Assembly (NCBI GenBank): GCA_050250895.1
Contig: JBFWNU010000001.1
Coordinates: 1,448,008-1,512,007 of the forward strand
Reading direction: 5' to 3'
DNA from: Vulcanimicrobiota bacterium
Lineage (GTDB): Bacteria > Vulcanimicrobiota > Xenobia > Xenobiales > JADMJV01
DNA length: 64,000 nucleotides
Part shown: positions 1 to 64,000 of the stretch, piece after piece
Layout: each line of letters opens with the position of its first letter
How positions within the stretch are numbered: the stretch's first letter is position 1
The notes under the pieces: model-generated
What the model was told of the DNA's origin: nothing
Database searches by the model: none
The model's input: the letters and a program-made list of their open reading frames with translations, nothing else
Made by a program: the position numbers and the translations under genes

Positions 1-1209
1 GGGGTGAAGGTGGGCGTAGAAAACCGCCGTGAAAGACGACTTCTTGCCGTTCGAGTCGGTGACCACCACCTTGCCGGTCCGAAAACCGTCGGGCTCTAGC
101 TTCATCTGGTGACACAGGGGGCAGGCCTGGTGATAGAGGGCGTTGAGGCGTCCGGTCACATAGGAGGCCCGCTCTGAGGCGGTTAGGCCAAACCCGTCGG
201 TGAGGGTCAGCAGGCCGATCTCTTCGCCCAGGGTCACGATCGATCGCGCCTCTTCGTCGCGGTGGCTGAAGATGTTGCCGGTAAAGCCGGTGTCCTGGTC
301 TAGCGGTACGGGTTTAGGTCGAGCAAAATAGGCCCCGGCCACCAGCGCCACCAACAGCAGGGAGATGACTAGCCAGCGCTTGAGGGAGGCCTTCCGCGCG
401 GTCTCGGGCTCGGAAACAGTGGGTGGCGTCGCTGGGGCCTCGGTTTTATGCTCGGGGCGTAGCTGCTGGCGCAACTCGGCCATGCTCTGTTGGCGGTTGT
501 CTGGCTTGAACTCGAGGGCCTGCATCACGATAGCCTCGGTCTTTTCGCTGACCGCCGGGTTGATTTCTCGGACCGGAGCGAATTGAAAGGCTCCCATCCG
601 TTTGCGCTTGCCGCCGGTGAGCAGGTCGTAGAGGGTGGCTCCCAAGGTATAGATGTCCGACCGCACGTCGGTCTGGGTGCCTCCATAGTGCTCGGGCGAG
701 GCGGTGGTGACGCTGCCCATCAACTGGGTGTCCGACTTTCGGTCCTCCTTGTGAAGGCGCGCGATACCGAAGTCGATCAGCCGCAGCCGGTCGCCCTGGA
801 GCAAGAGATTCTCTGGCTTAAGATCGCGGTAGATAATGGGAGGCTTCTGGTTGTGCAGGTATTCGAAGATGTCGCACAGCTGCACCCCCCAGTCGAGCAC
901 GGTTCCTTCTTTGGAGGGGCCGCGCGCCATGACCTTGTGGAGGGGCTCGCCGTCGATACACTCCAGGGCCAGATAGTAGTATCCATTTTCTTCGAAGAGC
1001 CCTTCGTAAGCAACGATACCAGGATGGTTCAGGCGTTCGAGCAGGCCCTTTTCCTGCGTCAGCGCCAGTACGTGTTGAGGCTCGCTCGAGGGCACCTCTT
1101 TGAGCACGTAGACCTGGCCGTTCTTCTCGGCCTTGTAGACGACGCTCATACCTCCCGAACCCAGATAAGTGACCTTATAGTCCCCGACGCTACTTCCCGG
1201 CTTGAGCAC
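1..1209 (-). CDS. Ser/Thr protein kinase with C-terminal TM helix (runs off window start)
   Basis: Manual translation from GTG 1209 (GGAG upstream): LGSGGMSVVY, IIYRDLKPEN, LIDFGIAR, SPEHYG, SDIYTLG, then hydrophobic WLVISLLLVALVAGAYF. Confidence 0.9.
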   Translation of the reverse strand, partial: MLKPGSSVGDYKVTYLGSGGMSVVYKAEKNGQVYVLKEVPSSEPQHVLALTQEKGLLERLNHPGIVAYEGLFEENGYYYLALECIDGEPLHKVMARGPSKEGTVLDWGVQLCDIFEYLHNQKPPIIYRDLKPENLLLQGDRLRLIDFGIARLHKEDRKSDTQLMGSVTTASPEHYGGTQTDVRSDIYTLGATLYDLLTGGKRKRMGAFQFAPVREINPAVSEKTEAIVMQALEFKPDNRQQSMAELRQQLRPEHKTEAPATPPTVSEPETARKASLKRWLVISLLLVALVAGAYFARPKPVPLDQDTGFTGNIFSHRDEEARSIVTLGEEIGLLTLTDGFGLTASERASYVTGRLNALYHQACPLCHQMKLEPDGFRTGKVVVTDSNGKKSSFTAVFYAHLHP

Positions 1210-1261
1210 CAGGGCTCCGGTGCCGCGGTCTGGGGCCGGTATGCGCGCAGTCGACACGGTT

Positions 1262-2593
1262 CTACTTCCGACGAATTCCGGCCAGGTAGGTGGCTTCGAC
1301 ACAGCGTTCGTCGCCCAGCAACATCAAGCCGAAGAACTGAAAGTCGGCTTCTTCGAGGGTTCGCGGCCCGCTGGCCCGGGTGCGGATGGCCAGGGTCGGG
1401 GTGCCGGCCGCGTCCAACACGACCAGGTCGGCTTCTTTGCCGGCCTCGAAGTTGCCCAACTTGTCTTCGAGATAAAGCGAATGGGCCGAGCCGAGGGTGG
1501 CCATATAGAGCCCTCGCAGAGCCGAAACCTTGAAGTCGTCGCCGCCGTGTGTGACAAATCCGAGCATGCCGACCTTGTAGGCGTCTTCCAGCGTTTTAAG
1601 CATGGACAGGCTGTTGCCGGCGCCGCTATCGCACCCCAGACCCAGGCGAACGCCGTGGCGGCGGCATAGGTCCAGGCGGAAGAGACCGCTGCCCAGAAAA
1701 AGGTTGGAGCTGGGACAGAAAGTGATGGCCGCGCCGGCCGCGGCCATGCGGGCAAACTCTCCTTCGCTGAGATGGATCGAGTGGCCGGCCGAAAAACGGG
1801 GGCCGACCAGGCCATAGCGTTCGTACACTTCGAGATAGTCAGCGGCTTCAGGATAGAAGCCCAACACGGTCTCGATTTCGACAGGATTCTCGGACAGGTG
1901 CGTGTTCACCCAGCAATCCGGAAACTCGCTCTTGAGCTGACCCGCCCGCTGCAGCTGGGCATGGGTGCTACCCAGGGCAAAGCGCGGGCAGATCGAGTAG
2001 AGATTGCGTCCCCGACCGTGGTAGCGCTCGATCAGGTCGCGGCTGCCCTCATAGAAGCTCTCGGGAGTATCGCGATAGTCGTCGGGGGCAGTGCCCTGAC
2101 GGTCGATTCCGGTCAGCCCGCAAAGGGCTCGCATCCCCAGGCGTTCGGCCACCTCGAAATAGGCCTCGACCGAACCCGGGAAGGTGGTGGCGAAGGACTG
2201 GGCGGTGGTGGTGCCGTGGGTGATCAGCAGTTCGAAGAATTCCTCGGCCACCTCCAGAGCATAATCCTTGTTGCGAAAGCGGGTCTCTTCAGGAAAGACA
2301 TAGCGAGCCAGCCAGTCGAGCAACTGGTTGCCGTAGGCCCCGATGATGCGGGTCTGAGGATAGTGGACGTGGCAGTCGATAAAGCCGGGCACGATCAGTC
2401 GATGGCGATGGTCGTCGATGGGCAGGTCGGGATGCAGGGGCGCCAGGTCTTGATAGTCGCCGAAGCTCTCGATCAGCCCATCCGAGACGATCAGCAGGCC
2501 GTCGGGTCGAAAACGAGCACACTCGCTCTGGGGCTGCGTCCAGGGGTCCCCGACGAGGTCAAGAAAGGCACCCCGAATTCCAAGACGTGGCAC
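1262..2593 (-). CDS. guaD: guanine deaminase
   Basis: PGFIDCHVHYPQ, LLDWL, PRFA, THLSEN, FCPSSNLFLGSG, DSGAG; start placed at GTG 2593 after AGGAAGG. Confidence 0.92.
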   Translation of the reverse strand: MPRLGIRGAFLDLVGDPWTQPQSECARFRPDGLLIVSDGLIESFGDYQDLAPLHPDLPIDDHRHRLIVPGFIDCHVHYPQTRIIGAYGNQLLDWLARYVFPEETRFRNKDYALEVAEEFFELLITHGTTTAQSFATTFPGSVEAYFEVAERLGMRALCGLTGIDRQGTAPDDYRDTPESFYEGSRDLIERYHGRGRNLYSICPRFALGSTHAQLQRAGQLKSEFPDCWVNTHLSENPVEIETVLGFYPEAADYLEVYERYGLVGPRFSAGHSIHLSEGEFARMAAAGAAITFCPSSNLFLGSGLFRLDLCRRHGVRLGLGCDSGAGNSLSMLKTLEDAYKVGMLGFVTHGGDDFKVSALRGLYMATLGSAHSLYLEDKLGNFEAGKEADLVVLDAAGTPTLAIRTRASGPRTLEEADFQFFGLMLLGDERCVEATYLAGIRRK

Positions 2594-2665
2594 CAGGTTT
2601 CCTTCCTGAATCCGGCTCGGTTTCCTGTCTGCAGGTTCCTGCCCGCTCCGCACGAATCTGGCTCG

Positions 2666-3994
2666 ATGCCGCCTAGTTTGCTCAGCAGCCGCCGCGTCCT
2701 GGTGGACGGCCGCCTCCGGCCGGCCACGCTCGCCATCGAGAATCAGACAATCACGGCCATTCTCGAGCATGATCCCGCTCGGTCGGCCGAGACTCACCAT
2801 GACTATCACGATCTGGTGGTGATGGCCGGCCTCATCGATACCCATGTGCACATCAACGAGCCGGGCCGCACCGATTGGGAAGGGTTCGAAACGGCCACGC
2901 GGGCAGCCGCTGCTGGCGGTGTCACTACTCTGGTCGACATGCCGCTCAACTCGATTCCGTCCACCGTGGACGCTGATGGTTTTCGACTCAAGATCGAGGC
3001 CGCCGCGGGCAAACTGCGGGTCGACGTGGGGCTATGGGGTGGGGCCGTGGTCGGCAACCTGACCGGCATGCGCGAGCTTCACCAGGCCGGGGTGCTGGGT
3101 TTCAAGTGTTTTCTCAGCCCCTCGGGGACCGACGAATTCACCAATCTGGACTTCGAGCAACTCGGCGAGGCCATGAAGGTGGTGGCCGAACTCGATAGCG
3201 TCCTGTTGGTGCACGCTGAAGACCCCGCGGAGCTACGTGAATTCAGCGGCGATCCCCGTAACTACGACAACTATCTGGCCACCCGCCCCTCCCGAGCCGA
3301 GGTTTCGGCCATCGAACGAGTCGTGGCCGCCGCCCGGGCCAGCGGCTGCCGGGCCCATATCGTGCACCTGGCCACCGAGGCCGGCCTGCCGGTCCTCGAG
3401 GGTAGCGGGGTGACGGTCGAGACCTGTCCCCACTATCTGACCTTCGCGGCCGAAGAGATCGAGCCGGGGGCCACAGCCTACAAGTGCGCCCCGCCGATTC
3501 GGGGCCGGGTCACTCGCGACGCGTTGTGGCAGGCGCTGGGGCGGGGGGCCATCCAACTCGTGGCGACCGACCACTCACCCAGTCCGCCTGAGCTCAAGTG
3601 CACCGATAACGGCGACTTTTCGGCGGCCTGGGGTGGCATCAGCAGTTTGCAGCTGTTGCTGCCCGCCGTCTGGACCGAGGCCGCGCGGCGTGGCTATACC
3701 ATCGAGAACCTGACCGAGTGGGTCTGCTCCGCCCCAGCTCGACTGGCCGGGCTGGACCACCTCAAGGGACGGTTGGCCCCCGGGTTGCAGGCCGATCTGG
3801 TGGTGTGGGACCCGAACGCCACCTTTGTGGTCGAACGTCTGGAACACCGTCATCCCCTCACGCCCTACCAGGGAAGGACCCTGAGAGGGGTGGTGGAAGC
3901 GACTTATCTGCGGGGCCAGCGAATTTTCTTCCAGTCGCAACACCATTCCGAGTGCCTCGGCCAGATTGTGAAGAGAGCGAGGAGCCAGGCTTGA
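2666..3994 (+). CDS. allB: allantoinase
   Basis: DTHVHINEPGRTDWEGFETAT, DMPLNSIP, ETCPHYL, KCAPPIR, TDHSP, AWGGISSLQ; start at ATG 2666. Confidence 0.92.
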   Translation: MPPSLLSSRRVLVDGRLRPATLAIENQTITAILEHDPARSAETHHDYHDLVVMAGLIDTHVHINEPGRTDWEGFETATRAAAAGGVTTLVDMPLNSIPSTVDADGFRLKIEAAAGKLRVDVGLWGGAVVGNLTGMRELHQAGVLGFKCFLSPSGTDEFTNLDFEQLGEAMKVVAELDSVLLVHAEDPAELREFSGDPRNYDNYLATRPSRAEVSAIERVVAAARASGCRAHIVHLATEAGLPVLEGSGVTVETCPHYLTFAAEEIEPGATAYKCAPPIRGRVTRDALWQALGRGAIQLVATDHSPSPPELKCTDNGDFSAAWGGISSLQLLLPAVWTEAARRGYTIENLTEWVCSAPARLAGLDHLKGRLAPGLQADLVVWDPNATFVVERLEHRHPLTPYQGRTLRGVVEATYLRGQRIFFQSQHHSECLGQIVKRARSQA

Positions 3995-4497
3995 GCACCG
4001 CCCAGCAGCGTTTGCATGCTCTCAACCAGCTCGGACATGAAGAATGCGTGGCCGAGCTACGGCAGTGTTGCGCCTGCACCAGCTGGGCCGAGGCGGTGGC
4101 TGCGGCCAGGCCTTATGGCGACCCGCAAGCCTTGATGACGGCCGCCGACCAGGCCTGGGCGGCCACCGGTCCTGACCAATGGCTCGAGGCCTTCGCGGCC
4201 CACCCACGCATCGGGCAGCGTAAGCAGGGTAGCGACCAGTCGAGTCGCTGGTCAGCCCAAGAACAGGGCTCGGCCCCCGATTCTGAAGTGGCCGACCGGC
4301 TGGCCGAGGCCAACGAGGCCTATTTCGAGAAGTTCGGGTTCGTTTTCTTGATCTGCGCGACCGGTAAGACGCCGGCCGAGATGCTGGCTGCTCTCGAGCA
4401 GCGGCTCGGAAGCGAGCGCCAGACCGAGTTGAGGACAGCCGCCGCCGAGCAGGCGAAAATCACCCTTCTGAGATTGGAGAAATATCTCACCCAATGA
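3991..4497 (+). CDS. uraD: OHCU decarboxylase
   Basis: EAFAAHPRIG, SAQEQ, NEAYFEKFGFVFLICATG, EQAKIT; TTG start overlaps allB stop. Confidence 0.88.
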   Translation: MSTAQQRLHALNQLGHEECVAELRQCCACTSWAEAVAAARPYGDPQALMTAADQAWAATGPDQWLEAFAAHPRIGQRKQGSDQSSRWSAQEQGSAPDSEVADRLAEANEAYFEKFGFVFLICATGKTPAEMLAALEQRLGSERQTELRTAAAEQAKITLLRLEKYLTQ

Positions 4498-4829
4498 GCG
4501 CCATCACTACCCATGTCTTAGATACTTCCCTGGGCCGGCCCGGGCAGCAGATCGCCGTGCGCCTGTTTCGCGAAGAACAGGGCGAGTGGCGTCAGATCGG
4601 CCAGGACAAGACCGATGACGACGGCCGAGTGAAAGGCCTGCTGGCCGGCGAGCTTCAGGCGGGGATCCACCGCATCGAGTTCGATACCGGGGAATATTTC
4701 CGCCGGACCAACCGCCAGGGCTTCTACCCTTACGTCGAGATCACTTTCGAGGTGACCAGCCCCCAAGAGCATCACCATGTTCCATTGCTGCTCAATCCAT
4801 TCGGCTTTTCCACCTACCGGGGGAGCTAG
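4494..4829 (+). CDS. uraH: 5-hydroxyisourate hydrolase (transthyretin-like)
   Basis: ITTHVLDT, TDDDGR, HHHVPLLL, C-terminal YRGS. Confidence 0.95.
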   Translation: MSAITTHVLDTSLGRPGQQIAVRLFREEQGEWRQIGQDKTDDDGRVKGLLAGELQAGIHRIEFDTGEYFRRTNRQGFYPYVEITFEVTSPQEHHHVPLLLNPFGFSTYRGS

Positions 4830-4909
4830 CGCGTGCCGAGGGTCGAGCCGCGACAGGCGCCTGGCAACCAGCTACGAATGAATCCTCTGGGGACGCCACG
4901 GAGGTATGC

Positions 4910-6097
4910 ATGAACCCAACCGTGTTGGAATGGTCGGGCCTGCTGATTCGATGGTTCCATATGATCGCGGGCATCTGGTGGATCGGTAGTTCACTCTATT
5001 TCGTCTGGCTCGACAACAGCTTCGAGCCACCCAAAGAGGCTCGCGACGGCGTCGAGGGCGAGACCTTCATGGTCCACGGCGGCTTCTACTATCTGGTCGA
5101 GAAGCGCCTGATGCAACCGGGCAAGATGCCCGAGACGCTCCACTGGTTCAAGTGGGAGGCCACCTTCACCTGGATCTCGGGCATGCTGTTGCTGGCCGTG
5201 GTGTATTACCTCACCGGCGGCGCCTATCTGGTCGATCCTCAGGTGGCCGACATCGGTACGGGCACCGCAGTGGTCATCAGTCTGGCTACGGTGTTCTTGT
5301 CCTGGCTGGTCTACGACACCCTCTGGCAGACGCTCGGCAAGAAGAGCGTCCCCGCGGGTACTGCCATTTCTTTGAGCTTGTTGTTGGGCCTGGCTTACGG
5401 ACTTTGCCACACATTTTCTGGCCGCGCCGCGTATATCCATTTGGGGGCGATTCTGGGAACCATCATGGTGGCCAACGTCTGGATTCGCATCCTGCCGGGT
5501 CAGCAGAAGATGCTCGACGATGCCCTGGCGGGACAGACTCCAGACTACAGTCAGGGCAAGTGGGCCAAGGTCCGCTCGGTCCACAACAGCTACATGACTT
5601 TTCCGGTGCTGTTCATGATGATCAGCAATCACTACGCCCAGACCTTCGGCGACCAGCAAAACTGGATCGTACTCATTTTGCTGATGGTCTTCGGAGCCGG
5701 CATTCGCCATTACATGATCACCCACGAGCAGCATCGGCCGGCCAACTGGGTGTGGGTGCCGGTCCTGGCGTCCCTGGGCCTGATGCTCTGGATGACCGCG
5801 CCCGAGAAGCCGGCCGCTGCCGTTACCGACGGCGGCGAGCAGGTCCATTTCTCGCAGGTTCAGACGATCATTTCGGTGCGCTGTCTGCAGTGCCACTCGA
5901 GTAGCCCGAGTGATGATGTATTTACCACAGCTCCCAACGGGGTATTGTTCGAGACTCCCGAACAGATCCGTAAACTGGCCGACCGCATTAAAGTGCGAGC
6001 CGTTGATTCCAAAGCGATGCCATTGGGGAACAAGACGAACATGACCGACGAAGAAAGGGAGATTCTGGGGCGATGGCTGGCCCAGGGAGCGCCGTGA
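4910..6097 (+). CDS. puuD: membrane urate hydroxylase PuuD with C-terminal cytochrome c
   Basis: RWFHMIAGIWWIGSSLYF, LHWFKWEA, RSVHNSY, MISNHY, several TM helices, CLQCH heme motif; purine cluster context. Confidence 0.9.
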   Translation: MNPTVLEWSGLLIRWFHMIAGIWWIGSSLYFVWLDNSFEPPKEARDGVEGETFMVHGGFYYLVEKRLMQPGKMPETLHWFKWEATFTWISGMLLLAVVYYLTGGAYLVDPQVADIGTGTAVVISLATVFLSWLVYDTLWQTLGKKSVPAGTAISLSLLLGLAYGLCHTFSGRAAYIHLGAILGTIMVANVWIRILPGQQKMLDDALAGQTPDYSQGKWAKVRSVHNSYMTFPVLFMMISNHYAQTFGDQQNWIVLILLMVFGAGIRHYMITHEQHRPANWVWVPVLASLGLMLWMTAPEKPAAAVTDGGEQVHFSQVQTIISVRCLQCHSSSPSDDVFTTAPNGVLFETPEQIRKLADRIKVRAVDSKAMPLGNKTNMTDEEREILGRWLAQGAP

Positions 6098-8259
6098 CCG
6101 AGTTTAGAACCACACCGCTCGAGCGGGGGGGCGTTTTGGTCGAGTGGGGTGACCTTCACCTCCAGGTCGGTGCCTATCCTGAGACCATCAAGGACACCAT
6201 GGCGCGCGACCCCGGTGTGCCTCAGCTCTATATCTTGCCGGATCAGCTTTTTGACGTGCCGCTGGGGGTCAGCGTGGCCGAGCTGGAGTTTCCGCTCTAC
6301 TACAACTACTACATCCGCGGCCAGAAACTTCGTTTCATCTGTCGTCGCTCACAGCTGCGTCCGGTCGTTCAGGTTCTCAAAGAGGCTCTCTTCGGACCCC
6401 CTCGGTTGGACCTCGAGGCGGAGTATCCCCAGGGCGCTCGCAGCTTTGGCTTTCCCAACCTCGAAGCAGAGATGTTTCGTTATAAGCTCAAAGACGGCAA
6501 GCCCCTGCGACTGCGGGATATGATCGAGCCCATTCTGTTGAACGAGCAAGGCCAGGTCGAGGTCGACGGGGTCAACATCTGGGCCATGGGAGATAACCGA
6601 TTTCGTTTGGCCCGCGAGGGGGTGTCTCACCTGGTGGTCTTCCAGCCCGTCGAGCCTCCCCCTATTCGGGCTGACGCCGTCAATCGTTATCAACCCGTCG
6701 ATTTCGGGGTCACGGTGCTCGGGGCCGGCCACGGTTTTGATGCCGAGACGCTGACCTCGGGCTTTATCGTGTGGCTCAATGGTCGGGGGGTGCTGGTCGA
6801 TCCGCCGGTGCACTCCACCGAGTGGCTGCGTCGCAACGGTATCGACGCCCGTCTGATCGCCGACATCGTGCTGACGCACTGCCATGCCGACCATGATTCC
6901 GGAACCTTGCAGAAAGTGCTCGAAGAGGGCCGCATTCGCCTGCACACTACCCCTACCGTGATGGACAGCTTCATCCGCAAGTACCGCGCCGTGACCGGCC
7001 TGTCGGCCGACAAGTTCGGACGGCTCTTCGACTTTCACCCGGTCATGGTGGGCCAGCCTATCAACATCGCCGGCGGGCAATTTCTTTTTCGCTACAATCT
7101 GCACCCCATCCCCACCCTCGGCTTCGTGGTTCGCTTTCAAGGTCGGCGTTTCGCCTATTCTTGCGACACGCTCTACGACCCGAAGACGATCCGTGACTGG
7201 GCCGACGACGGCATTCTCAGTCCTAGCCGTAAAGAAGACCTGCTCAACTTCGATTGGGAAGCTGACCTCATCTTGCATGAGGCCGGAATCCCCCCCATTC
7301 ACACGCCGCTCGACGTGCTGGCCGAGTTGCCCGAGGTCGTCAAGCGGCGTCTTTACGTTACTCACGTTTCTCCGTCGACGGTGCCCCCGGAGACCGGGCT
7401 GCGAGTAGCCCCGACCGGCCTCGAGAACACCATCAAGCTGTTCGTCGATCCGCCCGATGTCAGTCTGGCGCACCAGATGCTCGATGTGCTGGTGCACACC
7501 GACCTGTTTCGCTCGCTGCCCATCGAGAAGTCCCTCGACTTTCTGCGCATTGCCCGTCCCAGGACGTTCCAGGCTCGTGAGCAGATTATCCGCAAGGGTG
7601 ATCTGGGCGAGTGTTTCTATGTGGTCCAGTCGGGCGAGGCCGAAGTCATCCGTGATGGCTCGGTGGTCAAGGTGCTGGGTCGCTATGACTACTTCGGCGA
7701 GATGGCCATCGTGCTCGATCAGCCTCGCTACGCCGACGTGGTGGCTCGCACCCGGGTCGAGGTCATCATGATCGATCGCCTCGACTTTTTGCAGTTCATC
7801 GCGAATACAGAGATTCCGTCCCTGCTGCGCCAGGTGGCGCGCAACAAGATGACCGACGCCTGGCCAGTCATGAGCGCAAATCGCCACTTCCGACCCCTGA
7901 CGACCTTTCAGAAGACGCAACTTCTGGCCATCCTCAACACCCGCCAGTTCGCCGAGGGAGAGGCTCTCTATCGGATCGGGGGGCTGCCCTTGCAGCTCTT
8001 TTTGATCGCCGACGGCGACGTGCTTTTGCGCGATGAGCACAACCGCAAACTCAAGGTCGGTCGGGGCACCCTGCTGGGCCGCATTCCCGAAGAGGGACAG
8101 ATGGTCACCCATCGGGTCGAGGCCACCGCGGCCTCAGCCACGGTCAGAGTCTTTCAGGCCAGTCTCAAGCAATTGGCGCGATTTTTCCAGTCCAACCCCG
8201 GCACGTTCATTCGCATTCAACGCGCCATCCGCGAGAGCCCCTTCGGCACGACGCAGTGA
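6094..8259 (+). CDS. metallo-beta-lactamase-fold hydrolase with two cNMP-binding domains (putative cyclic-nucleotide phosphodiesterase)
   Basis: THCHADHD motif, HPIPT, CDT; cNMP domain YFGEMAIV..PRYADV; second degenerate cNMP domain; GTGA overlap with puuD. Confidence 0.75.
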   Translation: MTEFRTTPLERGGVLVEWGDLHLQVGAYPETIKDTMARDPGVPQLYILPDQLFDVPLGVSVAELEFPLYYNYYIRGQKLRFICRRSQLRPVVQVLKEALFGPPRLDLEAEYPQGARSFGFPNLEAEMFRYKLKDGKPLRLRDMIEPILLNEQGQVEVDGVNIWAMGDNRFRLAREGVSHLVVFQPVEPPPIRADAVNRYQPVDFGVTVLGAGHGFDAETLTSGFIVWLNGRGVLVDPPVHSTEWLRRNGIDARLIADIVLTHCHADHDSGTLQKVLEEGRIRLHTTPTVMDSFIRKYRAVTGLSADKFGRLFDFHPVMVGQPINIAGGQFLFRYNLHPIPTLGFVVRFQGRRFAYSCDTLYDPKTIRDWADDGILSPSRKEDLLNFDWEADLILHEAGIPPIHTPLDVLAELPEVVKRRLYVTHVSPSTVPPETGLRVAPTGLENTIKLFVDPPDVSLAHQMLDVLVHTDLFRSLPIEKSLDFLRIARPRTFQAREQIIRKGDLGECFYVVQSGEAEVIRDGSVVKVLGRYDYFGEMAIVLDQPRYADVVARTRVEVIMIDRLDFLQFIANTEIPSLLRQVARNKMTDAWPVMSANRHFRPLTTFQKTQLLAILNTRQFAEGEALYRIGGLPLQLFLIADGDVLLRDEHNRKLKVGRGTLLGRIPEEGQMVTHRVEATAASATVRVFQASLKQLARFFQSNPGTFIRIQRAIRESPFGTTQ

Positions 8260-8260
8260 C

Positions 8261-8318
8261 TTGCGCGCAGATTGCGCGCAGAAATCGCGTTGACAGGTGC
8301 GCGCTCCGGCTGTAGCCT
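8261..8318 (+). promoter_or_regulatory. sigma70-type promoter with tandem operator-like repeats
   Basis: TTGCGCGCAGA x2 (8261-8282); TTGACA 8290-8295, 17-nt spacer containing TGCGCGCT, TAGCCT 8313-8318; ATG 6 nt downstream. Confidence 0.6.
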
Positions 8319-8324
8319 GGAAAC

Positions 8325-9278
8325 ATGAATCCTGAAGTTCGCTTCCGCGTCCCGGCTTCGGTCTTTGAATTGGCCGAAGAAGAGGCTCTCAAGGCCGGCC
8401 TCGAATCGGGACAGGGCCGTTCCACCGGCGTTTCTCGCCTGGCCAGAGCCGCTCTTTACGCTGTGCTGGGTCTGCCGTTGCCGCGCGAGATCCATCGCCT
8501 TCAAGCCGAGCGCTTCCAAGCGGTGCGCCAGGCTCGCGATGCCTCGACATTTCGCTTCGAGGTGCATCACAAGCTCGACGACGGGTTCCGGCGCGAAGAG
8601 ATGTTGCGAACGGCCCGGCCCGTCCCGGCCCGGACTACCACGGTCTTCGAGTTCGAGGCGGGAAGCGTGCCGGATTTCCTGGCTCCGATGGTTCGACTAG
8701 CCGAGGACGGGTTGCCCCTGACCGAACTCAACTTCGAGGGAGAGTATTCCTCGCGACCCGATTGCCTGGGCGAACTGGTCACGGCCGGTGGACAGGCGAC
8801 ACTGGCCGAAGTCGAGGCCGCCGTGGCCGCTTATCAGCAGGGCCAGGCAGCCAGGGCTGTCCGCCAACGCTCGCGCCAACAACAGCGAGAGCGTGGAGCT
8901 GAGCAGTTGGAGCGCTGGCTGCGAGAACACGGCAGCGAGCTGTTGTGTGCCCGTCACCAGGAGGGGTTCGAGTGGCTTACGTTAGCCCAGCGTGAGTTCG
9001 CCGAGCAACAACTGCGAGCCAGCGGGCTCGAAGAGTTCACGCTGGTCGACGAGACGGTCGAGTTGGGGGGCGAACGGGCCTGGCTGTTCCATCTTCGACC
9101 CGCTCGCGAACCGGGCCTCGAGGCCATCACCACCCTTCGTAGCCTGCGCCAGCGACTGGACCCGTCCATCCAGACCACCCTGGTGGCCGGCGGAGAGCCT
9201 CGTCACGCCTTCGAGGCGGTGGCCATGGTGGTGCCCACTCCGCTCGGCCCTTTGCGTTTCATCAACAAGACCCTGTAA
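8325..9278 (+). CDS. hypothetical protein with N-terminal ribbon-helix-helix-like domain
   Basis: EVRFRV strand, then helix ASVFELAEEEA and helix VSRLARAALYAVL (CopG/Arc pattern); remainder unrecognised. Confidence 0.6.
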   Translation: MNPEVRFRVPASVFELAEEEALKAGLESGQGRSTGVSRLARAALYAVLGLPLPREIHRLQAERFQAVRQARDASTFRFEVHHKLDDGFRREEMLRTARPVPARTTTVFEFEAGSVPDFLAPMVRLAEDGLPLTELNFEGEYSSRPDCLGELVTAGGQATLAEVEAAVAAYQQGQAARAVRQRSRQQQRERGAEQLERWLREHGSELLCARHQEGFEWLTLAQREFAEQQLRASGLEEFTLVDETVELGGERAWLFHLRPAREPGLEAITTLRSLRQRLDPSIQTTLVAGGEPRHAFEAVAMVVPTPLGPLRFINKTL

Positions 9279-9289
9279 GGAGGCTCTTT

Positions 9290-9583
9290 ATGGCTTATCG
9301 CCCCTGCCGCTTTCGTAGTTCGGTGCTGGGTGTGTTTCAGTGCGAGAAGCACATGTTCCAACACGCCTTTCCCGAGCTCTATAACGAACTCTACGAGTTC
9401 TGCCTCGAGCACGTTCCCGACCGATTCTGCGACTATCTCGACTTCGGCTTCTCGTTGGAAGGCGAGCGCCCTCGCATCTTTATCACCTGCACGCATCCTT
9501 ACCAGTCTCGGCCGCTGGCGAGTTTCCGCGACTGCATCGAGGAGTGTGATTATCCGTACAAGGAGAAAGAGTCTCTAGGCTAG
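9290..9583 (+). CDS. small Cys-rich hypothetical protein
   Basis: Strong RBS AAGGAGG before ATG; 97 aa with several Cys/His. Confidence 0.7.
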   Translation: MAYRPCRFRSSVLGVFQCEKHMFQHAFPELYNELYEFCLEHVPDRFCDYLDFGFSLEGERPRIFITCTHPYQSRPLASFRDCIEECDYPYKEKESLG

Positions 9584-9606
9584 AAGGGCAGGCCAGGGGG
9601 TCTATC

Positions 9607-10935
9607 GTGAATGCACGTATCGTCTGTCGTTCCTGTGAGCGAGACGTCTTCGTCGAGGCCGCTACTGCTCTGGGATATCAGACAGGCGCCCACCATAACT
9701 GGGCAGAGCTGCTGATCCTTGATTTGCGAATCGCCGAGGCCGAAGCCCTGTGGGAAGAATATCTGAGGGCCGACCCGCCGGGTACTGTGGTGCTGCTCAC
9801 CGCTGACCGCGAGCGGTGTCTAGAGTTGCTACCGGACCTGCCCGGCAAGCCCGTGGATGTGTTGATTCCGCCCATCGAGTCCGACCGGGTCATTGCGCGT
9901 ATCGCTCGGCTGGGGCGTAGTCATCGTCCCGAGAGCTTTCTCGAGCAGTTGATCGAGCATATCCCCCACATGATTTTCGTCAAAGAGGCCAGTACGCTTC
10001 GCTTCGTCCACTTTAACGCGGCGGGCGAAAACTTGCTGGGCATTCCTCGAAGCGAACTCATCGGCAAACGCGATCAGGATTTCTTTCCCCCACACGAGAG
10101 CGATTTCTTCACCGAAAGGGATCGCGAAGTGATTGCCGGGGGTCGACCGCTAGAGATTCCCGAGGAGCCCGTCCAGACTCGCTTTGGCGAGCGCCTGTTG
10201 CGCACCATCAAGATTCCGATCCGTGATGCCCAGGGCCGTATCTGTTATCTGCTTGGCCTTTCCGAAGACATCACCGAGCAGAAACGGGCCGAAGAGGCTC
10301 TGCGCGGACTGCAAGCCCGCTTGCGTTCGGCCCAGGAGCGCGAGCGACTGTCGATCGCCCGCGAGGTTCACGACGAACTCGGCCAGCTGCTGACGGCCCT
10401 CAAGCTCGATATTGCCTGGCTCGAACGCCGATTCGAGAACGATATCGCCATTCGGGACAAGCTCGAAGGCATGACCGTGCTGGTCGACAGCACCATCGGC
10501 ACGGCCCGCCGCATCGCCCATAGCCTGCGTCCGCAGATCCTCGACGACCTGGGTCTGCTGGCCGGTCTCGACTGGTTGGTTCGCGAGATCTGCGAACGCG
10601 GTGGGGTTCGTTGTCAGGTCCATTGCGATTTTGGCGATGGTGAGCCCTCGGAGGACGTGCGAGTGGCTCTCTTTCGTATCTGCCAGGAAGCGCTGACCAA
10701 TGTGGTGCGTCATGCCCGGGCCACCCAGGCCGAAGTCACTCTCAAGGCGGTGTCGGGGTCGGTACGTCTGGTGGTAGAAGACAACGGGCAGGGGATTGCC
10801 AGCGAGAACCTCACCGGCGTCACTCTGGGTCTAGCCGGCATGCGCGAACGGGCCGAACTTTTCGGTGGCCAACTCACGATCGAGCCTGGGGCTCAGCGTG
10901 GCACCAGGCTCGAGGTCATTCTGCCTACATACTGA
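9607..10935 (+). CDS. PAS-domain sensor histidine kinase (HisKA_3/NarX-UhpB type) with degenerate receiver-like N-terminus
   Basis: PAS (FVKEA..NAAGE..DFFP, DITEQK), ERLSIAREVHDELGQ, QEALTNVVRHA, EDNGQG, GLAGMRERA. Confidence 0.9.
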   Translation: MNARIVCRSCERDVFVEAATALGYQTGAHHNWAELLILDLRIAEAEALWEEYLRADPPGTVVLLTADRERCLELLPDLPGKPVDVLIPPIESDRVIARIARLGRSHRPESFLEQLIEHIPHMIFVKEASTLRFVHFNAAGENLLGIPRSELIGKRDQDFFPPHESDFFTERDREVIAGGRPLEIPEEPVQTRFGERLLRTIKIPIRDAQGRICYLLGLSEDITEQKRAEEALRGLQARLRSAQERERLSIAREVHDELGQLLTALKLDIAWLERRFENDIAIRDKLEGMTVLVDSTIGTARRIAHSLRPQILDDLGLLAGLDWLVREICERGGVRCQVHCDFGDGEPSEDVRVALFRICQEALTNVVRHARATQAEVTLKAVSGSVRLVVEDNGQGIASENLTGVTLGLAGMRERAELFGGQLTIEPGAQRGTRLEVILPTY

Positions 10936-13033
10936 CCATGGCCACCGAGTTGACGTTGACCTTCGGGGCGATTTCGTTCCAGCTGAGCAACACCAGGTTG
11001 GGGAAGGAGCGCTCGGTCAGTTTGCGCAAGGCCGGTCGCACGGGCGGCGAGGTCAGCAGAATCGGCTGCAAACCGCGCTCTTGCAGGCTTTGCACTTGAG
11101 CCGAGATAGCCTGTAGGATCTCTTGACCGACGTTGGGGTCGAGGGTCAAGAACGAGCCCTGTTCGGTTCTCTGGATAGCCGCCTGGATGGTCTGCTCGAT
11201 TCCCGGGTCGAGGGTGATGACGTTGATGGTTCCCTCGTTGTTCATGTACTCCTTGCAGATCGAGCGCGACAGCGAAACGCGGGCGAACTCGGTGAGCATC
11301 TCGGGATCCTTGGTCATGCCGACGTTGTCGGCCAGGGTTTCTAGAATCGACACCAGGTCACGGATAGAGACGCGTTCTTTGACCAGGTTCTGAAGCACCT
11401 TCTGGCATTCGCCCAGAGTAAGAGCATCGGGAATGACCTCTTTGACCACGGCCGGGTGGGTCTTCTTGATGGTGTCGATGAGAGCCTGAACTTCTTGGCG
11501 ACCCAGCAGCTCGCTGGCGTGGCTGCGAACCACCTCGGTCAACTGGGTGGCCACTACCGATACCGGGTCGAAGATCATACAACCGTAGCGCTCGGCGTCG
11601 CCGCGCTGTTCGGGCGAGATCCAGACGCCCGGCATTCCGTAGGTCGGGTCGACCGTCTTGATACCGCGCAGATTCTTGAGTTTGTCTTCAGGACCGATGG
11701 CCAGGAACTGGTTAACCTGGACCTCGCCCTGCGCGACCTCGATCTCTTTGATCTTGATGACGTAAGTGTTCGGTTTGAGCTGCAGGTTGTCGCGGAAACG
11801 CACGCCCGGAACCACGATACCGAGTTCCATGGCCACGTGACGGCGAATCGAGGTTACGCGTTCGAGCAGTTTGGCGCCCTGGTTGGGGTCCACCAGACTC
11901 AGCAGGCCACGACCGACCTCCAGCGAGATGGGGTCGACCTGCATCAATTGGACGACGCTCTCGGGCTTCTTGTTCTCTTTCTTCTTGGACTCTTGAACGT
12001 CTTGCTCGACCACTTCTTGAACGACTTCTTTGGACTTGGTCAAGACCACGCCGAAGTAGTAGAAGAATCCGCCGAGCACCAAAAAGGGGATCGGCGGGAA
12101 GGCTACCAGCCCGGTAAAGCCCAGCAGCGAGATCATGACCATAAAGCCGGCCGACAGCTTCATTACGTCGGGTCGGGCCGTGATCTGCTTGGCTAAGTCG
12201 TCACCGAGGTTGGAGTCCGAGGCGGCGCGGGATACCACCATACCCATCGAAGTCGACATCAGGAAGGCCGGCACCGTGGTCACCAGGCCGTTGCCGATGC
12301 TCAAAATAGCGTAGGTGTTAAGGGCGTCGCCGGCGCTCATTCCGTGATAGAGAATGCCGATCAAGATACCGCCCACGACGTTGACGATCATAATCACGAT
12401 CGACGCCATCGAGTCGCCTTTGACGAACTTACCGGCACCGTCCATCGAGCCGTAGAAGTCTGATTCGCGTTCGATTTGACGCCGCTTGAACTTGGCCTCG
12501 TCGGCGTTGATGGTGCCCGAGTGCAGGTCGGCGTCGATGGCCATCTGCTTACCCGGCATGGCATCGAGGGTAAAGCGGGCGGCCACCTGGGCGATACGCT
12601 CGGCACCGTTGGTGATGACCATCAGCTGAATGATGATGAGAATCAAAAACATGACGAAGCCGACTACCAGGTTGCCGCCGACCACGACCTTACCGAAGGC
12701 CGGAATCAGCCGGCCGGCACCGATGGGGTCGCCGGTTACAGGGTCTTTGATGTTACCGTAGAGCAGCACCATGCGGGTGGAAGACACGTCGAGAGCGAGT
12801 CGAAACAACGTCGCCACCAGCAACAAAGTTGGAAATACCGAGAATTCGAGAGGTTCTTCGATGTAGATCGAAATGAGGATGGTGATAATGGCCGAGGCGA
12901 TGTTGAGCACCAGCAACATGTCGAGCAGCTCGGGGGGCATCGGCACGATCAGCATGAACACGATGCCGATGACGCCGACCGCGGTGGCCACGTCCGAGAA
13001 CTTGAGTAGTTTAATTAAAGGATGGTCTTGCAC
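10925..13033 (-). CDS. flhA: type III export gate FlhA
   Basis: FSVFPTLLL, AARFTLDAMPGKQMAIDADL, DFYGSMDGAGKFVKGD, large cytoplasmic domain with LVKERVSIRDL. Confidence 0.97.
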   Translation of the reverse strand: MQDHPLIKLLKFSDVATAVGVIGIVFMLIVPMPPELLDMLLVLNIASAIITILISIYIEEPLEFSVFPTLLLVATLFRLALDVSSTRMVLLYGNIKDPVTGDPIGAGRLIPAFGKVVVGGNLVVGFVMFLILIIIQLMVITNGAERIAQVAARFTLDAMPGKQMAIDADLHSGTINADEAKFKRRQIERESDFYGSMDGAGKFVKGDSMASIVIMIVNVVGGILIGILYHGMSAGDALNTYAILSIGNGLVTTVPAFLMSTSMGMVVSRAASDSNLGDDLAKQITARPDVMKLSAGFMVMISLLGFTGLVAFPPIPFLVLGGFFYYFGVVLTKSKEVVQEVVEQDVQESKKKENKKPESVVQLMQVDPISLEVGRGLLSLVDPNQGAKLLERVTSIRRHVAMELGIVVPGVRFRDNLQLKPNTYVIKIKEIEVAQGEVQVNQFLAIGPEDKLKNLRGIKTVDPTYGMPGVWISPEQRGDAERYGCMIFDPVSVVATQLTEVVRSHASELLGRQEVQALIDTIKKTHPAVVKEVIPDALTLGECQKVLQNLVKERVSIRDLVSILETLADNVGMTKDPEMLTEFARVSLSRSICKEYMNNEGTINVITLDPGIEQTIQAAIQRTEQGSFLTLDPNVGQEILQAISAQVQSLQERGLQPILLTSPPVRPALRKLTERSFPNLVLLSWNEIAPKVNVNSVAMVSM

Positions 13034-13049
13034 GCTCGCTCCTTAGCCT

Positions 13050-14135
13050 CTACCGTCGTTTCTGTCTTCTCATCTGTCGTTTTCGCTTCAATTTTATGAC
13101 ATAGGCCAGAACTTCGGCCACCGCCTTGTAGAGCTCGGTGGGGATGGCCTGGCCCACTTCGCAGGCTCCGAACAGAGTTCGGGCCAGCTCGACGTTCTCT
13201 ACGATGGGCACATCGTGGTCTTCGGCCAGCACCTTGATCTGCTGGGCAATCAGCTTTTCGCCTTTGGCTACCACCGTGGGCACCGGCGATTCGTCCTTAT
13301 CGTATTTGAGCGCAATGGCCAGGTGGGTGGGGTTGGTGACCACCGCCGACGAGTTGGGAACCTCTTCCATCATGCGACCCTGCGAACCCTGGCGCATCAA
13401 CTGGCGCAGCTTGGCTTTGACCTGGGGGTTACCTTCGGTCTCTTTATACTCGTCTTTGAGTTCCTGGAAGCTCATCTTCATCTGCTTCATGAACTGCTTG
13501 TACTGAAAGGCGTAGTCGACCGCCGCGATGACGGTCATGCCGATCAAGACCTTCTTGACGATCTGCATGCAAATCGAAGTCACCAGTTGAGTGGTGGTGA
13601 GCAATTCCCAGTCGGCAGCCAGCATGAAGTTGGCCAGTTCTCCTTTGACCACCGACAGACAGATCCACCCCACGATCGTCAGCTTGGCGATCTGCTTGAA
13701 CAGCTCCATCAGCGACTTCATCGAGAAGATGCGCTTGAAGCCCTCGACCGGGTTGATCTTGTTGAGGGTGGGCTTGAGCGGCTCGAAGGTGAACAGCAGC
13801 TTGATCTGGGCCACGTTAGCGATGACTGCCATGATGAACACGCCCGCCAACAGGGGAGCCAGGGCAATAGCCACCGTGCCGACCCACCAGATCATCTCTG
13901 GCAGTAGCTCGCGCTCTTCGAAATTGTAATAAGGGATCTGCTCCCAGGCCTTTTTGGTAAAATCGGTGATGGTTTTCCACATGAAGCCACCGGCCGCATA
14001 CAGCATGCCGACGGCCGCCAGCAAGCCGGCGGTCGAAATGACCTCCTGGCTCTTCATCACCTGGCCTTTCTTGCGTTGCTCTTGAAGTTTATGTTCGGTT
14101 GGTTCTTCGGTTTTATCGCTATCCTGGCCACCCAA
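13050..14135 (-). CDS. flhB: export switch protein FlhB
   Basis: KTEEPT, EYKETEGNP, intact NPTH autocleavage motif, IVENVELAR. Confidence 0.97.
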   Translation of the reverse strand: MGGQDSDKTEEPTEHKLQEQRKKGQVMKSQEVISTAGLLAAVGMLYAAGGFMWKTITDFTKKAWEQIPYYNFEERELLPEMIWWVGTVAIALAPLLAGVFIMAVIANVAQIKLLFTFEPLKPTLNKINPVEGFKRIFSMKSLMELFKQIAKLTIVGWICLSVVKGELANFMLAADWELLTTTQLVTSICMQIVKKVLIGMTVIAAVDYAFQYKQFMKQMKMSFQELKDEYKETEGNPQVKAKLRQLMRQGSQGRMMEEVPNSSAVVTNPTHLAIALKYDKDESPVPTVVAKGEKLIAQQIKVLAEDHDVPIVENVELARTLFGACEVGQAIPTELYKAVAEVLAYVIKLKRKRQMRRQKRR

Positions 14136-14153
14136 AGCTGCCTCACCTCCTTT

Positions 14154-14954
14154 CTATTTTGGCGTTACTTCTCCGATAGTCCTGAAGACATCATCCAGAC
14201 AGATGTCGAACTGTTTTGTCAGCATGGTCAAAATGACCGGCAACCCGACCGAGAACATGGTCAAGCCGACGGCGATGTTGAGCGGGAAGCTCAACATGAA
14301 AACGTTCATTTGGGGGGCCACCCGGGCCAACAGCCCCAGCGCCACCTGAGTGATAAAGAGTGCGGCCAGCGCGGGCGAAGCGATCTGCAGGCCGATCACG
14401 AAGATCGAGGCGCTGATATCCACGAAGTGCGAGACCAGGTTTCCGTCGACGTTAAAGCCGGTCAGGGGCACGACCTCGAAGCTCTTGTAGATGGCGATCA
14501 TCAGCTGGTGATGGCCGTCGACCACGAGATAGAGCAGCATCGCGATGTAGAAATTCAGGCGCATCAGCAGTTTCGAGGCGCCGCCTGAGGAGGGGTCCAT
14601 GGAGGCGGCTACCGACAGACCCATCTGGATGTCCATCATTTCGCCGCCAAACTGAGCCGCCGCCATCACCGTAAACGAGGCGAACCCGATGGCCAGGCCC
14701 ACCACCAACTGAGTCAGGATGGCCAGAATAAAGCCCAGGGGCTCGGTGGGAAAATAGGCGGGAATGGGCAGATTGGGAAAGGCGACGATCGTCAACAGCG
14801 AGGCGATACCGATGCGCACCTTCGAGTTGTAGTGCTTACTACCGAAGATCGGGGCCTGAATCATCACCATCACGATGCGAGCAAAGGCTAGCAGCCCGCA
14901 CCCCAGTGCGATCCAGAGGACCTCGTTGATTTCGCGCTGTCCTGCCATGGCCAT
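14154..14954 (-). CDS. fliR: export gate FliR
   Basis: GEMMDIQMGL, DGHH, ARVAPQMNVF; position between fliQ and flhB. Confidence 0.95.
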   Translation of the reverse strand: MAMAGQREINEVLWIALGCGLLAFARIVMVMIQAPIFGSKHYNSKVRIGIASLLTIVAFPNLPIPAYFPTEPLGFILAILTQLVVGLAIGFASFTVMAAAQFGGEMMDIQMGLSVAASMDPSSGGASKLLMRLNFYIAMLLYLVVDGHHQLMIAIYKSFEVVPLTGFNVDGNLVSHFVDISASIFVIGLQIASPALAALFITQVALGLLARVAPQMNVFMLSFPLNIAVGLTMFSVGLPVILTMLTKQFDICLDDVFRTIGEVTPK

Positions 14955-14960
14955 CGTGCG

Positions 14961-15260
14961 TTACCCCGATGGTCCTATGCTGCCCACGTCGGTAAAGATG
15001 CGGATGGCGTAACTGCTGACCATGTTGGCAATCCAGGTTCCGCAGACCACCAGCGAGAGGAACGTGGCCACGATCTTGGGCACGAACGACAGGGTCTGTT
15101 CCTGTACCTGAGTCGTGGCTTGCAAGATACTGATAAATAGACCGACTGCCAGAGCCGACATCAACATGGGGGCAGAGAGGATCAAGATGAGATACAATGC
15201 CTCCGTACAGATCTCCATGATGTAGGCATCTGTGAACATCTCTTCAGCGAATATCAGCAT
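14961..15260 (-). CDS. fliQ: export gate FliQ
   Basis: GLFISILQATTQVQEQTLSFVPK. Confidence 0.96.
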   Translation of the reverse strand: MLIFAEEMFTDAYIMEICTEALYLILILSAPMLMSALAVGLFISILQATTQVQEQTLSFVPKIVATFLSLVVCGTWIANMVSSYAIRIFTDVGSIGPSG

Positions 15261-15305
15261 GTCGTTTCCTCCCTTCTTGAAAAATAGTCAACCAACGAGC
15301 CGCAC

Positions 15306-16106
15306 CTATGGAGGCATGTTCTCCATGTGGAAGCTCTTGACCAGGCCTTTGATGATCAGGTGCCAACCGTCGATCATGACGAACAGCAACAGTTTGAACG
15401 GCAAAGAGATGGTCATCGGGCTGAGCATGAACATACCCATCGACATCAGCACCGAGGCCACAATCATATCGATGACCAGAAATGGCAGATAGAGCAAGAA
15501 GCCGATCTCGAAGGCGGTCTTGATCTCGGAGAGCACGAAAGCCGGCAACAGAACGTAGATGGGCGCGTCGTTGCGCGACTCGACCTTCTGTTGAGACAGT
15601 TCCAGGAAGAGGATCAGGTCCTTGTCGCGGCACTGCAACAGCATGAACTGTCGGGGCGGGGTAGTCAGCTTGACCATGAACTCTGGCTGCTCCATGGTGC
15701 CGGCCAGATAGGGCTGGATGGCCTCCTTGTTCATCTTGATCCCGACCGGGGCCATGACGTACATGGTGATGAAGAGCGCCAGGCCCATCAACACCTGGGT
15801 AGACGGCACCTGTTGCGTGCCCAGGGCGGTGCGCAAGAAGCTCAGCGTGATGGTCGTCCTGATGAAGGCGGTGCTCATGATCAGGATGTACGGGGCCAAC
15901 GTCAAGGTGGTCAGGAAGAACATGACCTGCAGGAACGATGAGGTCTTGGCTCGTTCGTCCTGGTTGGCTCCGTCGATGGTGATCTTGGGCATCTCGATGC
16001 TGGGGAACTCGTTCTGGGCCTCGACCGGAGAGTAGGCGCCGATCAGACCCACCAGCACCACGGCCAGGAGGAGAATGCCCAACCAGCGGCCGGTTCGAGC
16101 GCTCAT
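15306..16106 (-). CDS. fliP: export gate FliP (with N-terminal signal peptide)
   Basis: PAFVLSEIKTAFEIGF, YLPFLVIDM, ISLPFKLLLFVMIDGW. Confidence 0.96.
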   Translation of the reverse strand: MSARTGRWLGILLLAVVLVGLIGAYSPVEAQNEFPSIEMPKITIDGANQDERAKTSSFLQVMFFLTTLTLAPYILIMSTAFIRTTITLSFLRTALGTQQVPSTQVLMGLALFITMYVMAPVGIKMNKEAIQPYLAGTMEQPEFMVKLTTPPRQFMLLQCRDKDLILFLELSQQKVESRNDAPIYVLLPAFVLSEIKTAFEIGFLLYLPFLVIDMIVASVLMSMGMFMLSPMTISLPFKLLLFVMIDGWHLIIKGLVKSFHMENMPP

Positions 16107-16759
16107 TTCTTCACCCCCATGCCGGGTAGAATCGAGGCGTAGTGGCGCAAAATTTCTTTGTAAGACTGAGGCGGGTCGCCGGACTCGGTGGTGTCGACCT
16201 TGATCGGGCGAGCCGCTTCAAGCTCTTCGGTGGTCAGCTCGCAAAGGGGATTCATGGCGTGCTCGGTCATGCCCACCACCAGGATCTTGCCGGCCACCTC
16301 GACCAGGGAGATGGAATGGGTATGGCTCAGGCGCTGGGTCTCGAGCACTTTGAGGAGGGGCTCACTGGCGCTGGACTTGCCGAAGACCCCGGGGGCGATG
16401 GTGGCCAGGCCCTTCAGAGTGCCCCACACCAGCAGGCAGGTGAGGATGAGCGGCAGCATCAAAGCCCGCAGGTCGGCCAGAAAGCCGTCGTTGGGGGCCC
16501 AATCCGGATCGACTCTGGGGTTCCAGGGGTGGGCCTGACCATAGCTGGGGCCCACCTGATGCTGACTGGGGTTGAGGGCCTCACCGAAGGTTACCGGTCG
16601 CTTGTCGGTCTGGCTGTGAGCCGGCGGTGAGGCGGGCGCGTCTTTGGGCCGCGGCGTGATCCGGGCCAGGGTGAACAGCAGCAGGATGAGCATGCAGGCC
16701 ATGGCGCCCGCCACCAACGGAGAGTTACGCCCAGCCTTGTTATAACCCACACCCTGCAT
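16103..16759 (-). CDS. fliO: FliO-like export chaperone
   Basis: TM helix followed by LKVLETQRLS..ISLVEVAGKILVVGMT; position upstream of fliP. Confidence 0.8.
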   Translation of the reverse strand: MQGVGYNKAGRNSPLVAGAMACMLILLLFTLARITPRPKDAPASPPAHSQTDKRPVTFGEALNPSQHQVGPSYGQAHPWNPRVDPDWAPNDGFLADLRALMLPLILTCLLVWGTLKGLATIAPGVFGKSSASEPLLKVLETQRLSHTHSISLVEVAGKILVVGMTEHAMNPLCELTTEELEAARPIKVDTTESGDPPQSYKEILRHYASILPGMGVKK

Positions 16760-17031
16760 CAATTCATCAATTCGGTGATCCGAACTCCGTAATTTCCCTC
16801 GATCTCTACTACTTCGCCCCTGGCGATGAGGGTCCCGTTGACCACCAGGTCGACGGGGTCGTTGCCGTCTTTGTCGAGTTCGATCACCGCTCCCTCACCG
16901 AATTTCAACACGTCACGCACGCTCTTGGTGGTTCGCCCCATCTCGGCTTCGACGATAAAAGGCACGTCGTAAAGGATGGTAAGATCTTCCCTTTTCTTGG
17001 GCCGTTGAGGCTGTGCGTTGTAATCTTCCAC
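16759..17031 (-). CDS. fliN: FliN/SpoA-domain C-ring protein (copy 2)
   Basis: DVPFIVEAEMG, GAVIELDK, PVDLVVNG, ARGEVV, YGVRITE. Confidence 0.88.
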   Translation of the reverse strand: MEDYNAQPQRPKKREDLTILYDVPFIVEAEMGRTTKSVRDVLKFGEGAVIELDKDGNDPVDLVVNGTLIARGEVVEIEGNYGVRITELMN

Positions 17032-17333
17032 TATTTCACAATCTCCGTGATGCGAACGCCATACTGACCATCGATCTCGACCACCTCGCCCCGAGCGATG
17101 GCCTTATTGTTGACCAGAATGTCGACCGGCTCACCGATTTCCTTGTCGAGTTCGACCACCGAGCCCACCTGCAGGCGCAGAATATCCCGCACCAGGCGGC
17201 GGGTCTTGCCCAACTCAGCCTGGACTACCAGAGCGACGTCTTTGAGCAGATCGATCGTGTTGGCGTTGGCCCCCTCGGCCACGCTGCCCTCGAGCTGGCC
17301 GAATTGAACCGCTCGGGGTCCTTGATCACTCAT
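17031..17333 (-). CDS. fliN: FliN/SpoA-domain C-ring protein (copy 1)
   Basis: IDLLKDV, ELGKT, GSVVELDK, GEPVDILVN, ARGEVV, YGVRITEI. Confidence 0.92.
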   Translation of the reverse strand: MSDQGPRAVQFGQLEGSVAEGANANTIDLLKDVALVVQAELGKTRRLVRDILRLQVGSVVELDKEIGEPVDILVNNKAIARGEVVEIDGQYGVRITEIVK

Positions 17334-18309
17334 CGTATTCTTCGTCTCCCTCTTGCAGAACTCGGTTGATCTTGGCAGCCAGCCGACCGTCTTTGATGCC
17401 GGGCTGGCCGAGAAACTTGGTCTTGTTGTTGACCTTGATTCGCAACGGGTCGCGAATCTCTGAATCCAGGCGGATGGTGTCGCCTACCTCGATGGTTAGC
17501 AGCTCTTGAAAGAGCAGTTCGGCGCGGCCCAAACTGACAGAAACCGGCACTTTGGCATTGTGGATGTGCTCGGGAAAGATGATTTTATCATCTTTGGGCG
17601 CCTGGAAGGTGGTGGTCAGCATGAACTCGTCAAACGACCGCTTGGGGATCATCTCTTTGAGATAGCGGAAAGGCACGCAGACGTTGATCAGGCCTTGAGC
17701 CTGGGCCACATCGACCTGGAAGGCGGTCACCACCATCGTCTCGGAGGGGGCGCAGATATAGACGGCATTGGGGTTGAACTCGAGGCTTTGAAACTGGGCC
17801 TCGACCTGGCCGACATCTTTCCAGGCGTCGCCAAAAGCCGATAGCATACGGCCCAGCGGTTTCTTCAGGATGGCCTTCTCGAGATCGGTAAAATAGGGTC
17901 GCAGCTCTTCTCGCGGGGGAGCGCCCTTGCCACCCATCAAGCGCTCGAAGATGGCAAAGGAGAGGTCGAAATCGATGTCGATGAAGCCCGAGGTGTTGTC
18001 ATTGAGGCGGAAGACCAGCACCGGGGTGGGCTCGGGCAAGGAATTCAGGTAGGAGTGGTAGGGAAAGGTCTTGAGCTTGATCAGCTCCATCTGGAAACGC
18101 GACTGGAGCAGGGGAGCCAACTGGGTGACCACCGCCTCGGAAAAGCCCACGAAAATCTTCTCCAGAAAGCGGTTCTGGTCTGAGGTGAATTTTTCGGTCT
18201 GACGAAAGTCAAAGGTGCTGGCACCCTGAAACCGCTGCCGCTGAGCTGCTCTCATCGCTTGGTCGAATCTTCCGCCATTTCCCAATTTCTCTCGGCCCTC
18301 CACGGGCAA
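17326..18309 (-). CDS. fliM: C-ring protein FliM (lacks N-terminal CheY-binding peptide)
   Basis: FDFRQTEKF, RLMGGKG (FliG-binding GGxG), FTDLE, C-terminal SpoA domain; exact start uncertain. Confidence 0.9.
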   Translation of the reverse strand: MPVEGREKLGNGGRFDQAMRAAQRQRFQGASTFDFRQTEKFTSDQNRFLEKIFVGFSEAVVTQLAPLLQSRFQMELIKLKTFPYHSYLNSLPEPTPVLVFRLNDNTSGFIDIDFDLSFAIFERLMGGKGAPPREELRPYFTDLEKAILKKPLGRMLSAFGDAWKDVGQVEAQFQSLEFNPNAVYICAPSETMVVTAFQVDVAQAQGLINVCVPFRYLKEMIPKRSFDEFMLTTTFQAPKDDKIIFPEHIHNAKVPVSVSLGRAELLFQELLTIEVGDTIRLDSEIRDPLRIKVNNKTKFLGQPGIKDGRLAAKINRVLQEGDEEYDE

Positions 18310-18456
18310 TCGGACCCCCGTCCGCTACCCTACGACTCCCCCATTCGTCCGGATTCGTCGAGGGAGCGAGGTACCCTGGTTTTAACTCTCGCTTTTGGGC
18401 CGACAGCGAGACCAGGTTAGAGTCAGAAGGCCATCCGATGAGGATGGCTCTCAAGA

Positions 18457-18479
18457 AGCGGGCGCCCGAGGCGCCCGCT
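18457..18479 (-). terminator. stem-loop downstream of flgE-like gene
   Basis: AGCGGGCGCC-cga-GGCGCCCGCT perfect 10-bp stem; only a weak U-tract on the minus strand. Confidence 0.5.
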
Positions 18480-18492
18480 CGCCTTGGGAAGA

Positions 18493-19308
18493 CTATCGAA
18501 CCAGACCGAGAGCGGACTGGGTGAGCTTGTCCATAGCCCGGAAGGAGGCCATGTTGGCTTCGAAATTCTGCTTGGTCATGCCGATAGCAGCACCTTCTTG
18601 CATGAAGTCGACGTTAGAGAGTTCGAGGCTGCCGGGAGCGATGCTGCCCAGCGCACCCTGGCCGGCCACCCCGATGACGGCGCCGCCCGAATCGGCCGAC
18701 TCGACAAAGCTGGTGGTTCCCGAGCGCTCGAGCGACCCGGCGTTGGCGAATGAGGCCACGGCGGTTTGATAGATGGGAGTGGTGGTGGTGATCTGCTGCC
18801 CCGTGACGGGGTCGGTCATGGTGGCTTCACCATAGAGCTTACCGGTGTCGTCGAAGTGGAAGCCAGTGTATTTTCCGCCGTAAAGATTGGTGTTGGGATC
18901 GAGAGTCAACTCGATCGGCTTGGAGTCGCCCGAGATGTTGCCCTGCGAGTCGAGGGGGAAGCCCATCACCGACTTGCCCATCGCGTCTTTGAGCGAGCCG
19001 TCTTGCCAGGTGAAGCGACCGTCGCGGGTGTAGTGGTTCTGGAAGCCGTCGTTGACCACGAAGAACCCCTGACCGTTGATGGCCAGGTTGGTGTTGGTTT
19101 GGGTTTTGAAAATCTGGCCCTGATCGAAGGAGACGTTGTTTTTCTTGACTTTGGCGCCGCCAGCCAGGGTCGAACTCATAATGTCGTTGAACTGGACCAC
19201 TTCGGCCTTGTAGCCGGGAGTAAACTGGTTCTTGATGTTCTCGAATCGGCTCTGCAGAATCTCCTGGTTTTGAGCCATGTTGTTGGCAGCGTAGTTAAAA
19301 TCAAACAT
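18493..19308 (-). CDS. flgE: short hook/rod family protein (FlgE/FlgG-like, 271 aa)
   Basis: TPGYK, LAINGQGFF, YTRDGRF, LELSNVD; sits at the flgE position of the operon. Confidence 0.75.
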   Translation of the reverse strand: MFDFNYAANNMAQNQEILQSRFENIKNQFTPGYKAEVVQFNDIMSSTLAGGAKVKKNNVSFDQGQIFKTQTNTNLAINGQGFFVVNDGFQNHYTRDGRFTWQDGSLKDAMGKSVMGFPLDSQGNISGDSKPIELTLDPNTNLYGGKYTGFHFDDTGKLYGEATMTDPVTGQQITTTTPIYQTAVASFANAGSLERSGTTSFVESADSGGAVIGVAGQGALGSIAPGSLELSNVDFMQEGAAIGMTKQNFEANMASFRAMDKLTQSALGLVR

Positions 19309-19404
19309 TCGAAATGGTCCTCTCCTTATTTCAACCCTGTGGTGCGGGGCTGTCCCGCTGTTTCTTTCCTACAAAATTCCTCGATTTTAGAGTAACCGAG
19401 GGCA

Positions 19405-19443
19405 GTTACATGGGCGTTACCGGCCTGTTAACGAAAAGTTAAC
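19405..19443 (-). promoter_or_regulatory. four 11-bp-period GTTAAC-like direct repeats upstream of flgE
   Basis: GTTACA-N5-GTTACC-N5-GTTAAC-N5-GTTAAC; TAAAAT -10-like hexamer on minus strand at 19389-19384. Confidence 0.7.
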
Positions 19444-19452
19444 CTACTCGAC

Positions 19453-20388
19453 TCAAACAACCTCCTCGACCAGCTTGACTCGCATCGCTTCCAGGCGAAT
19501 GCCCTTGGCTTTCACCTGGGAGAGAAGTTCTTCTTCGCTCTCTTCAAGCAGCTCGCGAGTGGCCCGCGAAGTGGTCTGGAACTCGGCCCGAATACCCTTT
19601 TCGTCGTGAACAAGCGAAATTTTGACATCGCCGAGGTACTCGGGATTGAGCTTGAGGTTGAGTTCGGTCTGGTTGGCCAGATTGCGTACCTCGACATGCG
19701 CCAGGATCTGATTCATCAGGTTCTGGCGCTGCTCAGCTCGCTGGGCTTCGCCCGTCTTGCCGGCTTCCCGGGTCTTCATCGCCTCTTCGGCCAGCATCTG
19801 CTCGAGACGACCACCGGAGTTCGTATTGCCCGAGGCGGCCAGCTGCTCGTTGCTGGTCTTTTGCTCTTTGCCGTCGGCCTCGCGCAGCAGCGAGTCGATC
19901 AGGCGCGAAAGCTGGTTGCGGTCGGTCTGATTGGTCAGCTGGGTCAACTGCGAGTAGGACAGGTCCTTGAGGTTGAGGCCCTTGCCCAGCAGCATTTTCT
20001 GCAGCTCGGAGAGGCCCACCTTGTCCATCGAAAATTCGCCCAGCTTGAAGGCCTGGCGTTCGGCCGTGGACATCGTAGAAGGGTCCTTGTAGGCCAGCGT
20101 CTCGAGATAGGCCTGGAGCTTGGCCCCACCCTTGAGTTGCTCGGGCTTGGCCTCGACTTTGGCTTCGGCCTTAGCAGCTTCTTTGGCGTCTTCTTTGCCT
20201 TTCTTGGCTTTGTCTTCTTTGTCGGGCGCAGCCTTGTCGTCGATGACGCCTTCTTTGCCGCCGCCGCCCGATTGGACCGCGTCATTCATTGCCGAGCTGA
20301 AAGCCCCGGCGTCGCCCTTGTCGGTTTTCTTGCTCGTCTCACTGGCTTTGGTCGTGCCCATGAGTGAGCCGATGACTGGGTTGTCCAC
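19453..20388 (-). CDS. fliK: length-control (ruler) protein FliK
   Basis: Low-complexity N-terminus; C-terminal T3S4 domain LKLNPEYLGDVKISL..IRAEF. Confidence 0.85.
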   Translation of the reverse strand: MDNPVIGSLMGTTKASETSKKTDKGDAGAFSSAMNDAVQSGGGGKEGVIDDKAAPDKEDKAKKGKEDAKEAAKAEAKVEAKPEQLKGGAKLQAYLETLAYKDPSTMSTAERQAFKLGEFSMDKVGLSELQKMLLGKGLNLKDLSYSQLTQLTNQTDRNQLSRLIDSLLREADGKEQKTSNEQLAASGNTNSGGRLEQMLAEEAMKTREAGKTGEAQRAEQRQNLMNQILAHVEVRNLANQTELNLKLNPEYLGDVKISLVHDEKGIRAEFQTTSRATRELLEESEEELLSQVKAKGIRLEAMRVKLVEEVV

Positions 20389-20396
20389 CGTGCCTC

Positions 20397-21041
20397 CTAG
20401 ATGCTCTGTCCGTGGTTGGAACTGTAGTAACGATAGTTGTCGAGAACCTTGGCTACGTAATCTTGCGTTTCTTGATAGGGAGGAACGCCGCCGTGCTTTT
20501 CGACTGCACCGGGACCGGCGTTATAACCGGCGATGACTTTGGTCAGGTTGCCGTCGAAGCGGTCCATCAATTGGCGCAGATAGAGGGTGCCGCCCATGAT
20601 GTTCTGATAGGGATCGTAGGAGTCGGTCACTCCCAGCCCGGCAGCCGTCTCGGGCATCAATTGCATCAAGCCCTGGGCGCCTACATAAGAGGTGGCCTTG
20701 GGGTTATAGGCCGACTCTTGCTTGATGACCGAGCGAATCAGGGCCTGATCCACACCGTGTTTCTTCGAGGCCTCGGCGATCATGCCATCAAAATCCTTCG
20801 AGTCGCCATTCCAACGGTTGGCGTTGAGTTTGGCCGGGCCCGAACGAGCGTCATAGCGCTGATCGTCGGCCAGAGAATTGACCAGGCTCTCGAAGGTCAC
20901 CCCTTCGTTGCCGGCCGGCGCGCCGCTGGTCAGATTGGTCTGGCCGGCGTTGGACTGAAATCCGGCTCGCCCTCCCTCGAGTTTCGAATCGAGTTGGGCG
21001 ATCTTCTTCTCGATCGCGGCCATTCTATTGAATACTGACAC
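20397..21041 (-). CDS. soluble lytic transglycosylase (SLT domain)
   Basis: VIKQESAYNP, GAQGLMQLMP, AGYNAGPG, ETQDYV. Confidence 0.93.
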   Translation of the reverse strand: MSVFNRMAAIEKKIAQLDSKLEGGRAGFQSNAGQTNLTSGAPAGNEGVTFESLVNSLADDQRYDARSGPAKLNANRWNGDSKDFDGMIAEASKKHGVDQALIRSVIKQESAYNPKATSYVGAQGLMQLMPETAAGLGVTDSYDPYQNIMGGTLYLRQLMDRFDGNLTKVIAGYNAGPGAVEKHGGVPPYQETQDYVAKVLDNYRYYSSNHGQSI

Positions 21042-21052
21042 GATGTTCCTCC

Positions 21053-21526
21053 CTATCGCTCTTCGGCTGCTTCGCGTGCCTCACGGGCAAACTTGATGGT
21101 CGCTAGTTCGTCGATCAGACGGGCCTCGACAGCGTCCATCTCGGCCACCCATTCCTCCTGGCACTTTTCCTTGTGTTTTTCGTAGACTTTCTTCTCTTGA
21201 GCCGCCTTCAGTAGAGCTTTCCTCTGCTCTATGATTCTAATGGCTAGCTCTCGTAGACGCAACTCCTGGCTTTTTATTTTGTTCTCTAGATTCTTGATGT
21301 GGGCGGGGTAGAAGCGTAGTTCTTCCATGTTGAGGCTGCCGCTCAGGTGCTTGGTTTTGAGCGTCAGGCGGACATCCCTCAACGTCTGTTCGAGCTGGGC
21401 TTTGACCTGCTTTTCGTAAGCCTCTTGCTCGAGCAGCTTGGCCAGCTTTTCTTTCTCTTCTTCCTCTCGCTTGACTTTGAACTCGAGTACCTTCTCGAGT
21501 CGATACTTGAACTTTTTCGGCGGCAC
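21053..21526 (-). CDS. fliJ: export stalk protein FliJ
   Basis: KFKYRLEKVL N-terminus, coiled coil, LIDELA; follows fliI. Confidence 0.85.
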   Translation of the reverse strand: MPPKKFKYRLEKVLEFKVKREEEEKEKLAKLLEQEAYEKQVKAQLEQTLRDVRLTLKTKHLSGSLNMEELRFYPAHIKNLENKIKSQELRLRELAIRIIEQRKALLKAAQEKKVYEKHKEKCQEEWVAEMDAVEARLIDELATIKFAREAREAAEER

Positions 21527-22845
21527 TAGTCTTTGAAGATCCTTCTCAGGTGATCCATCATTTCGTCAAAGGTGCTTTGCTCGTGGATGCCTTGTTTGAG
21601 AAAGGCGGCAATGGCGTCGTTCTTGGCGATAGCATAGTCGACCTTGGGGTTGGAGCCGCGCTGGTAGGCGCCGATGTTGATCAGGTCTTCGTTCTCGCGG
21701 TAGGTGGCCATGGCGTTGCGCAGGCGCCCGGCCAGCTCTTGATGCTCTTTGGTGGCGACTTCGGTAAATACACGAGAGACCGACTGCAGCACGTCCACGG
21801 CCGGATACATATTCTTGTGGGCGATCTTACGCGACAAGACGATGTGGCCGTCGAGAATACCACGAACCGCATCGGCGATCGGCTCGTTCATGTCGTCGCC
21901 GTCGACGAGCACGGTGTAGACAGCGGTGATCGTTCCCTTGGGGGAGGTGCCGGCCCGCTCCATCAGCTTCGGCAAGAGGGCAAAGCAAGAAGGCGTATAG
22001 CCTTTGGTAGCGGGAGGCTCCCCGATGGCCAGTCCGACTTCGCGCTGAGCCATGGCAAAACGCGTCACCGAGTCCATCATCAGCATCACGTTGTAACCCT
22101 GGTCGCGGAAGAACTCAGCCACCGCCGTGCCTGTGTAGGCGGCCTTGAGGCGCACCAGGGCAGGCGTGTCGGAGGTGGCCACCGCCACCACCGAGCGCTT
22201 CATGCCTTCTTCGCCCAGGTCGCGCTCGAGAAAGTCACGCAACTCACGGCCACGCTCGCCGATGAGGGCCAGCACCGCAATGTCGGTTTCGGAAAAGCGC
22301 GCGATCATGGACAGGGTGGTCGATTTACCGACGCCCGAACCGGCGAAGATTCCTACACGTTGGCCGCGGCCGAAGGTCAGGGTCGAGTCCAGCACGCGAA
22401 TGCCCATCGAGATGCGCTCTTCGATGCGCGGTCGGGTGATCGGGTTGGGTGGCGTGTTGTAGATGGGATACTCCTCTTCGCAGTCGAGGGGACCCAGGCC
22501 ATCGATCGGTTCGCCCAGACCGTCGAGTACGCGCCCCAAGAGTCCCCAGCCCACCTTCACCATGAGCGGCTTGCCCGTCGAGCGAACCTCGCATCCCGGG
22601 CCGATGCCACCCATCTCGCCCAGGGGCATGAGCTGGACCCGGTTGGCTTTGAAGCCTACCACCTCGGACCGGATGGAGCGTCCCTCCTGGTCATAAATGT
22701 AGCATAGCTCACCCAGTCGCACGGCCGGTCCCTCGGACTCGATGGTCAGGCCGATGACCTGCACCACTCTGCCGTGCTGCTTGATAGTCTGGATGCGAGG
22801 CAATATCTTTTCGTAGCGGCTAAAATCGACGGCTAACTCAGCCAT
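21526..22845 (-). CDS. fliI: type III export ATPase FliI
   Basis: GIFAGSGVGKST, LIGERGRE, MDSVTRFAMAQRE, GEPPATKGY, ILDGHIVL; start at ATG 22845. Confidence 0.96.
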   Translation of the reverse strand: MAELAVDFSRYEKILPRIQTIKQHGRVVQVIGLTIESEGPAVRLGELCYIYDQEGRSIRSEVVGFKANRVQLMPLGEMGGIGPGCEVRSTGKPLMVKVGWGLLGRVLDGLGEPIDGLGPLDCEEEYPIYNTPPNPITRPRIEERISMGIRVLDSTLTFGRGQRVGIFAGSGVGKSTTLSMIARFSETDIAVLALIGERGRELRDFLERDLGEEGMKRSVVAVATSDTPALVRLKAAYTGTAVAEFFRDQGYNVMLMMDSVTRFAMAQREVGLAIGEPPATKGYTPSCFALLPKLMERAGTSPKGTITAVYTVLVDGDDMNEPIADAVRGILDGHIVLSRKIAHKNMYPAVDVLQSVSRVFTEVATKEHQELAGRLRNAMATYRENEDLINIGAYQRGSNPKVDYAIAKNDAIAAFLKQGIHEQSTFDEMMDHLRRIFKD

Positions 22846-24049
22846 TCTCTTCCTCCTGCGAGAACTCGGGCTCGGCCTCGAACTCGGGCTCGGGGGTGAA
22901 TTCTTCTTCGGGTGCAAAATCGGGCTCTTGAGGGGTAACCTCTTCGAGCCCCTGGAAGTCGGGGTCGCCGGGGACCTCGACCGGTTCGGTGGCGGCCTGG
23001 TTGGCGAGTTCTTCTTCGCGCAGTTTGGCCATCTCTTCCATGCCGTGGCGAATCGCATCGAGCTGAGTATGTAATCTGGCGTCGATGTTGCCCAGGTTGG
23101 TCTCGATGGTGCAGCCGCCCGGATCGATGGTCGGATCGGCCACCACCTCAAAGCTCTTGAGCCCTTCGACCATCCGCTCGAAGCTGGCGCGATGATCGCG
23201 TACGATCTGCACATCTTGCGGGTTGACCCGGATCGAGACCTCCTCTCGGTCCTTGATGGCGCCCAGTGCCTGGCGCACGATGGCTAGAATGACCTCGGGG
23301 TCGACCTTGATGGCTTCGCCTAGCACCCGCTCGGCGATCTTGACCGCCAACCGGGCGAGTTCGGGCTCGACCGTGGCCACGATGGCCCGCCGGGCCCGCA
23401 CGGCCTGAACATACATATCCTTGGCCTGGGCAATCCGCTCGACGAACTCGCCCACCGAGGCGTTGTAGCCCTGCTGATGGCCGGCCTGTAGGCCTTCTTG
23501 ATAACCACGCTCGCGAGCCTGCTCTTCGGCCTGCTGGGCCGCCTGCTGGGCCTGCGTGGCCGTCTGCTGCATGTAGTGCTGGGCCTGGGCCTGAGCTTCT
23601 TGCAGCATCTGCTGGGCTTTCATCCGGGCCTGCTCGAGGATCTGCTCGTCGATGGGCGGACCCTTCTGCACCTCTTCTTCGGGCTCTTCCAGGTCTTCGT
23701 CGTCAAACTCGAGTTCGATGGGATCGGGCTGGGGTGGGGCCGGCGGCCGATCGCCGCCCACGATCAGCGTCTGGGTCAGCGGATTGAGGGTGCTCGGCTT
23801 GGTCTCGACCCTCGGCTTGCCACCGATGACACGGCCGGTGCTCTCGACCCTGGGCGGGCTGACCAGCGTCTGCTCGAAGGGAGGCTCCGGCTCGGGTTCG
23901 GGTTCTTCGTCGTCGCGCTCGAGCTGGGTGGGATGCATGGGAGCAAAGCTCTGCCCCTCGGCGTTGTCACGGTGCCGATACAGGTTCGACGAGGGAGCGG
24001 CGGGTTTTTGCTCTACGCTTTCTCCCTTTTTGCGCTTGATGAGTGCCAC
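22838..24049 (-). CDS. fliH: FliH/SctL ATPase regulator with long acidic Pro-rich extensions
   Basis: GYQEGLQAGHQQG repeats, IRVNPQD, GGCTIETNLGNIDA. Confidence 0.88.
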   Translation of the reverse strand: MALIKRKKGESVEQKPAAPSSNLYRHRDNAEGQSFAPMHPTQLERDDEEPEPEPEPPFEQTLVSPPRVESTGRVIGGKPRVETKPSTLNPLTQTLIVGGDRPPAPPQPDPIELEFDDEDLEEPEEEVQKGPPIDEQILEQARMKAQQMLQEAQAQAQHYMQQTATQAQQAAQQAEEQARERGYQEGLQAGHQQGYNASVGEFVERIAQAKDMYVQAVRARRAIVATVEPELARLAVKIAERVLGEAIKVDPEVILAIVRQALGAIKDREEVSIRVNPQDVQIVRDHRASFERMVEGLKSFEVVADPTIDPGGCTIETNLGNIDARLHTQLDAIRHGMEEMAKLREEELANQAATEPVEVPGDPDFQGLEEVTPQEPDFAPEEEFTPEPEFEAEPEFSQEEENG

Positions 24050-24058
24050 AAGCGGCTC

Positions 24059-25060
24059 CTATTTGAACTTGATCTTGCCCAGGGTCACCAACCCCCTGAG
24101 GATGTTGCGAATCTGCTGTTGGGCGGCCTTGGTTTCGTCGAAGGGCACCTGGCCCAGACTCTCGACATCGTCGCGCAGAGCCTTGGCCACCTCGGGCGAG
24201 AGGAAGCGATAAATGCGCTCGGCCAGGTCCTTGTTGGCACCCTTGAGGGCCAGCACCAGGTCGCGAAAGTCGGTCAACCGCAGCACCTGCTGCAGCGAGT
24301 TGTCGTCAATATTGTTGAGGTCTTCGAAGTCACACAGCTTGGTCTTGATGTCGCTGGCCAGCCGCGGGCTCTTCTGAGTCAGCCCGGAGAGCACGCTGGC
24401 TTCGGTGCCGCGGTCCGCCTGGTTGAGAATCTGCAGCAACGTTTCCTTGCCATCGCTATGGCTTTGGAAGCCCTCCTCGAGCGCCTTGTGCAGGCGGCCC
24501 TCGAGAATCTTCTCGAGTTCAGAGACTACCTCGCTCGAAACGTGGCCAAGCTCGGCCAACCGCTTGGCCACCTCGGTCTGGGTGGTCGGCGTGAGTTCGC
24601 CGAGCACCGCCGAGGCCTGGTTGGAGTCTAGATAAGACAAGACCACGGCGATGGTCTGCGGGTGCTCTTTGCGGATCAGATGGATCAGTTGGCGCGGATC
24701 GACTTTGCGTAAGAAGCCCAGCGGACGATTGGCCGCCGCACCGGGCGGGCCGCCCATGGTCGGCGGCATCGACTTGCTGCCCATCATGGGCTGGGTGAAA
24801 GCTGCGTGGGCCGGAGCGGTCGGCGCCGAGCCGCCTCCGCCGGAGGACTGAAGAAATTCTTCGATGACTTGAGCTCGGATCTCGGGGGAGATCTGAGGCA
24901 GCTTCGAGATCTCGAGAGTGATGGCCTGAACTTCTTCGGGGCCGAGTTCTCGAAACAGTTGCGCCGAGACCTCGGGAGGGAGCGACATCAGCAAGATAGC
25001 CGCTTTCTGCTTAGGAGGCAGGTTGCTGGTCGAAATGGCCTTCCACTTTCCTTTCTGCAT
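24059..25060 (-). CDS. fliG: C-ring protein FliG (degenerate torque helix)
   Basis: QKAAILL, EHPQTIA, FEDL, LALKGA, LRDD, AQQQI. Confidence 0.93.
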   Translation of the reverse strand: MQKGKWKAISTSNLPPKQKAAILLMSLPPEVSAQLFRELGPEEVQAITLEISKLPQISPEIRAQVIEEFLQSSGGGGSAPTAPAHAAFTQPMMGSKSMPPTMGGPPGAAANRPLGFLRKVDPRQLIHLIRKEHPQTIAVVLSYLDSNQASAVLGELTPTTQTEVAKRLAELGHVSSEVVSELEKILEGRLHKALEEGFQSHSDGKETLLQILNQADRGTEASVLSGLTQKSPRLASDIKTKLCDFEDLNNIDDNSLQQVLRLTDFRDLVLALKGANKDLAERIYRFLSPEVAKALRDDVESLGQVPFDETKAAQQQIRNILRGLVTLGKIKFK

Positions 25061-25116
25061 GGTTGCGCCCCGGGACAGGCCCGAGGCGCAATTCCATCAT
25101 ATCGAAGTCTGGTCGA

Positions 25117-26790
25117 CTAGGACAGCCAGGTGCTCTTGAGCATCTCGGCCACTTTGGTGGGACGCTCTTTGGCCAGCTGTTCTAGCTGCTCGTTGGTGTT
25201 GACTTTGGTCTCGCCAGCGCTCGGAGGAGCGGTCGACTTGCCCGACTTCTCGTTGAGCAGGTCGGCGATGTCGGTCGAGGTGGCGCCCGAGGTGCCGCCC
25301 AGGACCAGTTTGCCCTGGTTGACCTGGACCGAGTGCTGCTTGACCATGAAGGTCAGAATCAGACCCAGGAAGACCAGCGCCACAGCCGTGCCAGCGATGG
25401 TCAGGTGGCGAGCGGTCAAGCCGCCGCCGCCGGCCGTCTCGCCGAAGCCGGGGGGAGGGGTGATGGCCAGATCAGTGCCACCAACCGCCGGACGATAGAT
25501 AGGCATGCTCTCGACCACGACGCTGTCGCCGCGGGCTTCGTCGATACCGATAGCGTTGCGCACGATACCGGCAATCTTGGCCACCTGGTCTTCTTTGAGG
25601 TTGTCAACGACCACCGAAGCGGTCTTGCGTTTGACGCGATAACTCTTGTCTACGGTGCGGGACACGGTCTTGCTGGTGTCGATCTTGACCGACTCGACCT
25701 CGTGCACATAGTTGTTGTTGCTGGTCCCGCCGGATGAAGCCTGTTCGACATCGGTGGACAACTGGCGGGCGTTGGAGCTGCCGCCGGCGTTAGGATCCTT
25801 CGAGTAGCTCTCGACCTTCTTCTGGCGGCCCACTACGACGGTGCCCTGGTCAGCCGGTCCGCCCACCACCGAACGGGTTACTTCGTTTTGGGAGAAGTCG
25901 AGTTCGGCATTCACGGTGGCCACGGCTTTGCCCGGGCCGAGAACTTTGTCGAGCTGGTCTTGAACCTTTTGGGTTAGCTCTTTTTCAATACCCAGCTGGG
26001 TCTCTTGTTGGGTGCCAGCGACTTGCGCGCCGTCGGGGCCCTGAGGCAACTGGGCGGTCAGGTCCATTCCCATGGTGTCCACGATTTTGACGTGCTCGGG
26101 CAAGAGTTCAGGCACCGAGAAAGAGACCAGATGGACGATGCCAGCGATCTGCTCGCGGGTCAGCTTGGCGCTCGGCTCGAGTTTGACCAGCACCGTGGCG
26201 GTGGTCGGGCGCGAGTCGTCGCGGAAGTAGGTCTGCTCGGGAATGGCCAGCTTGATGTAAGCGTCGGCCACGCCTTCAACCTGGCGAACGGTTTCGGTCA
26301 GTTCGCCCTCCAGCATCCGCTGGCGTAAAGCTTTCTGTTCGGCCTGAGTCTTGGCCTGAATGCCACCTTCGGGGGTATTGTAGGGGGTGGTGATAGCGTG
26401 CCGGGGCAGGCCTTTGGCAGCCAGGGCCACCTGGGCACGAGCTTTGGTTTTGGGAGAGACCAGAATGCCGTCGAGCAAGTCCACATTGTGGGGGATGCCC
26501 AGGCTGGTGAGTTCCATCGCCACGGCCTTGGTGTCTTCGTCGTTAAGCTTCGTGGTGTAGAGAGGCACGTAGGCGTTGGCCGTGTTGGAGTGGACCACGA
26601 AGGCCGTTCCCAAAATGGCGATCACCAGAAATGCCGAAAGAGCGATCTTGGTACCTTTGCCAAGTCCCTCCCACATTTCTTTGATTTTTCCCAGGGGCCC
26701 GCCTCCGCCGGCTGGACCTTTCCCGATTGCGGAGCGTCCTGTTGCCAGGCGACTGCCGCTTTTCATCCCCGTTTGGATCCCGGTGGCCAT
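25117..26790 (-). CDS. fliF: MS-ring protein FliF
   Basis: Two TM helices, LEGELTETV, LAIPE, TATVLVKL, IVHLVSFSVPEL, C-terminal PTKVAEMLKSTWL. Confidence 0.93.
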   Translation of the reverse strand: MATGIQTGMKSGSRLATGRSAIGKGPAGGGGPLGKIKEMWEGLGKGTKIALSAFLVIAILGTAFVVHSNTANAYVPLYTTKLNDEDTKAVAMELTSLGIPHNVDLLDGILVSPKTKARAQVALAAKGLPRHAITTPYNTPEGGIQAKTQAEQKALRQRMLEGELTETVRQVEGVADAYIKLAIPEQTYFRDDSRPTTATVLVKLEPSAKLTREQIAGIVHLVSFSVPELLPEHVKIVDTMGMDLTAQLPQGPDGAQVAGTQQETQLGIEKELTQKVQDQLDKVLGPGKAVATVNAELDFSQNEVTRSVVGGPADQGTVVVGRQKKVESYSKDPNAGGSSNARQLSTDVEQASSGGTSNNNYVHEVESVKIDTSKTVSRTVDKSYRVKRKTASVVVDNLKEDQVAKIAGIVRNAIGIDEARGDSVVVESMPIYRPAVGGTDLAITPPPGFGETAGGGGLTARHLTIAGTAVALVFLGLILTFMVKQHSVQVNQGKLVLGGTSGATSTDIADLLNEKSGKSTAPPSAGETKVNTNEQLEQLAKERPTKVAEMLKSTWLS

Positions 26791-26865
26791 AGTTTCTCCT
26801 CTCCTACCTACCGGCGCTCTCTCTCTGTTTTAGCGAGCGCCGCTCCTTACCCCTCGCGAACTTTC

Positions 26866-27216
26866 TTAGAGCTGCATCTGGAACAGCTGAGTGGTGGCTT
26901 GGGCCATCTTGCCCACCACGGTGGTGGTCAGCTTCATCATCACCTCGGCCTTGGCGCCGGCGATGGTCATCTCGTGCAGGCCGTCCATGTTGCCGCTCAA
27001 CAGGTTGTTGGTCGACTTGATGGAGCCGTCGATGGTCGTGTTGACGGTGTTGAGGCTCTCAGCCAGCACGGCGCCGAAGGCTTTACCGTTTTCTTCGGAC
27101 TGACCGGGCTGCTCGATCATTTTCGGCATGCCGATGCCGGAGATCGGGGAACCGGTGGTTCCGATGCCGCTTACGCCGGAAGTGATACCCTGAATGGATT
27201 GAAAGGGGGACTGCAT
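26866..27216 (-). CDS. fliE: FliE-like adaptor (divergent C-terminus)
   Basis: FGAVLAESLNTVN, LHEMTIA..KAE, terminal MQL; position between flgC and fliF. Confidence 0.8.
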   Translation of the reverse strand: MQSPFQSIQGITSGVSGIGTTGSPISGIGMPKMIEQPGQSEENGKAFGAVLAESLNTVNTTIDGSIKSTNNLLSGNMDGLHEMTIAGAKAEVMMKLTTTVVGKMAQATTQLFQMQL

Positions 27217-27227
27217 AATCTTACTCC

Positions 27228-27710
27228 TTAGCCTTTACCGATCTCGAGAGCTTTCATCGCCATCGCTTTCGCCGATTCGATGGTGGTTGCGTTAGCCTCG
27301 TAGGCGCGACTGGCGGCCATCATCGAGGTCATTTCTTGAATGATGTTGACGTTGGGCATCGCGACGTAGCCTTTGCGATCACCCTCCTTTTCGGCGTTGG
27401 GATTGGTGGGGTCGTAGACCCAGCGGAAGTCGCTATTGTCTTCCATAATCCCGTTGACGCCGACACCGCCGCCCGAGAAGTTGACTTTGTTGTTGAAGTC
27501 GAACTCGCCGTCCATCGAGGCAGTGGTGAACGCCTGGTCGAACATCTCGGCCTGCTTGGCATTGATCACGGCAACCTGACGGCGGTAAGGATCTCCGTCT
27601 TCGGTTTTCGAGGTGTTCGCGTTGGCGATGTTGTTGGACACCACATCCATACGGAACTGCTCGGCGCGCATTCCGCTGGCTGCAATATCGAAGGTCTGGA
27701 AGAATTTCAT
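27228..27710 (-). CDS. flgC: proximal rod protein FlgC
   Basis: ASGMRAE, NNIANANT, PYRRQ, YDPTNPNA, GYVAMPNVN, ASRAYEAN. Confidence 0.96.
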   Translation of the reverse strand: MKFFQTFDIAASGMRAEQFRMDVVSNNIANANTSKTEDGDPYRRQVAVINAKQAEMFDQAFTTASMDGEFDFNNKVNFSGGGVGVNGIMEDNSDFRWVYDPTNPNAEKEGDRKGYVAMPNVNIIQEMTSMMAASRAYEANATTIESAKAMAMKALEIGKG

Positions 27711-27729
27711 CTAGTCTGCCTCTCTCGTC

Positions 27730-28149
27730 TTATCGACCGCTGTTTTCGACAACCCACTTCAGGGAGCCGTAGATGCCCGAGATCTTCGAAGCCAGAGCGT
27801 TATACATAATCTGGTTCTTGGCCAGACTGGCCATCTCGGAGTTGACATCCACCTTACCGCCCACATCTTCGATGGTGGGCTGCAGGCTGGCTTTGGTCCA
27901 ACCGCCGGCGCCATCAATGGCGAACTCGGGGTCGACTACTCCGGCGGGGCTGAAATCGGTGTCAGAGCCGGCGGCCTCGTCATTGTCCATCGCTTCGCGC
28001 AGATGATTCTCGAAAGCAACGGTCTGGGCTGTGTAGCCCTCGGTATTGACATTGGCCATGTTGTTCGAGATGACTTGCTGGCGCAGCGTGGCCGCACCGA
28101 TAGCCTTCTCTAACAGCGTTGTGTCAACAAGTTGAAACGGCTTCCCCAA
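27730..28149 (-). CDS. flgB: proximal rod protein FlgB
   Basis: LRQQVISNNMANVNTEGY, VDVNSEMASLAKNQIMYNAL; TTG start after AGGAGGAG. Confidence 0.9.
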   Translation of the reverse strand: MGKPFQLVDTTLLEKAIGAATLRQQVISNNMANVNTEGYTAQTVAFENHLREAMDNDEAAGSDTDFSPAGVVDPEFAIDGAGGWTKASLQPTIEDVGGKVDVNSEMASLAKNQIMYNALASKISGIYGSLKWVVENSGR

Positions 28150-28279
28150 CGTTTCGCTCCTCCTAGTAATCGGTCAGGTCGTCATTCGACCCTGTTTATT
28201 TCGGCGATGTCCAAATAAATTTCGGCTCTTTTCGCACTCTCAGTTTACCGGCGCGGTGTTTCTGTTATGTTGAGTCCAT

Positions 28280-28305
28280 GTTAACAGCGTGTTAACACAG
28301 TTCAC
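28280..28305 (-). promoter_or_regulatory. GTTAAC-N5-GTTAAC (TTAA-N7-TTAA) box upstream of the flgB operon
   Basis: GTTAAC 28280-85, GTTAAC 28291-96, GTTCAC 28300-05; TAAACT -10-like on minus strand at 28247-28242. Confidence 0.7.
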
Positions 28306-28347
28306 CGAAAGTTGCGCTACCCCTTTCGAAATCAGCATTTGCATGAC

Positions 28348-28426
28348 GAGGACCTGTCCGGGCTACGCCCGGACAGGGGAGCGGAGGCGGCGAAGCCGCG
28401 GGGAGGCTTCCCCCGCCCGGTCCCTC
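28348..28426. repeat. multi-hairpin palindromic intergenic element (REP-like or structured RNA)
   Basis: CCTGTCCGGGC/GCCCGGACAGG, GCGGC-gaa-GCCGC, GCGGGGA/TCCCCCGC, outer GAGGACC/GGTCCCTC. Confidence 0.4.
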
Positions 28427-28502
28427 TAGACAAAAGGCAGGAGAATCGGGATAAGGTAGGGGAAGATCCTTTCACACGTCCAGGAAAGTTGGTAGCGCGG
28501 AG

Positions 28503-28958
28503 TTGATGCCTTCAGGACCGGGCGGCCCCACCGGGCCGATTCCCGGCGCGAACATACCCCTAACAGAAGAGTGGTTCAAAGCTCAGAAGAAGCTCATGAA
28601 AGAGGGGGGGATCAAGGAGGCCACCGAGTCCTCGGATGTCTTCACTCCCAGCGAAGCGGCCCAGAAGCTTCCCTCCACCGAAGACGAGCGCTTTCTGGCC
28701 AGCGTCAAGCCCGAGATCTTGTCGCTCGACCCTGACTCCGAGACGTTTCTGGACGAGGCCACCGAGAAGCTGGTTGGCTCGGTGATCGAGCAAGAATACG
28801 GCGAACACATGGCGCGCAACCCGGCCTATCCGCAAATGCAAGAGAAGATTACCCGGACCATCCTCGAGAATCCCCAGTATCGCGAGATGGTGGCCGACTT
28901 TCTCGACATCATGCTCATGACGGCCCCTCAGGCCGAAGAAGCTCCGTCCCAGGAATAG
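28503..28958 (+). CDS. hypothetical helical protein, divergent from flgB
   Basis: 151-aa ORF with typical codon usage; Pro/Gly-rich N-terminus and acidic helical C-terminus. Confidence 0.75.
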   Translation: MMPSGPGGPTGPIPGANIPLTEEWFKAQKKLMKEGGIKEATESSDVFTPSEAAQKLPSTEDERFLASVKPEILSLDPDSETFLDEATEKLVGSVIEQEYGEHMARNPAYPQMQEKITRTILENPQYREMVADFLDIMLMTAPQAEEAPSQE

Positions 28959-28985
28959 TCTGGGCCGGTTGCGAACCGGCGGCGA

Positions 28986-30056
28986 ATGAGCAACCTGACT
29001 GTTGAAGCCGTCCACGAGGCCCTTAAGGGGGTCGCACATCCCGATGTTCCTTTCTCTATCGAGGAACTCAAGATGGTCAAGAATGTGGTCGTCGATGGCA
29101 ACCTGGTGCGTCTGACCGTCGAGCATCTGACCCACGACCGTTTCCACCGTGACGCTCTCGAAGCCGCGATCAAGGCGGCTGTGAGGGCCACGGTCGAGGT
29201 GGACCACCAATTTCGTCAGCGCTCGACCCAGCCTGCTCTGGGAGGTGGACCGCTCAGTCAGGTCAAGAACATCCTGGCCGTGGCCAGCGGCAAAGGCGGG
29301 GTAGGCAAATCGACGGTGGCTACCAATGTGGCGGCGGCGCTGGCCAGGCAAGGTGCCAAGGTGGGGTTGCTCGATGCCGATGTTTACGGTCCGAGCGTGC
29401 CGGCCTTGCTGGGAATCGATCGTTCCAGTCTAAGGGTCGAGGACAAGCGGATCCTTCCGGTGGAGAAGTTTGGCCTCGAGGTCATGTCGATGGGGCTCTT
29501 GATGAAGCCGGGCGACTCGGTCATCTGGCGCGGCCCGATGCTACACGGCATGATGAACCAGTTTTGCCGCGATGTGGCCTGGTCCGAACTCGACTACCTG
29601 GTCATCGACCTGCCTCCGGGCACCGGCGATGTCTCCTTGTCGCTGTCACAGCTGATTCCGATTGGCGGGGCTGTGATCGTGTCCACGCCTCAGGATGTGG
29701 CTCTGGGCGTGGCCACCAAAGCCGTCAACATGTTCGAGAAATTGAACGTGCCGGTGATTGGACTAATCGAGAACATGAGCTTCTATTGCTGCCCCAACTG
29801 TAACCATCGCGACGAGCTATTCGGTCACGGTGGGGCTCAGAAGGCGGCCAACGAACGGGGGTTGCCGTTCCTGGGCGAGGTGCCCCTCAACGGGTTGATT
29901 CGTCAAGCCGGTGATGCGGGTGAGCCGGTGGTGCTGGCCCACCCCGATTCGGCGCCGGCCAAAGCTCTGGCCGAGGTCGCCCGGCGCGCCGCGGCCCTGT
30001 TGGCGGTCGCCTCGGAGCTGGGGCACGAGGCTATTCTTTCACCTGCTCGAGCATAG
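28986..30056 (+). CDS. mrp: Mrp/ApbC (NBP35) Fe-S carrier ATPase
   Basis: VASGKGGVGKST, DADVYGPS, WRGPM, DLPPGTGD, ENMS..CPNC. Confidence 0.93.
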   Translation: MSNLTVEAVHEALKGVAHPDVPFSIEELKMVKNVVVDGNLVRLTVEHLTHDRFHRDALEAAIKAAVRATVEVDHQFRQRSTQPALGGGPLSQVKNILAVASGKGGVGKSTVATNVAAALARQGAKVGLLDADVYGPSVPALLGIDRSSLRVEDKRILPVEKFGLEVMSMGLLMKPGDSVIWRGPMLHGMMNQFCRDVAWSELDYLVIDLPPGTGDVSLSLSQLIPIGGAVIVSTPQDVALGVATKAVNMFEKLNVPVIGLIENMSFYCCPNCNHRDELFGHGGAQKAANERGLPFLGEVPLNGLIRQAGDAGEPVVLAHPDSAPAKALAEVARRAAALLAVASELGHEAILSPARA

Positions 30057-31164
30057 GCTGGCCGTACATCCCGAGCCGCCAGGGCTCCATCCCGTCGACC
30101 TTCTTGAGCTGATCGAGATTGGCGGGCAGTTGGCGAGCCACGGCTTTGAGTAGCCGGTTGGTGGCCACCCGGTCGGGTTCGACGCCCCGCTGCTCGCTCT
30201 CTTCATTGCGCCAGCTGCGAAGCCGGTTATAGGCTCGCTGTTGGCGGGGCGTGAGGTCTTCCTTGCGGCCTTTCTTGCGCAGGGGCAAGTCGATGACGCC
30301 GGCGTCGAGCCCGATATTGATGGCGTCGAGCAGTTCGTCAGTGTAGCGGCGGGCGCTGCCGTGACGGGCCCAGGCCAGCAGTTTGTCGCGATTGCGGGGA
30401 GCTTTGCGAGCCAGGCCAAAGAGAAAGTGGTCGGGGGCGACCCGAAAACTGGCCTCGTCGAGTTCTTGGGCCTTCTGTTCGCGCCAGAGGTAGAGCTCGC
30501 GCAGTACGGCTCGCCGGTCGGCGGCCAGTTCTCTCACCCCTTTGAGCTTGGCCCAACTGTCGGGGTCGAATTCCTTTTCCCGCATCTCCGCATGCACGAT
30601 GCGTTCGCATTCGCTACGCGCCTCTTCCAGGCGATCTTCGTCGGCCAGGCGCTCAAGCAAGATTTCCCGTAACTCGGGCAGGTGACGGGTGTCCAGCCGG
30701 GCGTACTCGGCCTGATCGGGGGGCAGGGGCCGCACCCGCCAGTCAGCCCTTTGAAATCGCTTGTCCAGTTCGACCTCGAAAAACTCCGAGAGCAGGCCAG
30801 CCAGGCTGGCGGTCGGCAGGGCCAGGATGCGAGCGGCCAGGTGCGTGTCGAAGACGTTGACGAACTCAAGACCGCAGAACTTCTTGAAATAGGGGATGTC
30901 GTTTTCGCCGGCGTGAAAGACCTTGACTTGCTCGGCGTTGGCGGTGGCTTGATTGAGCACCGACAGGTCGAGGCCGACCAGGGGGTCGACCAGCCAATCC
31001 GCCTCGACCGTCGAGATCTGCACCAGACATAGTTTGGTGTAGTAACTATAGTAAGAATCCATCTCGGCGTCGAAAGCGATCACAGGTTGCCCCTCGAGAT
31101 GGCTGCACAGCTTTTGGAGGCTCTTGTCATTATCGACCAGCGGGGGGCACTTGCGGGCTGTCAT
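30031..31164 (-). CDS. rnd: ribonuclease D (3'-5' exonuclease plus HRDC domains)
   Basis: IAFDAE, LCLVQIS, FDTHLAA, DWRVRPL, YARLD, two HRDC-like C-terminal domains; start ATG 31164. Confidence 0.9.
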   Translation of the reverse strand: MTARKCPPLVDNDKSLQKLCSHLEGQPVIAFDAEMDSYYSYYTKLCLVQISTVEADWLVDPLVGLDLSVLNQATANAEQVKVFHAGENDIPYFKKFCGLEFVNVFDTHLAARILALPTASLAGLLSEFFEVELDKRFQRADWRVRPLPPDQAEYARLDTRHLPELREILLERLADEDRLEEARSECERIVHAEMREKEFDPDSWAKLKGVRELAADRRAVLRELYLWREQKAQELDEASFRVAPDHFLFGLARKAPRNRDKLLAWARHGSARRYTDELLDAINIGLDAGVIDLPLRKKGRKEDLTPRQQRAYNRLRSWRNEESEQRGVEPDRVATNRLLKAVARQLPANLDQLKKVDGMEPWRLGMYGQPMLEQVKE

Positions 31165-31186
31165 CAAGCCTTCTTCCTGGCTCGTG

Positions 31187-31214
31187 TTGACAACCCTCCG
31201 CGGTTTGCTATAAT
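31187..31214 (+). promoter_or_regulatory. consensus sigma70 promoter of tRNA-Leu
   Basis: TTGACA-N16-TATAAT with extended TG. Confidence 0.85.
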
Positions 31215-31279
31215 GCTCGGGAGCTAATTCGAAGTAGCCCAACAACGGCCCCCAGCCGACCCTCGGGCACAAACCTCAT

Positions 31280-31366
31280 GCGGAGGTGGCGGAATTGGCA
31301 GACGCGCACGGTTGAGGGCCGTGTGGGAGTAATCCCATGGGGGTTCGAGTCCCCCCCTCCGCACCA
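31280..31366 (+). tRNA. tRNA-Leu (anticodon GAG)
   Basis: Acceptor GCGGAGG/CCTCCGC+ACCA, D-loop GGAATTGGCAGAC, anticodon stem CACGG-TTGAGGG-CCGTG, long variable arm, GTTCGAG T-loop. Confidence 0.97.
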
Positions 31367-31442
31367 GCTCTCCCCCCTCTCTTGTCCAAATGGGACGATC
31401 GACCCAAGGAAATTTTCCGTTTCGCACAAATCCTCTGAATAG

Positions 31443-32102
31443 ATGAATGACAAAGACGTCTGTCCGGTCAATGGTGAGACCCGGGCCGAAGAGTACGTAA
31501 GCGCTCTCACCCACGGTCTTGGACTCGTCCTGAGCGTCATTGGAATCGCCGTCATCCTGGTGGTCTGTTGGCGTCGGGGGGGACCCCTGCATCTGACCGC
31601 GCACAGCGTTTACGGGCTGGGCTTGGTCCTTTGCTATCTTAGCTCGACTCTTTATCACGCTTGTACGAACGTGGAGTGGAAGCATCGTTTGCGGGTGCTG
31701 GACCACGCCGCCATTTTCGTCGTGATTGCCGCCACCTATACTCCTTTCATGATGATCTCGCTGGGCAATCGGCTGGGCTACAGTGTGTTGGGGATCGTCT
31801 GGGTGATGGCGGCGCTGGGAGTGCTGTTCAAGTTCTACTCCAAGAGCGCTTACAGCGGGGTCACCGTGCTGGCCTATCTGGCGATGGGCTGGATGGTGCT
31901 GGTGGTCGCCGGACCGCTGGCGGCGAGTTTGCCAGGCCAGGGGATGGCCTGGCTGGTATCCGGGGGCGTCGCCTACACGGCCGGAATCGGTTTTTATGCC
32001 TGGACGGCCCTGCCATTTAATCACGCCATCTGGCATCTTTTCGTGATGGCGGGCAGCATCTGCCACTATTTCTCTCTGCTTTTCTCGGTGGCTCCCTGGT
32101 AG
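31443..32102 (+). CDS. hemolysin III / PAQR family membrane protein (TrhA-like)
   Basis: EEYVSALTHG, SSTLYH, LDHAAIF..IAATYTP, HAIWHLFV. Confidence 0.93.
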   Translation: MNDKDVCPVNGETRAEEYVSALTHGLGLVLSVIGIAVILVVCWRRGGPLHLTAHSVYGLGLVLCYLSSTLYHACTNVEWKHRLRVLDHAAIFVVIAATYTPFMMISLGNRLGYSVLGIVWVMAALGVLFKFYSKSAYSGVTVLAYLAMGWMVLVVAGPLAASLPGQGMAWLVSGGVAYTAGIGFYAWTALPFNHAIWHLFVMAGSICHYFSLLFSVAPW

Positions 32103-32232
32103 TTTTCAGAGATCTTTTGGGCTGGCTCGGTATGGTGTGGGTGGAGGTTGGAGCAGATGCACGCACACGAAACCACGGACCTGGTAGAACTTTCCGAAGA
32201 GGCTCTCGAAGAAGAGCCCTGGGTCGAGGCGA

Positions 32233-33051
32233 TTACACTGGACTGGCTGTCCTGACCTCGGGGGGCAACCACGACCCCATCCGGCGGGTCCACTCGTCGA
32301 CGGCCCGCACCAGGCGCGGCTGTCTCCCCGACTGATAACTGAACCCGAATTTTAGATAAGAACCCGCATAGGCCAACAGTGTGAGCGGGTTCGGGTGCAG
32401 CCGAAAGGCGCGCCAGGCCGAAGGCGAGAGTTTGACCAGGGTGTTCACCACCAATCTCAGGGAGGGACAGACCAGAGTTCGTCCCTCCTGACGGTCCTCG
32501 GCCAGATCGACCAATTTGTCCCCTACGTTTCCAATCTCTCCGGTGCGAGTGAGAAATTCCTTGAGGGCGAGCGGCAGTTCAGGCAGCAGGACCAGTAGCA
32601 ATCTGATGGTGTGCCCGGCTTCTTCAAGAGCCCGGTTGATGTAGCCCGACGGATCTTCTTCGAGGCGCAGCCTTTCACCCATTTCCATGAGCGCTTCGAC
32701 CGAACTCGCGAACGCTTCGCTCGCCCGCCGCCGCCGGGCCACCCGGCCGATAGCTTCGAGAGTGGATCTAAACTCTGGTTTACGCTGGGAAAACCCATCG
32801 GCCTGGCCGTGGCGAAGATAGTCCACGATGAGTCGACCTGTTTGTTGGCGAGCGGATAGCTCGGTCTGGCTGTCGATGGCGTCGTCCATGTGGTCCATGG
32901 CCAGGGCCAGGATATAGGCATCGAGAGCCTCGGTGAGAGTGAGGGGATAGCCGAAGTCGGCGGCCAGAGCAGGCAGGTCCAGAGCCAGCTTGGAATACTC
33001 GGCGCGCATCTCGACGTCGGGGATGAAATGGCTCACCCAGGGCGATTCCAC
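32233..33051 (-). CDS. class I isoprenoid synthase-fold protein (putative)
   Basis: MDDAID (DDxxD) and NVGDKLVDLAEDRQEGR second Asp-rich motif; all-helical. Confidence 0.55.
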   Translation of the reverse strand: MESPWVSHFIPDVEMRAEYSKLALDLPALAADFGYPLTLTEALDAYILALAMDHMDDAIDSQTELSARQQTGRLIVDYLRHGQADGFSQRKPEFRSTLEAIGRVARRRRASEAFASSVEALMEMGERLRLEEDPSGYINRALEEAGHTIRLLLVLLPELPLALKEFLTRTGEIGNVGDKLVDLAEDRQEGRTLVCPSLRLVVNTLVKLSPSAWRAFRLHPNPLTLLAYAGSYLKFGFSYQSGRQPRLVRAVDEWTRRMGSWLPPEVRTASPV

Positions 33052-33109
33052 ATCTCCGGATGAGTGCCTCTTCAGAGGAACCTCTCGCTAGCTTCCGGAA
33101 CTGATAGGG

Positions 33110-33856
33110 ATGTTCAAAGCCTTGCTAGCCGGCCTTCGTGCTCTGGTGGAAGGCCGGGGGGACCAGGACTGGGACTTTCTCGAGCGTCGCGAGCTGATTC
33201 GTATCCGCTGTCATTATGACGTCGAGTTTCAGGTCAAAGGCAAGAAGCACAAGGGCTCGGTCGTGGATATGGGCATGCAGGGAATGAAACTGCGCTGTTT
33301 TGCTCCGCTCAAGAAGGGTGAAGAAGTCAGCGTAACTTATCCCATCGAGATTCTCGACGCCGCTCATCAGACCATCCGCTGCAAGGTACTGTGGGTGCGC
33401 AAACGCGACCGGGACTTCGTGACCTTCGCAGGGCTGGGCTACAACGAAGACGATCAGGTCATGAGTAAGTCATGGGTCAAGAGCTTGCTCAAGCAGCTCG
33501 GCTTCGGCAACAACCGCATTTTTCAAAAGCGTAAGGCCGTGCGCGCCGAGTGCTTCATCCCGGTCGAGGCGGTCTATGGCCACGGCAAGGTCAGCGAAGG
33601 ACGGATCTACAACCTGGGAGTCGGGGGCGCCCTGGTCGAGGCGCCCAAAGACTTTGGTCAGGGGAACATGGTCGAGTTGCGGATTGGCCCCTTCGAAGAA
33701 CTCGAGCAGTTCAGCATCACCGGCACCGTGATCGTGTCGCGCCGACAGGGTGGTCTCTATCTGCAGGGTGTTCAGTTTGGCGAACTCAAAGAGCGAACCG
33801 TCCATGGGCTGGGTCGTTATCTGATTCACCTGCTCAACAACCACTGGTGCGATTGA
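33110..33856 (+). CDS. tandem PilZ-domain protein
   Basis: RRELIR..DMGMQG and KRKAVR..NLGVGG (RxxxR and D/NxxxxG motifs twice). Confidence 0.8.
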   Translation: MFKALLAGLRALVEGRGDQDWDFLERRELIRIRCHYDVEFQVKGKKHKGSVVDMGMQGMKLRCFAPLKKGEEVSVTYPIEILDAAHQTIRCKVLWVRKRDRDFVTFAGLGYNEDDQVMSKSWVKSLLKQLGFGNNRIFQKRKAVRAECFIPVEAVYGHGKVSEGRIYNLGVGGALVEAPKDFGQGNMVELRIGPFEELEQFSITGTVIVSRRQGGLYLQGVQFGELKERTVHGLGRYLIHLLNNHWCD

Positions 33857-34032
33857 CCACCGAGCACTTTTTCGTCTGCCCCCACTGCTGGCAGCGTATC
33901 TCGATGGTGCTCGATCTCGGTCAATCACAAAGCTACGTCGAGGATTGTGAGGTTTGCTGCAATCCGCTGCAGATCACCTATCGGGCCTACGAGGGCGTGC
34001 TCGAGGAATTTTCGGCCGACCCTGCTCAGTGA
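33853..34032 (+). CDS. CPXCG-motif cysteine-rich protein
   Basis: CPHCW..YVEDCEVCCNP; TTG start overlaps the upstream stop. Confidence 0.85.
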   Translation: MTTEHFFVCPHCWQRISMVLDLGQSQSYVEDCEVCCNPLQITYRAYEGVLEEFSADPAQ

Positions 34033-34116
34033 GTATCCGCTGGGATAGCCGCCCTTTACTCCAGGCGCGTCGTGATCTCACAGGGTCGCACCGCTAGGTT
34101 AGGAGTGGAGGCTGCG

Positions 34117-34605
34117 ATGCGAATTCTTGAGAAGCTTGACGAGAAGTGCTTGAAACGTCTCGGCGACGAGGCCAACACCAGTGCCAGGCTGGCTGCGCGG
34201 GTGGCCGAATTGGCTGTGCCGATGATGCTGGGTGCGGCCAGGGCCCACCGCGAGTTGCCCCGCCTGGTGGATATGGTCACTCGCGAGTATGGGCAGTTGC
34301 GCTCTAATCTGGCCGGTTACTTCAGCAGCGGCTGGGCCCACTTCAGCAACCGTCAACACGGACCTGACCTCGGCCTGGTGGGCATGCTGTTCGGAAACCA
34401 CGGGGCTCAGGCGGCCGAGTTGGTGGCGGCCCAAACCGGACTGGCCCCCGTCCAGGTGATGCGGATGATGGGACTGCTGGCTCCGGTCGTCATCAGTCAC
34501 CTCGAGGTGGAAGCTCCCGATGAGGACTCACCTCTAGCCCGCGCTGCCGGAGAGCTGGTTGCCCATGGTAACGCCCGGCCCCTGGAAGAAGCCCTTTCTA
34601 CTTAG
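34117..34605 (+). CDS. DUF937-like hypothetical protein
   Basis: AVPMMLGA, LVGMLFG, QTGL..MMGLLAPVVI pattern; RBS GGAGG. Confidence 0.5.
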   Translation: MRILEKLDEKCLKRLGDEANTSARLAARVAELAVPMMLGAARAHRELPRLVDMVTREYGQLRSNLAGYFSSGWAHFSNRQHGPDLGLVGMLFGNHGAQAAELVAAQTGLAPVQVMRMMGLLAPVVISHLEVEAPDEDSPLARAAGELVAHGNARPLEEALST

Positions 34606-34686
34606 CCTGGACGTTCTGGCTCCGGACCGGAGCCAGACGGGTAGGGCCTGAAGGCGAGCGCGGGATTTTGTAAAACCTTACCGTTA

Positions 34687-36549
34687 ATGCTGGCTGCCGG
34701 CGCGGTGCTCGAGGACCGCTATCAAATCGAGAGAAAACTGGGGGAGGGCGGGATGGGCTGCGTCTATCTGGCCACTCATCTGCGTCTCAAGAAGCAGTTT
34801 GCGGTCAAGTCGCTGCTGGTGCTCTCCGACGACCCTGTCGAGCAGCGCCAGTATCTCGAGCAGTTCGAGGCCGAAGCCCAGATGCTGGCCAGCCTCGAGC
34901 ACCCCTCCTTGGCCGGGGTTAGCGATTTCTTCGAAGCCGACGGGGTCCATTATCTGGTGATGGAGTTCATCGACGGCAAGACCCTTACCAAAGTGGTGGA
35001 GCTGGCGCCCAAGAACATTTCTCAGCGCCGGGTCTTGCAATGGACCAACGAGCTGCTCGATGTGCTCGAGTATCTGCACGGCAGCAATCCTCCTGTGATC
35101 GTGCGCGATCTCAAACCCGACAACATCATGCTCAATCGCGACGGCAACCTCAAGCTGATCGACTTCGGTATCGCCAAGCAGTTGAGCCCGGGCAAGCAGA
35201 CCCGGGCTATCGTCAAGGGAATGGGTACAGCCGAGTATGCTCCCCTCGAGCAGTATGGCCAGGGCTCTACCGACCAGCGCTCGGACATCTACGCCCTGGG
35301 GGCCACTCTCTACTTTTTGCTCACCGGCCAGCCGCCTCCGCCCGCCTGGAAGCGAGCCAGCGAGGGGGTAGCCGTGCCCGACCCGCGACCCCTCAACCCC
35401 ACCGTGACCGATGTGTTCTGGCGGGCCCTGCAGGCCATGCTCGAACTTTCTCGCGACAATCGGCCTGCCAATGTGCAAGCGGTGCGGGCTTTGTTGGCCG
35501 GTCACGGCATCGCCAGAACTCCGCCTCCACCGCAGCCGACCAGCAGCTACGGTTTGCCGGCCTCGCAGCTCGCCCAGCCCAAGACCAAGGTCGAGCCGGT
35601 GGTGCGGGTCAACTCCAAGACCCTCAATCTTCGTTTGACCAGTGGCGAAAAGCTGCAGCGCTATGCCGCTCCCATCCACAGCCTGGCCTTCTCGCCCACT
35701 CACGGGGTGTTGGCGGTGGGCTCCACCTTCGTCCACCTCTGGGATCTGGCCAGCCGCAAGTTGTGGCAGAAAGTGTGGAGGGGCACCGGCTCGTACAATT
35801 GCACGGTGGCCTTTTCGTCCGACGGCCGCTGGTTGGCGGTCGGGTCCCACGACGCCACCGTGCGCATCTTCGAGGTTCGCACCGGCAAGATGCTACGGAC
35901 CCTGGCTTTGCGCAAGGTCGCCTTTATCACCGATAAGGTGCGTGATGTGGGCTTCGCCTACGGTTCCAGGCTGGTGGGGGCAGTGTCGGACCTTTCCAAT
36001 CTCAGGGTCTGGGATTCAACCAACGGTCGCGAGCGCTATCAGAAGGCCTGGCACACTACCGGGCTCTTGTCGCATTTTCAGGCCAAGTCGACCTCGCTAG
36101 CGTTCTCTTCGGCCAATCACCTGGGCGTGGGGGGATCCGACGGCACCATCACTTTGTACGAGGCCAGCTCAGGCGAGCGCCTCGAACGCATCGAGGGTCA
36201 TAGCGACGAGGTCTCGGCCCTGGCTTTTTCCAAGGACGGCACCTTTCTGGCCAGCTCGTCGATGGATGGCTCGGCGGCTCTTTGGAAGATCCCCGAATTG
36301 ACCGAGTTGCGTCGCTTTTCACACCCTTCGATCGTCTATTCGGTCTGCTTTTCCCACGACGGGCGGTTGTTGGCTACCGGCGCCGGCGATTGCGCCATCC
36401 GTCTTTGGGACGTGGCCCTGGGCACCGAAGTGCACCAGATTCGTGAGCACACGGGGGCGGTCTTTGCGGTGGCCTTTTCCTCGGTGCGAGGCTTTTTGGC
36501 CAGCGGCTCCAACGATCGCACCGTGCGACTGTGGAATCTCAGTTGGTAA
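34687..36549 (+). CDS. Ser/Thr protein kinase with WD40 repeats
   Basis: GEGGMGCVY, AVK, VRDLKPDN, DFG, APLEQ; C-terminal GH..WD/WN repeats. Confidence 0.95.
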   Translation: MLAAGAVLEDRYQIERKLGEGGMGCVYLATHLRLKKQFAVKSLLVLSDDPVEQRQYLEQFEAEAQMLASLEHPSLAGVSDFFEADGVHYLVMEFIDGKTLTKVVELAPKNISQRRVLQWTNELLDVLEYLHGSNPPVIVRDLKPDNIMLNRDGNLKLIDFGIAKQLSPGKQTRAIVKGMGTAEYAPLEQYGQGSTDQRSDIYALGATLYFLLTGQPPPPAWKRASEGVAVPDPRPLNPTVTDVFWRALQAMLELSRDNRPANVQAVRALLAGHGIARTPPPPQPTSSYGLPASQLAQPKTKVEPVVRVNSKTLNLRLTSGEKLQRYAAPIHSLAFSPTHGVLAVGSTFVHLWDLASRKLWQKVWRGTGSYNCTVAFSSDGRWLAVGSHDATVRIFEVRTGKMLRTLALRKVAFITDKVRDVGFAYGSRLVGAVSDLSNLRVWDSTNGRERYQKAWHTTGLLSHFQAKSTSLAFSSANHLGVGGSDGTITLYEASSGERLERIEGHSDEVSALAFSKDGTFLASSSMDGSAALWKIPELTELRRFSHPSIVYSVCFSHDGRLLATGAGDCAIRLWDVALGTEVHQIREHTGAVFAVAFSSVRGFLASGSNDRTVRLWNLSW

Positions 36550-37681
36550 GCAGTCGCTCGCCCTGCAAGTAACAGCGCTTGGCTCCGGACGGGTCGAACA
36601 CGTAGACGCCGTCGCGCGAACCTATCGAGGTGCAGACGAGTTCGGGGTCGCCCTCCATGAGCAGAAAGCTATCCTGGTTGAGGCCGACACAGGTCCGGTT
36701 TTGAAAGCGATGGGCCAGATAGCTGAGGTTGTTGGGGTCGTCGGTCTGGATGCGATCCATGCAGTGGGGAAACAGTTGCAGGTGGCGCACCAGCCCGAAG
36801 CCGCGGTCGAAAAGTTGAAACTCGCGACTGGATTCGAAGTCGTTGTAGATGATGATGCGCTCGCACAGCAGCAGCGAGCCGGCCGAAACGCTCAAAAAGG
36901 TGGTGCCCAGGCGCAGGGCCTCCATCAGGGGCTCGCGCAGGCGGAAGAAGTTGAGGCAGCGATGGAGTTCGGCCAGATTGCCGCCGAAAAGAAAGAGCGA
37001 GTTGGCACTCAGGATGCGGTCGGCCAGGTCGCCCCGCAGGCGAAGCCAGGTAGGGTTGTAGTGCAGCCCTGTTCCGTCCACGAATTGCTCGTCGAGCTCT
37101 GAAAGCAGGCGCACCATGCGATCGTCGTTGGCCACCAGGCGGTCGATGGTGTCGCGGATGTCTTCTTCGAGAAAGGTCGAGAGCAGGCGCGAGCCGTCAA
37201 AACGCGCCGGCGAGTGACGCAGGGTGCCGGTAACGTCGGCCATGACGCGGGCCAGGCTGCGGCCGGGATTGCGCTCCTTTAACTCGGCGATGGTACGGCG
37301 AAGCTGGCCAGTGTAGAAATTGTTCTTCTCTAGATAGAGGTCGCGTCCCGACTCGATCAGGGACTCGCGCTCCGCCCAATCGGCGGCCAGGCGCGGTTCC
37401 AGGCGGCAGAATTCGCGATAAGCGTGAAAGGCCGACAGGTTCTCGATATTGCGATCGAAGCCAGCGACGAAACGGGACGGGATACCGATTTCGGTCAACG
37501 CCTTCTTGATGTGCCCCTCGTCGTGCTCACGCTCGCCCCAGGCAGCCGTAATCAGCAAGACCTTGCGAGAGTCGGCTATCCTGGGGTCTTGATGGCGACT
37601 GTCGAGCAGCAGGTCGCGAGCAGCGTAGACATAGTCACGGTCGGCGCGAATGTTACCGTTGAATAGAATGCGACCACGCAT
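36539..37681 (-). CDS. class I glutamine amidotransferase-like / peptidase S51-like protein
   Basis: ITAAW, FGGN, nucleophile elbow SVSAGS, LFPH. Confidence 0.65.
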   Translation of the reverse strand: MRGRILFNGNIRADRDYVYAARDLLLDSRHQDPRIADSRKVLLITAAWGEREHDEGHIKKALTEIGIPSRFVAGFDRNIENLSAFHAYREFCRLEPRLAADWAERESLIESGRDLYLEKNNFYTGQLRRTIAELKERNPGRSLARVMADVTGTLRHSPARFDGSRLLSTFLEEDIRDTIDRLVANDDRMVRLLSELDEQFVDGTGLHYNPTWLRLRGDLADRILSANSLFLFGGNLAELHRCLNFFRLREPLMEALRLGTTFLSVSAGSLLLCERIIIYNDFESSREFQLFDRGFGLVRHLQLFPHCMDRIQTDDPNNLSYLAHRFQNRTCVGLNQDSFLLMEGDPELVCTSIGSRDGVYVFDPSGAKRCYLQGERLLTN

Positions 37682-37692
37682 CTTGGCTTAGC

Positions 37693-37722
37693 AAAAAGAG
37701 CCCGGGGAGTCCCGGGCTCTTT
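37693..37722 (-). terminator. intrinsic terminator after the Bax inhibitor-1 gene
   Basis: AAAGAGCCCGGG-gagt-CCCGGGCTCTTT with U-tract on the minus strand. Confidence 0.75.
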
Positions 37723-37739
37723 CGTCAGGCTCTCTGGAT

Positions 37740-38534
37740 TTAGTCGCGGCTGCCCAGCAGTAGCGAAAGAACCGCTTGGAAAAGGTTGAACAGGCCGGCG
37801 AACAGGCACAGGGCGGCGGCGGCCGGGTCGTCAAAATCAGGGTCGTTAGCGATCGCGCTGGTGACGTGAGCCAGGCAGACGGTTCCGAACACACCCAGGG
37901 CCGCCGAGATCAGGTTCGAGACCACACCACTGTGGAGGAAGAAGGCGTTGACCGGGATGGCCAGCACCAGGGCTCCGAAGGTGCCGGCCATGACGGCTTT
38001 CGACATCTTGAAGTCGGCCCCGCTCTGGAAGACATAGAAAGTCACGGCGCCAAACACGGTAGCTGTGACTACCATGGCGGCGTGCACCAGGTTCATGCCT
38101 TGTTCGGAATAGACCATGCCGAGAAAAATCAGCGGCGAGAGGACCAGTCCGGCTACGAAGCCGTCGAACCCGAGAGCGGGCACGGCCAGGCGCGGATTGT
38201 TGTGGGCCACCGAGAGGGCGATGCGAGGAATCACGTTGATGAGCACCAGGATGCCCAGCCAGCCCAGGCCGCCCATATTGAAGAAGAAGCGCAGGAACGA
38301 CTCGGAACTGGAGCCGAGAAACCCTCCGACCATGGCGCCAAACACGGCCACTGCGAGGTAGAGGTAGGTCTGCTGCAGCATCTTGGTGCGGCGCAGTTTG
38401 GTCTGAGGATCGTTGCGATCGTAGACCGTCGCCCCAGGATTGTAGGGTTGAACCCTCTCTTCCTGCAGCATGTCCTGGGGCGGAAGCCAGGCGCCCTGGG
38501 CGACCCCATCATGATTCTCGGTGGTGTAGTCCAT
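37740..38534 (-). CDS. Bax inhibitor-1/YccA family membrane protein
   Basis: QQTYLYL, GLVLSPL, TATVFGAVT, AAALCLF..FNLF; about 7 TM helices. Confidence 0.8.
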   Translation of the reverse strand: MDYTTENHDGVAQGAWLPPQDMLQEERVQPYNPGATVYDRNDPQTKLRRTKMLQQTYLYLAVAVFGAMVGGFLGSSSESFLRFFFNMGGLGWLGILVLINVIPRIALSVAHNNPRLAVPALGFDGFVAGLVLSPLIFLGMVYSEQGMNLVHAAMVVTATVFGAVTFYVFQSGADFKMSKAVMAGTFGALVLAIPVNAFFLHSGVVSNLISAALGVFGTVCLAHVTSAIANDPDFDDPAAAALCLFAGLFNLFQAVLSLLLGSRD

Positions 38535-38641
38535 CTATCGAACCTCCTGTGTCGGAGAATTGTCTCTTTTAACCGTGTTTCCCTTTCTCATGTTCCCTAT
38601 CACTTCCAGGGCAGTCGGTCGGCCGGTAGAAGTCCCCCATT

Positions 38642-38878
38642 ATGTCTTCCCAGGAGCAGAGACGACTGCCTCTCGAGGAAGCCGCCGAGGTCTTGCGTCT
38701 GCCCGTGGTGGCCGTCCGGCGCCTGGTGGAATCGGGGGAGTTGGTCGGTGACGAGCTAGGTATCGATTGTGAGGGTCTGGCCGAGTTCATCGGCCGGCCC
38801 TTCGCGCCCAAGACGCGCAAGACGAAAGGTTGGCGGCGTCGCCAAAAGGCTCAGTCCGAAACGTCACGAAGCGCCTAG
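38642..38878 (+). CDS. small excisionase-like helix-turn-helix protein
   Basis: LPLEEAAEVLRLPVVAVRRLVESGEL; basic C-terminus. Confidence 0.6.
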   Translation: MSSQEQRRLPLEEAAEVLRLPVVAVRRLVESGELVGDELGIDCEGLAEFIGRPFAPKTRKTKGWRRRQKAQSETSRSA

Positions 38879-38879
38879 C

Positions 38880-39986
38880 ATGCGCGCGGCGATTCTAGAC
38901 ACATTTTTCATGGAGCGGGCCCTGCAGTTGGCCGCTCGGGGCCTGGGACGCACCCGCCCCAACCCGGTGGTAGGGGCCGTCATTGTTCGCGATGACAAGA
39001 TCGTGGGTGAGGGTTGGCATCTTAAGGCTGGCGAAGCCCACGCAGAAGTGCTGGCCCTCGAAGCGGCCGGCGACAAGGCGATCGGAGCCACCCTCTACAT
39101 CAATCTCGAACCTTGCGCCCATCAGGGCCGGACCCCCCCCTGCGCCCCTGCGCTGGTCGACGCTAAGCTTGACCGGGTGGTGGTGGGCATGGTCGACCCT
39201 GATGAGCGGGTAGCCGGCAAAGGAATCGAAATTCTGCGTCAGGCCGGAGTGACTGTCTCGATGGCCGACCCCGACTCGGCCCAGCGGTGCCGAGAGATGA
39301 ACCGCTTCTATCTGCGACGCTTGCGCTCCGGACGACCCTTTCTGACTCTGAAATTTGCCTCGACCCTGGATGGAAAACTGGCCACGAAGTCGGGCCACTC
39401 GCGTTGGATCACGGGACCCGAGTCACGCCGCTGGGTGCACCGCCAGCGCGATGTGCATGACGCGATTCTGGTGGGGATCAACACCGTTCTCACCGACGAT
39501 CCCGAACTGACTGCCCGCGACCCCGAAGGACGCACCCCGGTGAAGATCGTGGTCGATTCGCTGGGGCGCCTACCGGCCAGGGCTCGCCTGTTCGACCAGT
39601 GCGAGGAAGGAGTCATCGTATTGACCACCAGTCGCGGCCAGGAACGGGCGCGCGAGCTTCCGGTCGAGGTCATCGTTTCCGACGGTCTGGATGGTCGGGT
39701 TGAATTGGGTCAGGCGTTCAAAGAGCTGGCCAATCGGGGTTTGACCAGTGTTCTGGCCGAGGGCGGTGCGACGCTGAACTATGCGCTCCTGCATGCCGGA
39801 CTCGTCGATCGTGTAGCCGCGTTTGTGGCCCCCAAGCTGGTGGGCGGGTCGGAAGCTCCCACAGCGGTAGGCGGCCTGGGGGTCGAGAGCCTCGATCAGG
39901 GCTGGGAATTACAGGATGTCGGATGGAAACTGATGGGCCACGATCTACTGGTGGAAGGGTATCTTGCCATCCCCTGGGAAGGCTAA
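38880..39986 (+). CDS. ribD: riboflavin biosynthesis deaminase/reductase
   Basis: PNPVVGA, HAE, LEPCAHQGRTPPC, STLDGK, SRWITG, DDPELT, EGG. Confidence 0.96.
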   Translation: MRAAILDTFFMERALQLAARGLGRTRPNPVVGAVIVRDDKIVGEGWHLKAGEAHAEVLALEAAGDKAIGATLYINLEPCAHQGRTPPCAPALVDAKLDRVVVGMVDPDERVAGKGIEILRQAGVTVSMADPDSAQRCREMNRFYLRRLRSGRPFLTLKFASTLDGKLATKSGHSRWITGPESRRWVHRQRDVHDAILVGINTVLTDDPELTARDPEGRTPVKIVVDSLGRLPARARLFDQCEEGVIVLTTSRGQERARELPVEVIVSDGLDGRVELGQAFKELANRGLTSVLAEGGATLNYALLHAGLVDRVAAFVAPKLVGGSEAPTAVGGLGVESLDQGWELQDVGWKLMGHDLLVEGYLAIPWEG

Positions 39987-39990
39987 GCTG

Positions 39991-41085
39991 GTGCAATCGA
40001 CCGTAACTCAAAGGCTTGACAGTAACCAGGCCCTGGCCTTGACCCGCGAGGACCCTCGTGAGGTGGTGGCTGCAGCCGGAGCCCTGCGCAACCAGCTCAA
40101 GGGGCGCACTTTGACCTATTCCCCCAAGGTCTTTCTGCCGGTCACCAACCTTTGTCGGGATCGCTGTTCCTACTGCACGTTCCGCAAGAGCCCGAAGGAC
40201 CCCGGTGCTCACACCATGAGCCTGGACGAGATCCGCCAGGTCTCGGCTCGAGGGGTCCAGGCGGGATGTGTCGAGGCTTTGATGTGTCTGGGCGACCGTC
40301 CCGAGACGGCCTATCCGAGCTACGGCGAGAAGTTGCGTCTGATGGGGGCGCTCAGCACGCCGGCCTACGTGGCGATGGCCTGCCAGGTCAGTCTCGAAGA
40401 GGGTCTCTTGCCTCACACCAACGCCGGCCTGTTGACCGAGGCTGAGCTTAGACTGCTGCGTCCCCTCAACGTCAGTCTGGGGTTGATGCTCGAGAATATC
40501 AGCCCCCGGTTGCGCCAGAAAGGAATGCCCCACTCGGCCGCCCCCGACAAGGATCCGCTCCTGCGTATGCAGATGCTCGAGGCGGCCGGGCGTCTCAAGA
40601 TCCCTTTCACCACCGGCATTTTGATCGGCATCGGCGAGACCTGGGAAGAACGCATCGACAGCCTGCTGGCGATCCGAGAGTGTCACGATCGCTATGGCCA
40701 CATCCAGGAAGTGATCGTGCAGACCTTCCGGGCCAAGCCGGGCACCAGAATGGCCGAGTTCGGCCATCTTTCCGACCTGGAGTTGGCCCACACCGTGGCC
40801 ATCGCCCGCTTGATGCTTGGCCCCATGAATCTGCAAGCTCCTCCCAATCTGTCTCCTGATGGCCACCACCTGTTGATTTCGGCGGGGATCAACGATTGGG
40901 GTGGGATTTCCCCCGTGACCCAGGACTTTATCAATCCCGAGGCTCCCTGGCCCCATCTGGAAGCCCTGCGGGCTACCTGTCGAGAGGCGGGTTTTGAACT
41001 CAAGCCCCGCCTGCCGATCTATCCCGAATATATCCATCAGGAATTCGTCGACCCCGGGCTGTTGATGCGATTGGAGGCTATGTGA
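39991..41085 (+). CDS. cofG: FO synthase subunit CofG (radical SAM)
   Basis: TYSPKVFLPVTNLCRDRCSYC, LLPHTNAG, PDKDP, PFTTGILIGIGE, QAPPNL, GINDWGGISP; start approximate. Confidence 0.92.
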   Translation: MQSTVTQRLDSNQALALTREDPREVVAAAGALRNQLKGRTLTYSPKVFLPVTNLCRDRCSYCTFRKSPKDPGAHTMSLDEIRQVSARGVQAGCVEALMCLGDRPETAYPSYGEKLRLMGALSTPAYVAMACQVSLEEGLLPHTNAGLLTEAELRLLRPLNVSLGLMLENISPRLRQKGMPHSAAPDKDPLLRMQMLEAAGRLKIPFTTGILIGIGETWEERIDSLLAIRECHDRYGHIQEVIVQTFRAKPGTRMAEFGHLSDLELAHTVAIARLMLGPMNLQAPPNLSPDGHHLLISAGINDWGGISPVTQDFINPEAPWPHLEALRATCREAGFELKPRLPIYPEYIHQEFVDPGLLMRLEAM

Positions 41086-42350
41086 CTTTAGCCAATCTCT
41101 ACGAGCGTCGCCGTCAGGCGCTGTCTGCACCGGTCGGCGAGGCCCTCGAAGCTGCCCTGGCCGGCCACGACCTCGAACGCGACCAGGCCCTGGTGCTGGC
41201 TCGCGTGCGGGGGGTCGAACTCGAGGCCCTGGTCCAGGTGGCCGACCACCTGCGCGAGCAACAGTGCGGCCACCAAGCCTCTTATGTGGTCAACCGCAAT
41301 GTCAACTTCACCAACGTTTGTATCAAGCGTTGCACCTTCTGTGCCTTCAGTCGCGACCACCGCTTGGAAGAAGCCTATTACTTGCCTCAACACGAGGTGC
41401 TTCGACGTATTCAAGAGGCCATCGAGTTGGGGGCCACCGAGGTGTGCGTGCAGGCCGGCCTGCCTCCCAAGATGGACGGATCGCTCTATGTCGAGCTGAC
41501 CCGGGCCATCAAGTCGCACTTTCCGACCCTTCACCTGCACGCCTTCTCTCCCGAAGAGGTGCTCTACGGGGCTATTCGTTCCCGCTCGAGTATCGGCGAG
41601 TATCTGCAACAGCTAAAAGAGGCCGGGCTCGACAGTTTGCCCGGCACCTCGGCCGAGATTCTCGACCAGGATCTGCGCGACAAGATCGCCCCTGGTCGGA
41701 TCACCGTCGAGCAGTGGACCGAGGTCATCGAAGCGGCCCACCAGTTGGGTTTGCCGACCACCTCGACCATGATGTTCGGCCATCTTGAAGCACCCGACCA
41801 CTGGGTGGACCATATGCTTTACCTGCGTGAGCTGCAAAAGCGAACCGGCGGCTTTAGCGAGTTCGTGCCTTTGAGTTTCGTGCATCAAGAGGCGCCCATG
41901 ATGACGCGACTCGAGGGGGTGCGGGCCGGGGCCACGGGCGCCGAGGTAGTGCTGGTGCACGCGTTAGCCCGAGTGCTGTTAGGCGCGCATCTGCGCAACA
42001 TCCAGGCTTCCTGGGTCAAAGAAGGACCCAAGCTGGCTCAGATTTTGCTGGCGGCCGGCTGTAACGACCTGGGGGGGACCCTGATCAACGAGAGTATTTC
42101 GACTTCGGCCGGGGCATCGTTCGGGCAGCTGGTGCCTCCGGCCGAACTGCGACGGATTTTGCGAGACGCGGGTCGCTTGCCCGTTCAGCGCAACACTCTC
42201 TATGGGGTCGTGCGTCGCTTCGAGAGCGAGCCCCTGCGCCCGGACGCTCTAGATCAGGTGGCCGACCCAGAAGGCCGCTTCGGTTCGTTTCAGCAGTTGG
42301 TGGCCGCCAAGGAACACCGCTTCGTGCATCCTCTGCGCGTGCTCAGCTGA
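41082..42350 (+). CDS. cofH: FO synthase subunit CofH (radical SAM)
   Basis: YVVNRNVNFTNVCIKRCTFC, HAFSPEE, PGTSAEIL, NIQASWVK, NDLGGTLINESIS; directly after cofG. Confidence 0.9.
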   Translation: MTLANLYERRRQALSAPVGEALEAALAGHDLERDQALVLARVRGVELEALVQVADHLREQQCGHQASYVVNRNVNFTNVCIKRCTFCAFSRDHRLEEAYYLPQHEVLRRIQEAIELGATEVCVQAGLPPKMDGSLYVELTRAIKSHFPTLHLHAFSPEEVLYGAIRSRSSIGEYLQQLKEAGLDSLPGTSAEILDQDLRDKIAPGRITVEQWTEVIEAAHQLGLPTTSTMMFGHLEAPDHWVDHMLYLRELQKRTGGFSEFVPLSFVHQEAPMMTRLEGVRAGATGAEVVLVHALARVLLGAHLRNIQASWVKEGPKLAQILLAAGCNDLGGTLINESISTSAGASFGQLVPPAELRRILRDAGRLPVQRNTLYGVVRRFESEPLRPDALDQVADPEGRFGSFQQLVAAKEHRFVHPLRVLS

Positions 42351-42717
42351 GCCGGGCCAGGTTAAAGCCGCACACGACCGCCGCCAGACCGACCACCAGA
42401 TGGATCGAGAGGTTCGCCAGGGCCATCCACCAGGCCGACTGTTCTAGCATGCGATAGGTTTCGAGACTAAAAGTCGAAAAGGTGGTGAAGCTGCCCAGAA
42501 AGCCCGTCATGAAGAATAGCTTGGGCAGATCCCCCGGGTCTTGCCCGACCTCGATCCGCCCCGCTATCAACCCGATCAACAGACACCCGAGCAGGTTGGC
42601 CGCCATCGTGCCGTAGGGAAAATCGGGGCCGGCCAGGCGCAGAAACAGACGGGTCATGCCGTGGCGACTGAGAGCGCCCAGAAACCCCCCTGCGCCGATC
42701 GCCAGCCATTGATTCAT
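42343..42717 (-). CDS. crcB: fluoride channel Fluc/CrcB
   Basis: GGFLGALSRH, PYGTMAANLLG, TGFLGSFTTFSTFSLE. Confidence 0.95.
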   Translation of the reverse strand: MNQWLAIGAGGFLGALSRHGMTRLFLRLAGPDFPYGTMAANLLGCLLIGLIAGRIEVGQDPGDLPKLFFMTGFLGSFTTFSTFSLETYRMLEQSAWWMALANLSIHLVVGLAAVVCGFNLARLS

Positions 42718-42791
42718 TCTTCGAGGTTGGCCCTTGGACTCGGCTGTTCCTGGAGTTTGGCAAAGAAAAAGGAGTGAAATGGCAATATTCC

Positions 42792-42856
42792 GTTAACCCA
42801 GTTAACAAATTCTTAACCAGAAAAAGGGCGCCATGAACTCGATTTGGCGCTAAACT
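42792..42856 (+). promoter_or_regulatory. GTTAAC repeats (TTAA-N7-TTAAC) plus -10-like TAAACT
   Basis: GTTAAC 42792-97, GTTAAC 42801-06, CTTAAC 42812-17; TAAACT 42851-56. Confidence 0.65.
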
Positions 42857-42882
42857 AGGAAGGAACCTATTCGGAGGGCAAC

Positions 42883-43629
42883 GTGGATTTGAAAGCCGCG
42901 CTAGACAGGATTAAAGAGGGCGTGCAGAACGGGGTAGATGCAGTTCGCGACTACGCCGACGACAACCCCGACACCGTTCGCAAGGTCGGTCCCATCGCGA
43001 CCGGACTGCTAATCTTCTTAGGAGCTCTGATGGTCTTCAGAGCCTATCGCGAAGTACCTCGCGAAGCCGATCCCGGACGCGGACACCCGCTGGCCGCGGT
43101 CCAGGAATATGACGCGCAACCGGCCGCCCAGCCTCTGCCAGAGGCTACCACCTCGGAGCGTGGCCACCCCCTGGCCGCCGAAGAGACCGGACCGGCCCCG
43201 AGCGAGCCGGTGGCTCAAGAAGAAGAAGCTTATCCCGAGGTGGCCGAGCAACCCACTTATCAACCCGCTGCTGCCCCCGTGGCCGCTCCTTCCGACGCTT
43301 TGGATGATTCGGCCAACGATGCCGGGGTGGCGCTGGCCCGGTTCTTCCACAACCTTGACGAGCACAACTATGGCGAGGCCTACCGCGGCCTCTCGGCCGA
43401 CTGGCAGGCCTCGCTGCCCTACGAGCGCTTCGCTTACGGATATAGCACGACCGAAGCGCTCAACTGCGAGGTCGAGCATGTGCGTCGCTTCGAAGACGGC
43501 CGGGTCCGCGTGGCGGTCACCCTGGACGCCATCGAGAACGGGACCCGCTCGCGCTATGTCGCTAGCTACCTGATGATCTCCGAGGGTGGCGAGTGGCGTC
43601 TCGACCGCGGCCTGCAGCTGCGGATCTAG
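42883..43629 (+). CDS. single-pass membrane protein with Pro/Glu linker and NTF2-like C-terminal domain
   Basis: TM IATGLLIFLGALMVF; duplicated RGHPLAA; FFHNLDEHNYGEAYRGLS..GEWRLD; RBS GGAGG. Confidence 0.7.
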   Translation: MDLKAALDRIKEGVQNGVDAVRDYADDNPDTVRKVGPIATGLLIFLGALMVFRAYREVPREADPGRGHPLAAVQEYDAQPAAQPLPEATTSERGHPLAAEETGPAPSEPVAQEEEAYPEVAEQPTYQPAAAPVAAPSDALDDSANDAGVALARFFHNLDEHNYGEAYRGLSADWQASLPYERFAYGYSTTEALNCEVEHVRRFEDGRVRVAVTLDAIENGTRSRYVASYLMISEGGEWRLDRGLQLRI

Positions 43630-43643
43630 CCACAACGATAGCC

Positions 43644-44036
43644 TTAGCCCATCGCGGATGAAGCGGTGGGCTTGATTTTGTAAATCACTCGGGTCTCGGC
43701 AGGGCTGCGATAGGGGTAGCTATCGACCCCCAGGTATTTCTTGGCCAGCATGTCGATGTGGGCATCGGCGCCTTCTTCGGTGATTGTGACCACTTCGCCC
43801 CGCACTTCCAGATAGCGGTAACTGTTGTCGGGGTCGAGCATCGACAGGGCCACCTGCGGACGGGCCCGCATGTTCTTGTCTTTGCGGCGGCCTTTAGCCG
43901 AGTTGACCTCGATCATGCCATCGCGATAGTGAAACCAGACCGGCGTCGATTGGGGAGTGCCATCGGGTAGAAGTGTACAAAGGTGCGCCAGCACCGGCTT
44001 TTCAAGAATGTCTTGATAGTTATCAGGGATACTCAT
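43644..44036 (-). CDS. PPOX-class probable F420-dependent oxidoreductase
   Basis: HLCTLLPDGTPQSTPVWF, GRRKDKNMRARPQVALS, YRYLEVRG, LAKKYLG. Confidence 0.88.
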   Translation of the reverse strand: MSIPDNYQDILEKPVLAHLCTLLPDGTPQSTPVWFHYRDGMIEVNSAKGRRKDKNMRARPQVALSMLDPDNSYRYLEVRGEVVTITEEGADAHIDMLAKKYLGVDSYPYRSPAETRVIYKIKPTASSAMG

Positions 44037-44105
44037 CTGGGGCGATTCGCTGGTCGAGCAAGGCTTCCCTAGGGGTTCTGGTTGTGGTATCCTGACCAGT
44101 ACACC

Positions 44106-46523
44106 ATGCAGGCGGATCGGGTCCCTTCAATAGTCTTTTCTCGGACTGCTCCTAAGTCCGCCCATGCCCGCGAGGCGCCACCCACCAAGGCGGATCAGAT
44201 CACCGCCGATCTGTATCAGTCGCTGGGTATCGAGGCGCCTGAGACTCCCCAACCTCCACCCCCGGCCAAACCCAGACGCTCTCTGCCGGGCCGCGTTTTG
44301 CGTGGCCTCGGCTGGTTGGGAGCGGCCGTCGGAGCCGGAGCCGGCGTGGTCGGAGCGATCGGTTACACCGCCAACCGCGAGGCTTTGAAGACCCCGGCTG
44401 TATCGCTCTACCTCGACGCCGAGCTGTTTTCGACGCCCAATCTCAGCCCGACGACCACGACCAACGCGCCGGTCCAGGCCCAGGCCGGCCGCAGTTGGAA
44501 TCTGGCCGACTCGCCGGTGACGGTCTTTCTGCCCAGCGACACCGTCCGCCAGGTCGTGGACGACCTGGCCGAGACGGCCCCCATCGCGCGCCTGCTCGAG
44601 CAGAAGATCGCTCAGGTCCGCCAGGATGTGCAGCAGAAGCTAGGTCAGTTGGCAGTGCCTGACAACGACCTGCTGCTGGATCTCGACATTCCGCTGCCCA
44701 CCGGCGACCGGCCCTTCTTTCACCTGGGCGAGCAGAACCTGCCCTCGGGTGGCTTGCGCGAACTGCAAAGCGAATCCGTTCCGCTCTCTTTACATGTAAG
44801 CGCCGAGCCGATCACCACCGGAATCGACCTGGAACTCGAGCTGATGCAGGGGGCCAGGGCCCCCGAGGGGGGCGGCCCGGGTTTGTTTCTGGGCACGGCC
44901 CGAGCCCGGGTGACCGCCGGCCCCGAGCTGGTGATTCGTGGTCAGGCCGACCTGCGCCACGACCTCGATGGCGAAGTGACTCGCTCTAAACTCGAGGCGC
45001 TCGAACCAGGGCCGAGCGAGTTGCGGTCGCGGCTCGAGAGGCGGCTCTATGAGGGACGCCAGCTGAGCCAGCATCAAGGTGTGCGGGACTCGCTGGAAAC
45101 GGCCCTCGATTCGCAGTCGGTCGAGTTCGAGGGGCACGTGCGAAACGGTGACAAGCCTCTGGCCGAGGTGCTCTTTCACCTCTGGCTCAGCCCCGATAGC
45201 AACGGTGACGGTCGGGCCGAGGTGAAGGTGACCCAGCAGGCCGATCTGGACCGACTCGAGGCCATGCGGATCGAGGTCACCCGTCTCGAGAACACCGGTC
45301 AGGCTCCTGAAGGCAGGTTGGCGCGTTGGCTGCATTCCACCGCGGGTGACTATTTCGAGGAGGGCGTGCGGGCCGCCCTGCCCGAGGCCACGGCTGCGCT
45401 CCAGAAGATCGCTGTAGAGAAAGTGGGCGAACAGTTGGCCAGGACCAGCCCCGAGGTGGCGCTGCGAGCCAATCGGGTGGTCGACTCGGCTTTCCAGGTG
45501 GGCGACGAAGGGATCACCATTCATTCTACCCACCAGGGGGTATCGGACCTGACCTTCTGGCTGGGTCAGGTTCAGGTAGGACAAGACGGTACTCTGGCCG
45601 TGGCTATCAAGACCAGGCCCGGTCTGGGCGAAGTGCCCGATCAGCAACTGCCACCCGGCATGTCGCTGGCCGCGGGTGAAGCCGGGGTCAAGCTCGACGG
45701 CACCTTGCTCAACACCCACCTGCGCGACCAGAGCGACGGCGGTAGCATCGACTGGAGGTCGTTCCTCGAGAAGGTCGAGAACGGGGCCGACCTGCGCGAG
45801 GTGTCTTTCGGCTGCGATACGGCTGGCCGCCCTTGCTGGCCGCGCCTTGTCCTTGACCAGGGGAGACCCGCCGTGGTCTTTGATGTGAATGTGATTCCCA
45901 ACGGGGCCAAGCCGGTAGAAGGGGTGACCGGGTTGGTGGCCGGAGCCACCGGCGCCCTCGATGGCGGAGCGGCCAAGCTGCAGAAAGGCCTGGAAGAGAA
46001 GACCGGGCTCTTCGGAACCATTGTCGGCGGCATCATTCGTATTCCCACCGCCGTGATCGACGGCGCAGTCGGAGTGGGAAAGGTGGTGGTCGACAACACC
46101 GCCGGGCTGGTGGTGGACACCACCAGCGAAGCCCTGACCCGGCCGAGCATTCACACCGGAGTGGTCGTGCCGCTCAAGCTCGACTTCGACAAAGAGGGCC
46201 TCAACGTTGTTCCACTGGGCGATGGGGTGCGCTTTTCCAACCCTGAGCAAAAGGTCCCCTTCGACGTGACCGACTTGATTCCGACCCGGGCGCTGGCGAA
46301 CCTGATCGCTCGCACCGTGGCTTCGGCAGCCGGACCCTCGCAGGTCGGAGAGCAGGCCGAGAAGGTCAATCTAGACGTCAACCTCGAGCGACTCGGCGCC
46401 GAGATCGCCGAGCTAGGCTGGAGCGGCGGCAAAGAGAATCCAGATCTGGTGGTCAAGCTGAAGGTCAACCCTCAGGCGGCTGAGTGGATCGCCGCCAAAG
46501 CCGTCACCGGGCTCGAGCGTTAG
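44106..46523 (+). CDS. large hypothetical membrane-anchored protein
   Basis: About 805-aa ORF; Pro-rich N-terminus, hydrophobic Gly-rich segment, DSNGDG motif. Confidence 0.75.
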   Translation: MQADRVPSIVFSRTAPKSAHAREAPPTKADQITADLYQSLGIEAPETPQPPPPAKPRRSLPGRVLRGLGWLGAAVGAGAGVVGAIGYTANREALKTPAVSLYLDAELFSTPNLSPTTTTNAPVQAQAGRSWNLADSPVTVFLPSDTVRQVVDDLAETAPIARLLEQKIAQVRQDVQQKLGQLAVPDNDLLLDLDIPLPTGDRPFFHLGEQNLPSGGLRELQSESVPLSLHVSAEPITTGIDLELELMQGARAPEGGGPGLFLGTARARVTAGPELVIRGQADLRHDLDGEVTRSKLEALEPGPSELRSRLERRLYEGRQLSQHQGVRDSLETALDSQSVEFEGHVRNGDKPLAEVLFHLWLSPDSNGDGRAEVKVTQQADLDRLEAMRIEVTRLENTGQAPEGRLARWLHSTAGDYFEEGVRAALPEATAALQKIAVEKVGEQLARTSPEVALRANRVVDSAFQVGDEGITIHSTHQGVSDLTFWLGQVQVGQDGTLAVAIKTRPGLGEVPDQQLPPGMSLAAGEAGVKLDGTLLNTHLRDQSDGGSIDWRSFLEKVENGADLREVSFGCDTAGRPCWPRLVLDQGRPAVVFDVNVIPNGAKPVEGVTGLVAGATGALDGGAAKLQKGLEEKTGLFGTIVGGIIRIPTAVIDGAVGVGKVVVDNTAGLVVDTTSEALTRPSIHTGVVVPLKLDFDKEGLNVVPLGDGVRFSNPEQKVPFDVTDLIPTRALANLIARTVASAAGPSQVGEQAEKVNLDVNLERLGAEIAELGWSGGKENPDLVVKLKVNPQAAEWIAAKAVTGLER

Positions 46524-47484
46524 CCAGCACCAACCCGGCCGCGGGCTCGTCCTCGAGGCTTTCCCCGCGGGCCCATTTCTTGAGGGCCACTCGGAGTTGC
46601 CTGCGTTCCAGTTGGGTGGGGCTCTCGAAAGACGGTAGGTCGGGGCCTGGCTGCAGCTGCAACTTGCCGCGCAGATAAGCGCGGGTGGCCCACAGGACGG
46701 CCTCGAGGCGAGCCAGTCTTTGGTGTCGCACCAGCGAGTCACGGAGGTCTTGCTCTCGCTCGGGGGAGGGCTCCTTGTCGGCCTCGAGATAGTCGGCCAG
46801 GGCCTGGGGCAGATTGCCATGCTTGAGCAGTTGGCGGGCGCGCAGCAAGAGAGGACCATCGGACGCCTCGACCAGGAACAGGTCCAAGTCGGCCACGTGC
46901 TCGAGCAAGGCCCATCCGAGCGACGGCTCGAGAGCGCCGACACTGGCGGCCATGCGAGCCAGTTGGTGCGGGTGCCAATGAAACCACTCGAGCGTCAGGT
47001 CCGGCCAACGCCGGCCCACCAGATGCAGGCCGCGGGCTACCAGTTCCGACTTGTCCGGTCGTCGACCCAATTTCTCGAAGTGGATGAGACACGGGTCGGG
47101 AGCCCGGGCAAGTTGGCATCGCTGGGCCGGAGGTAGACCGAGCAACTCGACCAGGGCCGCCTGCGGCCGCCCTTCGGCCGTAAACGGCGGGCCCGCGAGC
47201 CGCTCCATCCAGGTGAGCAGTTCGGGCCAGTCGACCTGCCCGCGCAGCAGCCAGTCTTCCAGCAAAGCCAGACATTTAGGCAGAAACTTCTGGGGGGTCT
47301 GCTCGAGGCGTCCGACTAGCTCGGGCAAGTGAGTCTCGAGCTCTTGCAGGTCGCTCGGTTCGGGGGGATAGATGGCCAGAAAGGCGAGGCTGCAAGTCAG
47401 TTCGCGTCGCACGGGGTTGGCCAGTTGGGCCCACTCGGCTCGCGCCGGGAGGGCCAGTTTGCAGTTTTCGAGAGTCCTGGTCAT
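46504..47484 (-). CDS. hypothetical protein
   Basis: Long Leu-rich ORF; ATGA overlap with the upstream gene. Confidence 0.6.
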   Translation of the reverse strand: MTRTLENCKLALPARAEWAQLANPVRRELTCSLAFLAIYPPEPSDLQELETHLPELVGRLEQTPQKFLPKCLALLEDWLLRGQVDWPELLTWMERLAGPPFTAEGRPQAALVELLGLPPAQRCQLARAPDPCLIHFEKLGRRPDKSELVARGLHLVGRRWPDLTLEWFHWHPHQLARMAASVGALEPSLGWALLEHVADLDLFLVEASDGPLLLRARQLLKHGNLPQALADYLEADKEPSPEREQDLRDSLVRHQRLARLEAVLWATRAYLRGKLQLQPGPDLPSFESPTQLERRQLRVALKKWARGESLEDEPAAGLVLANARAR

Positions 47485-48545
47485 TTTCCGAGTATGGTGA
47501 GGGGCGCCTGGAGCAGGCGTGGGGCTTCCCAGACTTCTTCCAGCCAACCTTTGAGGGCGCCTACGTAGGCGTCTTCGCAGGCTCGAAAGGTCGATTCCTC
47601 GAGGCCTCCAAAGGTGCCACTATATTCCTGGCCTTTCTCGTCCCGGCCGATCCAGCTTCCGTAGAGAAAACGATCTCCATCACTCAGGCCGGCCTTCCAT
47701 ACCCCCTCGAAGGGAACGCCGTGGATCCTTCCCCGGATCGGTCCTACGAAAGTCTCTTCGCTGTCGGCCTCGGCTTCTCCCTGAAGATCGAGCTTCCAGT
47801 CGTAGTCGCTGGCCGAGGACTCGTAGGTGCCCTGGAGCTTTCCCTCCTGCAGGTCCAGGGCGAGTTTTCCTACCGAACGTTCGAACGCTTCCTTGAGAGT
47901 GCCCAAGAAACGATTCGGCTTGACCTCGGGTTGGTCGAGCAAGAACAGCGAGGCCGCCTCGAAGAGGTGGGCCAGATCGTGAATGTGAAAAACCAGTCCT
48001 CGCTCGCGCTCGATCTGAACTCGCTCTTCCGGCGTCAGCATCATCACCGACACCAGCTGGTCACTCCCTTCACAGAGCTCGAAGCGATAGTAGGGGTGAA
48101 TCAGCAGTTGGTTGACTTCTTTGAGAATCTCGACGTCGATCAGGTTGGGTGAGTGGAGCGCCTCGAGGGTGTAAGGAAACTCCTCCACCAGAAATTCGAC
48201 CCAGATCGGACCCTGAGGCCCGTCCCATCGCTCCTTAATGGATGCTGGTGCGAAGGCGCCGCGCGAAATGGCCGCCCATTGCCGAAGGGTGTCTTCATAG
48301 ACCCGCTTCTCGGCCTCAATCGTTTGATCGGGATCCTCGGTCCAGACGCGAATCTCATCCCAGCGCAGGGCTTGCAGATCGGCGGTGAAGTCTTGAGGGT
48401 CAAACACTCCGCCGGCCTCTTCTTCAAGAGCGATCAAGACCTCGACCAGATCTTGATCTTCGAGTTCGCGATAGGCCCCGAAAAAGCCGAAGGGCCGATA
48501 GTAGCGGACCAGGCCCAACAACCAGGATTCTACTGCATCACTCAT
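47481..48545 (-). CDS. hypothetical acidic protein
   Basis: Long ORF with typical codon usage; start ATG 48545. Confidence 0.65.
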   Translation of the reverse strand: MSDAVESWLLGLVRYYRPFGFFGAYRELEDQDLVEVLIALEEEAGGVFDPQDFTADLQALRWDEIRVWTEDPDQTIEAEKRVYEDTLRQWAAISRGAFAPASIKERWDGPQGPIWVEFLVEEFPYTLEALHSPNLIDVEILKEVNQLLIHPYYRFELCEGSDQLVSVMMLTPEERVQIERERGLVFHIHDLAHLFEAASLFLLDQPEVKPNRFLGTLKEAFERSVGKLALDLQEGKLQGTYESSASDYDWKLDLQGEAEADSEETFVGPIRGRIHGVPFEGVWKAGLSDGDRFLYGSWIGRDEKGQEYSGTFGGLEESTFRACEDAYVGALKGWLEEVWEAPRLLQAPLTILGK

Positions 48546-48589
48546 TCCAGGCAAGAACCCTTCGCAGAGCGACGAAGGGTCGCCTGCCA

Positions 48590-48985
48590 ATGCATCCTGA
48601 ACTAGCCCCCCTCTATCGATCCGAACACCCCGAGCAGAGTGTGCTCGCTTTGAAACGCTTCTTGCTAGTGGCTAAAAGCCGCGGCGACGCGGCTCTATGC
48701 GCCGAGTTGCTCGGGTTGGTGGCCCGCTGCCAGTGGCTGGCCGGCGAACTCGATGCCGCCCAGGAGAGCCTCAACGATGTCGAGTTCGTCTTGATCGACT
48801 CGAAATTGCGGGGGGGGCAGGTCGAAGCCCGCTACCTGATGGAGCGGGCTCTCTGGTTTGCCGCCTGCGGTCTGGCCGCACCGGCCGCCAAGAGCGCCCG
48901 CGAGAGCCTGGCCCTGGCCGAGGAGCCTCTGGCCGGCGAACTCGAGGCGCTCTGGAGCGAGTTATCCGACGGCCGTCGGGGCTAG
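48590..48985 (+). CDS. hypothetical TPR-like helical protein
   Basis: ELLGLVARCQWLAGELDAAQESL..ARYLMERA pattern. Confidence 0.55.
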   Translation: MHPELAPLYRSEHPEQSVLALKRFLLVAKSRGDAALCAELLGLVARCQWLAGELDAAQESLNDVEFVLIDSKLRGGQVEARYLMERALWFAACGLAAPAAKSARESLALAEEPLAGELEALWSELSDGRRG

Positions 48986-49972
48986 TTTCGAGGCCAGGTA
49001 TTCCTCGGCTTCCATGGCCGCTTTACAGCCCATTCCGGCGGCCGTAATGGCTTGTCGATAGCGTTTGTCCACCACGTCACCGCAGGCATAGACCCCTTCG
49101 AGGTTGGTCTTCACGTCTTCGGTTACGCTGTGGCCCTTGACGGTGACGATGTAGCCCTCTTCGTCGGTGGTCACCCGGCCTCCCAAAAAATCGGTATTGG
49201 GAATGTGGCCAATGCCCAGGAACATGCCATCACAAGCCACCGTTCGGCGCTCGGTGCGAGGGTCATCGAGCTTGTCTGAAGGTGCCCCCTCGGGATGGGT
49301 GATCACCTCGACCCCACTCACCGCCCCCGTTTCATGGTCGCCCAGCACGCTGACGACTTCGCTGTTCCACAGGAACTCGATCTTGGCGTGCTCGAGGGCC
49401 CGCTGCTGCATGATTTTCGAGGCTCGCAAGGCTTCGCGCCGGTGGATCACGATCACCTTGGTGGCGAATCGAGTCAGAAAGAGGGCCTCTTCCATGGCCG
49501 AATCCCCGCCCCCGATGACGGTGACCACCTGGTCGCGAAAGAAGGCTCCGTCGCAGGTGGCGCACGAACTGACCCCACGTCCGAACATCTCGCCTTCGCC
49601 GGGCACGTCGAGGCGTCGGGCTCTGGCTCCGGTGGCCAGAATCAGCGAGTCGGCGGTGATGCGCTTGCCGTTGTCGAGTTCGACCGTATACGGCGGTCCG
49701 CCATCTTCGAGCCTGGCGATCAGGCCATACTCGTAGCGGGCGCCGAAGCGCTGAGCTTGCTGCTTCATATTTTCGATCAGGTCAAAGCCCCCAACCCCCT
49801 CGGGAAAGCCCGGAAAGTTCTCGACATCCGACGTCAAGGAGAGCTGACCACCGGGCTCGTTGCCCTCGAGCACCAGGGGTTTGAGGTCGGCGCGAGCGGC
49901 GTAGATGGCGGCCGTGTGACCGGCACAACCTGACCCGGCGATGAGCACGCTGACGTGTTCGGAATTCGACAT
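48962..49972 (-). CDS. trxB: thioredoxin-disulfide reductase
   Basis: GSGCAG, GGQL, VENFPGF, CATCDG, GGGDSAMEEA, HRR, GDVVD..YRQA; RBS AGGAG. Confidence 0.95.
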   Translation of the reverse strand: MSNSEHVSVLIAGSGCAGHTAAIYAARADLKPLVLEGNEPGGQLSLTSDVENFPGFPEGVGGFDLIENMKQQAQRFGARYEYGLIARLEDGGPPYTVELDNGKRITADSLILATGARARRLDVPGEGEMFGRGVSSCATCDGAFFRDQVVTVIGGGDSAMEEALFLTRFATKVIVIHRREALRASKIMQQRALEHAKIEFLWNSEVVSVLGDHETGAVSGVEVITHPEGAPSDKLDDPRTERRTVACDGMFLGIGHIPNTDFLGGRVTTDEEGYIVTVKGHSVTEDVKTNLEGVYACGDVVDKRYRQAITAAGMGCKAAMEAEEYLASKLAPTAVG

Positions 49973-50084
49973 GAGAAAGCTCCTAGAATGGTAAGATGGC
50001 CTCAGGGCGTTTGCCAGTTTAACAAGTCCTTCCCAACTTGTAAATCGAGCAGGGATTCGAACAACCGCAGGCGCAGCAATCTGC

Positions 50085-50978
50085 ATGGGTTGTCAAAAGA
50101 TTTTGGGACAAGAGATTGCGGGGCGTGTTCGTCAGCGAGTCAAAGAGCGAGCCGCTGAATTCAAAGCCCGGACCGGGGTGGTTGCAGGGTTGGCAACCTT
50201 GCTGGTGGGCGATGACCCGGCCAGTCACACGTACGTGCGCATGAAGCATCAGGCCTGCAGCGAGTCGGGACTGCGTTCGTTTGGCAAGAACCTGCCTTCG
50301 ACCGCCACCCAGGCCGAGGTCGAAGCGGCTGTGCGCGAACTGGCCGACAATCCCGATGTGCACGGCATTCTGGTGCAGTTGCCGCTGCCTGCCCATATCG
50401 ATGAGGCGGCGGTATTGGCCGGCGTTCCCCTCGAGAAGGACGTGGACGGATTTCATCCGGTCAACATGGGTCTGTTGGCCCAGAAGGGCTCGAAGCCACA
50501 CTTCGTACCCTGCACTCCGGCCGGCTGCATGGTCTTGCTCGAAGAGAGCGGGATCACCCTCGAAGGAGCCCGGGCGGTGGTGGTCGGTCGGAGCAATATC
50601 GTCGGCATGCCGGTGGCCTTGTTGTTGCTCGAACGCAACGCCACCGTGACCATTGTCCATTCCCGCACCAAGGACATGACGGCTCACCTCAAAGAGGCCG
50701 ATGTGGTGGTGGTGGCCATCGGCAAGCCGGGCTTTATCACCGGCGAGATGCTCAAGCCCGGGGCGGCCGTCATCGATGTCGGCATCAATAAGATCGACGC
50801 GCCCGACCATCCGCGCGGCTATCGCATCGTCGGCGATGTCGACTTCCCATCGGCCGAGAAGGTGGCCGGTTATTTGACCCCGGTTCCGGGTGGGGTCGGG
50901 CCGATGACCATTGCGATGCTGTTGTCCAACACTCTCGAGGCCGCCCTGGCGGCAACACCGGAGCCCGCCCGGCCGTGA
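50085..50978 (+). CDS. folD: methylenetetrahydrofolate dehydrogenase/cyclohydrolase
   Basis: YVRMK, GILVQLPLP, KDVDGFHP, PCTP, GRSNIVG, TPVPGGVGPMT. Confidence 0.96.
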   Translation: MGCQKILGQEIAGRVRQRVKERAAEFKARTGVVAGLATLLVGDDPASHTYVRMKHQACSESGLRSFGKNLPSTATQAEVEAAVRELADNPDVHGILVQLPLPAHIDEAAVLAGVPLEKDVDGFHPVNMGLLAQKGSKPHFVPCTPAGCMVLLEESGITLEGARAVVVGRSNIVGMPVALLLLERNATVTIVHSRTKDMTAHLKEADVVVVAIGKPGFITGEMLKPGAAVIDVGINKIDAPDHPRGYRIVGDVDFPSAEKVAGYLTPVPGGVGPMTIAMLLSNTLEAALAATPEPARP

Positions 50979-51247
50979 TCATCATCGGGTGGGGGCACCA
51001 GAAGCTCAAGCGGCTTGGGCCGGTCAACAAGCTCGTCTGTCCCAACTGCCGCAACGAAGATTTCTGGGAATTGCGCCAGGTCAGCACCTGGTTCACCTTC
51101 TTCTTCATCCCGATCTTTCCTTATAGCAGCCAGAGCTATCTCTGTTGTCCCATCTGCGCGGCCTCGCGCGAGGTAGAGGGCAGCGAACTAGAGGCCTGTC
51201 GCAGCCAGGCAGAGCAGAATCTGGCTCGTCTCAAGGAGACGGGATGA
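50975..51247 (+). CDS. zinc-ribbon domain protein
   Basis: IIIGWG, CPNC, WFTFFFIPIFP, CPIC. Confidence 0.8.
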   Translation: MIIIGWGHQKLKRLGPVNKLVCPNCRNEDFWELRQVSTWFTFFFIPIFPYSSQSYLCCPICAASREVEGSELEACRSQAEQNLARLKETG

Positions 51248-52452
51248 TCTCGCCGCATTTCGAGCGCCTGCTCTATGATGCCGACCTGACCAACTTCGAA
51301 ACCTACATCCGTCTGGCCGTCCAGGTCGGCTCGAGCGATGTTCACTTCGAGCCGATGCCGGGCGAGTTGCGCATTCGGCTACGCATTGAAGGAGAGCTGG
51401 CTGAAGCCGTGCGCTTGCCTCATCCAGGAGGCAACAAACCCCACCCCTGCGTGGTGCAGATCAAGGCCCGCAGTGACCTCAGCCTGCAGTCGCGAGTGCC
51501 CGAAGACGGCCGCTTCGACCTCATGGTCGAGGGCGCGCCCCTGAGCATGCGCGTGGCCACGATGCCTCAGGTTTGGGGCGAGAAGGTGGTCATTCGCATC
51601 TTCGACGTCAACCGTATCGAGTCGCTGACCGGATTGGGCTTTCGCGAACAGAACCTCAAATCTGTCCAGGATTTGGCCGACCGCAGTTCAGGCATGTTGC
51701 TGGTGACCGGACCCACGGGCTCGGGCAAGACCACCACCCTGTATTCGCTGCTGAACTATCTCAATCGACCCAGCCGCAACCTGGTGACGGTGGAAGATCC
51801 GGTCGAGTATTTTTTCTACGGTGTCAATCAGATCCAGGTTTCTCACCAGGGGGTAACCTTTCAGTCGGCTCTGCGGGCCCTGTTGCGTCACGACCCTGAC
51901 GTCATCATGCTGGGCGAGATTCGCGATCGCGAAACCGCCGAGACGGCCTTTCACGCGGCGACGACCGGTCACCTGGTCCTGACCACGGTGCACGCCAAAG
52001 ACTGCATTGGCGCCCTCATGCGCCTGCTCGACCTGGGCGTGCCGCCGCTGATTTTATCGCAGGTGGTCAACGGAGTGGTGGCTCAGCGCCTGGTGCCGCG
52101 GCTTTGCACCCACTGCGCCAAGCGTGATTACCATCCGCCCCTCGAGCAGATTCCGACCTACCACAGCGTGGGCTGCGAACGCTGTCTGCAAACTGGCTTT
52201 ATCGACCGCCAGGGGGTGCAAGAGCTGCTCGTGATGACCGACACGCTGCGCAAGATGCTGGCCTTCGAGACGCCCGAAGAAGAGTTTCATCTGGTAGCCC
52301 TCAAGGAGGGCATGGAAACGCTCAAAGAGGATGCCCTCTACAAGTCGATTTCGGGCACCATCAATTATCGAGATGCCATCGGGATCTCCGACGAGCCCCT
52401 CGACCGGATCGTGGCCGACATGCCGCGGCTGGCCGCCTATATGGAGTTATAG
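51244..52452 (+). CDS. GspE/PilB-family secretion ATPase (short, no N-terminal MshEN-type domain)
   Basis: SDVHFEP, PEDGRF, GPTGSGKTT, VEDPVEY, LRHDPDVIMLGEIRD, TGHLVLTTVH, CTHC..CERC. Confidence 0.92.
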   Translation: MISPHFERLLYDADLTNFETYIRLAVQVGSSDVHFEPMPGELRIRLRIEGELAEAVRLPHPGGNKPHPCVVQIKARSDLSLQSRVPEDGRFDLMVEGAPLSMRVATMPQVWGEKVVIRIFDVNRIESLTGLGFREQNLKSVQDLADRSSGMLLVTGPTGSGKTTTLYSLLNYLNRPSRNLVTVEDPVEYFFYGVNQIQVSHQGVTFQSALRALLRHDPDVIMLGEIRDRETAETAFHAATTGHLVLTTVHAKDCIGALMRLLDLGVPPLILSQVVNGVVAQRLVPRLCTHCAKRDYHPPLEQIPTYHSVGCERCLQTGFIDRQGVQELLVMTDTLRKMLAFETPEEEFHLVALKEGMETLKEDALYKSISGTINYRDAIGISDEPLDRIVADMPRLAAYMEL

Positions 52453-53213
52453 AAAGCTTCGAGTCGCTCCATGGCGCGCTCGAGTTCTCGCGTAGCCGGA
52501 GTCGAGGGTTGATAGCCGAGCCGGTGATAAGCGCTACGCAAGCGCTCGAAGCTGGGGATGGTCTGGCTGACATCACTGTAGCCGGTCGCCTGGCGCTCGA
52601 AGGCTTCGGCCGCCAGCACCAACCGGCGCCAATCGTCGGGCCACACATTGTTGGGCTGGCCAGCTCCGAAGCGATAGCGTAGCCAGCCACGGTTGCCCAC
52701 TCGCCGGGCCGTGTCGTGAAGATTGCGAGCCTCGCGCAGCAAAGCCTGAGGATTTTCGAAGACGGCGGGGGCGACCGGGCCGGTTAACGGAAACGAGGCC
52801 AGGTGCTCTCCCGCCGGGGAGGCTTTGCCACCGAACCGGGCCCGCAGCTCCCGAAGCTGGTCTTCCAGGGCTTTGGCCTGGGCGACCAGGTCGTCGACGG
52901 GGTTTTGCAGGCCCGAGACCGAGCCGCTGGTTTGCAGGCCCCGCCGGGCGCTGGCCAGGGCGTCGATCTCGGGCCCTAGCCGATCGACTCCTCGGGCGGG
53001 CAGCGCCTCGGCCAGTCTCTGGCTAGCCTGGGCCAGGGCCTCGAGGTCCTGGCGGGCCAGACCCTGGCCCCAGGTGAGCTGGCCTCGATCGAGTTGGGCG
53101 GCCAGTTCGGTGGCCCGCTGGTTGAGGGTGTGACTGGTTTCTAACAACGTTTGGGCCCAGCCGGGACCGACCAGGCTGACGAGCAGGATCATGAGGATCG
53201 ATAGGTTTCGCAT
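52437..53213 (-). CDS. secreted helical hypothetical protein
   Basis: Signal peptide MRNLSILMILLVSLVGPGWA; TATAAT 6 nt upstream of the ATG. Confidence 0.7.
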   Translation of the reverse strand: MRNLSILMILLVSLVGPGWAQTLLETSHTLNQRATELAAQLDRGQLTWGQGLARQDLEALAQASQRLAEALPARGVDRLGPEIDALASARRGLQTSGSVSGLQNPVDDLVAQAKALEDQLRELRARFGGKASPAGEHLASFPLTGPVAPAVFENPQALLREARNLHDTARRVGNRGWLRYRFGAGQPNNVWPDDWRRLVLAAEAFERQATGYSDVSQTIPSFERLRSAYHRLGYQPSTPATRELERAMERLEAFYNSI

Positions 53214-53264
53214 ATCTCTATTATACCCAGAGGAAGTAAGTGGGGTTGCTCTGGTCGAAAGTGG

Positions 53265-53669
53265 ATGGCAATGGCTCAGGATTTTGCACGGATTTTTGAC
53301 CAGACCCGCGCCATCGCAGTGGTCGGCATCAGCGAGAAGCCATGGCGAGCCGGCCACTACGTGCCCGAATATCTGGCCCAGCAGGGCTTCCAGATTCTAG
53401 GGGTGACCCCCACCGGTCACAGTTCGCTGGCCGAGCAATCGGCCACGACCCTGGCGGGGTTGGAGCGGCCGGTCGAGCTGGTGTTGATGTTTCGCCGCAG
53501 CGATCAGGTTGGCGAGCACCTGGCCGATATTCTCAGCGTCGAGCCCCTGCCGCGAGTGGTCTGGATGCAGTCGGGCATTCGCAATGAGGTCTTCGCTCGG
53601 GCTTTGCAAGCGAGGGGGATCGAGGTGGTCAGCGACCGCTGCGCCATGGTCGAGCATCGACTGCTATGA
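53265..53669 (+). CDS. CoA-binding protein (YccU-like)
   Basis: IAVVGISEKPWR, VLMFRRS, VVWMQSGI, VVSDRC. Confidence 0.88.
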   Translation: MAMAQDFARIFDQTRAIAVVGISEKPWRAGHYVPEYLAQQGFQILGVTPTGHSSLAEQSATTLAGLERPVELVLMFRRSDQVGEHLADILSVEPLPRVVWMQSGIRNEVFARALQARGIEVVSDRCAMVEHRLL

Positions 53670-54304
53670 CACGTCGCTACAAATTTCACATCGATTTGCG
53701 CGCTTTGAATCGAGTCGCGCCACCCCAACGAGATGACGGCTTCCAGCTGTCTGAGCAGTTGCGTGAGCAGGTGGGCGATACCTCGCGTTGGGAGTTGTTG
53801 CAACGGGCCATCGAGGCGGTGCCAGAGCTGAGTAGCTGGTCGCCTGAGTGGCAGGACCCTCTGTTGGGCGAAGAGATGATGATGACCTACAACGCTTCTT
53901 TGCGCAGGGCCCGCTCGGCCAGACCCGGCGCCTACGAGCGCAACGCTATCAATTTCAACGTGTTCTTCGATTCTGACGGGATCAAACACGTGGTCTCGCG
54001 CCCGGTGCACGAGCCCCACGACCGCGTCTCTGAACTGATGATCAGTCCCAACGGCATCATCCTGCGGTTGGCTTACGAGCGCGTCACCGGGCCGCGACAG
54101 AACACCGACGACCTTTTCGAAGATGGCCTGTGCGCCCTCGATAGTGACGAAGAAGCTCACCGTTTCGTGCGCTATCCTGGCTATGAACTGCGCCAGGAAC
54201 GCTTCGAGCCCGAGCAAGAGACGCTGGTCGACGTGCTCGAGCAGGTGTTGTTCTATGATCTCGAGCGCCGCGAACTGGCGGTGCGCCCGGTCGCCCCCGA
54301 CTAG
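53666..54304 (+). CDS. hypothetical protein
   Basis: ATGA overlap with the upstream gene; 212-aa ORF. Confidence 0.65.
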   Translation: MTRRYKFHIDLRALNRVAPPQRDDGFQLSEQLREQVGDTSRWELLQRAIEAVPELSSWSPEWQDPLLGEEMMMTYNASLRRARSARPGAYERNAINFNVFFDSDGIKHVVSRPVHEPHDRVSELMISPNGIILRLAYERVTGPRQNTDDLFEDGLCALDSDEEAHRFVRYPGYELRQERFEPEQETLVDVLEQVLFYDLERRELAVRPVAPD

Positions 54305-55002
54305 ATGACGTCGTTGAATTCGGTGCCCGGGATGATGGGGTTGTTGAACAGGTCGAACACGCCCACGGCCTTGCTCATCATCGAGGTGAGTTCTTTGCCG
54401 AACTTGGCTCCGGCCCAGGGATCTTCGGGCTCTTTCTTGGGACCGTTGCGCAGGCCCTGGAAGGCTTCCAGGAACAGGCGATAGTCCGCCCGGCGGTAGG
54501 GCTCGTCGCCGGTGAACTGGCCCAGTTGATCTTGCACCACTTTCGAGAGACGACTGACCATGTTTGCCAGCTTGCCGGTGGTGGTGTGAGGGCCTTCGGT
54601 TGGACCGTGGTCGGCCAGGAAGCGAGCCTGGATTTCGCGGCTGTTGTCGCTAAACGAGGCGCGCAGCAACTCCTGGCGCTCGTGGCGGGGGCGCTCGAAG
54701 CGGTGAGCCTTGCGAGCTTCTTTGTTCTCTTTGCCAGCGGCCGCGCCGGTGGCACCGAGGGCGGGGCGCTCGATAGCCGATTGGTAGCGGCGGCGACGCC
54801 GAACCTTGGGGGTTTCGGTGAAGGTGCCGGTGAGCGCGCCCTGGGTGGCCGCTTGCGAGCTGCTGCCGCCCTGGGACACATCAGCACTAGCCGAGGCGAG
54901 AACACGCTGGGAGCGAGTGCTCTTGCGAGTCCCTTTGGGACTCATCATCTGGGCTTGGCCGGTGTTGGCCGCCATCATGGTCGCGTTCTGGTTGACGTTC
55001 AT
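54301..55002 (-). CDS. hypothetical protein with low-complexity N-terminus
   Basis: RBS GGGGGAG; N/Q/M/A-rich start, Arg-rich middle. Confidence 0.7.
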   Translation of the reverse strand: MNVNQNATMMAANTGQAQMMSPKGTRKSTRSQRVLASASADVSQGGSSSQAATQGALTGTFTETPKVRRRRRYQSAIERPALGATGAAAGKENKEARKAHRFERPRHERQELLRASFSDNSREIQARFLADHGPTEGPHTTTGKLANMVSRLSKVVQDQLGQFTGDEPYRRADYRLFLEAFQGLRNGPKKEPEDPWAGAKFGKELTSMMSKAVGVFDLFNNPIIPGTEFNDVI

Positions 55003-55050
55003 GGCTCCCCCCTATAGTAGCCCGAAGCAAGTCTCGAGGCGAGGCCCGTT

Positions 55051-55109
55051 TGTAACAGCGAGGCACATGATGTTGACTTTTTGTTAACCGTTGTTGAGAA
55101 ATTGTTACA
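55051..55109 (-). promoter_or_regulatory. GTTAAC-like direct repeats upstream of 54301-55002
   Basis: TGTAAC 55051-56, GTTGAC 55072-77, GTTAAC 55083-88, GTTGAG 55093-98, GTTACA 55104-09; TACTAT on minus strand at 55019-55014. Confidence 0.55.
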
Positions 55110-55161
55110 GCTGGCAGGGGTGGGGGGATGGGATCCGGGGGGTTCTGTCAAAGGGACAGTC

Positions 55162-55899
55162 ATGGCCGCAGACAGTGTTCCTATAACGGTTTGGAAGCCC
55201 CTCGAAACCTGCCTGGAAGAACTCAAATCCATTCTCTCCCAGGATCTTCTGGCAGTGGTGCTCTACGGCAGCGCAGCCCGAGGCGATTTTGCCGCCGGAA
55301 CCTCGGACCTCAACTTGATGGTAGTGACCCGCTCTTTCTCGACCCATCAATTACGCGAGGTCACCGCCACCATCCAGGCCGCCTGGCGGGCCGTCCGGCT
55401 CGATCCCTTCATCCTGACCCTGGAGGAATTGCGGCGTTCGGCCGACGTTTTTCCCCTGCGCTACCACGAGATCAAGAGTTGCTATCGCCTGCTGGCCGGT
55501 GAGGACGTGCTCGAGGACATCTTCGTGCACGACGAGCACTTGCGTTTGGCCTGCGAGCGAGAAGCCAAGCAGATGGTGCTCAGGTTGCGCCAGCTGTACA
55601 TGCTCAGAGCCGGCCTGCGGCCGGCTCTGAGAGAGACGTTGATCTCGACCATCAACCCATTCTTGCGGCTGTTGGCCGTGGCCCTGCAATTGACCGGCAA
55701 GAATCCCCCCGAGGATCTCGAGCAGATGTTGGAACTGGCCAGCCGCGAACTCGAGGTTCCGGCCGATGCGCTCTTTCGGGTGTGGTCGTTGCGATTTTCC
55801 ACCCAACCAACAGAAGAGGCGATCCTGACAGGCCTCTATGAACAGTTCATAGAGTGCGCCGTCGGGCTCGCCTCTTACGTTGACCGTCTAGGGGTCTAG
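55162..55899 (+). CDS. Pol-beta-type nucleotidyltransferase domain protein
   Basis: LYGSAARGD..SDLNLMVV, SADVFPL; helical C-terminal domain. Confidence 0.8.
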   Translation: MAADSVPITVWKPLETCLEELKSILSQDLLAVVLYGSAARGDFAAGTSDLNLMVVTRSFSTHQLREVTATIQAAWRAVRLDPFILTLEELRRSADVFPLRYHEIKSCYRLLAGEDVLEDIFVHDEHLRLACEREAKQMVLRLRQLYMLRAGLRPALRETLISTINPFLRLLAVALQLTGKNPPEDLEQMLELASRELEVPADALFRVWSLRFSTQPTEEAILTGLYEQFIECAVGLASYVDRLGV

Positions 55900-55900
55900 C

Positions 55901-56518
55901 TTAGAGCCGGTCGTTGCTGGTCTCTTGGGGACCGCGGGTGCCGGGCACGACCTGGGCATTGGCGGCTTCGCCGACATTGCCGACTTTGTCGGTCTCGTTG
56001 ACGTTGCCGACCGCTGGCGTGCCGGCGATGCCGGCTGCGCCCTGCGCGGCTGAATCCGAGCCGGCCGCCTCGGTGGCCTTACTGCCATGGCCCTGGCTGG
56101 CGGCTTCAGACCCGCCCACCTGACCGGCCGAGTCGTCGGTGCTCTGACTGCTCTCGCGGCTGCTGTTGCCCGACCCGCTCGAACTGGCTCCGCTATAGGT
56201 GTCGTAGAGCGACTGAAGATTGTTGTTGGTGTTGGTCTCTTGCACGCCGCCGACCTGTTGGGTCGAGGACAGTTGCTGAGCTTCGGGCGATAGCCCAGCC
56301 GAGTCTTGAATGTTCTGAGCGCCGGCCGCGGCGGCAGCCGCTCCTCCGACCTCGCCGACCTTGCCGTCGTCTTCACCGGCGCCACCGGCTGCCGGGGCCT
56401 GGAAGCGCTGGCTGAGGGCGGCGGCGCCTTGAGAACCGCCTGCTCCGATAGAGAGATCGCTCGAGCCGCCTTTGGACCCGATCGCTCCGATTGCCATATC
56501 ATCTTTGTGGTGGGACAT
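55901..56518 (-). CDS. Gly/Ser/Ala-rich disordered protein
   Basis: RBS GAGGAGG before ATG 56518; 205 aa; contains DSAGLSPEAQQL. Confidence 0.7.
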   Translation of the reverse strand: MSHHKDDMAIGAIGSKGGSSDLSIGAGGSQGAAALSQRFQAPAAGGAGEDDGKVGEVGGAAAAAAGAQNIQDSAGLSPEAQQLSSTQQVGGVQETNTNNNLQSLYDTYSGASSSGSGNSSRESSQSTDDSAGQVGGSEAASQGHGSKATEAAGSDSAAQGAAGIAGTPAVGNVNETDKVGNVGEAANAQVVPGTRGPQETSNDRL

Positions 56519-56716
56519 CAAATCCTCCTCTGGTTGCCTGCAAAAGCAGTATATCTCAAGGGTCGAGCGACTGTCTCGAATTTCCAGGAAAGTTAACTCA
56601 TGGCAACAACTCGCGGATCTTTTAACATGTTGGAAACACTTTTGGCTGGACAAGGACTCTCGTCGAAACTGTCTCTGACGGCAGCGGTGAGACGGGGCGA
56701 GGTGAAGTGAGATGGT

Positions 56717-57223
56717 ATGGGACGACGTTTGAGCCTGCGCCAGGCTTCCGAGCAACTGGGCGTGCATAAGAATCGATTGTGGCGGGCGATCAAGAGTGGC
56801 CAGCTTCGAGCCGAGCTGCAAGAGCGAGGCGGACGCAGTACCTATAAGGTGGATGATGACGAACTGGCCCGCTGGGCTGGCGAGTTTCTCTCGTCGGGCG
56901 AGTTCGAGACGGTGCGAGCCGAGTCGAAACGAGGCGAGACGGTCCCGCTCGAGGTGCACCTGGCCTTGCAGCAACAAGTGGACGGACTGATCGAGGAGCT
57001 TCGTCGGGCCGAACGCCGGTTGGTCGCGGTGCAGTTGGCGTTCGCGACCGAGCAGCAGGTCCTGGCCGAGACTCAGCAGGCCCTCTTCGAGGCCCGGAGC
57101 CACCTCGACAGCGATCCGGCTCCCATCCTGGCCCAAGAACTCAAGGCGGCCCGCACCGAGTTGGCCCGTTGGGAAAAGCAGCGGCGCAGCCAGACCTGGT
57201 GGAGCACCATCCTTCGAGCCTAG
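56717..57223 (+). CDS. helix-turn-helix protein with coiled coil
   Basis: LSLRQASEQLGVHKNRLWRAIKSGQL; coiled coil; C-terminal TWW. Confidence 0.75.
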   Translation: MGRRLSLRQASEQLGVHKNRLWRAIKSGQLRAELQERGGRSTYKVDDDELARWAGEFLSSGEFETVRAESKRGETVPLEVHLALQQQVDGLIEELRRAERRLVAVQLAFATEQQVLAETQQALFEARSHLDSDPAPILAQELKAARTELARWEKQRRSQTWWSTILRA

Positions 57224-57267
57224 TGTTCCAAAGGGGAACGTGCCTGCCGTCGTGAACCCATCGTGAG

Positions 57268-57915
57268 ATGTCCGAATCGACCGAGATGTACCTGCTCACT
57301 ATCTATAAGCTCAACGAGCAACATGGTAGAGCCGGCAACACCCTGATGGCCAATTGGCTCGGAGTGAGCACGGCCTCGATCACCGAGATGGTCAAGAAGT
57401 TGGCCGAAAAGGGCCTGGTCGAGCGCAAGGGCCGCGGGCTTTATCTCAAGCCCGCCGGAGAGAAGATCGCGCTGCGAGTCATCCGCAAGCACCGCCTGGC
57501 CGAGCGTTTTCTGACCGACCACCTGGGCATCCCCTGGGACCATGCTCACGACCAGGCGTGTCGCCTCGAACACATACTATCTGATCAGGTGGTCAACGCT
57601 CTGGAAGAATTCCTGGACTATCCGGCCACCTGTCCCCACGGGCATCCCATTCCCGACCGTGACGGGCGCCTGGAGTATACCGAGAGCCCCAGGCTGCACG
57701 ACCACCCCGAAGGGCGAGTGGTCGAGGTGGAACGGGTTAGCGAAGAGTCGGCCGAGGTGCTGCGTTACTTAGAAGAGATCGGGCTCAAGCCGGGCTGTCG
57801 GCTGACCATCGAGAAGGTGGCCCCTTTCGAAGGACCCCTGCTGGTGCGCGTGGGTGAGGCAGCCCTGCCCTTGAGTCGGGAGATTGCTGGAAAGATCTGG
57901 GCCAGGGCAACATGA
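57268..57915 (+). CDS. DtxR/MntR-family metal-dependent repressor with FeoA domain
   Basis: EMYLLTIY, ASITEMVKKL, RKHRLAERFL, ACRLEH, CPHGHPIP, FeoA domain. Confidence 0.93.
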   Translation: MSESTEMYLLTIYKLNEQHGRAGNTLMANWLGVSTASITEMVKKLAEKGLVERKGRGLYLKPAGEKIALRVIRKHRLAERFLTDHLGIPWDHAHDQACRLEHILSDQVVNALEEFLDYPATCPHGHPIPDRDGRLEYTESPRLHDHPEGRVVEVERVSEESAEVLRYLEEIGLKPGCRLTIEKVAPFEGPLLVRVGEAALPLSREIAGKIWARAT

Positions 57916-57938
57916 TTGAAACAAAATCTCGCGAGATA

Positions 57939-58001
57939 GTTACCTGGTTAACATAGTTGTAACTTCAGGCGTTTGGCAACCCCCTCCCCCTTCGATACAC
58001 T
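57939..58001 (+). promoter_or_regulatory. GTTAAC box plus sigma70-like promoter of Gly-rich paralog 1
   Basis: GTTACC 57939-44, GTTAAC 57947-52, TGTAAC 57958-63; TTGGCA-N17-TACACT (57973-58001). Confidence 0.6.
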
Positions 58002-58039
58002 AAAGGCAATTAACCGACACGAAAGGGGACTACCTAGAA

Positions 58040-58387
58040 ATGGGTAAAGTCAAAAATCAGCCTAACATCAACATCAACATCGTCAACAGCGGCAACAGCT
58101 TCAACGGCGCCAACGGTGCCAACAGCCTCTTCGGCGGACAGCCCGGCTGCGGTGGTTGCAACGGCGCTCACGGCCCCCACGGTCCTCGCGGCGCTCGCAT
58201 GCGCGCGATGCGCAACCTTCACAAATTGGCCCACGTCCTCAACGGCGGCGGCCCTGGTCACGGACACGGAAACTGCTTCGGCTGCGGCAACCCCGGCTTT
58301 GGCGGCCTGGGCGGTGGCTTCGGTGGCGGCTTCCAGGTGGCCGGCAGCTTCAAAATGGGTGTAGGCGGCTTCCTCGGCCTCGGCTAG
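58040..58387 (+). CDS. Gly-rich small protein, paralog 1
   Basis: RBS AAAGGGG; shares conserved blocks with 58621-59010; has its own terminator. Confidence 0.85.
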   Translation: MGKVKNQPNININIVNSGNSFNGANGANSLFGGQPGCGGCNGAHGPHGPRGARMRAMRNLHKLAHVLNGGGPGHGHGNCFGCGNPGFGGLGGGFGGGFQVAGSFKMGVGGFLGLG

Positions 58388-58412
58388 CTAGAACCCCTCG
58401 ATACCAGCACTG

Positions 58413-58447
58413 AAAGGGCCTCTTGTCTTCGGACAGGGGGCTTTTTT
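58413..58447 (+). terminator. intrinsic terminator
   Basis: GCCTCTTGTC-ttcg-GACAGGGGGC followed by TTTTTT. Confidence 0.85.
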
Positions 58448-58501
58448 GCGTTGGGCAGAGGTTGGTTCGGGCGGCGGAGAGTTTACAGAAAACGAAGAAT
58501 A

Positions 58502-58576
58502 GTTAACGGTCTGTTTACAATGGCAACCTGGTTGTCACAAAAACGGGTGGGTACCGCCTGGGATTTGGCCTACTAT
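58502..58576 (+). promoter_or_regulatory. GTTAAC box upstream of Gly-rich paralog 2
   Basis: GTTAAC-N5-GTTTAC (58502-18), GGCAAC-N5-TGTCAC (58522-38), TACTAT 58571-76. Confidence 0.55.
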
Positions 58577-58620
58577 CATCTCAAGCAAGACAAACAAATT
58601 GCACGAAGGAGCTTGGAGTA

Positions 58621-59010
58621 ATGGGCAAAGTTAAACAGCAACCGGGAATCAACATCAACATCATCAACAGCGGCAACAGCTATGGCGCCAACGGCGCTCA
58701 GGGCGCCCAGGGCCAGAACCCCCTGCAGTCCCTGTTCGGTGGACAAGGTGGATGTTGTGGCGGTCCTAAGGGTGCGATGCACCGCCGCATGCATGCGATG
58801 CGTAATCTGGCCAAAGTGGCTGGCGCGCTCGGTGGTGGCGGTGGTTGCCAGAGCTGTATGGGTGCCGGTCACCCGAATTTCGGCGGACTTCACGGAGCTA
58901 TGAACCTGGGTGGCGGCCTGGGCGGCGGTTTCGGCGGCGGTCTCGGCGGTGGCTTCCAGGTAGCCGGTAGTTTCAAAATGGCGGCCGGTGGCTTCCTCGG
59001 AATGGCCTAG
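58621..59010 (+). CDS. Gly-rich small protein, paralog 2
   Basis: RBS AAGGAG/GGAG; conserved blocks shared with 58040-58387. Confidence 0.85.
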   Translation: MGKVKQQPGININIINSGNSYGANGAQGAQGQNPLQSLFGGQGGCCGGPKGAMHRRMHAMRNLAKVAGALGGGGGCQSCMGAGHPNFGGLHGAMNLGGGLGGGFGGGLGGGFQVAGSFKMAAGGFLGMA

Positions 59011-59034
59011 CAACTAGAATTTGATGTGGTCTCG

Positions 59035-59061
59035 AAAGGCCGCCCCAAGGGCGGCCTTTTT
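59035..59061 (+). terminator. intrinsic terminator
   Basis: AAAGGCCGCCC-caa-GGGCGGCCTTTTT. Confidence 0.85.
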
Positions 59062-59104
59062 GCTGTTTGTTTTACCCGGTGGCCGCCGGGGCAAGTAAAC
59101 GGGG

Positions 59105-59413
59105 ATGACTTTTGACGAACCAGACTTTGAAGCCCTGGCCAAGAATTGGCTAAGGGTGGACCCCCGCACCAGCGCTCAGGATGCCCAACTCCAAGCCCGC
59201 ATTCAAGCACGGCTGGCCGCCGCCCTGGCCGAACGTCGGCGGCAGGTGCGAGCCGCCGCCCAGGACGAGGGTGGTGACCTGGTAGTTTCGATCGACCGCA
59301 GCCGCCTCTGTCCCGAGACCGGCCTCGATCTGTCCGCCCTGGCCGAGCTGGCGGGTTTTGTGGAAGAGCTCAGCGAGGGTCCGAAATCCGATTCAGAATC
59401 TGAGGATCAATAG
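59105..59413 (+). CDS. hypothetical protein
   Basis: 102-aa ORF filling the intergenic gap. Confidence 0.55.
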   Translation: MTFDEPDFEALAKNWLRVDPRTSAQDAQLQARIQARLAAALAERRRQVRAAAQDEGGDLVVSIDRSRLCPETGLDLSALAELAGFVEELSEGPKSDSESEDQ

Positions 59414-59505
59414 GGTTTAGACTTTCCTCCGAGGCGACAGAATAATGGATACGCACGTCAGTTCGTGCGAAAGTTTTTGACCACACAGAAAGACGAGGAC
59501 GAGCA

Positions 59506-60438
59506 ATGAGGATCGGAGTGCTGCGAGGCCGGGAAGAATCTTTTCCTGAAGCTATTATCGCCTGTATCAATGCTAGAGACGAGGATGTGACGGCCGAGTT
59601 CGTGCATCTCGGCGGAACGAGCATGGGAGAGGAGTGTCCCTATGACGTGATCATGGACCGCATCTCTCACGAGGTTCCCTACTATCAGGTTTATCTCAAG
59701 CAGGCTTCGATGCAGGGCACTTACGTCGTCAACAATCCCTTCTGGATGAACGTCGACGACAAGTTCTTCGGCTACTCGCTGGCTCAGAAGATGGGAATCC
59801 CGGTTCCCAAGACGGTGGTGCTGCCCAACAAAGAATACATCGCGGACATCAACGCCAAATCACTGCGCAACCTCTGGCCCATCGACTGGAACCTGCGCCT
59901 GCAGGAAGTCGGCCTGCCCTGCATCATGAAGCCGGCCTTCGGCGGCGGCTGGAAGAACGTCACCAAGATCACCTCGGTCGAGCAGGCCATCGAGACCTAT
60001 CAGCAGTCGGGCGACCTGACCATGATGCTGCAAGAGTTCATCGACTGGGATGACTACATCCGCTGCTTGTGCATCGGCCGCAAGTATGCCCGCTCCATTC
60101 GTTATATCCCTCGTCCGATGGGCATGGGAGAATACGTTCAGGACCTGAGCGTGCTCAACCCCGAGCATGCCCGCAAGGCCGAAGAGTACAGCCTCATGTT
60201 CAACGAGGTGCTGGGCTACGACATGAACGCTCTCGAATTCGCTATCAAAGACGACATCGTTTATGCTATCGACATCACCAACTACGTCTGTGACATGGAC
60301 TATAAGTCGCTCAAGGACGCTCACTTTGGCTGGGCCGTCGAGCACATGTCCGACTTCCTCATCGAGATGGCCCGCGAAAAACAGGTCAATCACCCGGCCG
60401 CCAATTGGGCCCGCATTCCCGAGTTCACCCTGGCCTAG
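59506..60438 (+). CDS. RimK/glutathione-synthase-like ATP-grasp ligase
   Basis: DRISHEVPYY, VNNPFW..DDKFF, VPKTVVLP, MKPAFGGGWKNV, MLQEFI, EFAI..YAID. Confidence 0.85.
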   Translation: MRIGVLRGREESFPEAIIACINARDEDVTAEFVHLGGTSMGEECPYDVIMDRISHEVPYYQVYLKQASMQGTYVVNNPFWMNVDDKFFGYSLAQKMGIPVPKTVVLPNKEYIADINAKSLRNLWPIDWNLRLQEVGLPCIMKPAFGGGWKNVTKITSVEQAIETYQQSGDLTMMLQEFIDWDDYIRCLCIGRKYARSIRYIPRPMGMGEYVQDLSVLNPEHARKAEEYSLMFNEVLGYDMNALEFAIKDDIVYAIDITNYVCDMDYKSLKDAHFGWAVEHMSDFLIEMAREKQVNHPAANWARIPEFTLA

Positions 60439-60457
60439 CTCTCTCAGGCTGAATCCG

Positions 60458-60494
60458 ACAGGCCTCGCACGCGAGTGTGGGGCCTGTTTTGTTT
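60458..60494 (+). terminator. intrinsic terminator
   Basis: ACAGGCCTCGCAC-gcga-GTGTGGGGCCTGT followed by TTTGTTT. Confidence 0.75.
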
Positions 60495-60541
60495 CCCCTT
60501 CTCGGCGGAGGGAAGCTCCATGGGTCCAAGAATTTTTCGGT

Positions 60542-60970
60542 ATGGCGAAAACACTTTCGGCTGAAAAACTTCGTCAGATCCAGTCGATCATGGAGCGTGA
60601 TCCTCAGGCTTACTCCGAGATCGAGTTCGGTCTCTTGCGCCATGCCCAGGGCCAGCGCCGCGAGCAACTGGTCACTGGCCGGATGCTCAAACAGCAACAG
60701 CGCGAAAACGAGTTGCTCAAAAACCGCCTGGCCCTGGCCGAGAAGCGGCTGACCACCCTGGCACGGGCCTTGCACAGCGTTTGCGAGGCGGCCGGTAGAA
60801 GCCTCATCGACTGGGAGAGCGATCGCGAACTGGCCTGGATTTTCGGTATTTTGCGCGGCTGGGAAGACCTCGAAGACGAGTTGGCCGAGCGGTTCGCCTG
60901 GACTCCGTCGCAACGCGAACTGATCCAGCGTTATCGGGCCGGGCTACTCGAGATCTGTCAGGCCGAATAG
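60542..60970 (+). CDS. hypothetical coiled-coil protein
   Basis: ORF from ATG 60542 with coiled-coil middle. Confidence 0.6.
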   Translation: MAKTLSAEKLRQIQSIMERDPQAYSEIEFGLLRHAQGQRREQLVTGRMLKQQQRENELLKNRLALAEKRLTTLARALHSVCEAAGRSLIDWESDRELAWIFGILRGWEDLEDELAERFAWTPSQRELIQRYRAGLLEICQAE

Positions 60971-61003
60971 TCGCAGGAAAAGTCGTGGGTTACGCCAACT
61001 GGC

Positions 61004-62560
61004 ATGCCTATGAAGCGATTTTTCCTGGTTCTGGTTTGCGTCTGTGTCATGGTCGGCTGTGGCGGGGGCGGCGGTGGTGGCGGCGGACAAGCGACGGGTG
61101 GTGGAGGTGCCGGAGGCGGTGCAGTGACACCTCCGCCTGTGTTGCTCACCCCCCGAACCTTCACGGTTCCCAACTTTGGGGCCAACCAGAAAGCTGTCTT
61201 CCTCAGTGGCCTGACCCCGCCCACGGATGCGGCGGGCGGAAACCAGACCATCCAGCTGGTCAGCAACAACCGCAGCCTCCCGACCGTGGCCAGGGCAGAA
61301 GAAGCGACGCCGGCCTCGACCTCGAACGAGCCGATCGGCTGCGGGATGGTGCTCTTGCGCGAAGAGCCGGTTCGGCCCACCGACCAGGCCCTGTCGAGAT
61401 CAGGCGTGCTGCCTCGCTTTCAAGAGCTGGCCGAGGGCAGCGTCGAAACCTTCTTTAGCTCGTTTACGGGCCAGACGATCACCACCCAGAAGGTGCTCGA
61501 GCCCAACGAGACCATTCGATGTACGATTTTCGCCGAGGTCGTCTCGGGGGCGCCAGTGGTTTCCAGGGCGCGGGCTCTGCAGATCGCCGAAGCTTTTGAC
61601 ACCGACAATCCGTTCTTGCCGGGACCGGGCGGGATTTACGACCAGGTGAGGGCCATCTATGGCTCGGAGTGGTCGGCCCTGGGAGGGCGCGACGGCGACG
61701 CCAAGATCGTGCTGGTATTCATGCGCTCGGCCAGCATTGGCGGAACCGGCTTGTTCGGCTTCTTCCGTCCCACCGACGCTTCGCTAAAGTCACAGATCGC
61801 CAACAGCAATGAAGGCGAAATCCTCTACCTCAACGCCGACCGCACCCTCGACGAGCAATTGGGCACCATCGCTCACGAGTTCAAGCATATGATCAGCTAC
61901 AATACCAAGGTCATCCGCCAGGGGGCCTTCCCGGCCAACGCTCCCTTCGAGAACCTGAGCGTCGAAGAAGGCCTGGCGGTATTGGCCGAGCAGCTCATCG
62001 GCTATACCATGGAGCGGGGAAACAGCTTTCAGTTCATCGTCTCGCGCAACTATCTACAGGCGCCCCAAAACTTTGATTTCTTCACTTTTTCGACTTCGAA
62101 TGCCGGCTACTACGGGCAGGGGTATCTGTTCTTCCGCTACGTGTTGGAACATTTCGGCCAGCAGACCATCACCAATATCGCGATGTCGACCAGCACTGGT
62201 CTGACCAACCTCAACCAGAATCTGGCCCCCGGGTTTGCCGAAGTGTTCCGGCGCTGGACAGTGGCCAACTATGTCTGCAACCTGGGCGGAACGCCGCCTA
62301 CCATCTACACCTATCCCAGCGGTTTTCGAACTCAGGGCAACATCCCCGCGGTGGGCACTTTGCCCGGGCCGGCGGTCCTTAATGCCCCCAACTCTGGAAC
62401 CTTCAGCACACCAGTCCAGGGCAATTGGTCGGCGGCCTACGTCGGCTATCAGAACGGCAATGGCACCGCCCTGGAGATTACGTTCACTCCGCCCGCCAAC
62501 AGTACTCAGCAGCTTCTCTTCGAGAATCCCACCGGCACCTTCACCAGTCTCCAAAACTAG
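61004..62560 (+). CDS. lipoprotein zinc metallopeptidase (M30/gluzincin-like)
   Basis: Lipobox VMVGC, poly-Gly linker, SNEGEILYLN, TIAHEFKHMI, VEEGLA, YGQGYLF. Confidence 0.8.
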   Translation: MPMKRFFLVLVCVCVMVGCGGGGGGGGGQATGGGGAGGGAVTPPPVLLTPRTFTVPNFGANQKAVFLSGLTPPTDAAGGNQTIQLVSNNRSLPTVARAEEATPASTSNEPIGCGMVLLREEPVRPTDQALSRSGVLPRFQELAEGSVETFFSSFTGQTITTQKVLEPNETIRCTIFAEVVSGAPVVSRARALQIAEAFDTDNPFLPGPGGIYDQVRAIYGSEWSALGGRDGDAKIVLVFMRSASIGGTGLFGFFRPTDASLKSQIANSNEGEILYLNADRTLDEQLGTIAHEFKHMISYNTKVIRQGAFPANAPFENLSVEEGLAVLAEQLIGYTMERGNSFQFIVSRNYLQAPQNFDFFTFSTSNAGYYGQGYLFFRYVLEHFGQQTITNIAMSTSTGLTNLNQNLAPGFAEVFRRWTVANYVCNLGGTPPTIYTYPSGFRTQGNIPAVGTLPGPAVLNAPNSGTFSTPVQGNWSAAYVGYQNGNGTALEITFTPPANSTQQLLFENPTGTFTSLQN

Positions 62561-62970
62561 CGCTTGGTGCGGTCCCAGCTGATCACGCGCTCGGGCCGAA
62601 CTCGGATATAGACAAAGCCGTCGGGAATGCTGGTGGGGGGCTGTTCGCCTCGCTGGCTGGCGACTGCCTGCTTGAGGGCGAGCAGTTCTTTTCGCTCGCG
62701 AACGACCGTTGCATAGCCCTGGACGAGCACTCCGATCAATTCTCCGGTGCCACGGCCGCTTTCGAGCAGAAGCGACACTTTGGGGTTTCGGTCGATGTTT
62801 CGCACCTTGCGGGTGGCCGGCTTACAACCCATGTAGATGTCTGACCCGAGCACGAAATAACCCATGGGCACGCTGTGGGGAAAGCCGTCGGAGTCCAGGC
62901 TGGTCAGGATGATCCAGTGCTTCTTCTGGCCTAGGAACTCGGAAATTTCATCTTTGGTTAGATGGCGCAC
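62557..62970 (-). CDS. pyridoxamine 5'-phosphate oxidase-family (probable F420-binding) protein
   Basis: LTSLDSDGFPHSVPMGY, KVRNIDRNPKVSLLLESG, GVLVQG, ISWD; GTG start 62970. Confidence 0.82.
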   Translation of the reverse strand: MRHLTKDEISEFLGQKKHWIILTSLDSDGFPHSVPMGYFVLGSDIYMGCKPATRKVRNIDRNPKVSLLLESGRGTGELIGVLVQGYATVVRERKELLALKQAVASQRGEQPPTSIPDGFVYIRVRPERVISWDRTKR

Positions 62971-63088
62971 AGACGTACTCCGTTCATAATCTCTTAATCT
63001 CAGGGCAAAAGGCCTCTTACCTTTTGACAACACCCTGGCCCTTCTACTGGCCTAGACTTTAAGCGTGGAGCCGGAAAGAAGGAACACG

Positions 63089-63334
63089 ATGATCGCCAGT
63101 TTCAACGCAGCCAACATGGCCGCCCGGTACCAAATGATGAGGTCGGACCTCGATCAGTCGAGGACCATCTATACTCAGATGGCCGCTGACGCTCAAAAGG
63201 AGGATGCCAAGCGCTGGAAGATTCTTAGCGATACTCAGACCAAGATCTTCGAGATTGTCAGTGACGTCACCGTCAACAAGGCCAAGACGCACGACAAGCT
63301 CTTTGAGCAGTGGGACAAGTACATCCGGTCGTAG
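63089..63334 (+). CDS. small all-helical protein (candidate T3SS needle/axial-like subunit)
   Basis: RBS AAGGAA; 81 aa without Gly, Pro or Cys; C-terminal KTHDKLFEQWDKYIR. ORF call is solid, function is inference. Confidence 0.7.
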   Translation: MIASFNAANMAARYQMMRSDLDQSRTIYTQMAADAQKEDAKRWKILSDTQTKIFEIVSDVTVNKAKTHDKLFEQWDKYIRS

Positions 63335-63336
63335 CC

Positions 63337-64000
63337 CTACAGGGCCGCCTTTTTCACGGTCGAGCCGAGAGCTTCGGGCACCCCCAACACGAGGGTGACC
63401 TTGGAGCCGCGGCGGTCGAGCGCGTAGAGGCGGCCCTTTTTCTTCCAGTTGCCGGCCTGGTGGCTGCCGTAGAGTTGGGTCAGCCCTGTGGTCATGAGCG
63501 TTTCGAACTCCTGGGCGTCATCGACGCTATCCCAAACGGTCGCCCACACCACAAAGCCTGCTTTGCCCCTGGCGTAGGCCCGATAGCAGTCGCCACCCCA
63601 GCCGCTGGCGGCCTCGAAGTTGGAGGCGCCGTACTCCTGGCAGAGAATGCGCACCGTAAATTCGCCGGCATGGTTTTCAGCCACCGACTTGTAGCCGCCG
63701 AAGCTGCTGGGCAGCCGGCTCAGCGAGATTTTCTGAGGCGGGTCGTTACCACGGAGGTATTTACCGGGGTGATAGATCTGCTCGCTCGAGGCGGGCGGTT
63801 GGCGCAGCGCCCGGTCGACCGCCTTCCAACCTCCTTGCTTGCGCAGGGCTGTGGCGAACACCATGCCCTGGGCGTAGGGGGCCGAGAGGACCTCTCGAAA
63901 GTAGCGCGGGGCCGAGGCCAGAGCGGGATCGCTCAGCGAAAGCAAACTGGGGTCCATGCCAGCCACGCCCGCGTCACCCAGGCTCTCGAGTTGCTCGGTC
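63337..64000 (-). CDS. C-terminal part of a putative surface metallopeptidase-associated protein (runs off window end)
   Basis: PYAQGMVF..GGWKAVD..PPASSEQIYHPGKY, GEF, GWGGD, WATVWDS; frame open to the window edge. Confidence 0.7.
   Translation of the reverse strand, partial: TEQLESLGDAGVAGMDPSLLSLSDPALASAPRYFREVLSAPYAQGMVFATALRKQGGWKAVDRALRQPPASSEQIYHPGKYLRGNDPPQKISLSRLPSSFGGYKSVAENHAGEFTVRILCQEYGASNFEAASGWGGDCYRAYARGKAGFVVWATVWDSVDDAQEFETLMTTGLTQLYGSHQAGNWKKKGRLYALDRRGSKVTLVLGVPEALGSTVKKAAL

Follow-up and report, generated by a model that had tools for sequence, protein, structure and literature searches.

The 20 co-oriented genes on the minus strand from 28149 to 10925 of the window, which is the whole 64,000-nucleotide stretch of DNA analysed here, form one operon, and it is fairly probable that they encode a device that descends from a Firmicutes-type flagellum, is functional without rotating or bearing a filament, and has been passed down through the Xenobia-like lineage of Vulcanimicrobiota. 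Since the operon is intact across the lineage and most of the genomes give no match to flagellin, stator, hook-cap or outer-ring proteins, the device probably serves a purpose other than swimming, for which we infer non-flagellar protein secretion. An earlier sequence-only reading of this DNA had arrived at a similar interpretation; its underlying observation is confirmed and its interpretation is supported in part.

Organisation of the operon

Assignments with Pfam, PF00771 and NCBIfam agree with the gene number and order read earlier, namely flgB-flgC-fliE-fliF-fliG-fliH-fliI-fliJ-SLT-fliK-short flgE-fliM-fliN-fliN-fliO-fliP-fliQ-fliR-flhB-flhA, all on the minus strand. The proximal rod is represented by flgB (27730..28149; PF00460, syntenic in relatives), flgC (27228..27710; PF00460 and PF06429) and fliE (26866..27216; PF02049). 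The rings comprise the MS-ring gene fliF (25117..26790; PF01514 and PF08345, passing TIGR00206) and the C-ring genes fliG (24059..25060; FliG_N/M/C), fliM (17326..18309; PF02154 and PF01052), whose true start is probably a few codons downstream, and two conserved copies of fliN (17031..17333 and 16759..17031; both PF01052). The ATPase complex consists of fliH (22838..24049; PF02108 at residues 211-332), the true start of which probably lies downstream of 24049, judging from relatives' alignments that begin at about residue 47-136; the export ATPase gene fliI (21526..22845; PF00006 and PF18269, passing FliI_clade2 TIGR03497), whose reading frame opens at 23214 with M124 at 22845 as the likely start; and fliJ (21053..21526; PF02050). 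The export gate set is complete, with fliO (16103..16762; PF04347), fliP (15306..16106; PF00813), fliQ (14961..15260; PF01313), fliR (14154..14954; PF01311), flhB (13050..14135; PF01312, passing TIGR00328) and flhA (10925..13033; PF00771, 846 bits).

The slot before fliK is occupied by an SLT lytic transglycosylase (20397..21041; PF01464), conserved in position in relatives and presumed to open the peptidoglycan for the rod. It is followed by fliK, encoding the length ruler and switch protein (19453..20388; PF02120; 29-57% identity in relatives), and by a short FlgE-type axial protein of 271 aa (18493..19308; PF22692 and PF06429). The latter is a hook-type member of the FlgE/F/G family with D0-D1 only: its NCBIfam match is at the FlgEFG subfamily level only, its profile score is 119 bits for FlgE against 96 bits for FlgG, and its AF2 model (pLDDT 83.1) has a TM of 0.81 to a hook chain.

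The operon ends past flhA at a convergent PAS-HisKA_3 kinase gene (9607-10935) and past flgB at a divergent ORF (28503-28958), and no co-oriented gene follows flhA in the window. The slots for flgD, fliL/motAB, cheY and flhF/flhG had been described as vacant, which the gap lengths bear out (144 nt between fliK and flgE, 183 nt between flgE and fliM, and a 4-nt overlap of the second fliN with fliO). Between flgE and fliM there is an 81-aa ORF, without a Pfam match and unconserved in relatives.

FlhA, FlhB, FliI and FliF all score above the flagellar NCBIfam cut-offs; FlhA passes TIGR01398 (802 vs 772) but stays below the cut-off for SctV (615 vs 692), as does FlhB for SctU. The view that the system is flagellum-derived and no injectisome is thus upheld. 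As a counterpoint, the proteins are still NCBIfam flagellar equivalogs, without injectisome-like divergence.

Motility interfaces and export motifs

Alignments with Thermotoga maritima FliG and with the second FliG and FliM of the source genome (G000) substantiate the loss of motility motifs suggested earlier for these two proteins. The window FliG retains EHPQ, but it has E/D and P/S in place of the two torque-helix arginines, and its hinge reads LCDF instead of MFxF; both the arginines and the hinge are replaced in all 13 window-type FliG sequences and retained in the second FliG. Window-type FliM is devoid of the N-terminal LSQxEIDALL CheY-binding peptide, as seen in an N-terminal alignment with the second FliM, which keeps the peptide and begins MSANLSQLEIDALI.

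As regards the export motifs listed earlier, the FlhB NPTH autocleavage site (residue 268) is unchanged in 10 of 10 sequences compared and FliI carries a Walker A motif (AGSGVGKS at 291) along with a Walker B-like MLMMD at 377, but 'FHIPEP' is a family acronym and not a sequence motif. The FlhA-C positions matching Salmonella D456, F459 and T490, which we take to be docking residues, are D, Y and T, which would fit the handling of chaperoned late substrates, though the known chaperones are missing. In addition, a soluble FlhA-C paralogue is conserved together with the operon.

A second flagellar set and the distribution among relatives

The source genome, of 9.5 Mb and non-reduced as had been stated, encodes flagellin, FlgD, FlgK/L, FliD, FliS, FlgM, FlgI and two MotAB pairs. 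These genes all adjoin a second flagellar set, which is dispersed over C1:121-130 kb and 545-593 kb, and as both sets are on contig C1 they belong to the same organism. Chemotaxis genes are also present, the CheW genes being unlinked to the second set. The caution that parts may be encoded elsewhere was therefore justified, as a flgF-flgG pair, stators and flagellin were found outside the window. The interpretation was to be abandoned if cells swam with this system and the genome, lacking a second flagellar operon, encoded chemotaxis, flagellin, stators and hook-cap and junction proteins; these genes are encoded, but a second flagellar set exists and is the one to which the motility parts are physically linked.

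The survey covered 41 genomes, comprising 40 relatives and the source genome; the absences rest on Pfam models applied to MAGs, 24 of the 41 having a completeness of 90% or more and a contamination of 5% or less. Window-type FliF was identified in 39 of the 40 relatives (38 at 45-69% identity and G040 at 37%), the exception being G035, an 85% complete genome in which it was not found. Flagellin, FlgD and FliD were each found in 8/41 genomes, FlgI in 7/41 and the MotB plug in 10/41, two of these matches being weak. Flagellin, FlgD, FliD, FlgI and strong MotB matches fall in the same genomes throughout, which are those with a second FliF (27-30% identical). Of the 39 relatives with the window-type FliF, 32 gave no flagellin, FlgD, FliD or FlgI match in Pfam searches, and only two of these 32 give MotB-plug matches, both weak. 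In family f3 (19 genomes of 1.9-4.7 Mb) flagellin, FlgD, FliD and FlgI are all 0/19, and six f3 genomes, including the 96% complete G017, have zero MotA/ExbB-family matches. Exactly four Flg_bbr_C proteins occur in 27 of the 33 flagellin-less genomes, and since these are all assigned as FlgC, short FlgE, FlgF and FlgG, no FlgK is left there; FlgM and FliS were found in none of four flagellin-less genomes tested. The genomes carrying the device range from 1.9 to 9.5 Mb, some have it alongside a full flagellum, and strains close to the window source occur in wastewater and sludge runs.

Conservation, selection and expression

In 16 loci from relatives the gene order is identical wherever sequence is present, up to the class level, the operon being complete in eight and the remainder being partial sequence; loci L015 and L020 have a single FliN stretch. 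The genes in these loci are full-length and intact wherever covered, and FlhA is 69-95% identical. Comparison of two flagellin-less genomes gave dN/dS values of 0.007-0.056 for 16 of the 20 operon genes (fliK 0.042; short flgE 0.010), dS being not computable for the other four. RNA-library contigs (95-99% alike; three runs of one study) span flgB-flgC, fliE and flgE-to-fliJ, a hint of operon expression from libraries taken without a silent-stretch control.

Satellite locus, sigma factor and orf151

A satellite locus, kept in 4/4 loci examined, carries genes for a FliK-like protein, FlgF, FlgG, a rod-binding protein of FlgJ type (flgJ-N) and a FliA/WhiG sigma; the flgF-flgG pair of the source genome is at C1:1291915-1293516. 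Divergent from flgB is orf151 (28596..28958, plus strand), encoding a helical protein of 120 aa without a Pfam match; its reading frame opens at 28503 with M32 at 28596 as the likely start, and the Atlas entry likewise begins at residue 32. It is present as one copy per genome in 41/41 genomes and adjoins flgB, divergent and upstream, in 6/6 loci checked; in most other genomes it is on the fliF contig, 2-4 kb off. The AF2 model (pLDDT 75.9) consists of helices and a PDB fold search with it gave no match. A predicted complex of orf151 with the sigma has a median score of 0.82, against 0.00 for the best of three controls, a mark that 58 of 80 solved complexes attain, as do 2 of 110 mismatched pairs; at least 47% of contacts are shared between runs and the partner's pLDDT is 67 or more, these values being model confidence from alignments of only 4 and 5 rows. 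On this modelling, the FliA/WhiG sigma of the system has in orf151 a candidate anti-sigma partner, and the earlier suggestion of an own regulon gains support from the conserved sigma and its predicted binding partner beside flgB.

The divergent flgB/orf151 regulatory region (28150..28595, unstranded) contains a motif block conserved upstream of flgB in nine loci. It includes two TGTTAACA palindromes (28279-28286 and 28290-28297), the sole such pair in the genome, and TTAACA-N16-GAAACA at 28257-28284 on the flgB strand, and RNA-library contigs terminate at 28231-28277. Two promoter-motif scans for the regulon gave nothing usable.

Probable function and alternative explanations

The organisms are diderm by BamA (5/5 genomes). 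The two to five secretins per genome are all distant from the operon locus, which is itself without secretin, SctD, needle and translocon, and P and L rings were not found for the window-type system. The proposed repurposing gains support from the system's occurrence apart from motility parts, seen in 32 of the 40 relatives, and from the strong purifying selection on it there. Secretion of non-flagellar proteins would be a further step, and searches found neither exported cargo nor an outer-membrane conduit.

A non-rotating export device might operate as follows. The ring-and-gate complex would form in the inner membrane with the C ring as a sorting platform rather than a rotor, rod subunits would be exported across the peptidoglycan and a short FlgE-type stub added without a FlgD cap. 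Hook assembly in model flagella requires FlgD, and the proposed FlgE polymer is therefore assumed to form with no cap. FliK would next switch the specificity of autocleaved FlhB, allowing export of substrates other than flagellin, with orf151 as the first candidate; if orf151 binds the sigma as predicted, exporting it would release the sigma in an FlgM-like checkpoint and turn on a non-flagellar regulon, perhaps holding the real cargo. Given that P and L rings and a locus-linked secretin were not found, delivery may end in the periplasm or use some other outer-membrane part. In the source genome the device would operate beside the separate complete flagellum.

It seems improbable that the operon makes up all or part of an ordinary second flagellum, with missing parts supplied in trans or too divergent for the models. 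The source genome does hold the full list of filament, cap, FlgI and stator proteins, the core proteins meet flagellar and fail injectisome cut-offs, flgF/flgG and fliA do sit outside the operon, FlgE proteins of Firmicutes are commonly short, and CheW/CheA genes occur in 5/5 genomes tested, so that a chemosensory link may exist. Yet the motility parts adjoin the other set and occur only in its 7-8 genomes, 32 relatives keep the window-type system without them, the FliG and FliM changes remove stator-facing arginines and the CheY-binding peptide, and six f3 genomes have no MotA/ExbB-family genes at all. Decay to a functionless remnant, suggested by the many flagellar genes gone, is highly improbable in view of intact genes in constant order over 16 loci, low dN/dS in flagellin-less genomes, the FlhA identities and the RNA-library contigs over parts of the operon.

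A rather unlikely but weightier alternative is that the rod-ring structure is itself the product (an envelope-spanning anchor, a scaffold or a nanotube- or hat-like body) and no cargo is secreted, or that the sole output is an FlgM-like checkpoint acting through the FliA/WhiG sigma to time a regulon for development or stress. This would agree with the failure to find cargo or an outer-membrane pore and with the strict co-conservation of the sigma and orf151 with the system; FliA-family sigmas govern non-flagellar programmes in Streptomyces and Chlamydia. One report also describes hat-like complexes that are related to the fT3SS and have no known function, and a membrane-tube link (bioRxiv 10.1101/2021.09.03.458937). 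Strong purifying selection on about 27 genes, including FliK and the FlhB switch, would nevertheless be costly for a switch alone, and the conserved FlhA-C docking residues and soluble FlhA-C paralogue suggest substrate handling.

Comparison with known systems

The Bacillus subtilis fla/che operon has the order flgB-flgC-fliE-fliF-fliG-fliH-fliI-fliJ-x-fliK-(flgD)-flgE-...-fliM-fliN/Y-...-fliO/Z-fliP-fliQ-fliR-flhB-flhA. The operon of the window resembles the Firmicutes type in this order, in FliI clade 2, in FlhA, FlhB and FliF above flagellar equivalog cut-offs and in flgF/flgG encoded separately; it differs in that flgD, fliL, cheY, flhF/flhG, che genes and sigD are absent from the operon, in the SLT enzyme ahead of fliK, in the lost motility interfaces of FliG and FliM, and in that most hosts give no flagellin, FlgK/L, FliD, FliS, FlgM or MotB match. 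Injectisomes are likewise non-rotating type III machines of flagellar ancestry and also possess a ruler and a switch that cleaves itself, whereas full-length FliF is present here instead of SctJ/SctD.

Systems of this kind have precedents in Buchnera, Lysobacter and the Myxococcales. Buchnera aphidicola (PMC8109811 and PMC13468123), as here, retains basal-body and type III export genes but no filament, and its basal bodies have for some time been suspected of a transport role; it is an obligate endosymbiont of about 600 kb, whereas the present genomes measure 1.9-9.5 Mb, strains close to the window source occur in wastewater and sludge runs, the P ring is missing and the device stands beside a full flagellum in some. 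The free-living Lysobacter enzymogenes OH11 similarly expresses its FT3SS with no functional flagellin and, according to PMC7688988, fliI and flhB mutants lose toxic-protein secretion. It is a single proteobacterial species in which FlgD is still secreted; here the loss is wider (FlgD, FlgK/L, FliD, MotB, FlgI) and fixed across many families, and FliG and FliM motifs are changed.

PMC3459982 describes a dozen or so species that carry flagellar genes although thought non-flagellated, and a secretin-less non-flagellar 'Myxo' T3SS of Myxococcales argued to be functional in translocation. Loss of motility parts, absence of a secretin and an order kept over long divergence are shared with the window system; the Myxo system belongs to the Sct clade, whereas the window proteins are flagellar, below SctV/SctU cut-offs, and FliG, rod, FliK and a hook-type protein are retained. 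With these features, the window system would be an exaptation separate from that of the Myxococcales.

Organisation and flagellar character of the operon

The operon comprises 20 minus-strand genes from flgB to flhA (window 10925-28149); its end is marked by a convergent PAS histidine kinase (9607-10935), and its flgB side is bounded by orf151, a divergent open reading frame of 151 codons (28503-28958). The sequence-only reading had described a flagellum-derived operon in the fla-che order, with empty slots at the places of flgD, fliL/motAB, cheY and flhF/flhG, and Pfam and NCBIfam searches confirmed both the order and the vacancies. The positions of these slots are those of the Bacillus-type operon order. 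A frame of 81 codons in the flgE-fliM gap (orf81, 18209-18454) was considered as a gene and rejected as unconserved, having no Pfam match and only a 21-residue counterpart inside fliM of one locus.

All components of the flagellar export gate and ATPase (FlhA, FlhB, FliPQR, FliHIJ) were identified with Pfam, and the MS ring, C ring and rod are represented by FliF, FliG, FliM, FliN, FliE, FlgB and FlgC, together with FlgF and FlgG from a separate locus. FlhB retains NPTH and FliI retains Walker A and Walker B; the 'FHIPEP motif' once listed for FlhA has to be dropped, FHIPEP being the name of the family and not a motif. In NCBIfam, FlhA exceeds the cut-off of the FlhA model (802 versus 772 bits) and fails the SctV model (615 versus 692), FlhB passes the flhB model and fails SctU (337 versus 358), and FliI and FliF pass the FliI clade 2 and fliF models, respectively, at equivalog cut-offs. 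Neither the injectisome secretin SctC, nor the SctD/SctJ rings, nor the needle SctF was found among the 20 genes or in their flanks. As judged by these sequences, the operon proteins are of the flagellar type and not of the injectisome type. Public annotation labels genes of this operon type flagellar, so that motility may be over-predicted for the lineage. In the same window, positions 4910-8259 encode first a protein whose N-terminal domain is of the urate-oxidase type (PF06181) and then a 728-aa fusion of metallo-beta-lactamase fold and cyclic-nucleotide-binding domain, both unrelated to the operon.

A second flagellar set in the same genome

The motor-less interpretation was open to the objection that stators, flagellin, hook cap and junction proteins might be encoded elsewhere in the genome under study (9.5 Mb, 17 contigs, 99.6% complete). 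These genes do exist there, but they belong to a second flagellar set. The window spans C1:1448008-1512007, and a whole-genome search located elsewhere on this contig a second full-length FlhA (45% identical to that of the window, C1:585-588 kb) within a set that is dispersed on contig C1 yet complete: fliI, flgD, a long flgE, motA/motB and fliP at C1:121.7-129.6 kb; fliN/fliM, flgL, flgK, flgM, flgG and flgI at about C1:545-564 kb; flagellin (a 626-codon frame), fliD, fliS, a second FliA-like sigma and the second of the two motA/motB pairs at C1:571-578 kb; and flhA, flhB, fliR, fliQ, flgC, fliF and fliG at C1:586-593 kb. FliG and FliM of this set share only 24-30% identity with their window counterparts. 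The stators, flagellin, cap and junction proteins of this genome are physically tied to the second set and not to the window operon.

Of the 40 relatives, only seven have the second set, and these are scattered over several families. An orphan FliF-like gene, the third FliF in this genome (C2:554979-556562; 33% identical over the full length), is flanked by genes for a ClpB-like AAA protein and a PAS-SpoIIE phosphatase and has no other flagellar gene in its vicinity; similar FliF copies (31-37%) are present in at least 10 large-genome relatives.

Distribution across relatives

The distribution of the two sets was examined in 41 genomes, namely the genome under study (G000) and 40 relatives ranging from the same genus to the same class. 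Window-type FliF was found in 39 of the 40 relatives, the exception being G035 (85% complete). Sixteen loci from relatives share the gene order of the operon wherever sequence is present; it is complete in eight of them, the remaining loci being cut off at a contig end or at the limit of the stretch examined, and two loci (L015 and L020) carry a single FliN stretch. Identities to the window proteins are 69-95% for FlhA, 51-90% for the short FlgE, a 271-aa hook-type protein, and 35-66% for FliF. Among named records, the closest relatives of FliM are in metagenome-assembled genomes titled Vulcanimicrobiota, in Candidatus Bruticola (class Ca. Xenobia), in rumen bacteria and in two entries titled 'uncultured Burkholderiales'.

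Flagellin (Flagellin/FlgL), FlgD and FliD were each matched in 8 of the 41 genomes, FlgI in seven and the MotB plug in ten, two of these matches being weak; FlgD and FlgI always adjoin a second-type set. The motility parts are confined to G000, G006-G010, G018 and G040, which are exactly the holders of a second FliF of 27-30% identity. Since these parts always occur in the same genomes, 32 relatives possess the window-type system without a match to flagellin, FlgD, FliD or FlgI, two of them giving the weak MotB-plug matches. FliL was matched in none of the 41 genomes, flagellated ones included, and is thus uninformative. The 19 genomes of family f3 (1.9-4.7 Mb; completeness 95-98% in many) gave no match to flagellin, FlgD, FliD or FlgI. 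Six of them, including G017 (96% complete, 20 contigs), are without any gene of the MotA/ExbB family; the other flagellin-less genomes have one to three such genes of TolQ/ExbB size. FlgM and FliS were absent from all four flagellin-less genomes tested. In 27 of the 33 flagellin-less genomes, the proteins carrying the C-terminal domain of rod and hook proteins (Flg_bbr_C) number exactly four: FlgC, the short FlgE, and FlgF and FlgG encoded side by side. None is of FlgK size, and FlgK is thus missing from these 27. One further genome has five such proteins, and five incomplete genomes have fewer.

At the scale of the phylum (201 genomes, a tally in which alone G177 is counted), FlhA of at least 62% identity was found in families f1-f14 and f17-f19, and flagellin was matched in 20 of the 67 genomes of these families, G000 not counted. 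Flagellin-less genomes of two other large families, f15 and f20, have an FlhA of another type (about 42-44% identical), accompanied by no more than an incomplete set of neighbours, such as fliQ-fliR-flhB-flhA (L048, G050:C1:2781500-2801400) or an FlgE-like gene with fliN, fliP, fliQ, flhB and flhA (L049, G088:C2:946000-965900); a FliM match was absent from the three such genomes searched. These partial loci may represent a second kind of reduced flagellar set. Genus g2 carries a full-length FlhA of 62-66% identity (G002:C21:61649-63739; G004:C2:158508-160577; G008:C70:59457-61532; G010:C23:3909-6002; G012:C683), which in four of five genomes is additional to an orthologue of 83-84%, and genome searches yielded no extra FliF or rod proteins to match it.

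Selection and transcription

The operon, as far as can be read from its genes, is not a decaying relic of a flagellum. Between loci L017 and L023, from two flagellin-less genomes of one genus, dN/dS is 0.007-0.056 in the 16 of 20 genes with computable dS (dS being 0.3-2.2 and partly saturated), with values of 0.010 for the short FlgE, 0.029 for FliG, 0.056 for FliM and 0.042 for FliK. In gene retention the picture is that of the Buchnera and Lysobacter type, with flagellar export and basal-body genes intact in 32 of 40 relatives without flagellin, synteny preserved and purifying selection acting. The G+C content of the operon is 56-60% (window 12001-22000) against 61-65% elsewhere in the window; since the operon is kept across the lineage, a compositional constraint is a more likely cause of this difference than recent transfer.

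Three RNA libraries, all from a single wastewater study, yielded contigs over parts of the operon, namely flgB-flgC (27808-28277, depth 29-35), fliE-flgC, and flgE to fliJ (18550-21683, depth 8-13.5), and a DNA run has a depth of 3-5 over those stretches. The contigs are 95-99% alike and therefore stem from a close strain or species, not necessarily from the organism under study. As RNA libraries can hold DNA, and as such contigs, here without a silent-stretch control, cannot show a level, the cover gives only a hint of expression. In the habitat runs the shares were at most 0.22.

Altered motor interfaces and the cell envelope

The window FliG was aligned with Thermotoga FliG, and then with 12 orthologues and the second FliG of the same genome; residue roles (torque helix, stator-facing charges) are those we take from the E. 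coli and Thermotoga literature. Window-type FliG retains EHPQ, the conserved lysine and the acidic pair. In all 13 sequences the first torque-helix arginine is replaced by E or D and the second by P or S, so that two of the five conserved charged residues are changed, and the MFxF hinge reads LCDF; the second FliG keeps both arginines and MFVF. The N-terminal CheY-P binding peptide (LSQxEIDALL type) is absent from 10 window-type FliM sequences, and the second FliM, starting MSANLSQLEIDALI, has it. The loss of motility motifs proposed earlier for FliG and FliM thus holds across orthologues, with intact paralogues in the same genome.

BamA was present in five of five genomes tested, and the cells are therefore diderm. 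A cultured member of the phylum is described as having an LPS-containing outer membrane and lacking a flagellin gene (PMC9758169). Judged on FlgI (7/41), the complete pair of P and L rings of a flagellum in a diderm host does not accompany the system. Secretins number two to five per genome, none near the operon, the two in G000 lying at C1:929853 and C1:2282742.

The short hook-type protein

The 271-aa axial protein matched only the FlgE/F/G subfamily model in NCBIfam, and a profile of 22 orthologues gave a higher score with hook FlgE chains (119 bits) than with FlgG (96 bits); its relatives are named 'flagellar hook (basal-body) protein' in public sources. The predicted model (pLDDT 83.1) consists of a D0 coiled coil and a D1 barrel without D2, and superposes on hook and distal-rod chains with TM 0.7-0.8. 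Instead of a hook with its cap, the operon thus encodes a short FlgE-type protein and no FlgD.

Companion genes and regulation

A satellite locus at C1:1289951-1294728 encodes a FliK-like protein (523 aa; weak Flg_hook and DUF6240 matches), FlgF, FlgG (passing TIGR02488), a rod-binding FlgJ-type protein of 98 aa and a FliA/WhiG sigma (passing TIGR02479 with 202 versus 189.6). It is kept in all four relatives examined, three of them flagellin-less.

The frame orf151 is divergent from flgB in six loci, probably starts at M32, and is single-copy in all 41 genomes, mostly on the fliF contig and 2-4 kb from fliF. It has no Pfam match, that of FlgM included, its Atlas clusters are named only 'hypothetical protein', and no PDB fold matches it (best E-value 2.8). 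The predicted complex with the sigma had a median score of 0.82, and the best of three controls scored 0.00. Of 80 solved complexes, 58 reached the 0.82 mark, as did 2 of 110 mismatched pairs; contact agreement between runs was at least 47% and partner pLDDT at least 67. On the sigma, region 3 and the end of region 4 make up most of the predicted interface. As predictions, these models lend support to a binding of the sigma by orf151.

The genome also encodes eight soluble proteins with only the cytoplasmic domain of FlhA, covering FHIPEP positions of about 320-656 (C6:529281-530666; C1:2013805-2014935; C1:2473604-2476609; C7:121829-122929; C1:1126937-1128244; C7:117220-118743; C1:2008332-2009819; C8:31611-33212), some of them fused to an XRE-type HTH, a FliG_N domain (1001 aa) or an FlhB C-terminal domain; the relative G002 has 12 matches. 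The first of the eight (461 aa) has full-length orthologues, 43-63% identical, in five of five genomes tested, four of them flagellin-less, and only a weakly conserved HTH_17 protein as its neighbour. The residues D, Y and T are conserved at the FlhA-C positions that align with the chaperone-docking dimple of Salmonella; together with the soluble paralogues, they suggest that substrate docking is still in use. A 137-aa TM-FliG_N protein is encoded at C2:81306-81719.

Upstream of flgB (window 28257-28297), two TGTTAACA palindromes 11 nt apart are followed at fixed spacing by a TTAACA-N16-GAAACA block, both elements being conserved across the order. The palindrome pair is unique in the genome, and a single TGTTAACA also occurs upstream of the satellite operon. 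With at most one mismatch, TTAACA-N16-GAAACA has 12 genome matches, nine of them upstream of co-oriented genes; five of ten downstream proteins have no Pfam match and the others include SNase, P-type ATPase, RR-BTAD and EF-hand proteins, products too mixed for a regulon to be claimed. The sigma-28 consensus TAAA-N13-17-CCGATA[AT] gave three genome matches, none informative, and the promoter-like TTTAC-N16-17-GKGATAA of orf151 is not enriched (7 matches versus 12 in the reversed genome).

Proposed mechanism

With 32 of 40 relatives lacking flagellin, FlgD, FliD and FlgI matches and the FliG and FliM interfaces lost, the motor-less interpretation, extended here to a filament-less one, is well supported; a role in secretion is plausible. 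The parts and their conservation suggest the following steps. A ring scaffold of FliF, FliG, FliM and FliN would no longer contact stators or CheY and would dock FliH and FliI. The gate would export FliE, FlgB, FlgC, FlgF and FlgG, with the FlgJ-type cap and an SLT enzyme opening the peptidoglycan, and a short FlgE-type stub would be added without FlgD. FliK would then switch the autocleaved FlhB to late substrates other than flagellin. Among these may be orf151, a candidate analogue of FlgM with a disordered N-terminus and a helical part predicted to bind the sigma; its export would release the FliA/WhiG sigma.

It is tentatively proposed, as one joint claim to which we give rather less than even credence, that in this operon the flagellum has been exapted a second time, and independently, to give a type III nanomachine that does not rotate, fixed long ago across Xenobia-like families of Vulcanimicrobiota and in some cells standing beside a true flagellum. 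Such a machine would retain rod, ruler, switch and C ring but no longer have cap, junction, filament, stators or P ring, and would have gained a new sigma-binding (anti-sigma-like) family, perhaps an exported checkpoint substrate, and soluble FlhA-C paralogues that perhaps sort novel cargo. If this exaptation did occur, the system would be a living parallel to the first step toward the injectisome.

Comparison with known systems

No prior account of the system was found in the literature searched, to which the supplements of Paoli et al. 2022 (TXSScan, related family Ca. Eudoremicrobiaceae) or Table S8 of the V. alpinum paper might add. Flagellar export systems without a filament are known from Buchnera (PMC8109811, PMC13468123), and in the non-flagellated Lysobacter enzymogenes, fliI and flhB mutants are reported to lose toxic-protein secretion (PMC7688988). 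Abby and Rocha note flagellar genes in about a dozen species thought to be non-flagellated and propose a motility-less intermediate toward the injectisome, surviving in Myxococcales (PMC3459982); fT3SS-related 'hat' complexes, to which no role is assigned, have also been seen (bioRxiv 10.1101/2021.09.03.458937).

Work on the origin of injectisomes assumes such an intermediate, a flagellum without motility parts that still exports proteins, for which only the already Sct-like systems of Myxococcales, remnants in endosymbionts and individual non-flagellated species have been put forward. Here, an intermediate-like state seems to be stably maintained in many families of a phylum that has been little studied. 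The window-type system differs from all of these in its age and its breadth over many families, in a coherent set of losses that includes the P ring, in motif-level remodelling with a control in the same genome, and in its conserved extra parts. The complete flagellum encoded in the same genome serves as an internal control for what was lost, namely the arginines of FliG, the CheY peptide of FliM, cap, filament, stators and P ring. The extra parts include a candidate for a new family of anti-sigma proteins and soluble FlhA-C proteins in unusually large number.

Follow-up and report, generated by a model that had tools for sequence, protein, structure and literature searches.

The window, by which we mean the whole 64,000-nucleotide stretch of DNA analysed here, encodes a FliG in which arginines implicated in contacting the stator have been replaced, and the question that it raises is what becomes of a flagellar switch ring when the surface that faces MotA is altered in this way. 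The protein, which we term FliG2, sits between fliF and fliH in a flagellar operon. It matches the Pfam FliG_N, FliG_M and FliG_C domains at 98.8, 112 and 109 bits, scores above the threshold of the NCBIfam FliG equivalog TIGR00207 (233.1 versus 226.7 bits) and is matched by solved FliG chains, the best of which is 1lkv_X (E 7.4e-50). Its N-domain spans approximately residues 12-73 and is followed by a disordered linker (74-111), the M-domain (112-196) and the C-domain (204-333). Two studies assign roles in torque generation to R281, D288, D289, K264 and R297 of FliG and pair MotA R90 with D289 and MotA E98 with R281 (PMC6079164; PMC7564593); R281 is of primary importance and positions 264 and 297 are secondary (PMC6079164). 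With E. coli K-12 FliG (L010:4881-5876) as the reference, the numbering of which was verified in the alignment, the gene and its relevant elements are as follows (all but the first and last lines from the alignment):

24059-25060, minus strand: fliG2 of System 2, an intact ORF of 333 aa
24191-24193, minus strand: GAG, encoding E290 and aligned with R281 of E. coli, a charge reversal
24143-24145, minus strand: CCC, encoding P306 and aligned with R297 of E. coli
24167-24172, minus strand: D297 and D298, equivalent to E. coli D288/D289, kept
24242-24244, minus strand: K273, equivalent to E. coli K264, kept
24326-24337, minus strand: hinge LCDF (residues 242-245) in place of MFxF (E. coli MFLF, 233-236)
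24656-24667, minus strand: EHPQ, the FliM-binding motif, intact (residues 132-135)
24728-24841, minus strand: Gly/Pro/Ala-rich linker (residues 74-111) replacing the end of FliG_N and the N-M helix

An earlier note, made from the letters of the sequence, had reported that Glu and Pro stand at the R281 and R297 positions, and the alignment confirms both to the codon. It equally bears out the note's reading of K264, D288/D289 and EHPQ as retained and of the MFxF hinge as LCDF; R287 (E. coli numbering) is also kept. The replacement of the N-M helices by a Gly/Pro/Ala linker, likewise proposed there, agrees with a partial Pfam FliG_N match that covers profile positions 2-61 of 104 only, and with an AlphaFold2 model in which residues 74-108 have pLDDT below 50 and no predicted secondary structure. 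The C-terminal domain of the same model has pLDDT values of 93-97.

These arginine losses are not private to one genome but extend across the clade, beyond what chance would produce. Among 120 FliG2-type representatives (58-100% identical), position 281 is E in 76 and D in 43, with a single gap, and none has a basic residue at position 297 (P 77, S 38, D 2, A 1, T 1, gap 1). Cysteine occupies the hinge position equivalent to F234 in 119 of the 120. Position 289 is D in 105 and E in 14, with 288 being variable, and the FliM-binding motif is preserved (E in 120/120, H in 119/120, P in 112/120 and Q in 120/120). Distant representative FliGs (n=139), by comparison, have R or K at 281 in 127 cases and at 297 in 117, with P at the latter position in 8, and their hinges mostly read MFVF, MFTF or MFIF. 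R297 is not diagnostic on its own, as Pro is also found there in two stator-associated FliGs of relatives. Within the clade the linker (74-111) is the most variable segment of FliG2 (2.65 bits) and the C-terminal subdomain the best conserved part (mean entropy of 0.70 bits versus 1.02 for the M-domain), with K264, D289 and R287 conserved and the last helix near-invariant. Given this C-terminal conservation and the confident model, fliG2 is not a decaying gene. That position 281 is always acidic, rather than having drifted, suggests a new constraint on the residue, and in conjunction with the conserved D289, K264 and R287 and the last helix it points to some partner that still constrains the MotA-facing surface. 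It is conceivable that this partner could be an unrecognised force generator.

FliG2 belongs to a gene set, here System 2, which consists of a 19-gene flgB-to-flhA operon in the window and a distant flgF-flgG-fliA cluster. The other features of the locus are:

27730-28149, minus strand: flgB, first gene of the operon
27228-27710, minus strand: flgC
26866-27216, minus strand: fliE
25117-26790, minus strand: fliF, MS ring; passes its equivalog cut-off
22838-24049, minus strand: fliH
21526-23214, minus strand: fliI, extent of its longest ORF; passes the FliI equivalog cut-off
21053-21526, minus strand: fliJ
20397-21041, minus strand: lytic transglycosylase with an SLT domain, in the role of the FlgJ C-terminal part
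19453-20388, minus strand: fliK, hook-length control and switch protein
18493-19308, minus strand: flgX, a short FlgE-like hook/rod protein of 271 aa without the D2 domain
17326-18309, minus strand: fliM2, without the N-terminal CheY-binding motif present in FliM1
17037-17249, minus strand: second FliN-type domain gene, minimum extent
16759-17031, minus strand: fliN
16103-16762, minus strand: fliO
15306-16106, minus strand: fliP
14961-15260, minus strand: fliQ
14154-14954, minus strand: fliR
13050-14135, minus strand: flhB, NPTH autocleavage site kept at residue 268; passes its equivalog cut-off
10925-13033, minus strand: flhA, last gene of the operon; passes its equivalog cut-off
28503-28958, plus strand: conserved gene of 151 aa, divergent from flgB, in the same place in three distant relatives

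The true start of fliI probably lies further downstream, since the first ~115-130 residues of the ORF overlap fliH and have no counterpart in relatives. FliM2 scores below the NCBIfam FliM cut-off (187 versus 219.6 bits); its N-terminus and that of FliM1 were compared with the consensus CheY-binding motif. The 151-aa gene has no Pfam or NCBIfam match and Atlas returned only unnamed clusters for it; it alone among the flanking genes in the window has a counterpart in the System-2 loci of relatives. Three FliG2-only genomes of 47-57% GC show complete synteny across the 19-gene operon, with all 19 genes intact despite this 10-point spread and protein identities of 36-76% across the operon (FlhA 75-76%, FliI 68-76%, FliG 65-69%). 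The distant cluster is conserved as well, with a FliK-like and a small FlhB_C-like protein, flgF, flgG, a rod-binding protein, a FliA/WhiG sigma factor, a TPR protein and a conserved 167-aa protein. As FliK, the FlhB NPTH site and a FliA-type sigma factor serve in flagella the switch to late (filament-type) substrates, their retention implies that System 2 probably has late substrates.

Three RNA libraries, all from one study, and a DNA run supplied contigs that match positions 10900-28200 at 92-99%, those of the RNA libraries spanning the operon of a close relative. In the RNA libraries the summed contig depth is higher over flgB-fliF, though such depth cannot rank genes. Their presence over the operon is a weak hint of expression, contigs as such not showing transcription.

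The genome encodes two flagellar systems, as recovered by tblastn and Pfam searches. System 1 is dispersed, canonical and complete, with a flagellin, two MotAB pairs and a FliG1 (L005:871-1845) that displays R281, E288/D289, R297 and an MFVF hinge. It has its own FliF, FliG, FliH, FliI, FliM, FliN, FliP, FliQ/R, FlhA, FlhB, FlgC, FlgF/G, FlgD/E and FliK. The organism is probably motile, and its swimming is most likely provided by System 1. Given the two MotAB pairs, it is possible that a System-1 stator is used by the System-2 ring in this genome. The earlier note had raised the prospect of a MotA with compensating charges, and neither MotA has a reciprocal change or a basic residue at E98. 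That glutamate is kept in both MotA-a and MotA-b, so that E281 would meet a like charge; R90 is kept in MotA-a, and the same column has S in MotA-b and S, A, Q, N or R in its orthologues.

We examined the co-inheritance of these components in a phylum sample of 151 genomes, this one included, by HMM and protein searches of MAGs, which very divergent stator or filament proteins would escape. A System-2-type FliG is present in 62 of them (best match 46-100% identical). Flagellin_N matches were found in 20 of the 62, of which 19 also encode a second FliG (28-36% identity) and one, the 67% complete G021, does not. The remaining 42, of which 31 are at least 90% complete, show within this sample no flagellin, MotA-a, MotA-b or second full-length FliG. 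Accordingly, the comparison of FliG type with motA that the earlier note had suggested finds the variant without either MotA type in 42 of 62 genomes. Stators of both types, flagellin, FlgI and FlgD were found only alongside an R281-type FliG. Among the FliGs examined, those from flagellin- and stator-bearing contexts (four sole copies, six second copies and FliG1) all have R281 and an [ML]FVF hinge; those of System-2 type invariably have an acidic residue (E or D) at 281 and, with one exception, a hinge of the LC[DE]F type. In relatives MotA-b lies beside System-1 genes, as in G054:C101 (second FliG 13733-14638, MotA-b 15328-16176). Five FliG2-only genomes have just 3-4 rod/hook-family proteins each; FlgI and FlgD were each found in none of the four FliG2-only genomes searched, and a FlgK/L-type protein in none of those tested. 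One FliG2-only genome that is 96% complete (G003) yielded zero MotA/ExbB-family matches. Conversely, in family f15 System 2 is missing and the flagellum has a FliG with R281. System 2 is kept in reduced genomes of 2.2-2.9 Mb and is also found in genomes of up to 9.5 Mb. Its gene content, synteny, conservation and co-inheritance are matters of direct observation. No motile species with the variant FliG was found among the named relatives returned, 52 of 52 being uncultured MAGs; by record titles, the lineage includes bacteria of the gut, rumen and wastewater and has no cultured member.

Several other genes were considered as stators for System 2 and rejected. Weak MotB_plug matches occur in 3 of the 42 FliG2-only genomes (genus g31), and the locus that was opened, in G028, proved to be a ZorA/ZorB defence pair. 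A third MotA/ExbB-family gene of this genome (L001, C4) belongs to a type present in 137 of the 151 genomes, a tally that takes in one unpublished genome (G127). This type is found in families lacking FliG, including 9 of 9 genomes of family f20, in which no FliG was found, and is missing from 13 System-2 genomes; we judge it to be of the housekeeping TolQ/ExbB type. A fourth match (L002) is an ExbB adjoining ExbD and a Pro-rich TonB-like protein.

We consider FliG2 to be the rotor-type protein of a second flagellar-type type III export machine, one that is strongly conserved and whose ring is not driven by a stator, and give this reading a probability of roughly two in three. System 2 comprises an MS ring, C ring, export gate, ATPase complex, rod, short hook-like protein, FliK/FlhB switch and its own FliA-type sigma factor, and in the genomes searched it is without stators, P ring, hook cap, hook-filament junction or flagellin. 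Such inheritance without stators and filament makes it most likely a non-rotating export machine rather than a swimming motor, although its assembly, export activity and lack of rotation are read from comparative genomics. The earlier note had arrived at an assembled, export-competent ring without stator drive, and the 42 of 62 genomes without stators and flagellin lend support to that proposal. In the likely mechanism, the N-domain of FliG2 would dock on the C-terminus of FliF and its M-domain, with the EHPQ motif kept, would hold FliM and FliN. The C ring would then act as the sorting platform that serves both the FliH/FliI/FliJ complex and the FlhA/FlhB/FliPQR gate. The absence of MotA contact may explain why the torque-helix arginines have given way to Glu/Asp (R281) and Pro/Ser (R297); the switching hinge, now LC[DE]F instead of MFxF, appears to have been remodelled or lost, as does the end of FliM that binds CheY. 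Taken together, these changes suggest that the ring is most likely static.

An alternative is that System 2 is a working rotary motor, in which FliG2 is driven by a stator, namely one of the two MotAB pairs here and an unrecognised one elsewhere, and turns the rod and hook or a novel filament. The charge reversal would then fit a changed partner. This would explain why two MotAB pairs are present where there would otherwise be a single motor, why MotA-b and its near orthologues are without Arg at the R90 column, and why the acidic 281, D289, K264 and the C-terminal subdomain are conserved in FliG2 and the FliK/FlhB switch and FliA-type sigma factor kept. However, the two MotA types are confined to genomes that also have an R281-type FliG and flagellin, where they lie beside System-1 genes, and neither occurs in the 42 FliG2-only genomes. 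The sole other MotA/ExbB-family gene, the L001 type, is present in 137/151 genomes and absent from 13 System-2 genomes, FliM2 lacks the CheY-binding end, and flagellin and FlgK/L-type, FlgD and FlgI proteins were not found in the FliG2-only genomes tested. We therefore regard a rotary System 2 as unlikely.

The same missing stator, filament, cap and P-ring genes, along with the variable low-complexity linker that now occupies the N-M region and the sub-threshold score of FliM2, might instead be taken to mean that System 2 is the decaying relic of a flagellum and that its arginines were lost by neutral drift. Such a view, which we consider very improbable, is at odds with the intact and syntenic operon of divergent genomes, its persistence in reduced genomes, the fixation of the replacement residues (281 always E/D, hinge Cys in 119/120) and the equivalog cut-offs that FliG, FlhA, FliI, FliF and FlhB still pass; the RNA-library contigs spanning the operon in a close relative add a weak hint in the same direction. 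More improbable still is that the two gene sets are halves of one flagellum, with System 2 supplying the basal body and System 1 the late parts and stators. The late genes missing from System 2 are indeed present in the System-1 regions, but the gene inventories already contradict this idea: System 1 has its own basal-body, C-ring and export genes (FliF through FliK), System 2 stands alone in 42 sampled genomes, and the flagellum of family f15 does without it.

Comparison with known systems places the putative export machine in context. Canonical FliG of E. coli and Salmonella (1lkv, 3hjl, 8umd) shares with FliG2 the three domains, the placement between fliF and fliH, EHPQ, K264, D288/D289 and R287, and a high-confidence prediction gives the two a similar C-terminal fold, torque helix included. 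FliG2 differs from it in the acidic 281, the Pro/Ser at 297, the LC[DE]F hinge, the disordered linker in place of the N-M helix and its inheritance without MotAB. In the aphid symbiont Buchnera, reduced flagellar basal bodies persist as hook-basal bodies without a filament and have been proposed to be protein exporters. System 2 resembles these in retaining a flagellar type III apparatus that lacks flagellin and does not serve the cell for swimming, with export as the proposed function. Unlike them, it is also found in non-reduced genomes (up to 9.5 Mb), spans a class-level lineage, can coexist with a full flagellum, and has, besides a FliA-type sigma factor of its own, fixed and specific changes in the torque helix and hinge of FliG. 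Dual flagellar systems, polar and lateral, are known from Vibrio or Rhodobacter and likewise entail two complete basal-body gene sets per genome. To our knowledge each set in those cases has stators and flagellin of its own, unlike the situation here, where both stator pairs and the sole flagellin belong to System 1.

The injectisome, or non-flagellar T3SS, was derived from the flagellum, according to Abby and Rocha 2012 (PMC3459982). System 2 parallels it in having lost motility parts and kept the export core, ATPase and FliM/N-type platform, but, unlike it, still includes FliG and FliF along with the flagellar rod proteins and one that is FlgE-like. The System-2 FlhA reaches 802 bits with the FlhA model (cut-off 772) and 615 with hrcV (cut-off 692), the FliI passes FliI clade 2 and fails SctN, and the FlhB passes flhB and fails SctU; judged from the core proteins alone, System 2 has no SctV/SctN/SctU-type core. 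Remnant clusters have been described in Dehalococcoidia under the heading 'Molecular remnants of flagellar motility' (PMC10284905), and they too represent flagellar genes kept in lineages regarded as non-flagellate; System 2 differs from the remnants presented there in its complete, syntenic and strongly conserved set of 19 genes and approximately 6 more. Paoli et al. 2022 annotate 'flagellar genes' in a related family and pool them (PMC9259500). Our literature search recovered no published description of a stator-less, filament-less flagellar system in this lineage.

More tentatively, and at somewhat less than even odds, System 2 may represent an undescribed class of flagellum-derived nanomachine, non-rotating and without a filament yet still endowed with a C ring containing FliG, a FliK/FlhB switch and a FliA-type sigma factor, which after completion of the rod and hook would export late substrates, whether effectors or an anti-sigma factor with a signalling role. 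In FliG2, the invariantly acidic 281, the near-invariant last helix and the fixed LC[DE]F hinge would then be the signature of a new partner in the place of MotA, and the system would constitute a second route from the flagellum to a secretion or sensing machine, independent of the injectisome.

If a non-rotating export machine is the correct reading, it would show, as an experiment of nature, how FliG and the C ring behave once torque generation is removed, and would be a present-day counterpart of the transition in which the injectisome originated from the flagellum. For metagenome bins it implies that 'flagellar genes' are an unsafe basis for inferring motility, because fliG, fliM, flhA and the like here predict neither flagellin nor stators. 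In the genomes examined, the combination of an acidic 281 with LC[DE]F, as against R281 with MFxF, is a sequence marker that separates the two systems. System 2 is the most conserved envelope machine of a lineage that includes bacteria of the gut, rumen and wastewater.

The product of the fliG gene studied here (FliG2) has FliG_N, FliG_M and FliG_C all matched in Pfam and passes the FliG equivalog of NCBIfam (TIGR00207, 233.1 bits against a cut-off of 226.7); solved FliG chains also match it (best 1lkv_X, E 7.4e-50). The annotated record of E. coli K-12 FliG, aligned to FliG2 with its residue numbering checked, places the following features:

24059-25060, minus strand: fliG2 open reading frame, 333 residues
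24191-24193, minus strand: codon GAG, E290, equivalent to E. coli R281
24143-24145, minus strand: codon CCC, P306, equivalent to E. coli R297

FliG2 K273 corresponds to K264 and D297/D298 to D288/D289, the hinge reads LCDF at E. coli MFLF (233-236), and EHPQ is retained. These data confirm the residue changes reported in the earlier note, which had described a FliG devoid of stator-contacting arginines, and the positions given there are exact. Residues 74-111, the N-M region, are Gly/Pro/Ala-rich, and the FliG_N profile is covered at positions 2-61 of 104 only. In an AlphaFold2 model based on a 42-row alignment, residues 74-108 have pLDDT below 50 and no secondary structure, while the M and C domains are modelled with confidence, the C-terminal blocks reaching pLDDT 93-97.

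We examined these positions, in E. coli numbering, in the best 120 cluster representatives of the FliG2 clade (58-100% identical to FliG2), whose labelled sources are Eremiobacterota, Vulcanimicrobiota or Candidatus Bruticola. At position 281, 76 carry E, 43 carry D and one has a gap; position 297 is P in 77, S in 38, D in two, and A, T or a gap in one each. A basic residue (K or R) at 264, an acidic one (D or E) at 289 and Cys at the F234 position of the hinge are each seen in 119 of the 120; position 288 is variable. Among the matches listed from a representative library of 1.84 billion proteins, about 11 are of the FliG2 type, whereas the other 139 have R or K at 281 in 127 cases; the acidic 281 of the clade is thus a conserved charge reversal rather than drift. 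R297 is a weaker marker, as the same 139 proteins have R or K there in 117 cases and P in eight. Of 19 further FliG genes read directly in sampled phylum genomes, all nine of System-2 type (46-60% identity) are acidic (E or D) at 281, eight of them with a Cys-containing hinge, and the four sole FliGs read from families f15 and f21 and all six second FliG copies have R281 with an [ML]FVF hinge. Position 297 is Pro in two and Lys in two of these second copies. No part of FliG2 is better conserved within the clade than its C-terminal subdomain, as the mean entropies show:

C-terminal subdomain: 0.70 bits
last helix: 0.47 bits
torque helix: 1.11 bits
M domain: 1.02 bits
linker: 2.65 bits

Two variations in gene content were also observed: genome G064 has tandem System-2-type FliG genes (contig C41, 9207-10202 and 10734-11717; 72% and 67% identical to FliG2), and in genus g6 a small extra FliG_N-like ORF adjoins fliG.

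The fliG2 gene is part of a 19-gene minus-strand operon running from 28149 down to 10925 in the window, in which there is no motA, motB, flgD, fliL or flagellin gene. All 19 genes occur in identical order in three genomes (47-57% GC) that have this gene set (System 2) alone, with the following identities to the window proteins:

FlhA: 75-76%
FliI: 68-76%
FliG: 65-69%
FliK: 30-34%

A second System-2 cluster in the window's genome (contig C1, 1289951-1296453), kept in four FliG2-only genomes, codes for a FliK-like protein, a small FlhB_C-like protein, FlgF, FlgG, a rod-binding protein (FlgJ_N), a FliA/WhiG sigma factor and a TPR protein. System-2 FlhA, FliI, FliF and FlhB pass flagellar equivalog cut-offs, FlhA, FliI and FlhB score under the injectisome (Sct) cut-offs, and FlhB retains the NPTH site. 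Divergent from flgB lies a gene kept at the same place in three distant relatives (36-44% identical):

28503-28958, plus strand: 151-aa protein

It has no family match and is a candidate System-2 accessory, e.g. a chaperone, regulator or substrate. Tandem FliN-type genes (17037-17249 and 16759-17031, both minus strand; mutually 56% identical) lie 3' of fliM2, and both are kept in relatives. The longest fliI ORF (21526-23214, minus strand) overlaps fliH by 377 bases; since relatives align to it only from residue ~108-129, the true start is probably internal. The operon of a relative, at ~94-96% identity, is spanned by contigs from three RNA libraries (one study), and the summed contig depth is larger over flgB-fliF, with a DNA run being flat; this is a weak hint of expression, as contigs and depth are not by themselves proof of transcription. 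All 52 named loci of FliG2 relatives come from MAGs, some with clearly automatic labels, and none from cultured members.

A search of the whole assembly with window proteins (tblastn), together with Pfam scans, recovered a canonical flagellar set (System 1) dispersed along the same contig:

121-130 kb: fliI, fliK, flgD, flgE, motA-a, motB-a, fliP
545-560 kb: fliN/Y, fliM, cheX, a CsrA-domain gene, fliW, flgL, flgK, flgM
561-580 kb: flgF, flgG, flgA, flgI, flagellin, fliD, a sigma-28-type gene, a second sigma gene, motA-b, motB-b
585-594 kb: flhA, flhB, fliR/Q, flgC, fliF, the gene for FliG1, fliH

FliG1 has R281, E288/D289, R297 and MFVF. FliM1 carries the CheY-binding consensus motif at its start, and FliM2 does not. 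Directly downstream of System-1 fliW, a single 395-aa open frame (L012:14283-15470, minus strand) combines a CsrA domain (residues 1-52) with HisKA and HATPase_c after it; this frame represents either a fusion of CsrA to a histidine kinase or an artefact of ORF calling.

The MotA-FliG residue pairs are given as R90-D289 and E98-R281 in PMC7564593, and PMC6079164 ranks the charged residues of FliG as of primary or secondary importance. E98 is retained in both MotA-a and MotA-b, and their alignments show no basic residue in either that could face E281 of FliG2; a reciprocal charge change in MotA, which the earlier note had named as a refutation, was thus sought and not found. R90 is retained in MotA-a, while MotA-b (L004:1099-1968) and its nearer orthologues (L020-L026, L028) have S, A, Q or N in this column. 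The latter proteins have Lys or Arg three residues upstream, and distant MotA-b orthologues have Arg at the column itself.

Six queries against the same 151 phylum genomes, the window's included, allowed co-inheritance to be assessed. FliG2 matches 91 genomes: the best match reaches 46-100% identity in 62 (System-2-type), and in 29 (26 of f15, two of f21, and G102) the sole match is 32-39% identical. Flagellin_N matches 55 genomes (48 above cut-off), MotB_plug 53, MotA-a 48 and MotA-b 16. Twenty of the 62 System-2 genomes have a flagellin match, and 19 of these a second FliG of 28-36% identity (17 full-length, two truncated at contig ends); the one genome without it, G021, is 67% complete. The other 42 have no match to flagellin, MotA-a, MotA-b or a second full-length FliG; 31 are at least 90% complete, and 17 belong to family f2, mostly with genomes of 2.2-2.9 Mb. 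Weak MotB_plug matches (27-29 bits) occur in three of the 42 (G023, G028, G032). That of G028 was rejected as a stator: a 257-aa ZorB adjoins a 1382-aa ZorA, a Zorya-type defence pair (contig C44, L069:4367-9306) that accounts for the weak matches there. Five FliG2-only genomes have 3-4 rod/hook-family proteins each, namely FlgC, FlgX, FlgF and FlgG; neither FlgI nor FlgD was found in the four searched. In one of these five, G003 (96% complete), nothing matches the MotA/ExbB family. The remaining gene of this family in the window's genome (L001 type), present in 137 of 151 genomes (unpublished G127 included), families without FliG among them, is read as a housekeeping TolQ/ExbB type.

These comparisons are most simply explained if System 2 is a type III machine of flagellar type that has lost its motor and propeller. 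In the window's genome it may instead be driven by the System-1 stators or by an unrecognised stator, but the 42 stator-less System-2 genomes make this difficult to accept, and E98 in MotA-a and MotA-b also speaks against the use of System-1 stators. Decay of System 2 is contradicted by its synteny, intact frames and fixed replacement residues, and a single flagellum split over two gene sets by the complete System 1 inventory.

Flagellar-domain paralogues also occur elsewhere in the genome. A 1001-aa ORF (C1:2473604-2476609; L017:5604-8609, plus strand) has a FliG_N-like domain at residues 393-446 and a part resembling the FlhA cytoplasmic domain at 610-945; FliG_N-like domains lie within 640-1055-aa ORFs in relatives. 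Outside both systems, tblastn detected FlhA_C-like fragments or paralogues at C1:1126946-1127581, C1:2008926-2009807, C1:2013811-2014728, C6:529371-530369, C7:121910-122902 and C8:31683-32150. An orphan full-length FliF paralogue (C2:554979-556562; L016:6979-8562, plus strand; 527 aa, YscJ_FliF and FliF_C) stands between genes for a ClpB-like AAA+ protein and a PAS-SpoIIE phosphatase; Pfam and tblastn showed no further flagellar genes at the locus.

System 2 would work like a reduced flagellar export apparatus, of which the closest known case is that of Buchnera. The classic flagellum-derived machine is the injectisome (PMC3459982). System 2 belongs to neither type: it retains FliG and the rod, has flagellar scores, is conserved over a class-level lineage (record titles Xenobia or UBP9), and in some genomes stands beside a true flagellum. 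We found no description of it in the literature on flagella or type III secretion in this lineage; Paoli et al. 2022 (PMC9259500) pooled the 'flagellar genes' of a related family, and PMC9758169 ascribes neither flagella nor flagellin to the single cultured member of the phylum, from a different class.

In the proposed machine FliG2 would connect FliF to FliM/FliN and thereby support the export platform, consistent with its conserved N-domain and EHPQ. The torque and switching parts of FliG and FliM have been remodelled, namely the arginines of the torque helix, the MFxF hinge and the peptide that binds CheY. The comparative data thus lend independent support to the suggestion of the earlier note that the ring may assemble and support export without being stator-driven. 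To judge from the fixed acidic 281 and the high conservation of the C-terminal subdomain, some partner probably still binds FliG2 where MotA would. System 2 probably also has late substrates, given that it keeps the FliK/FlhB switch and has a FliA-type sigma factor of its own.
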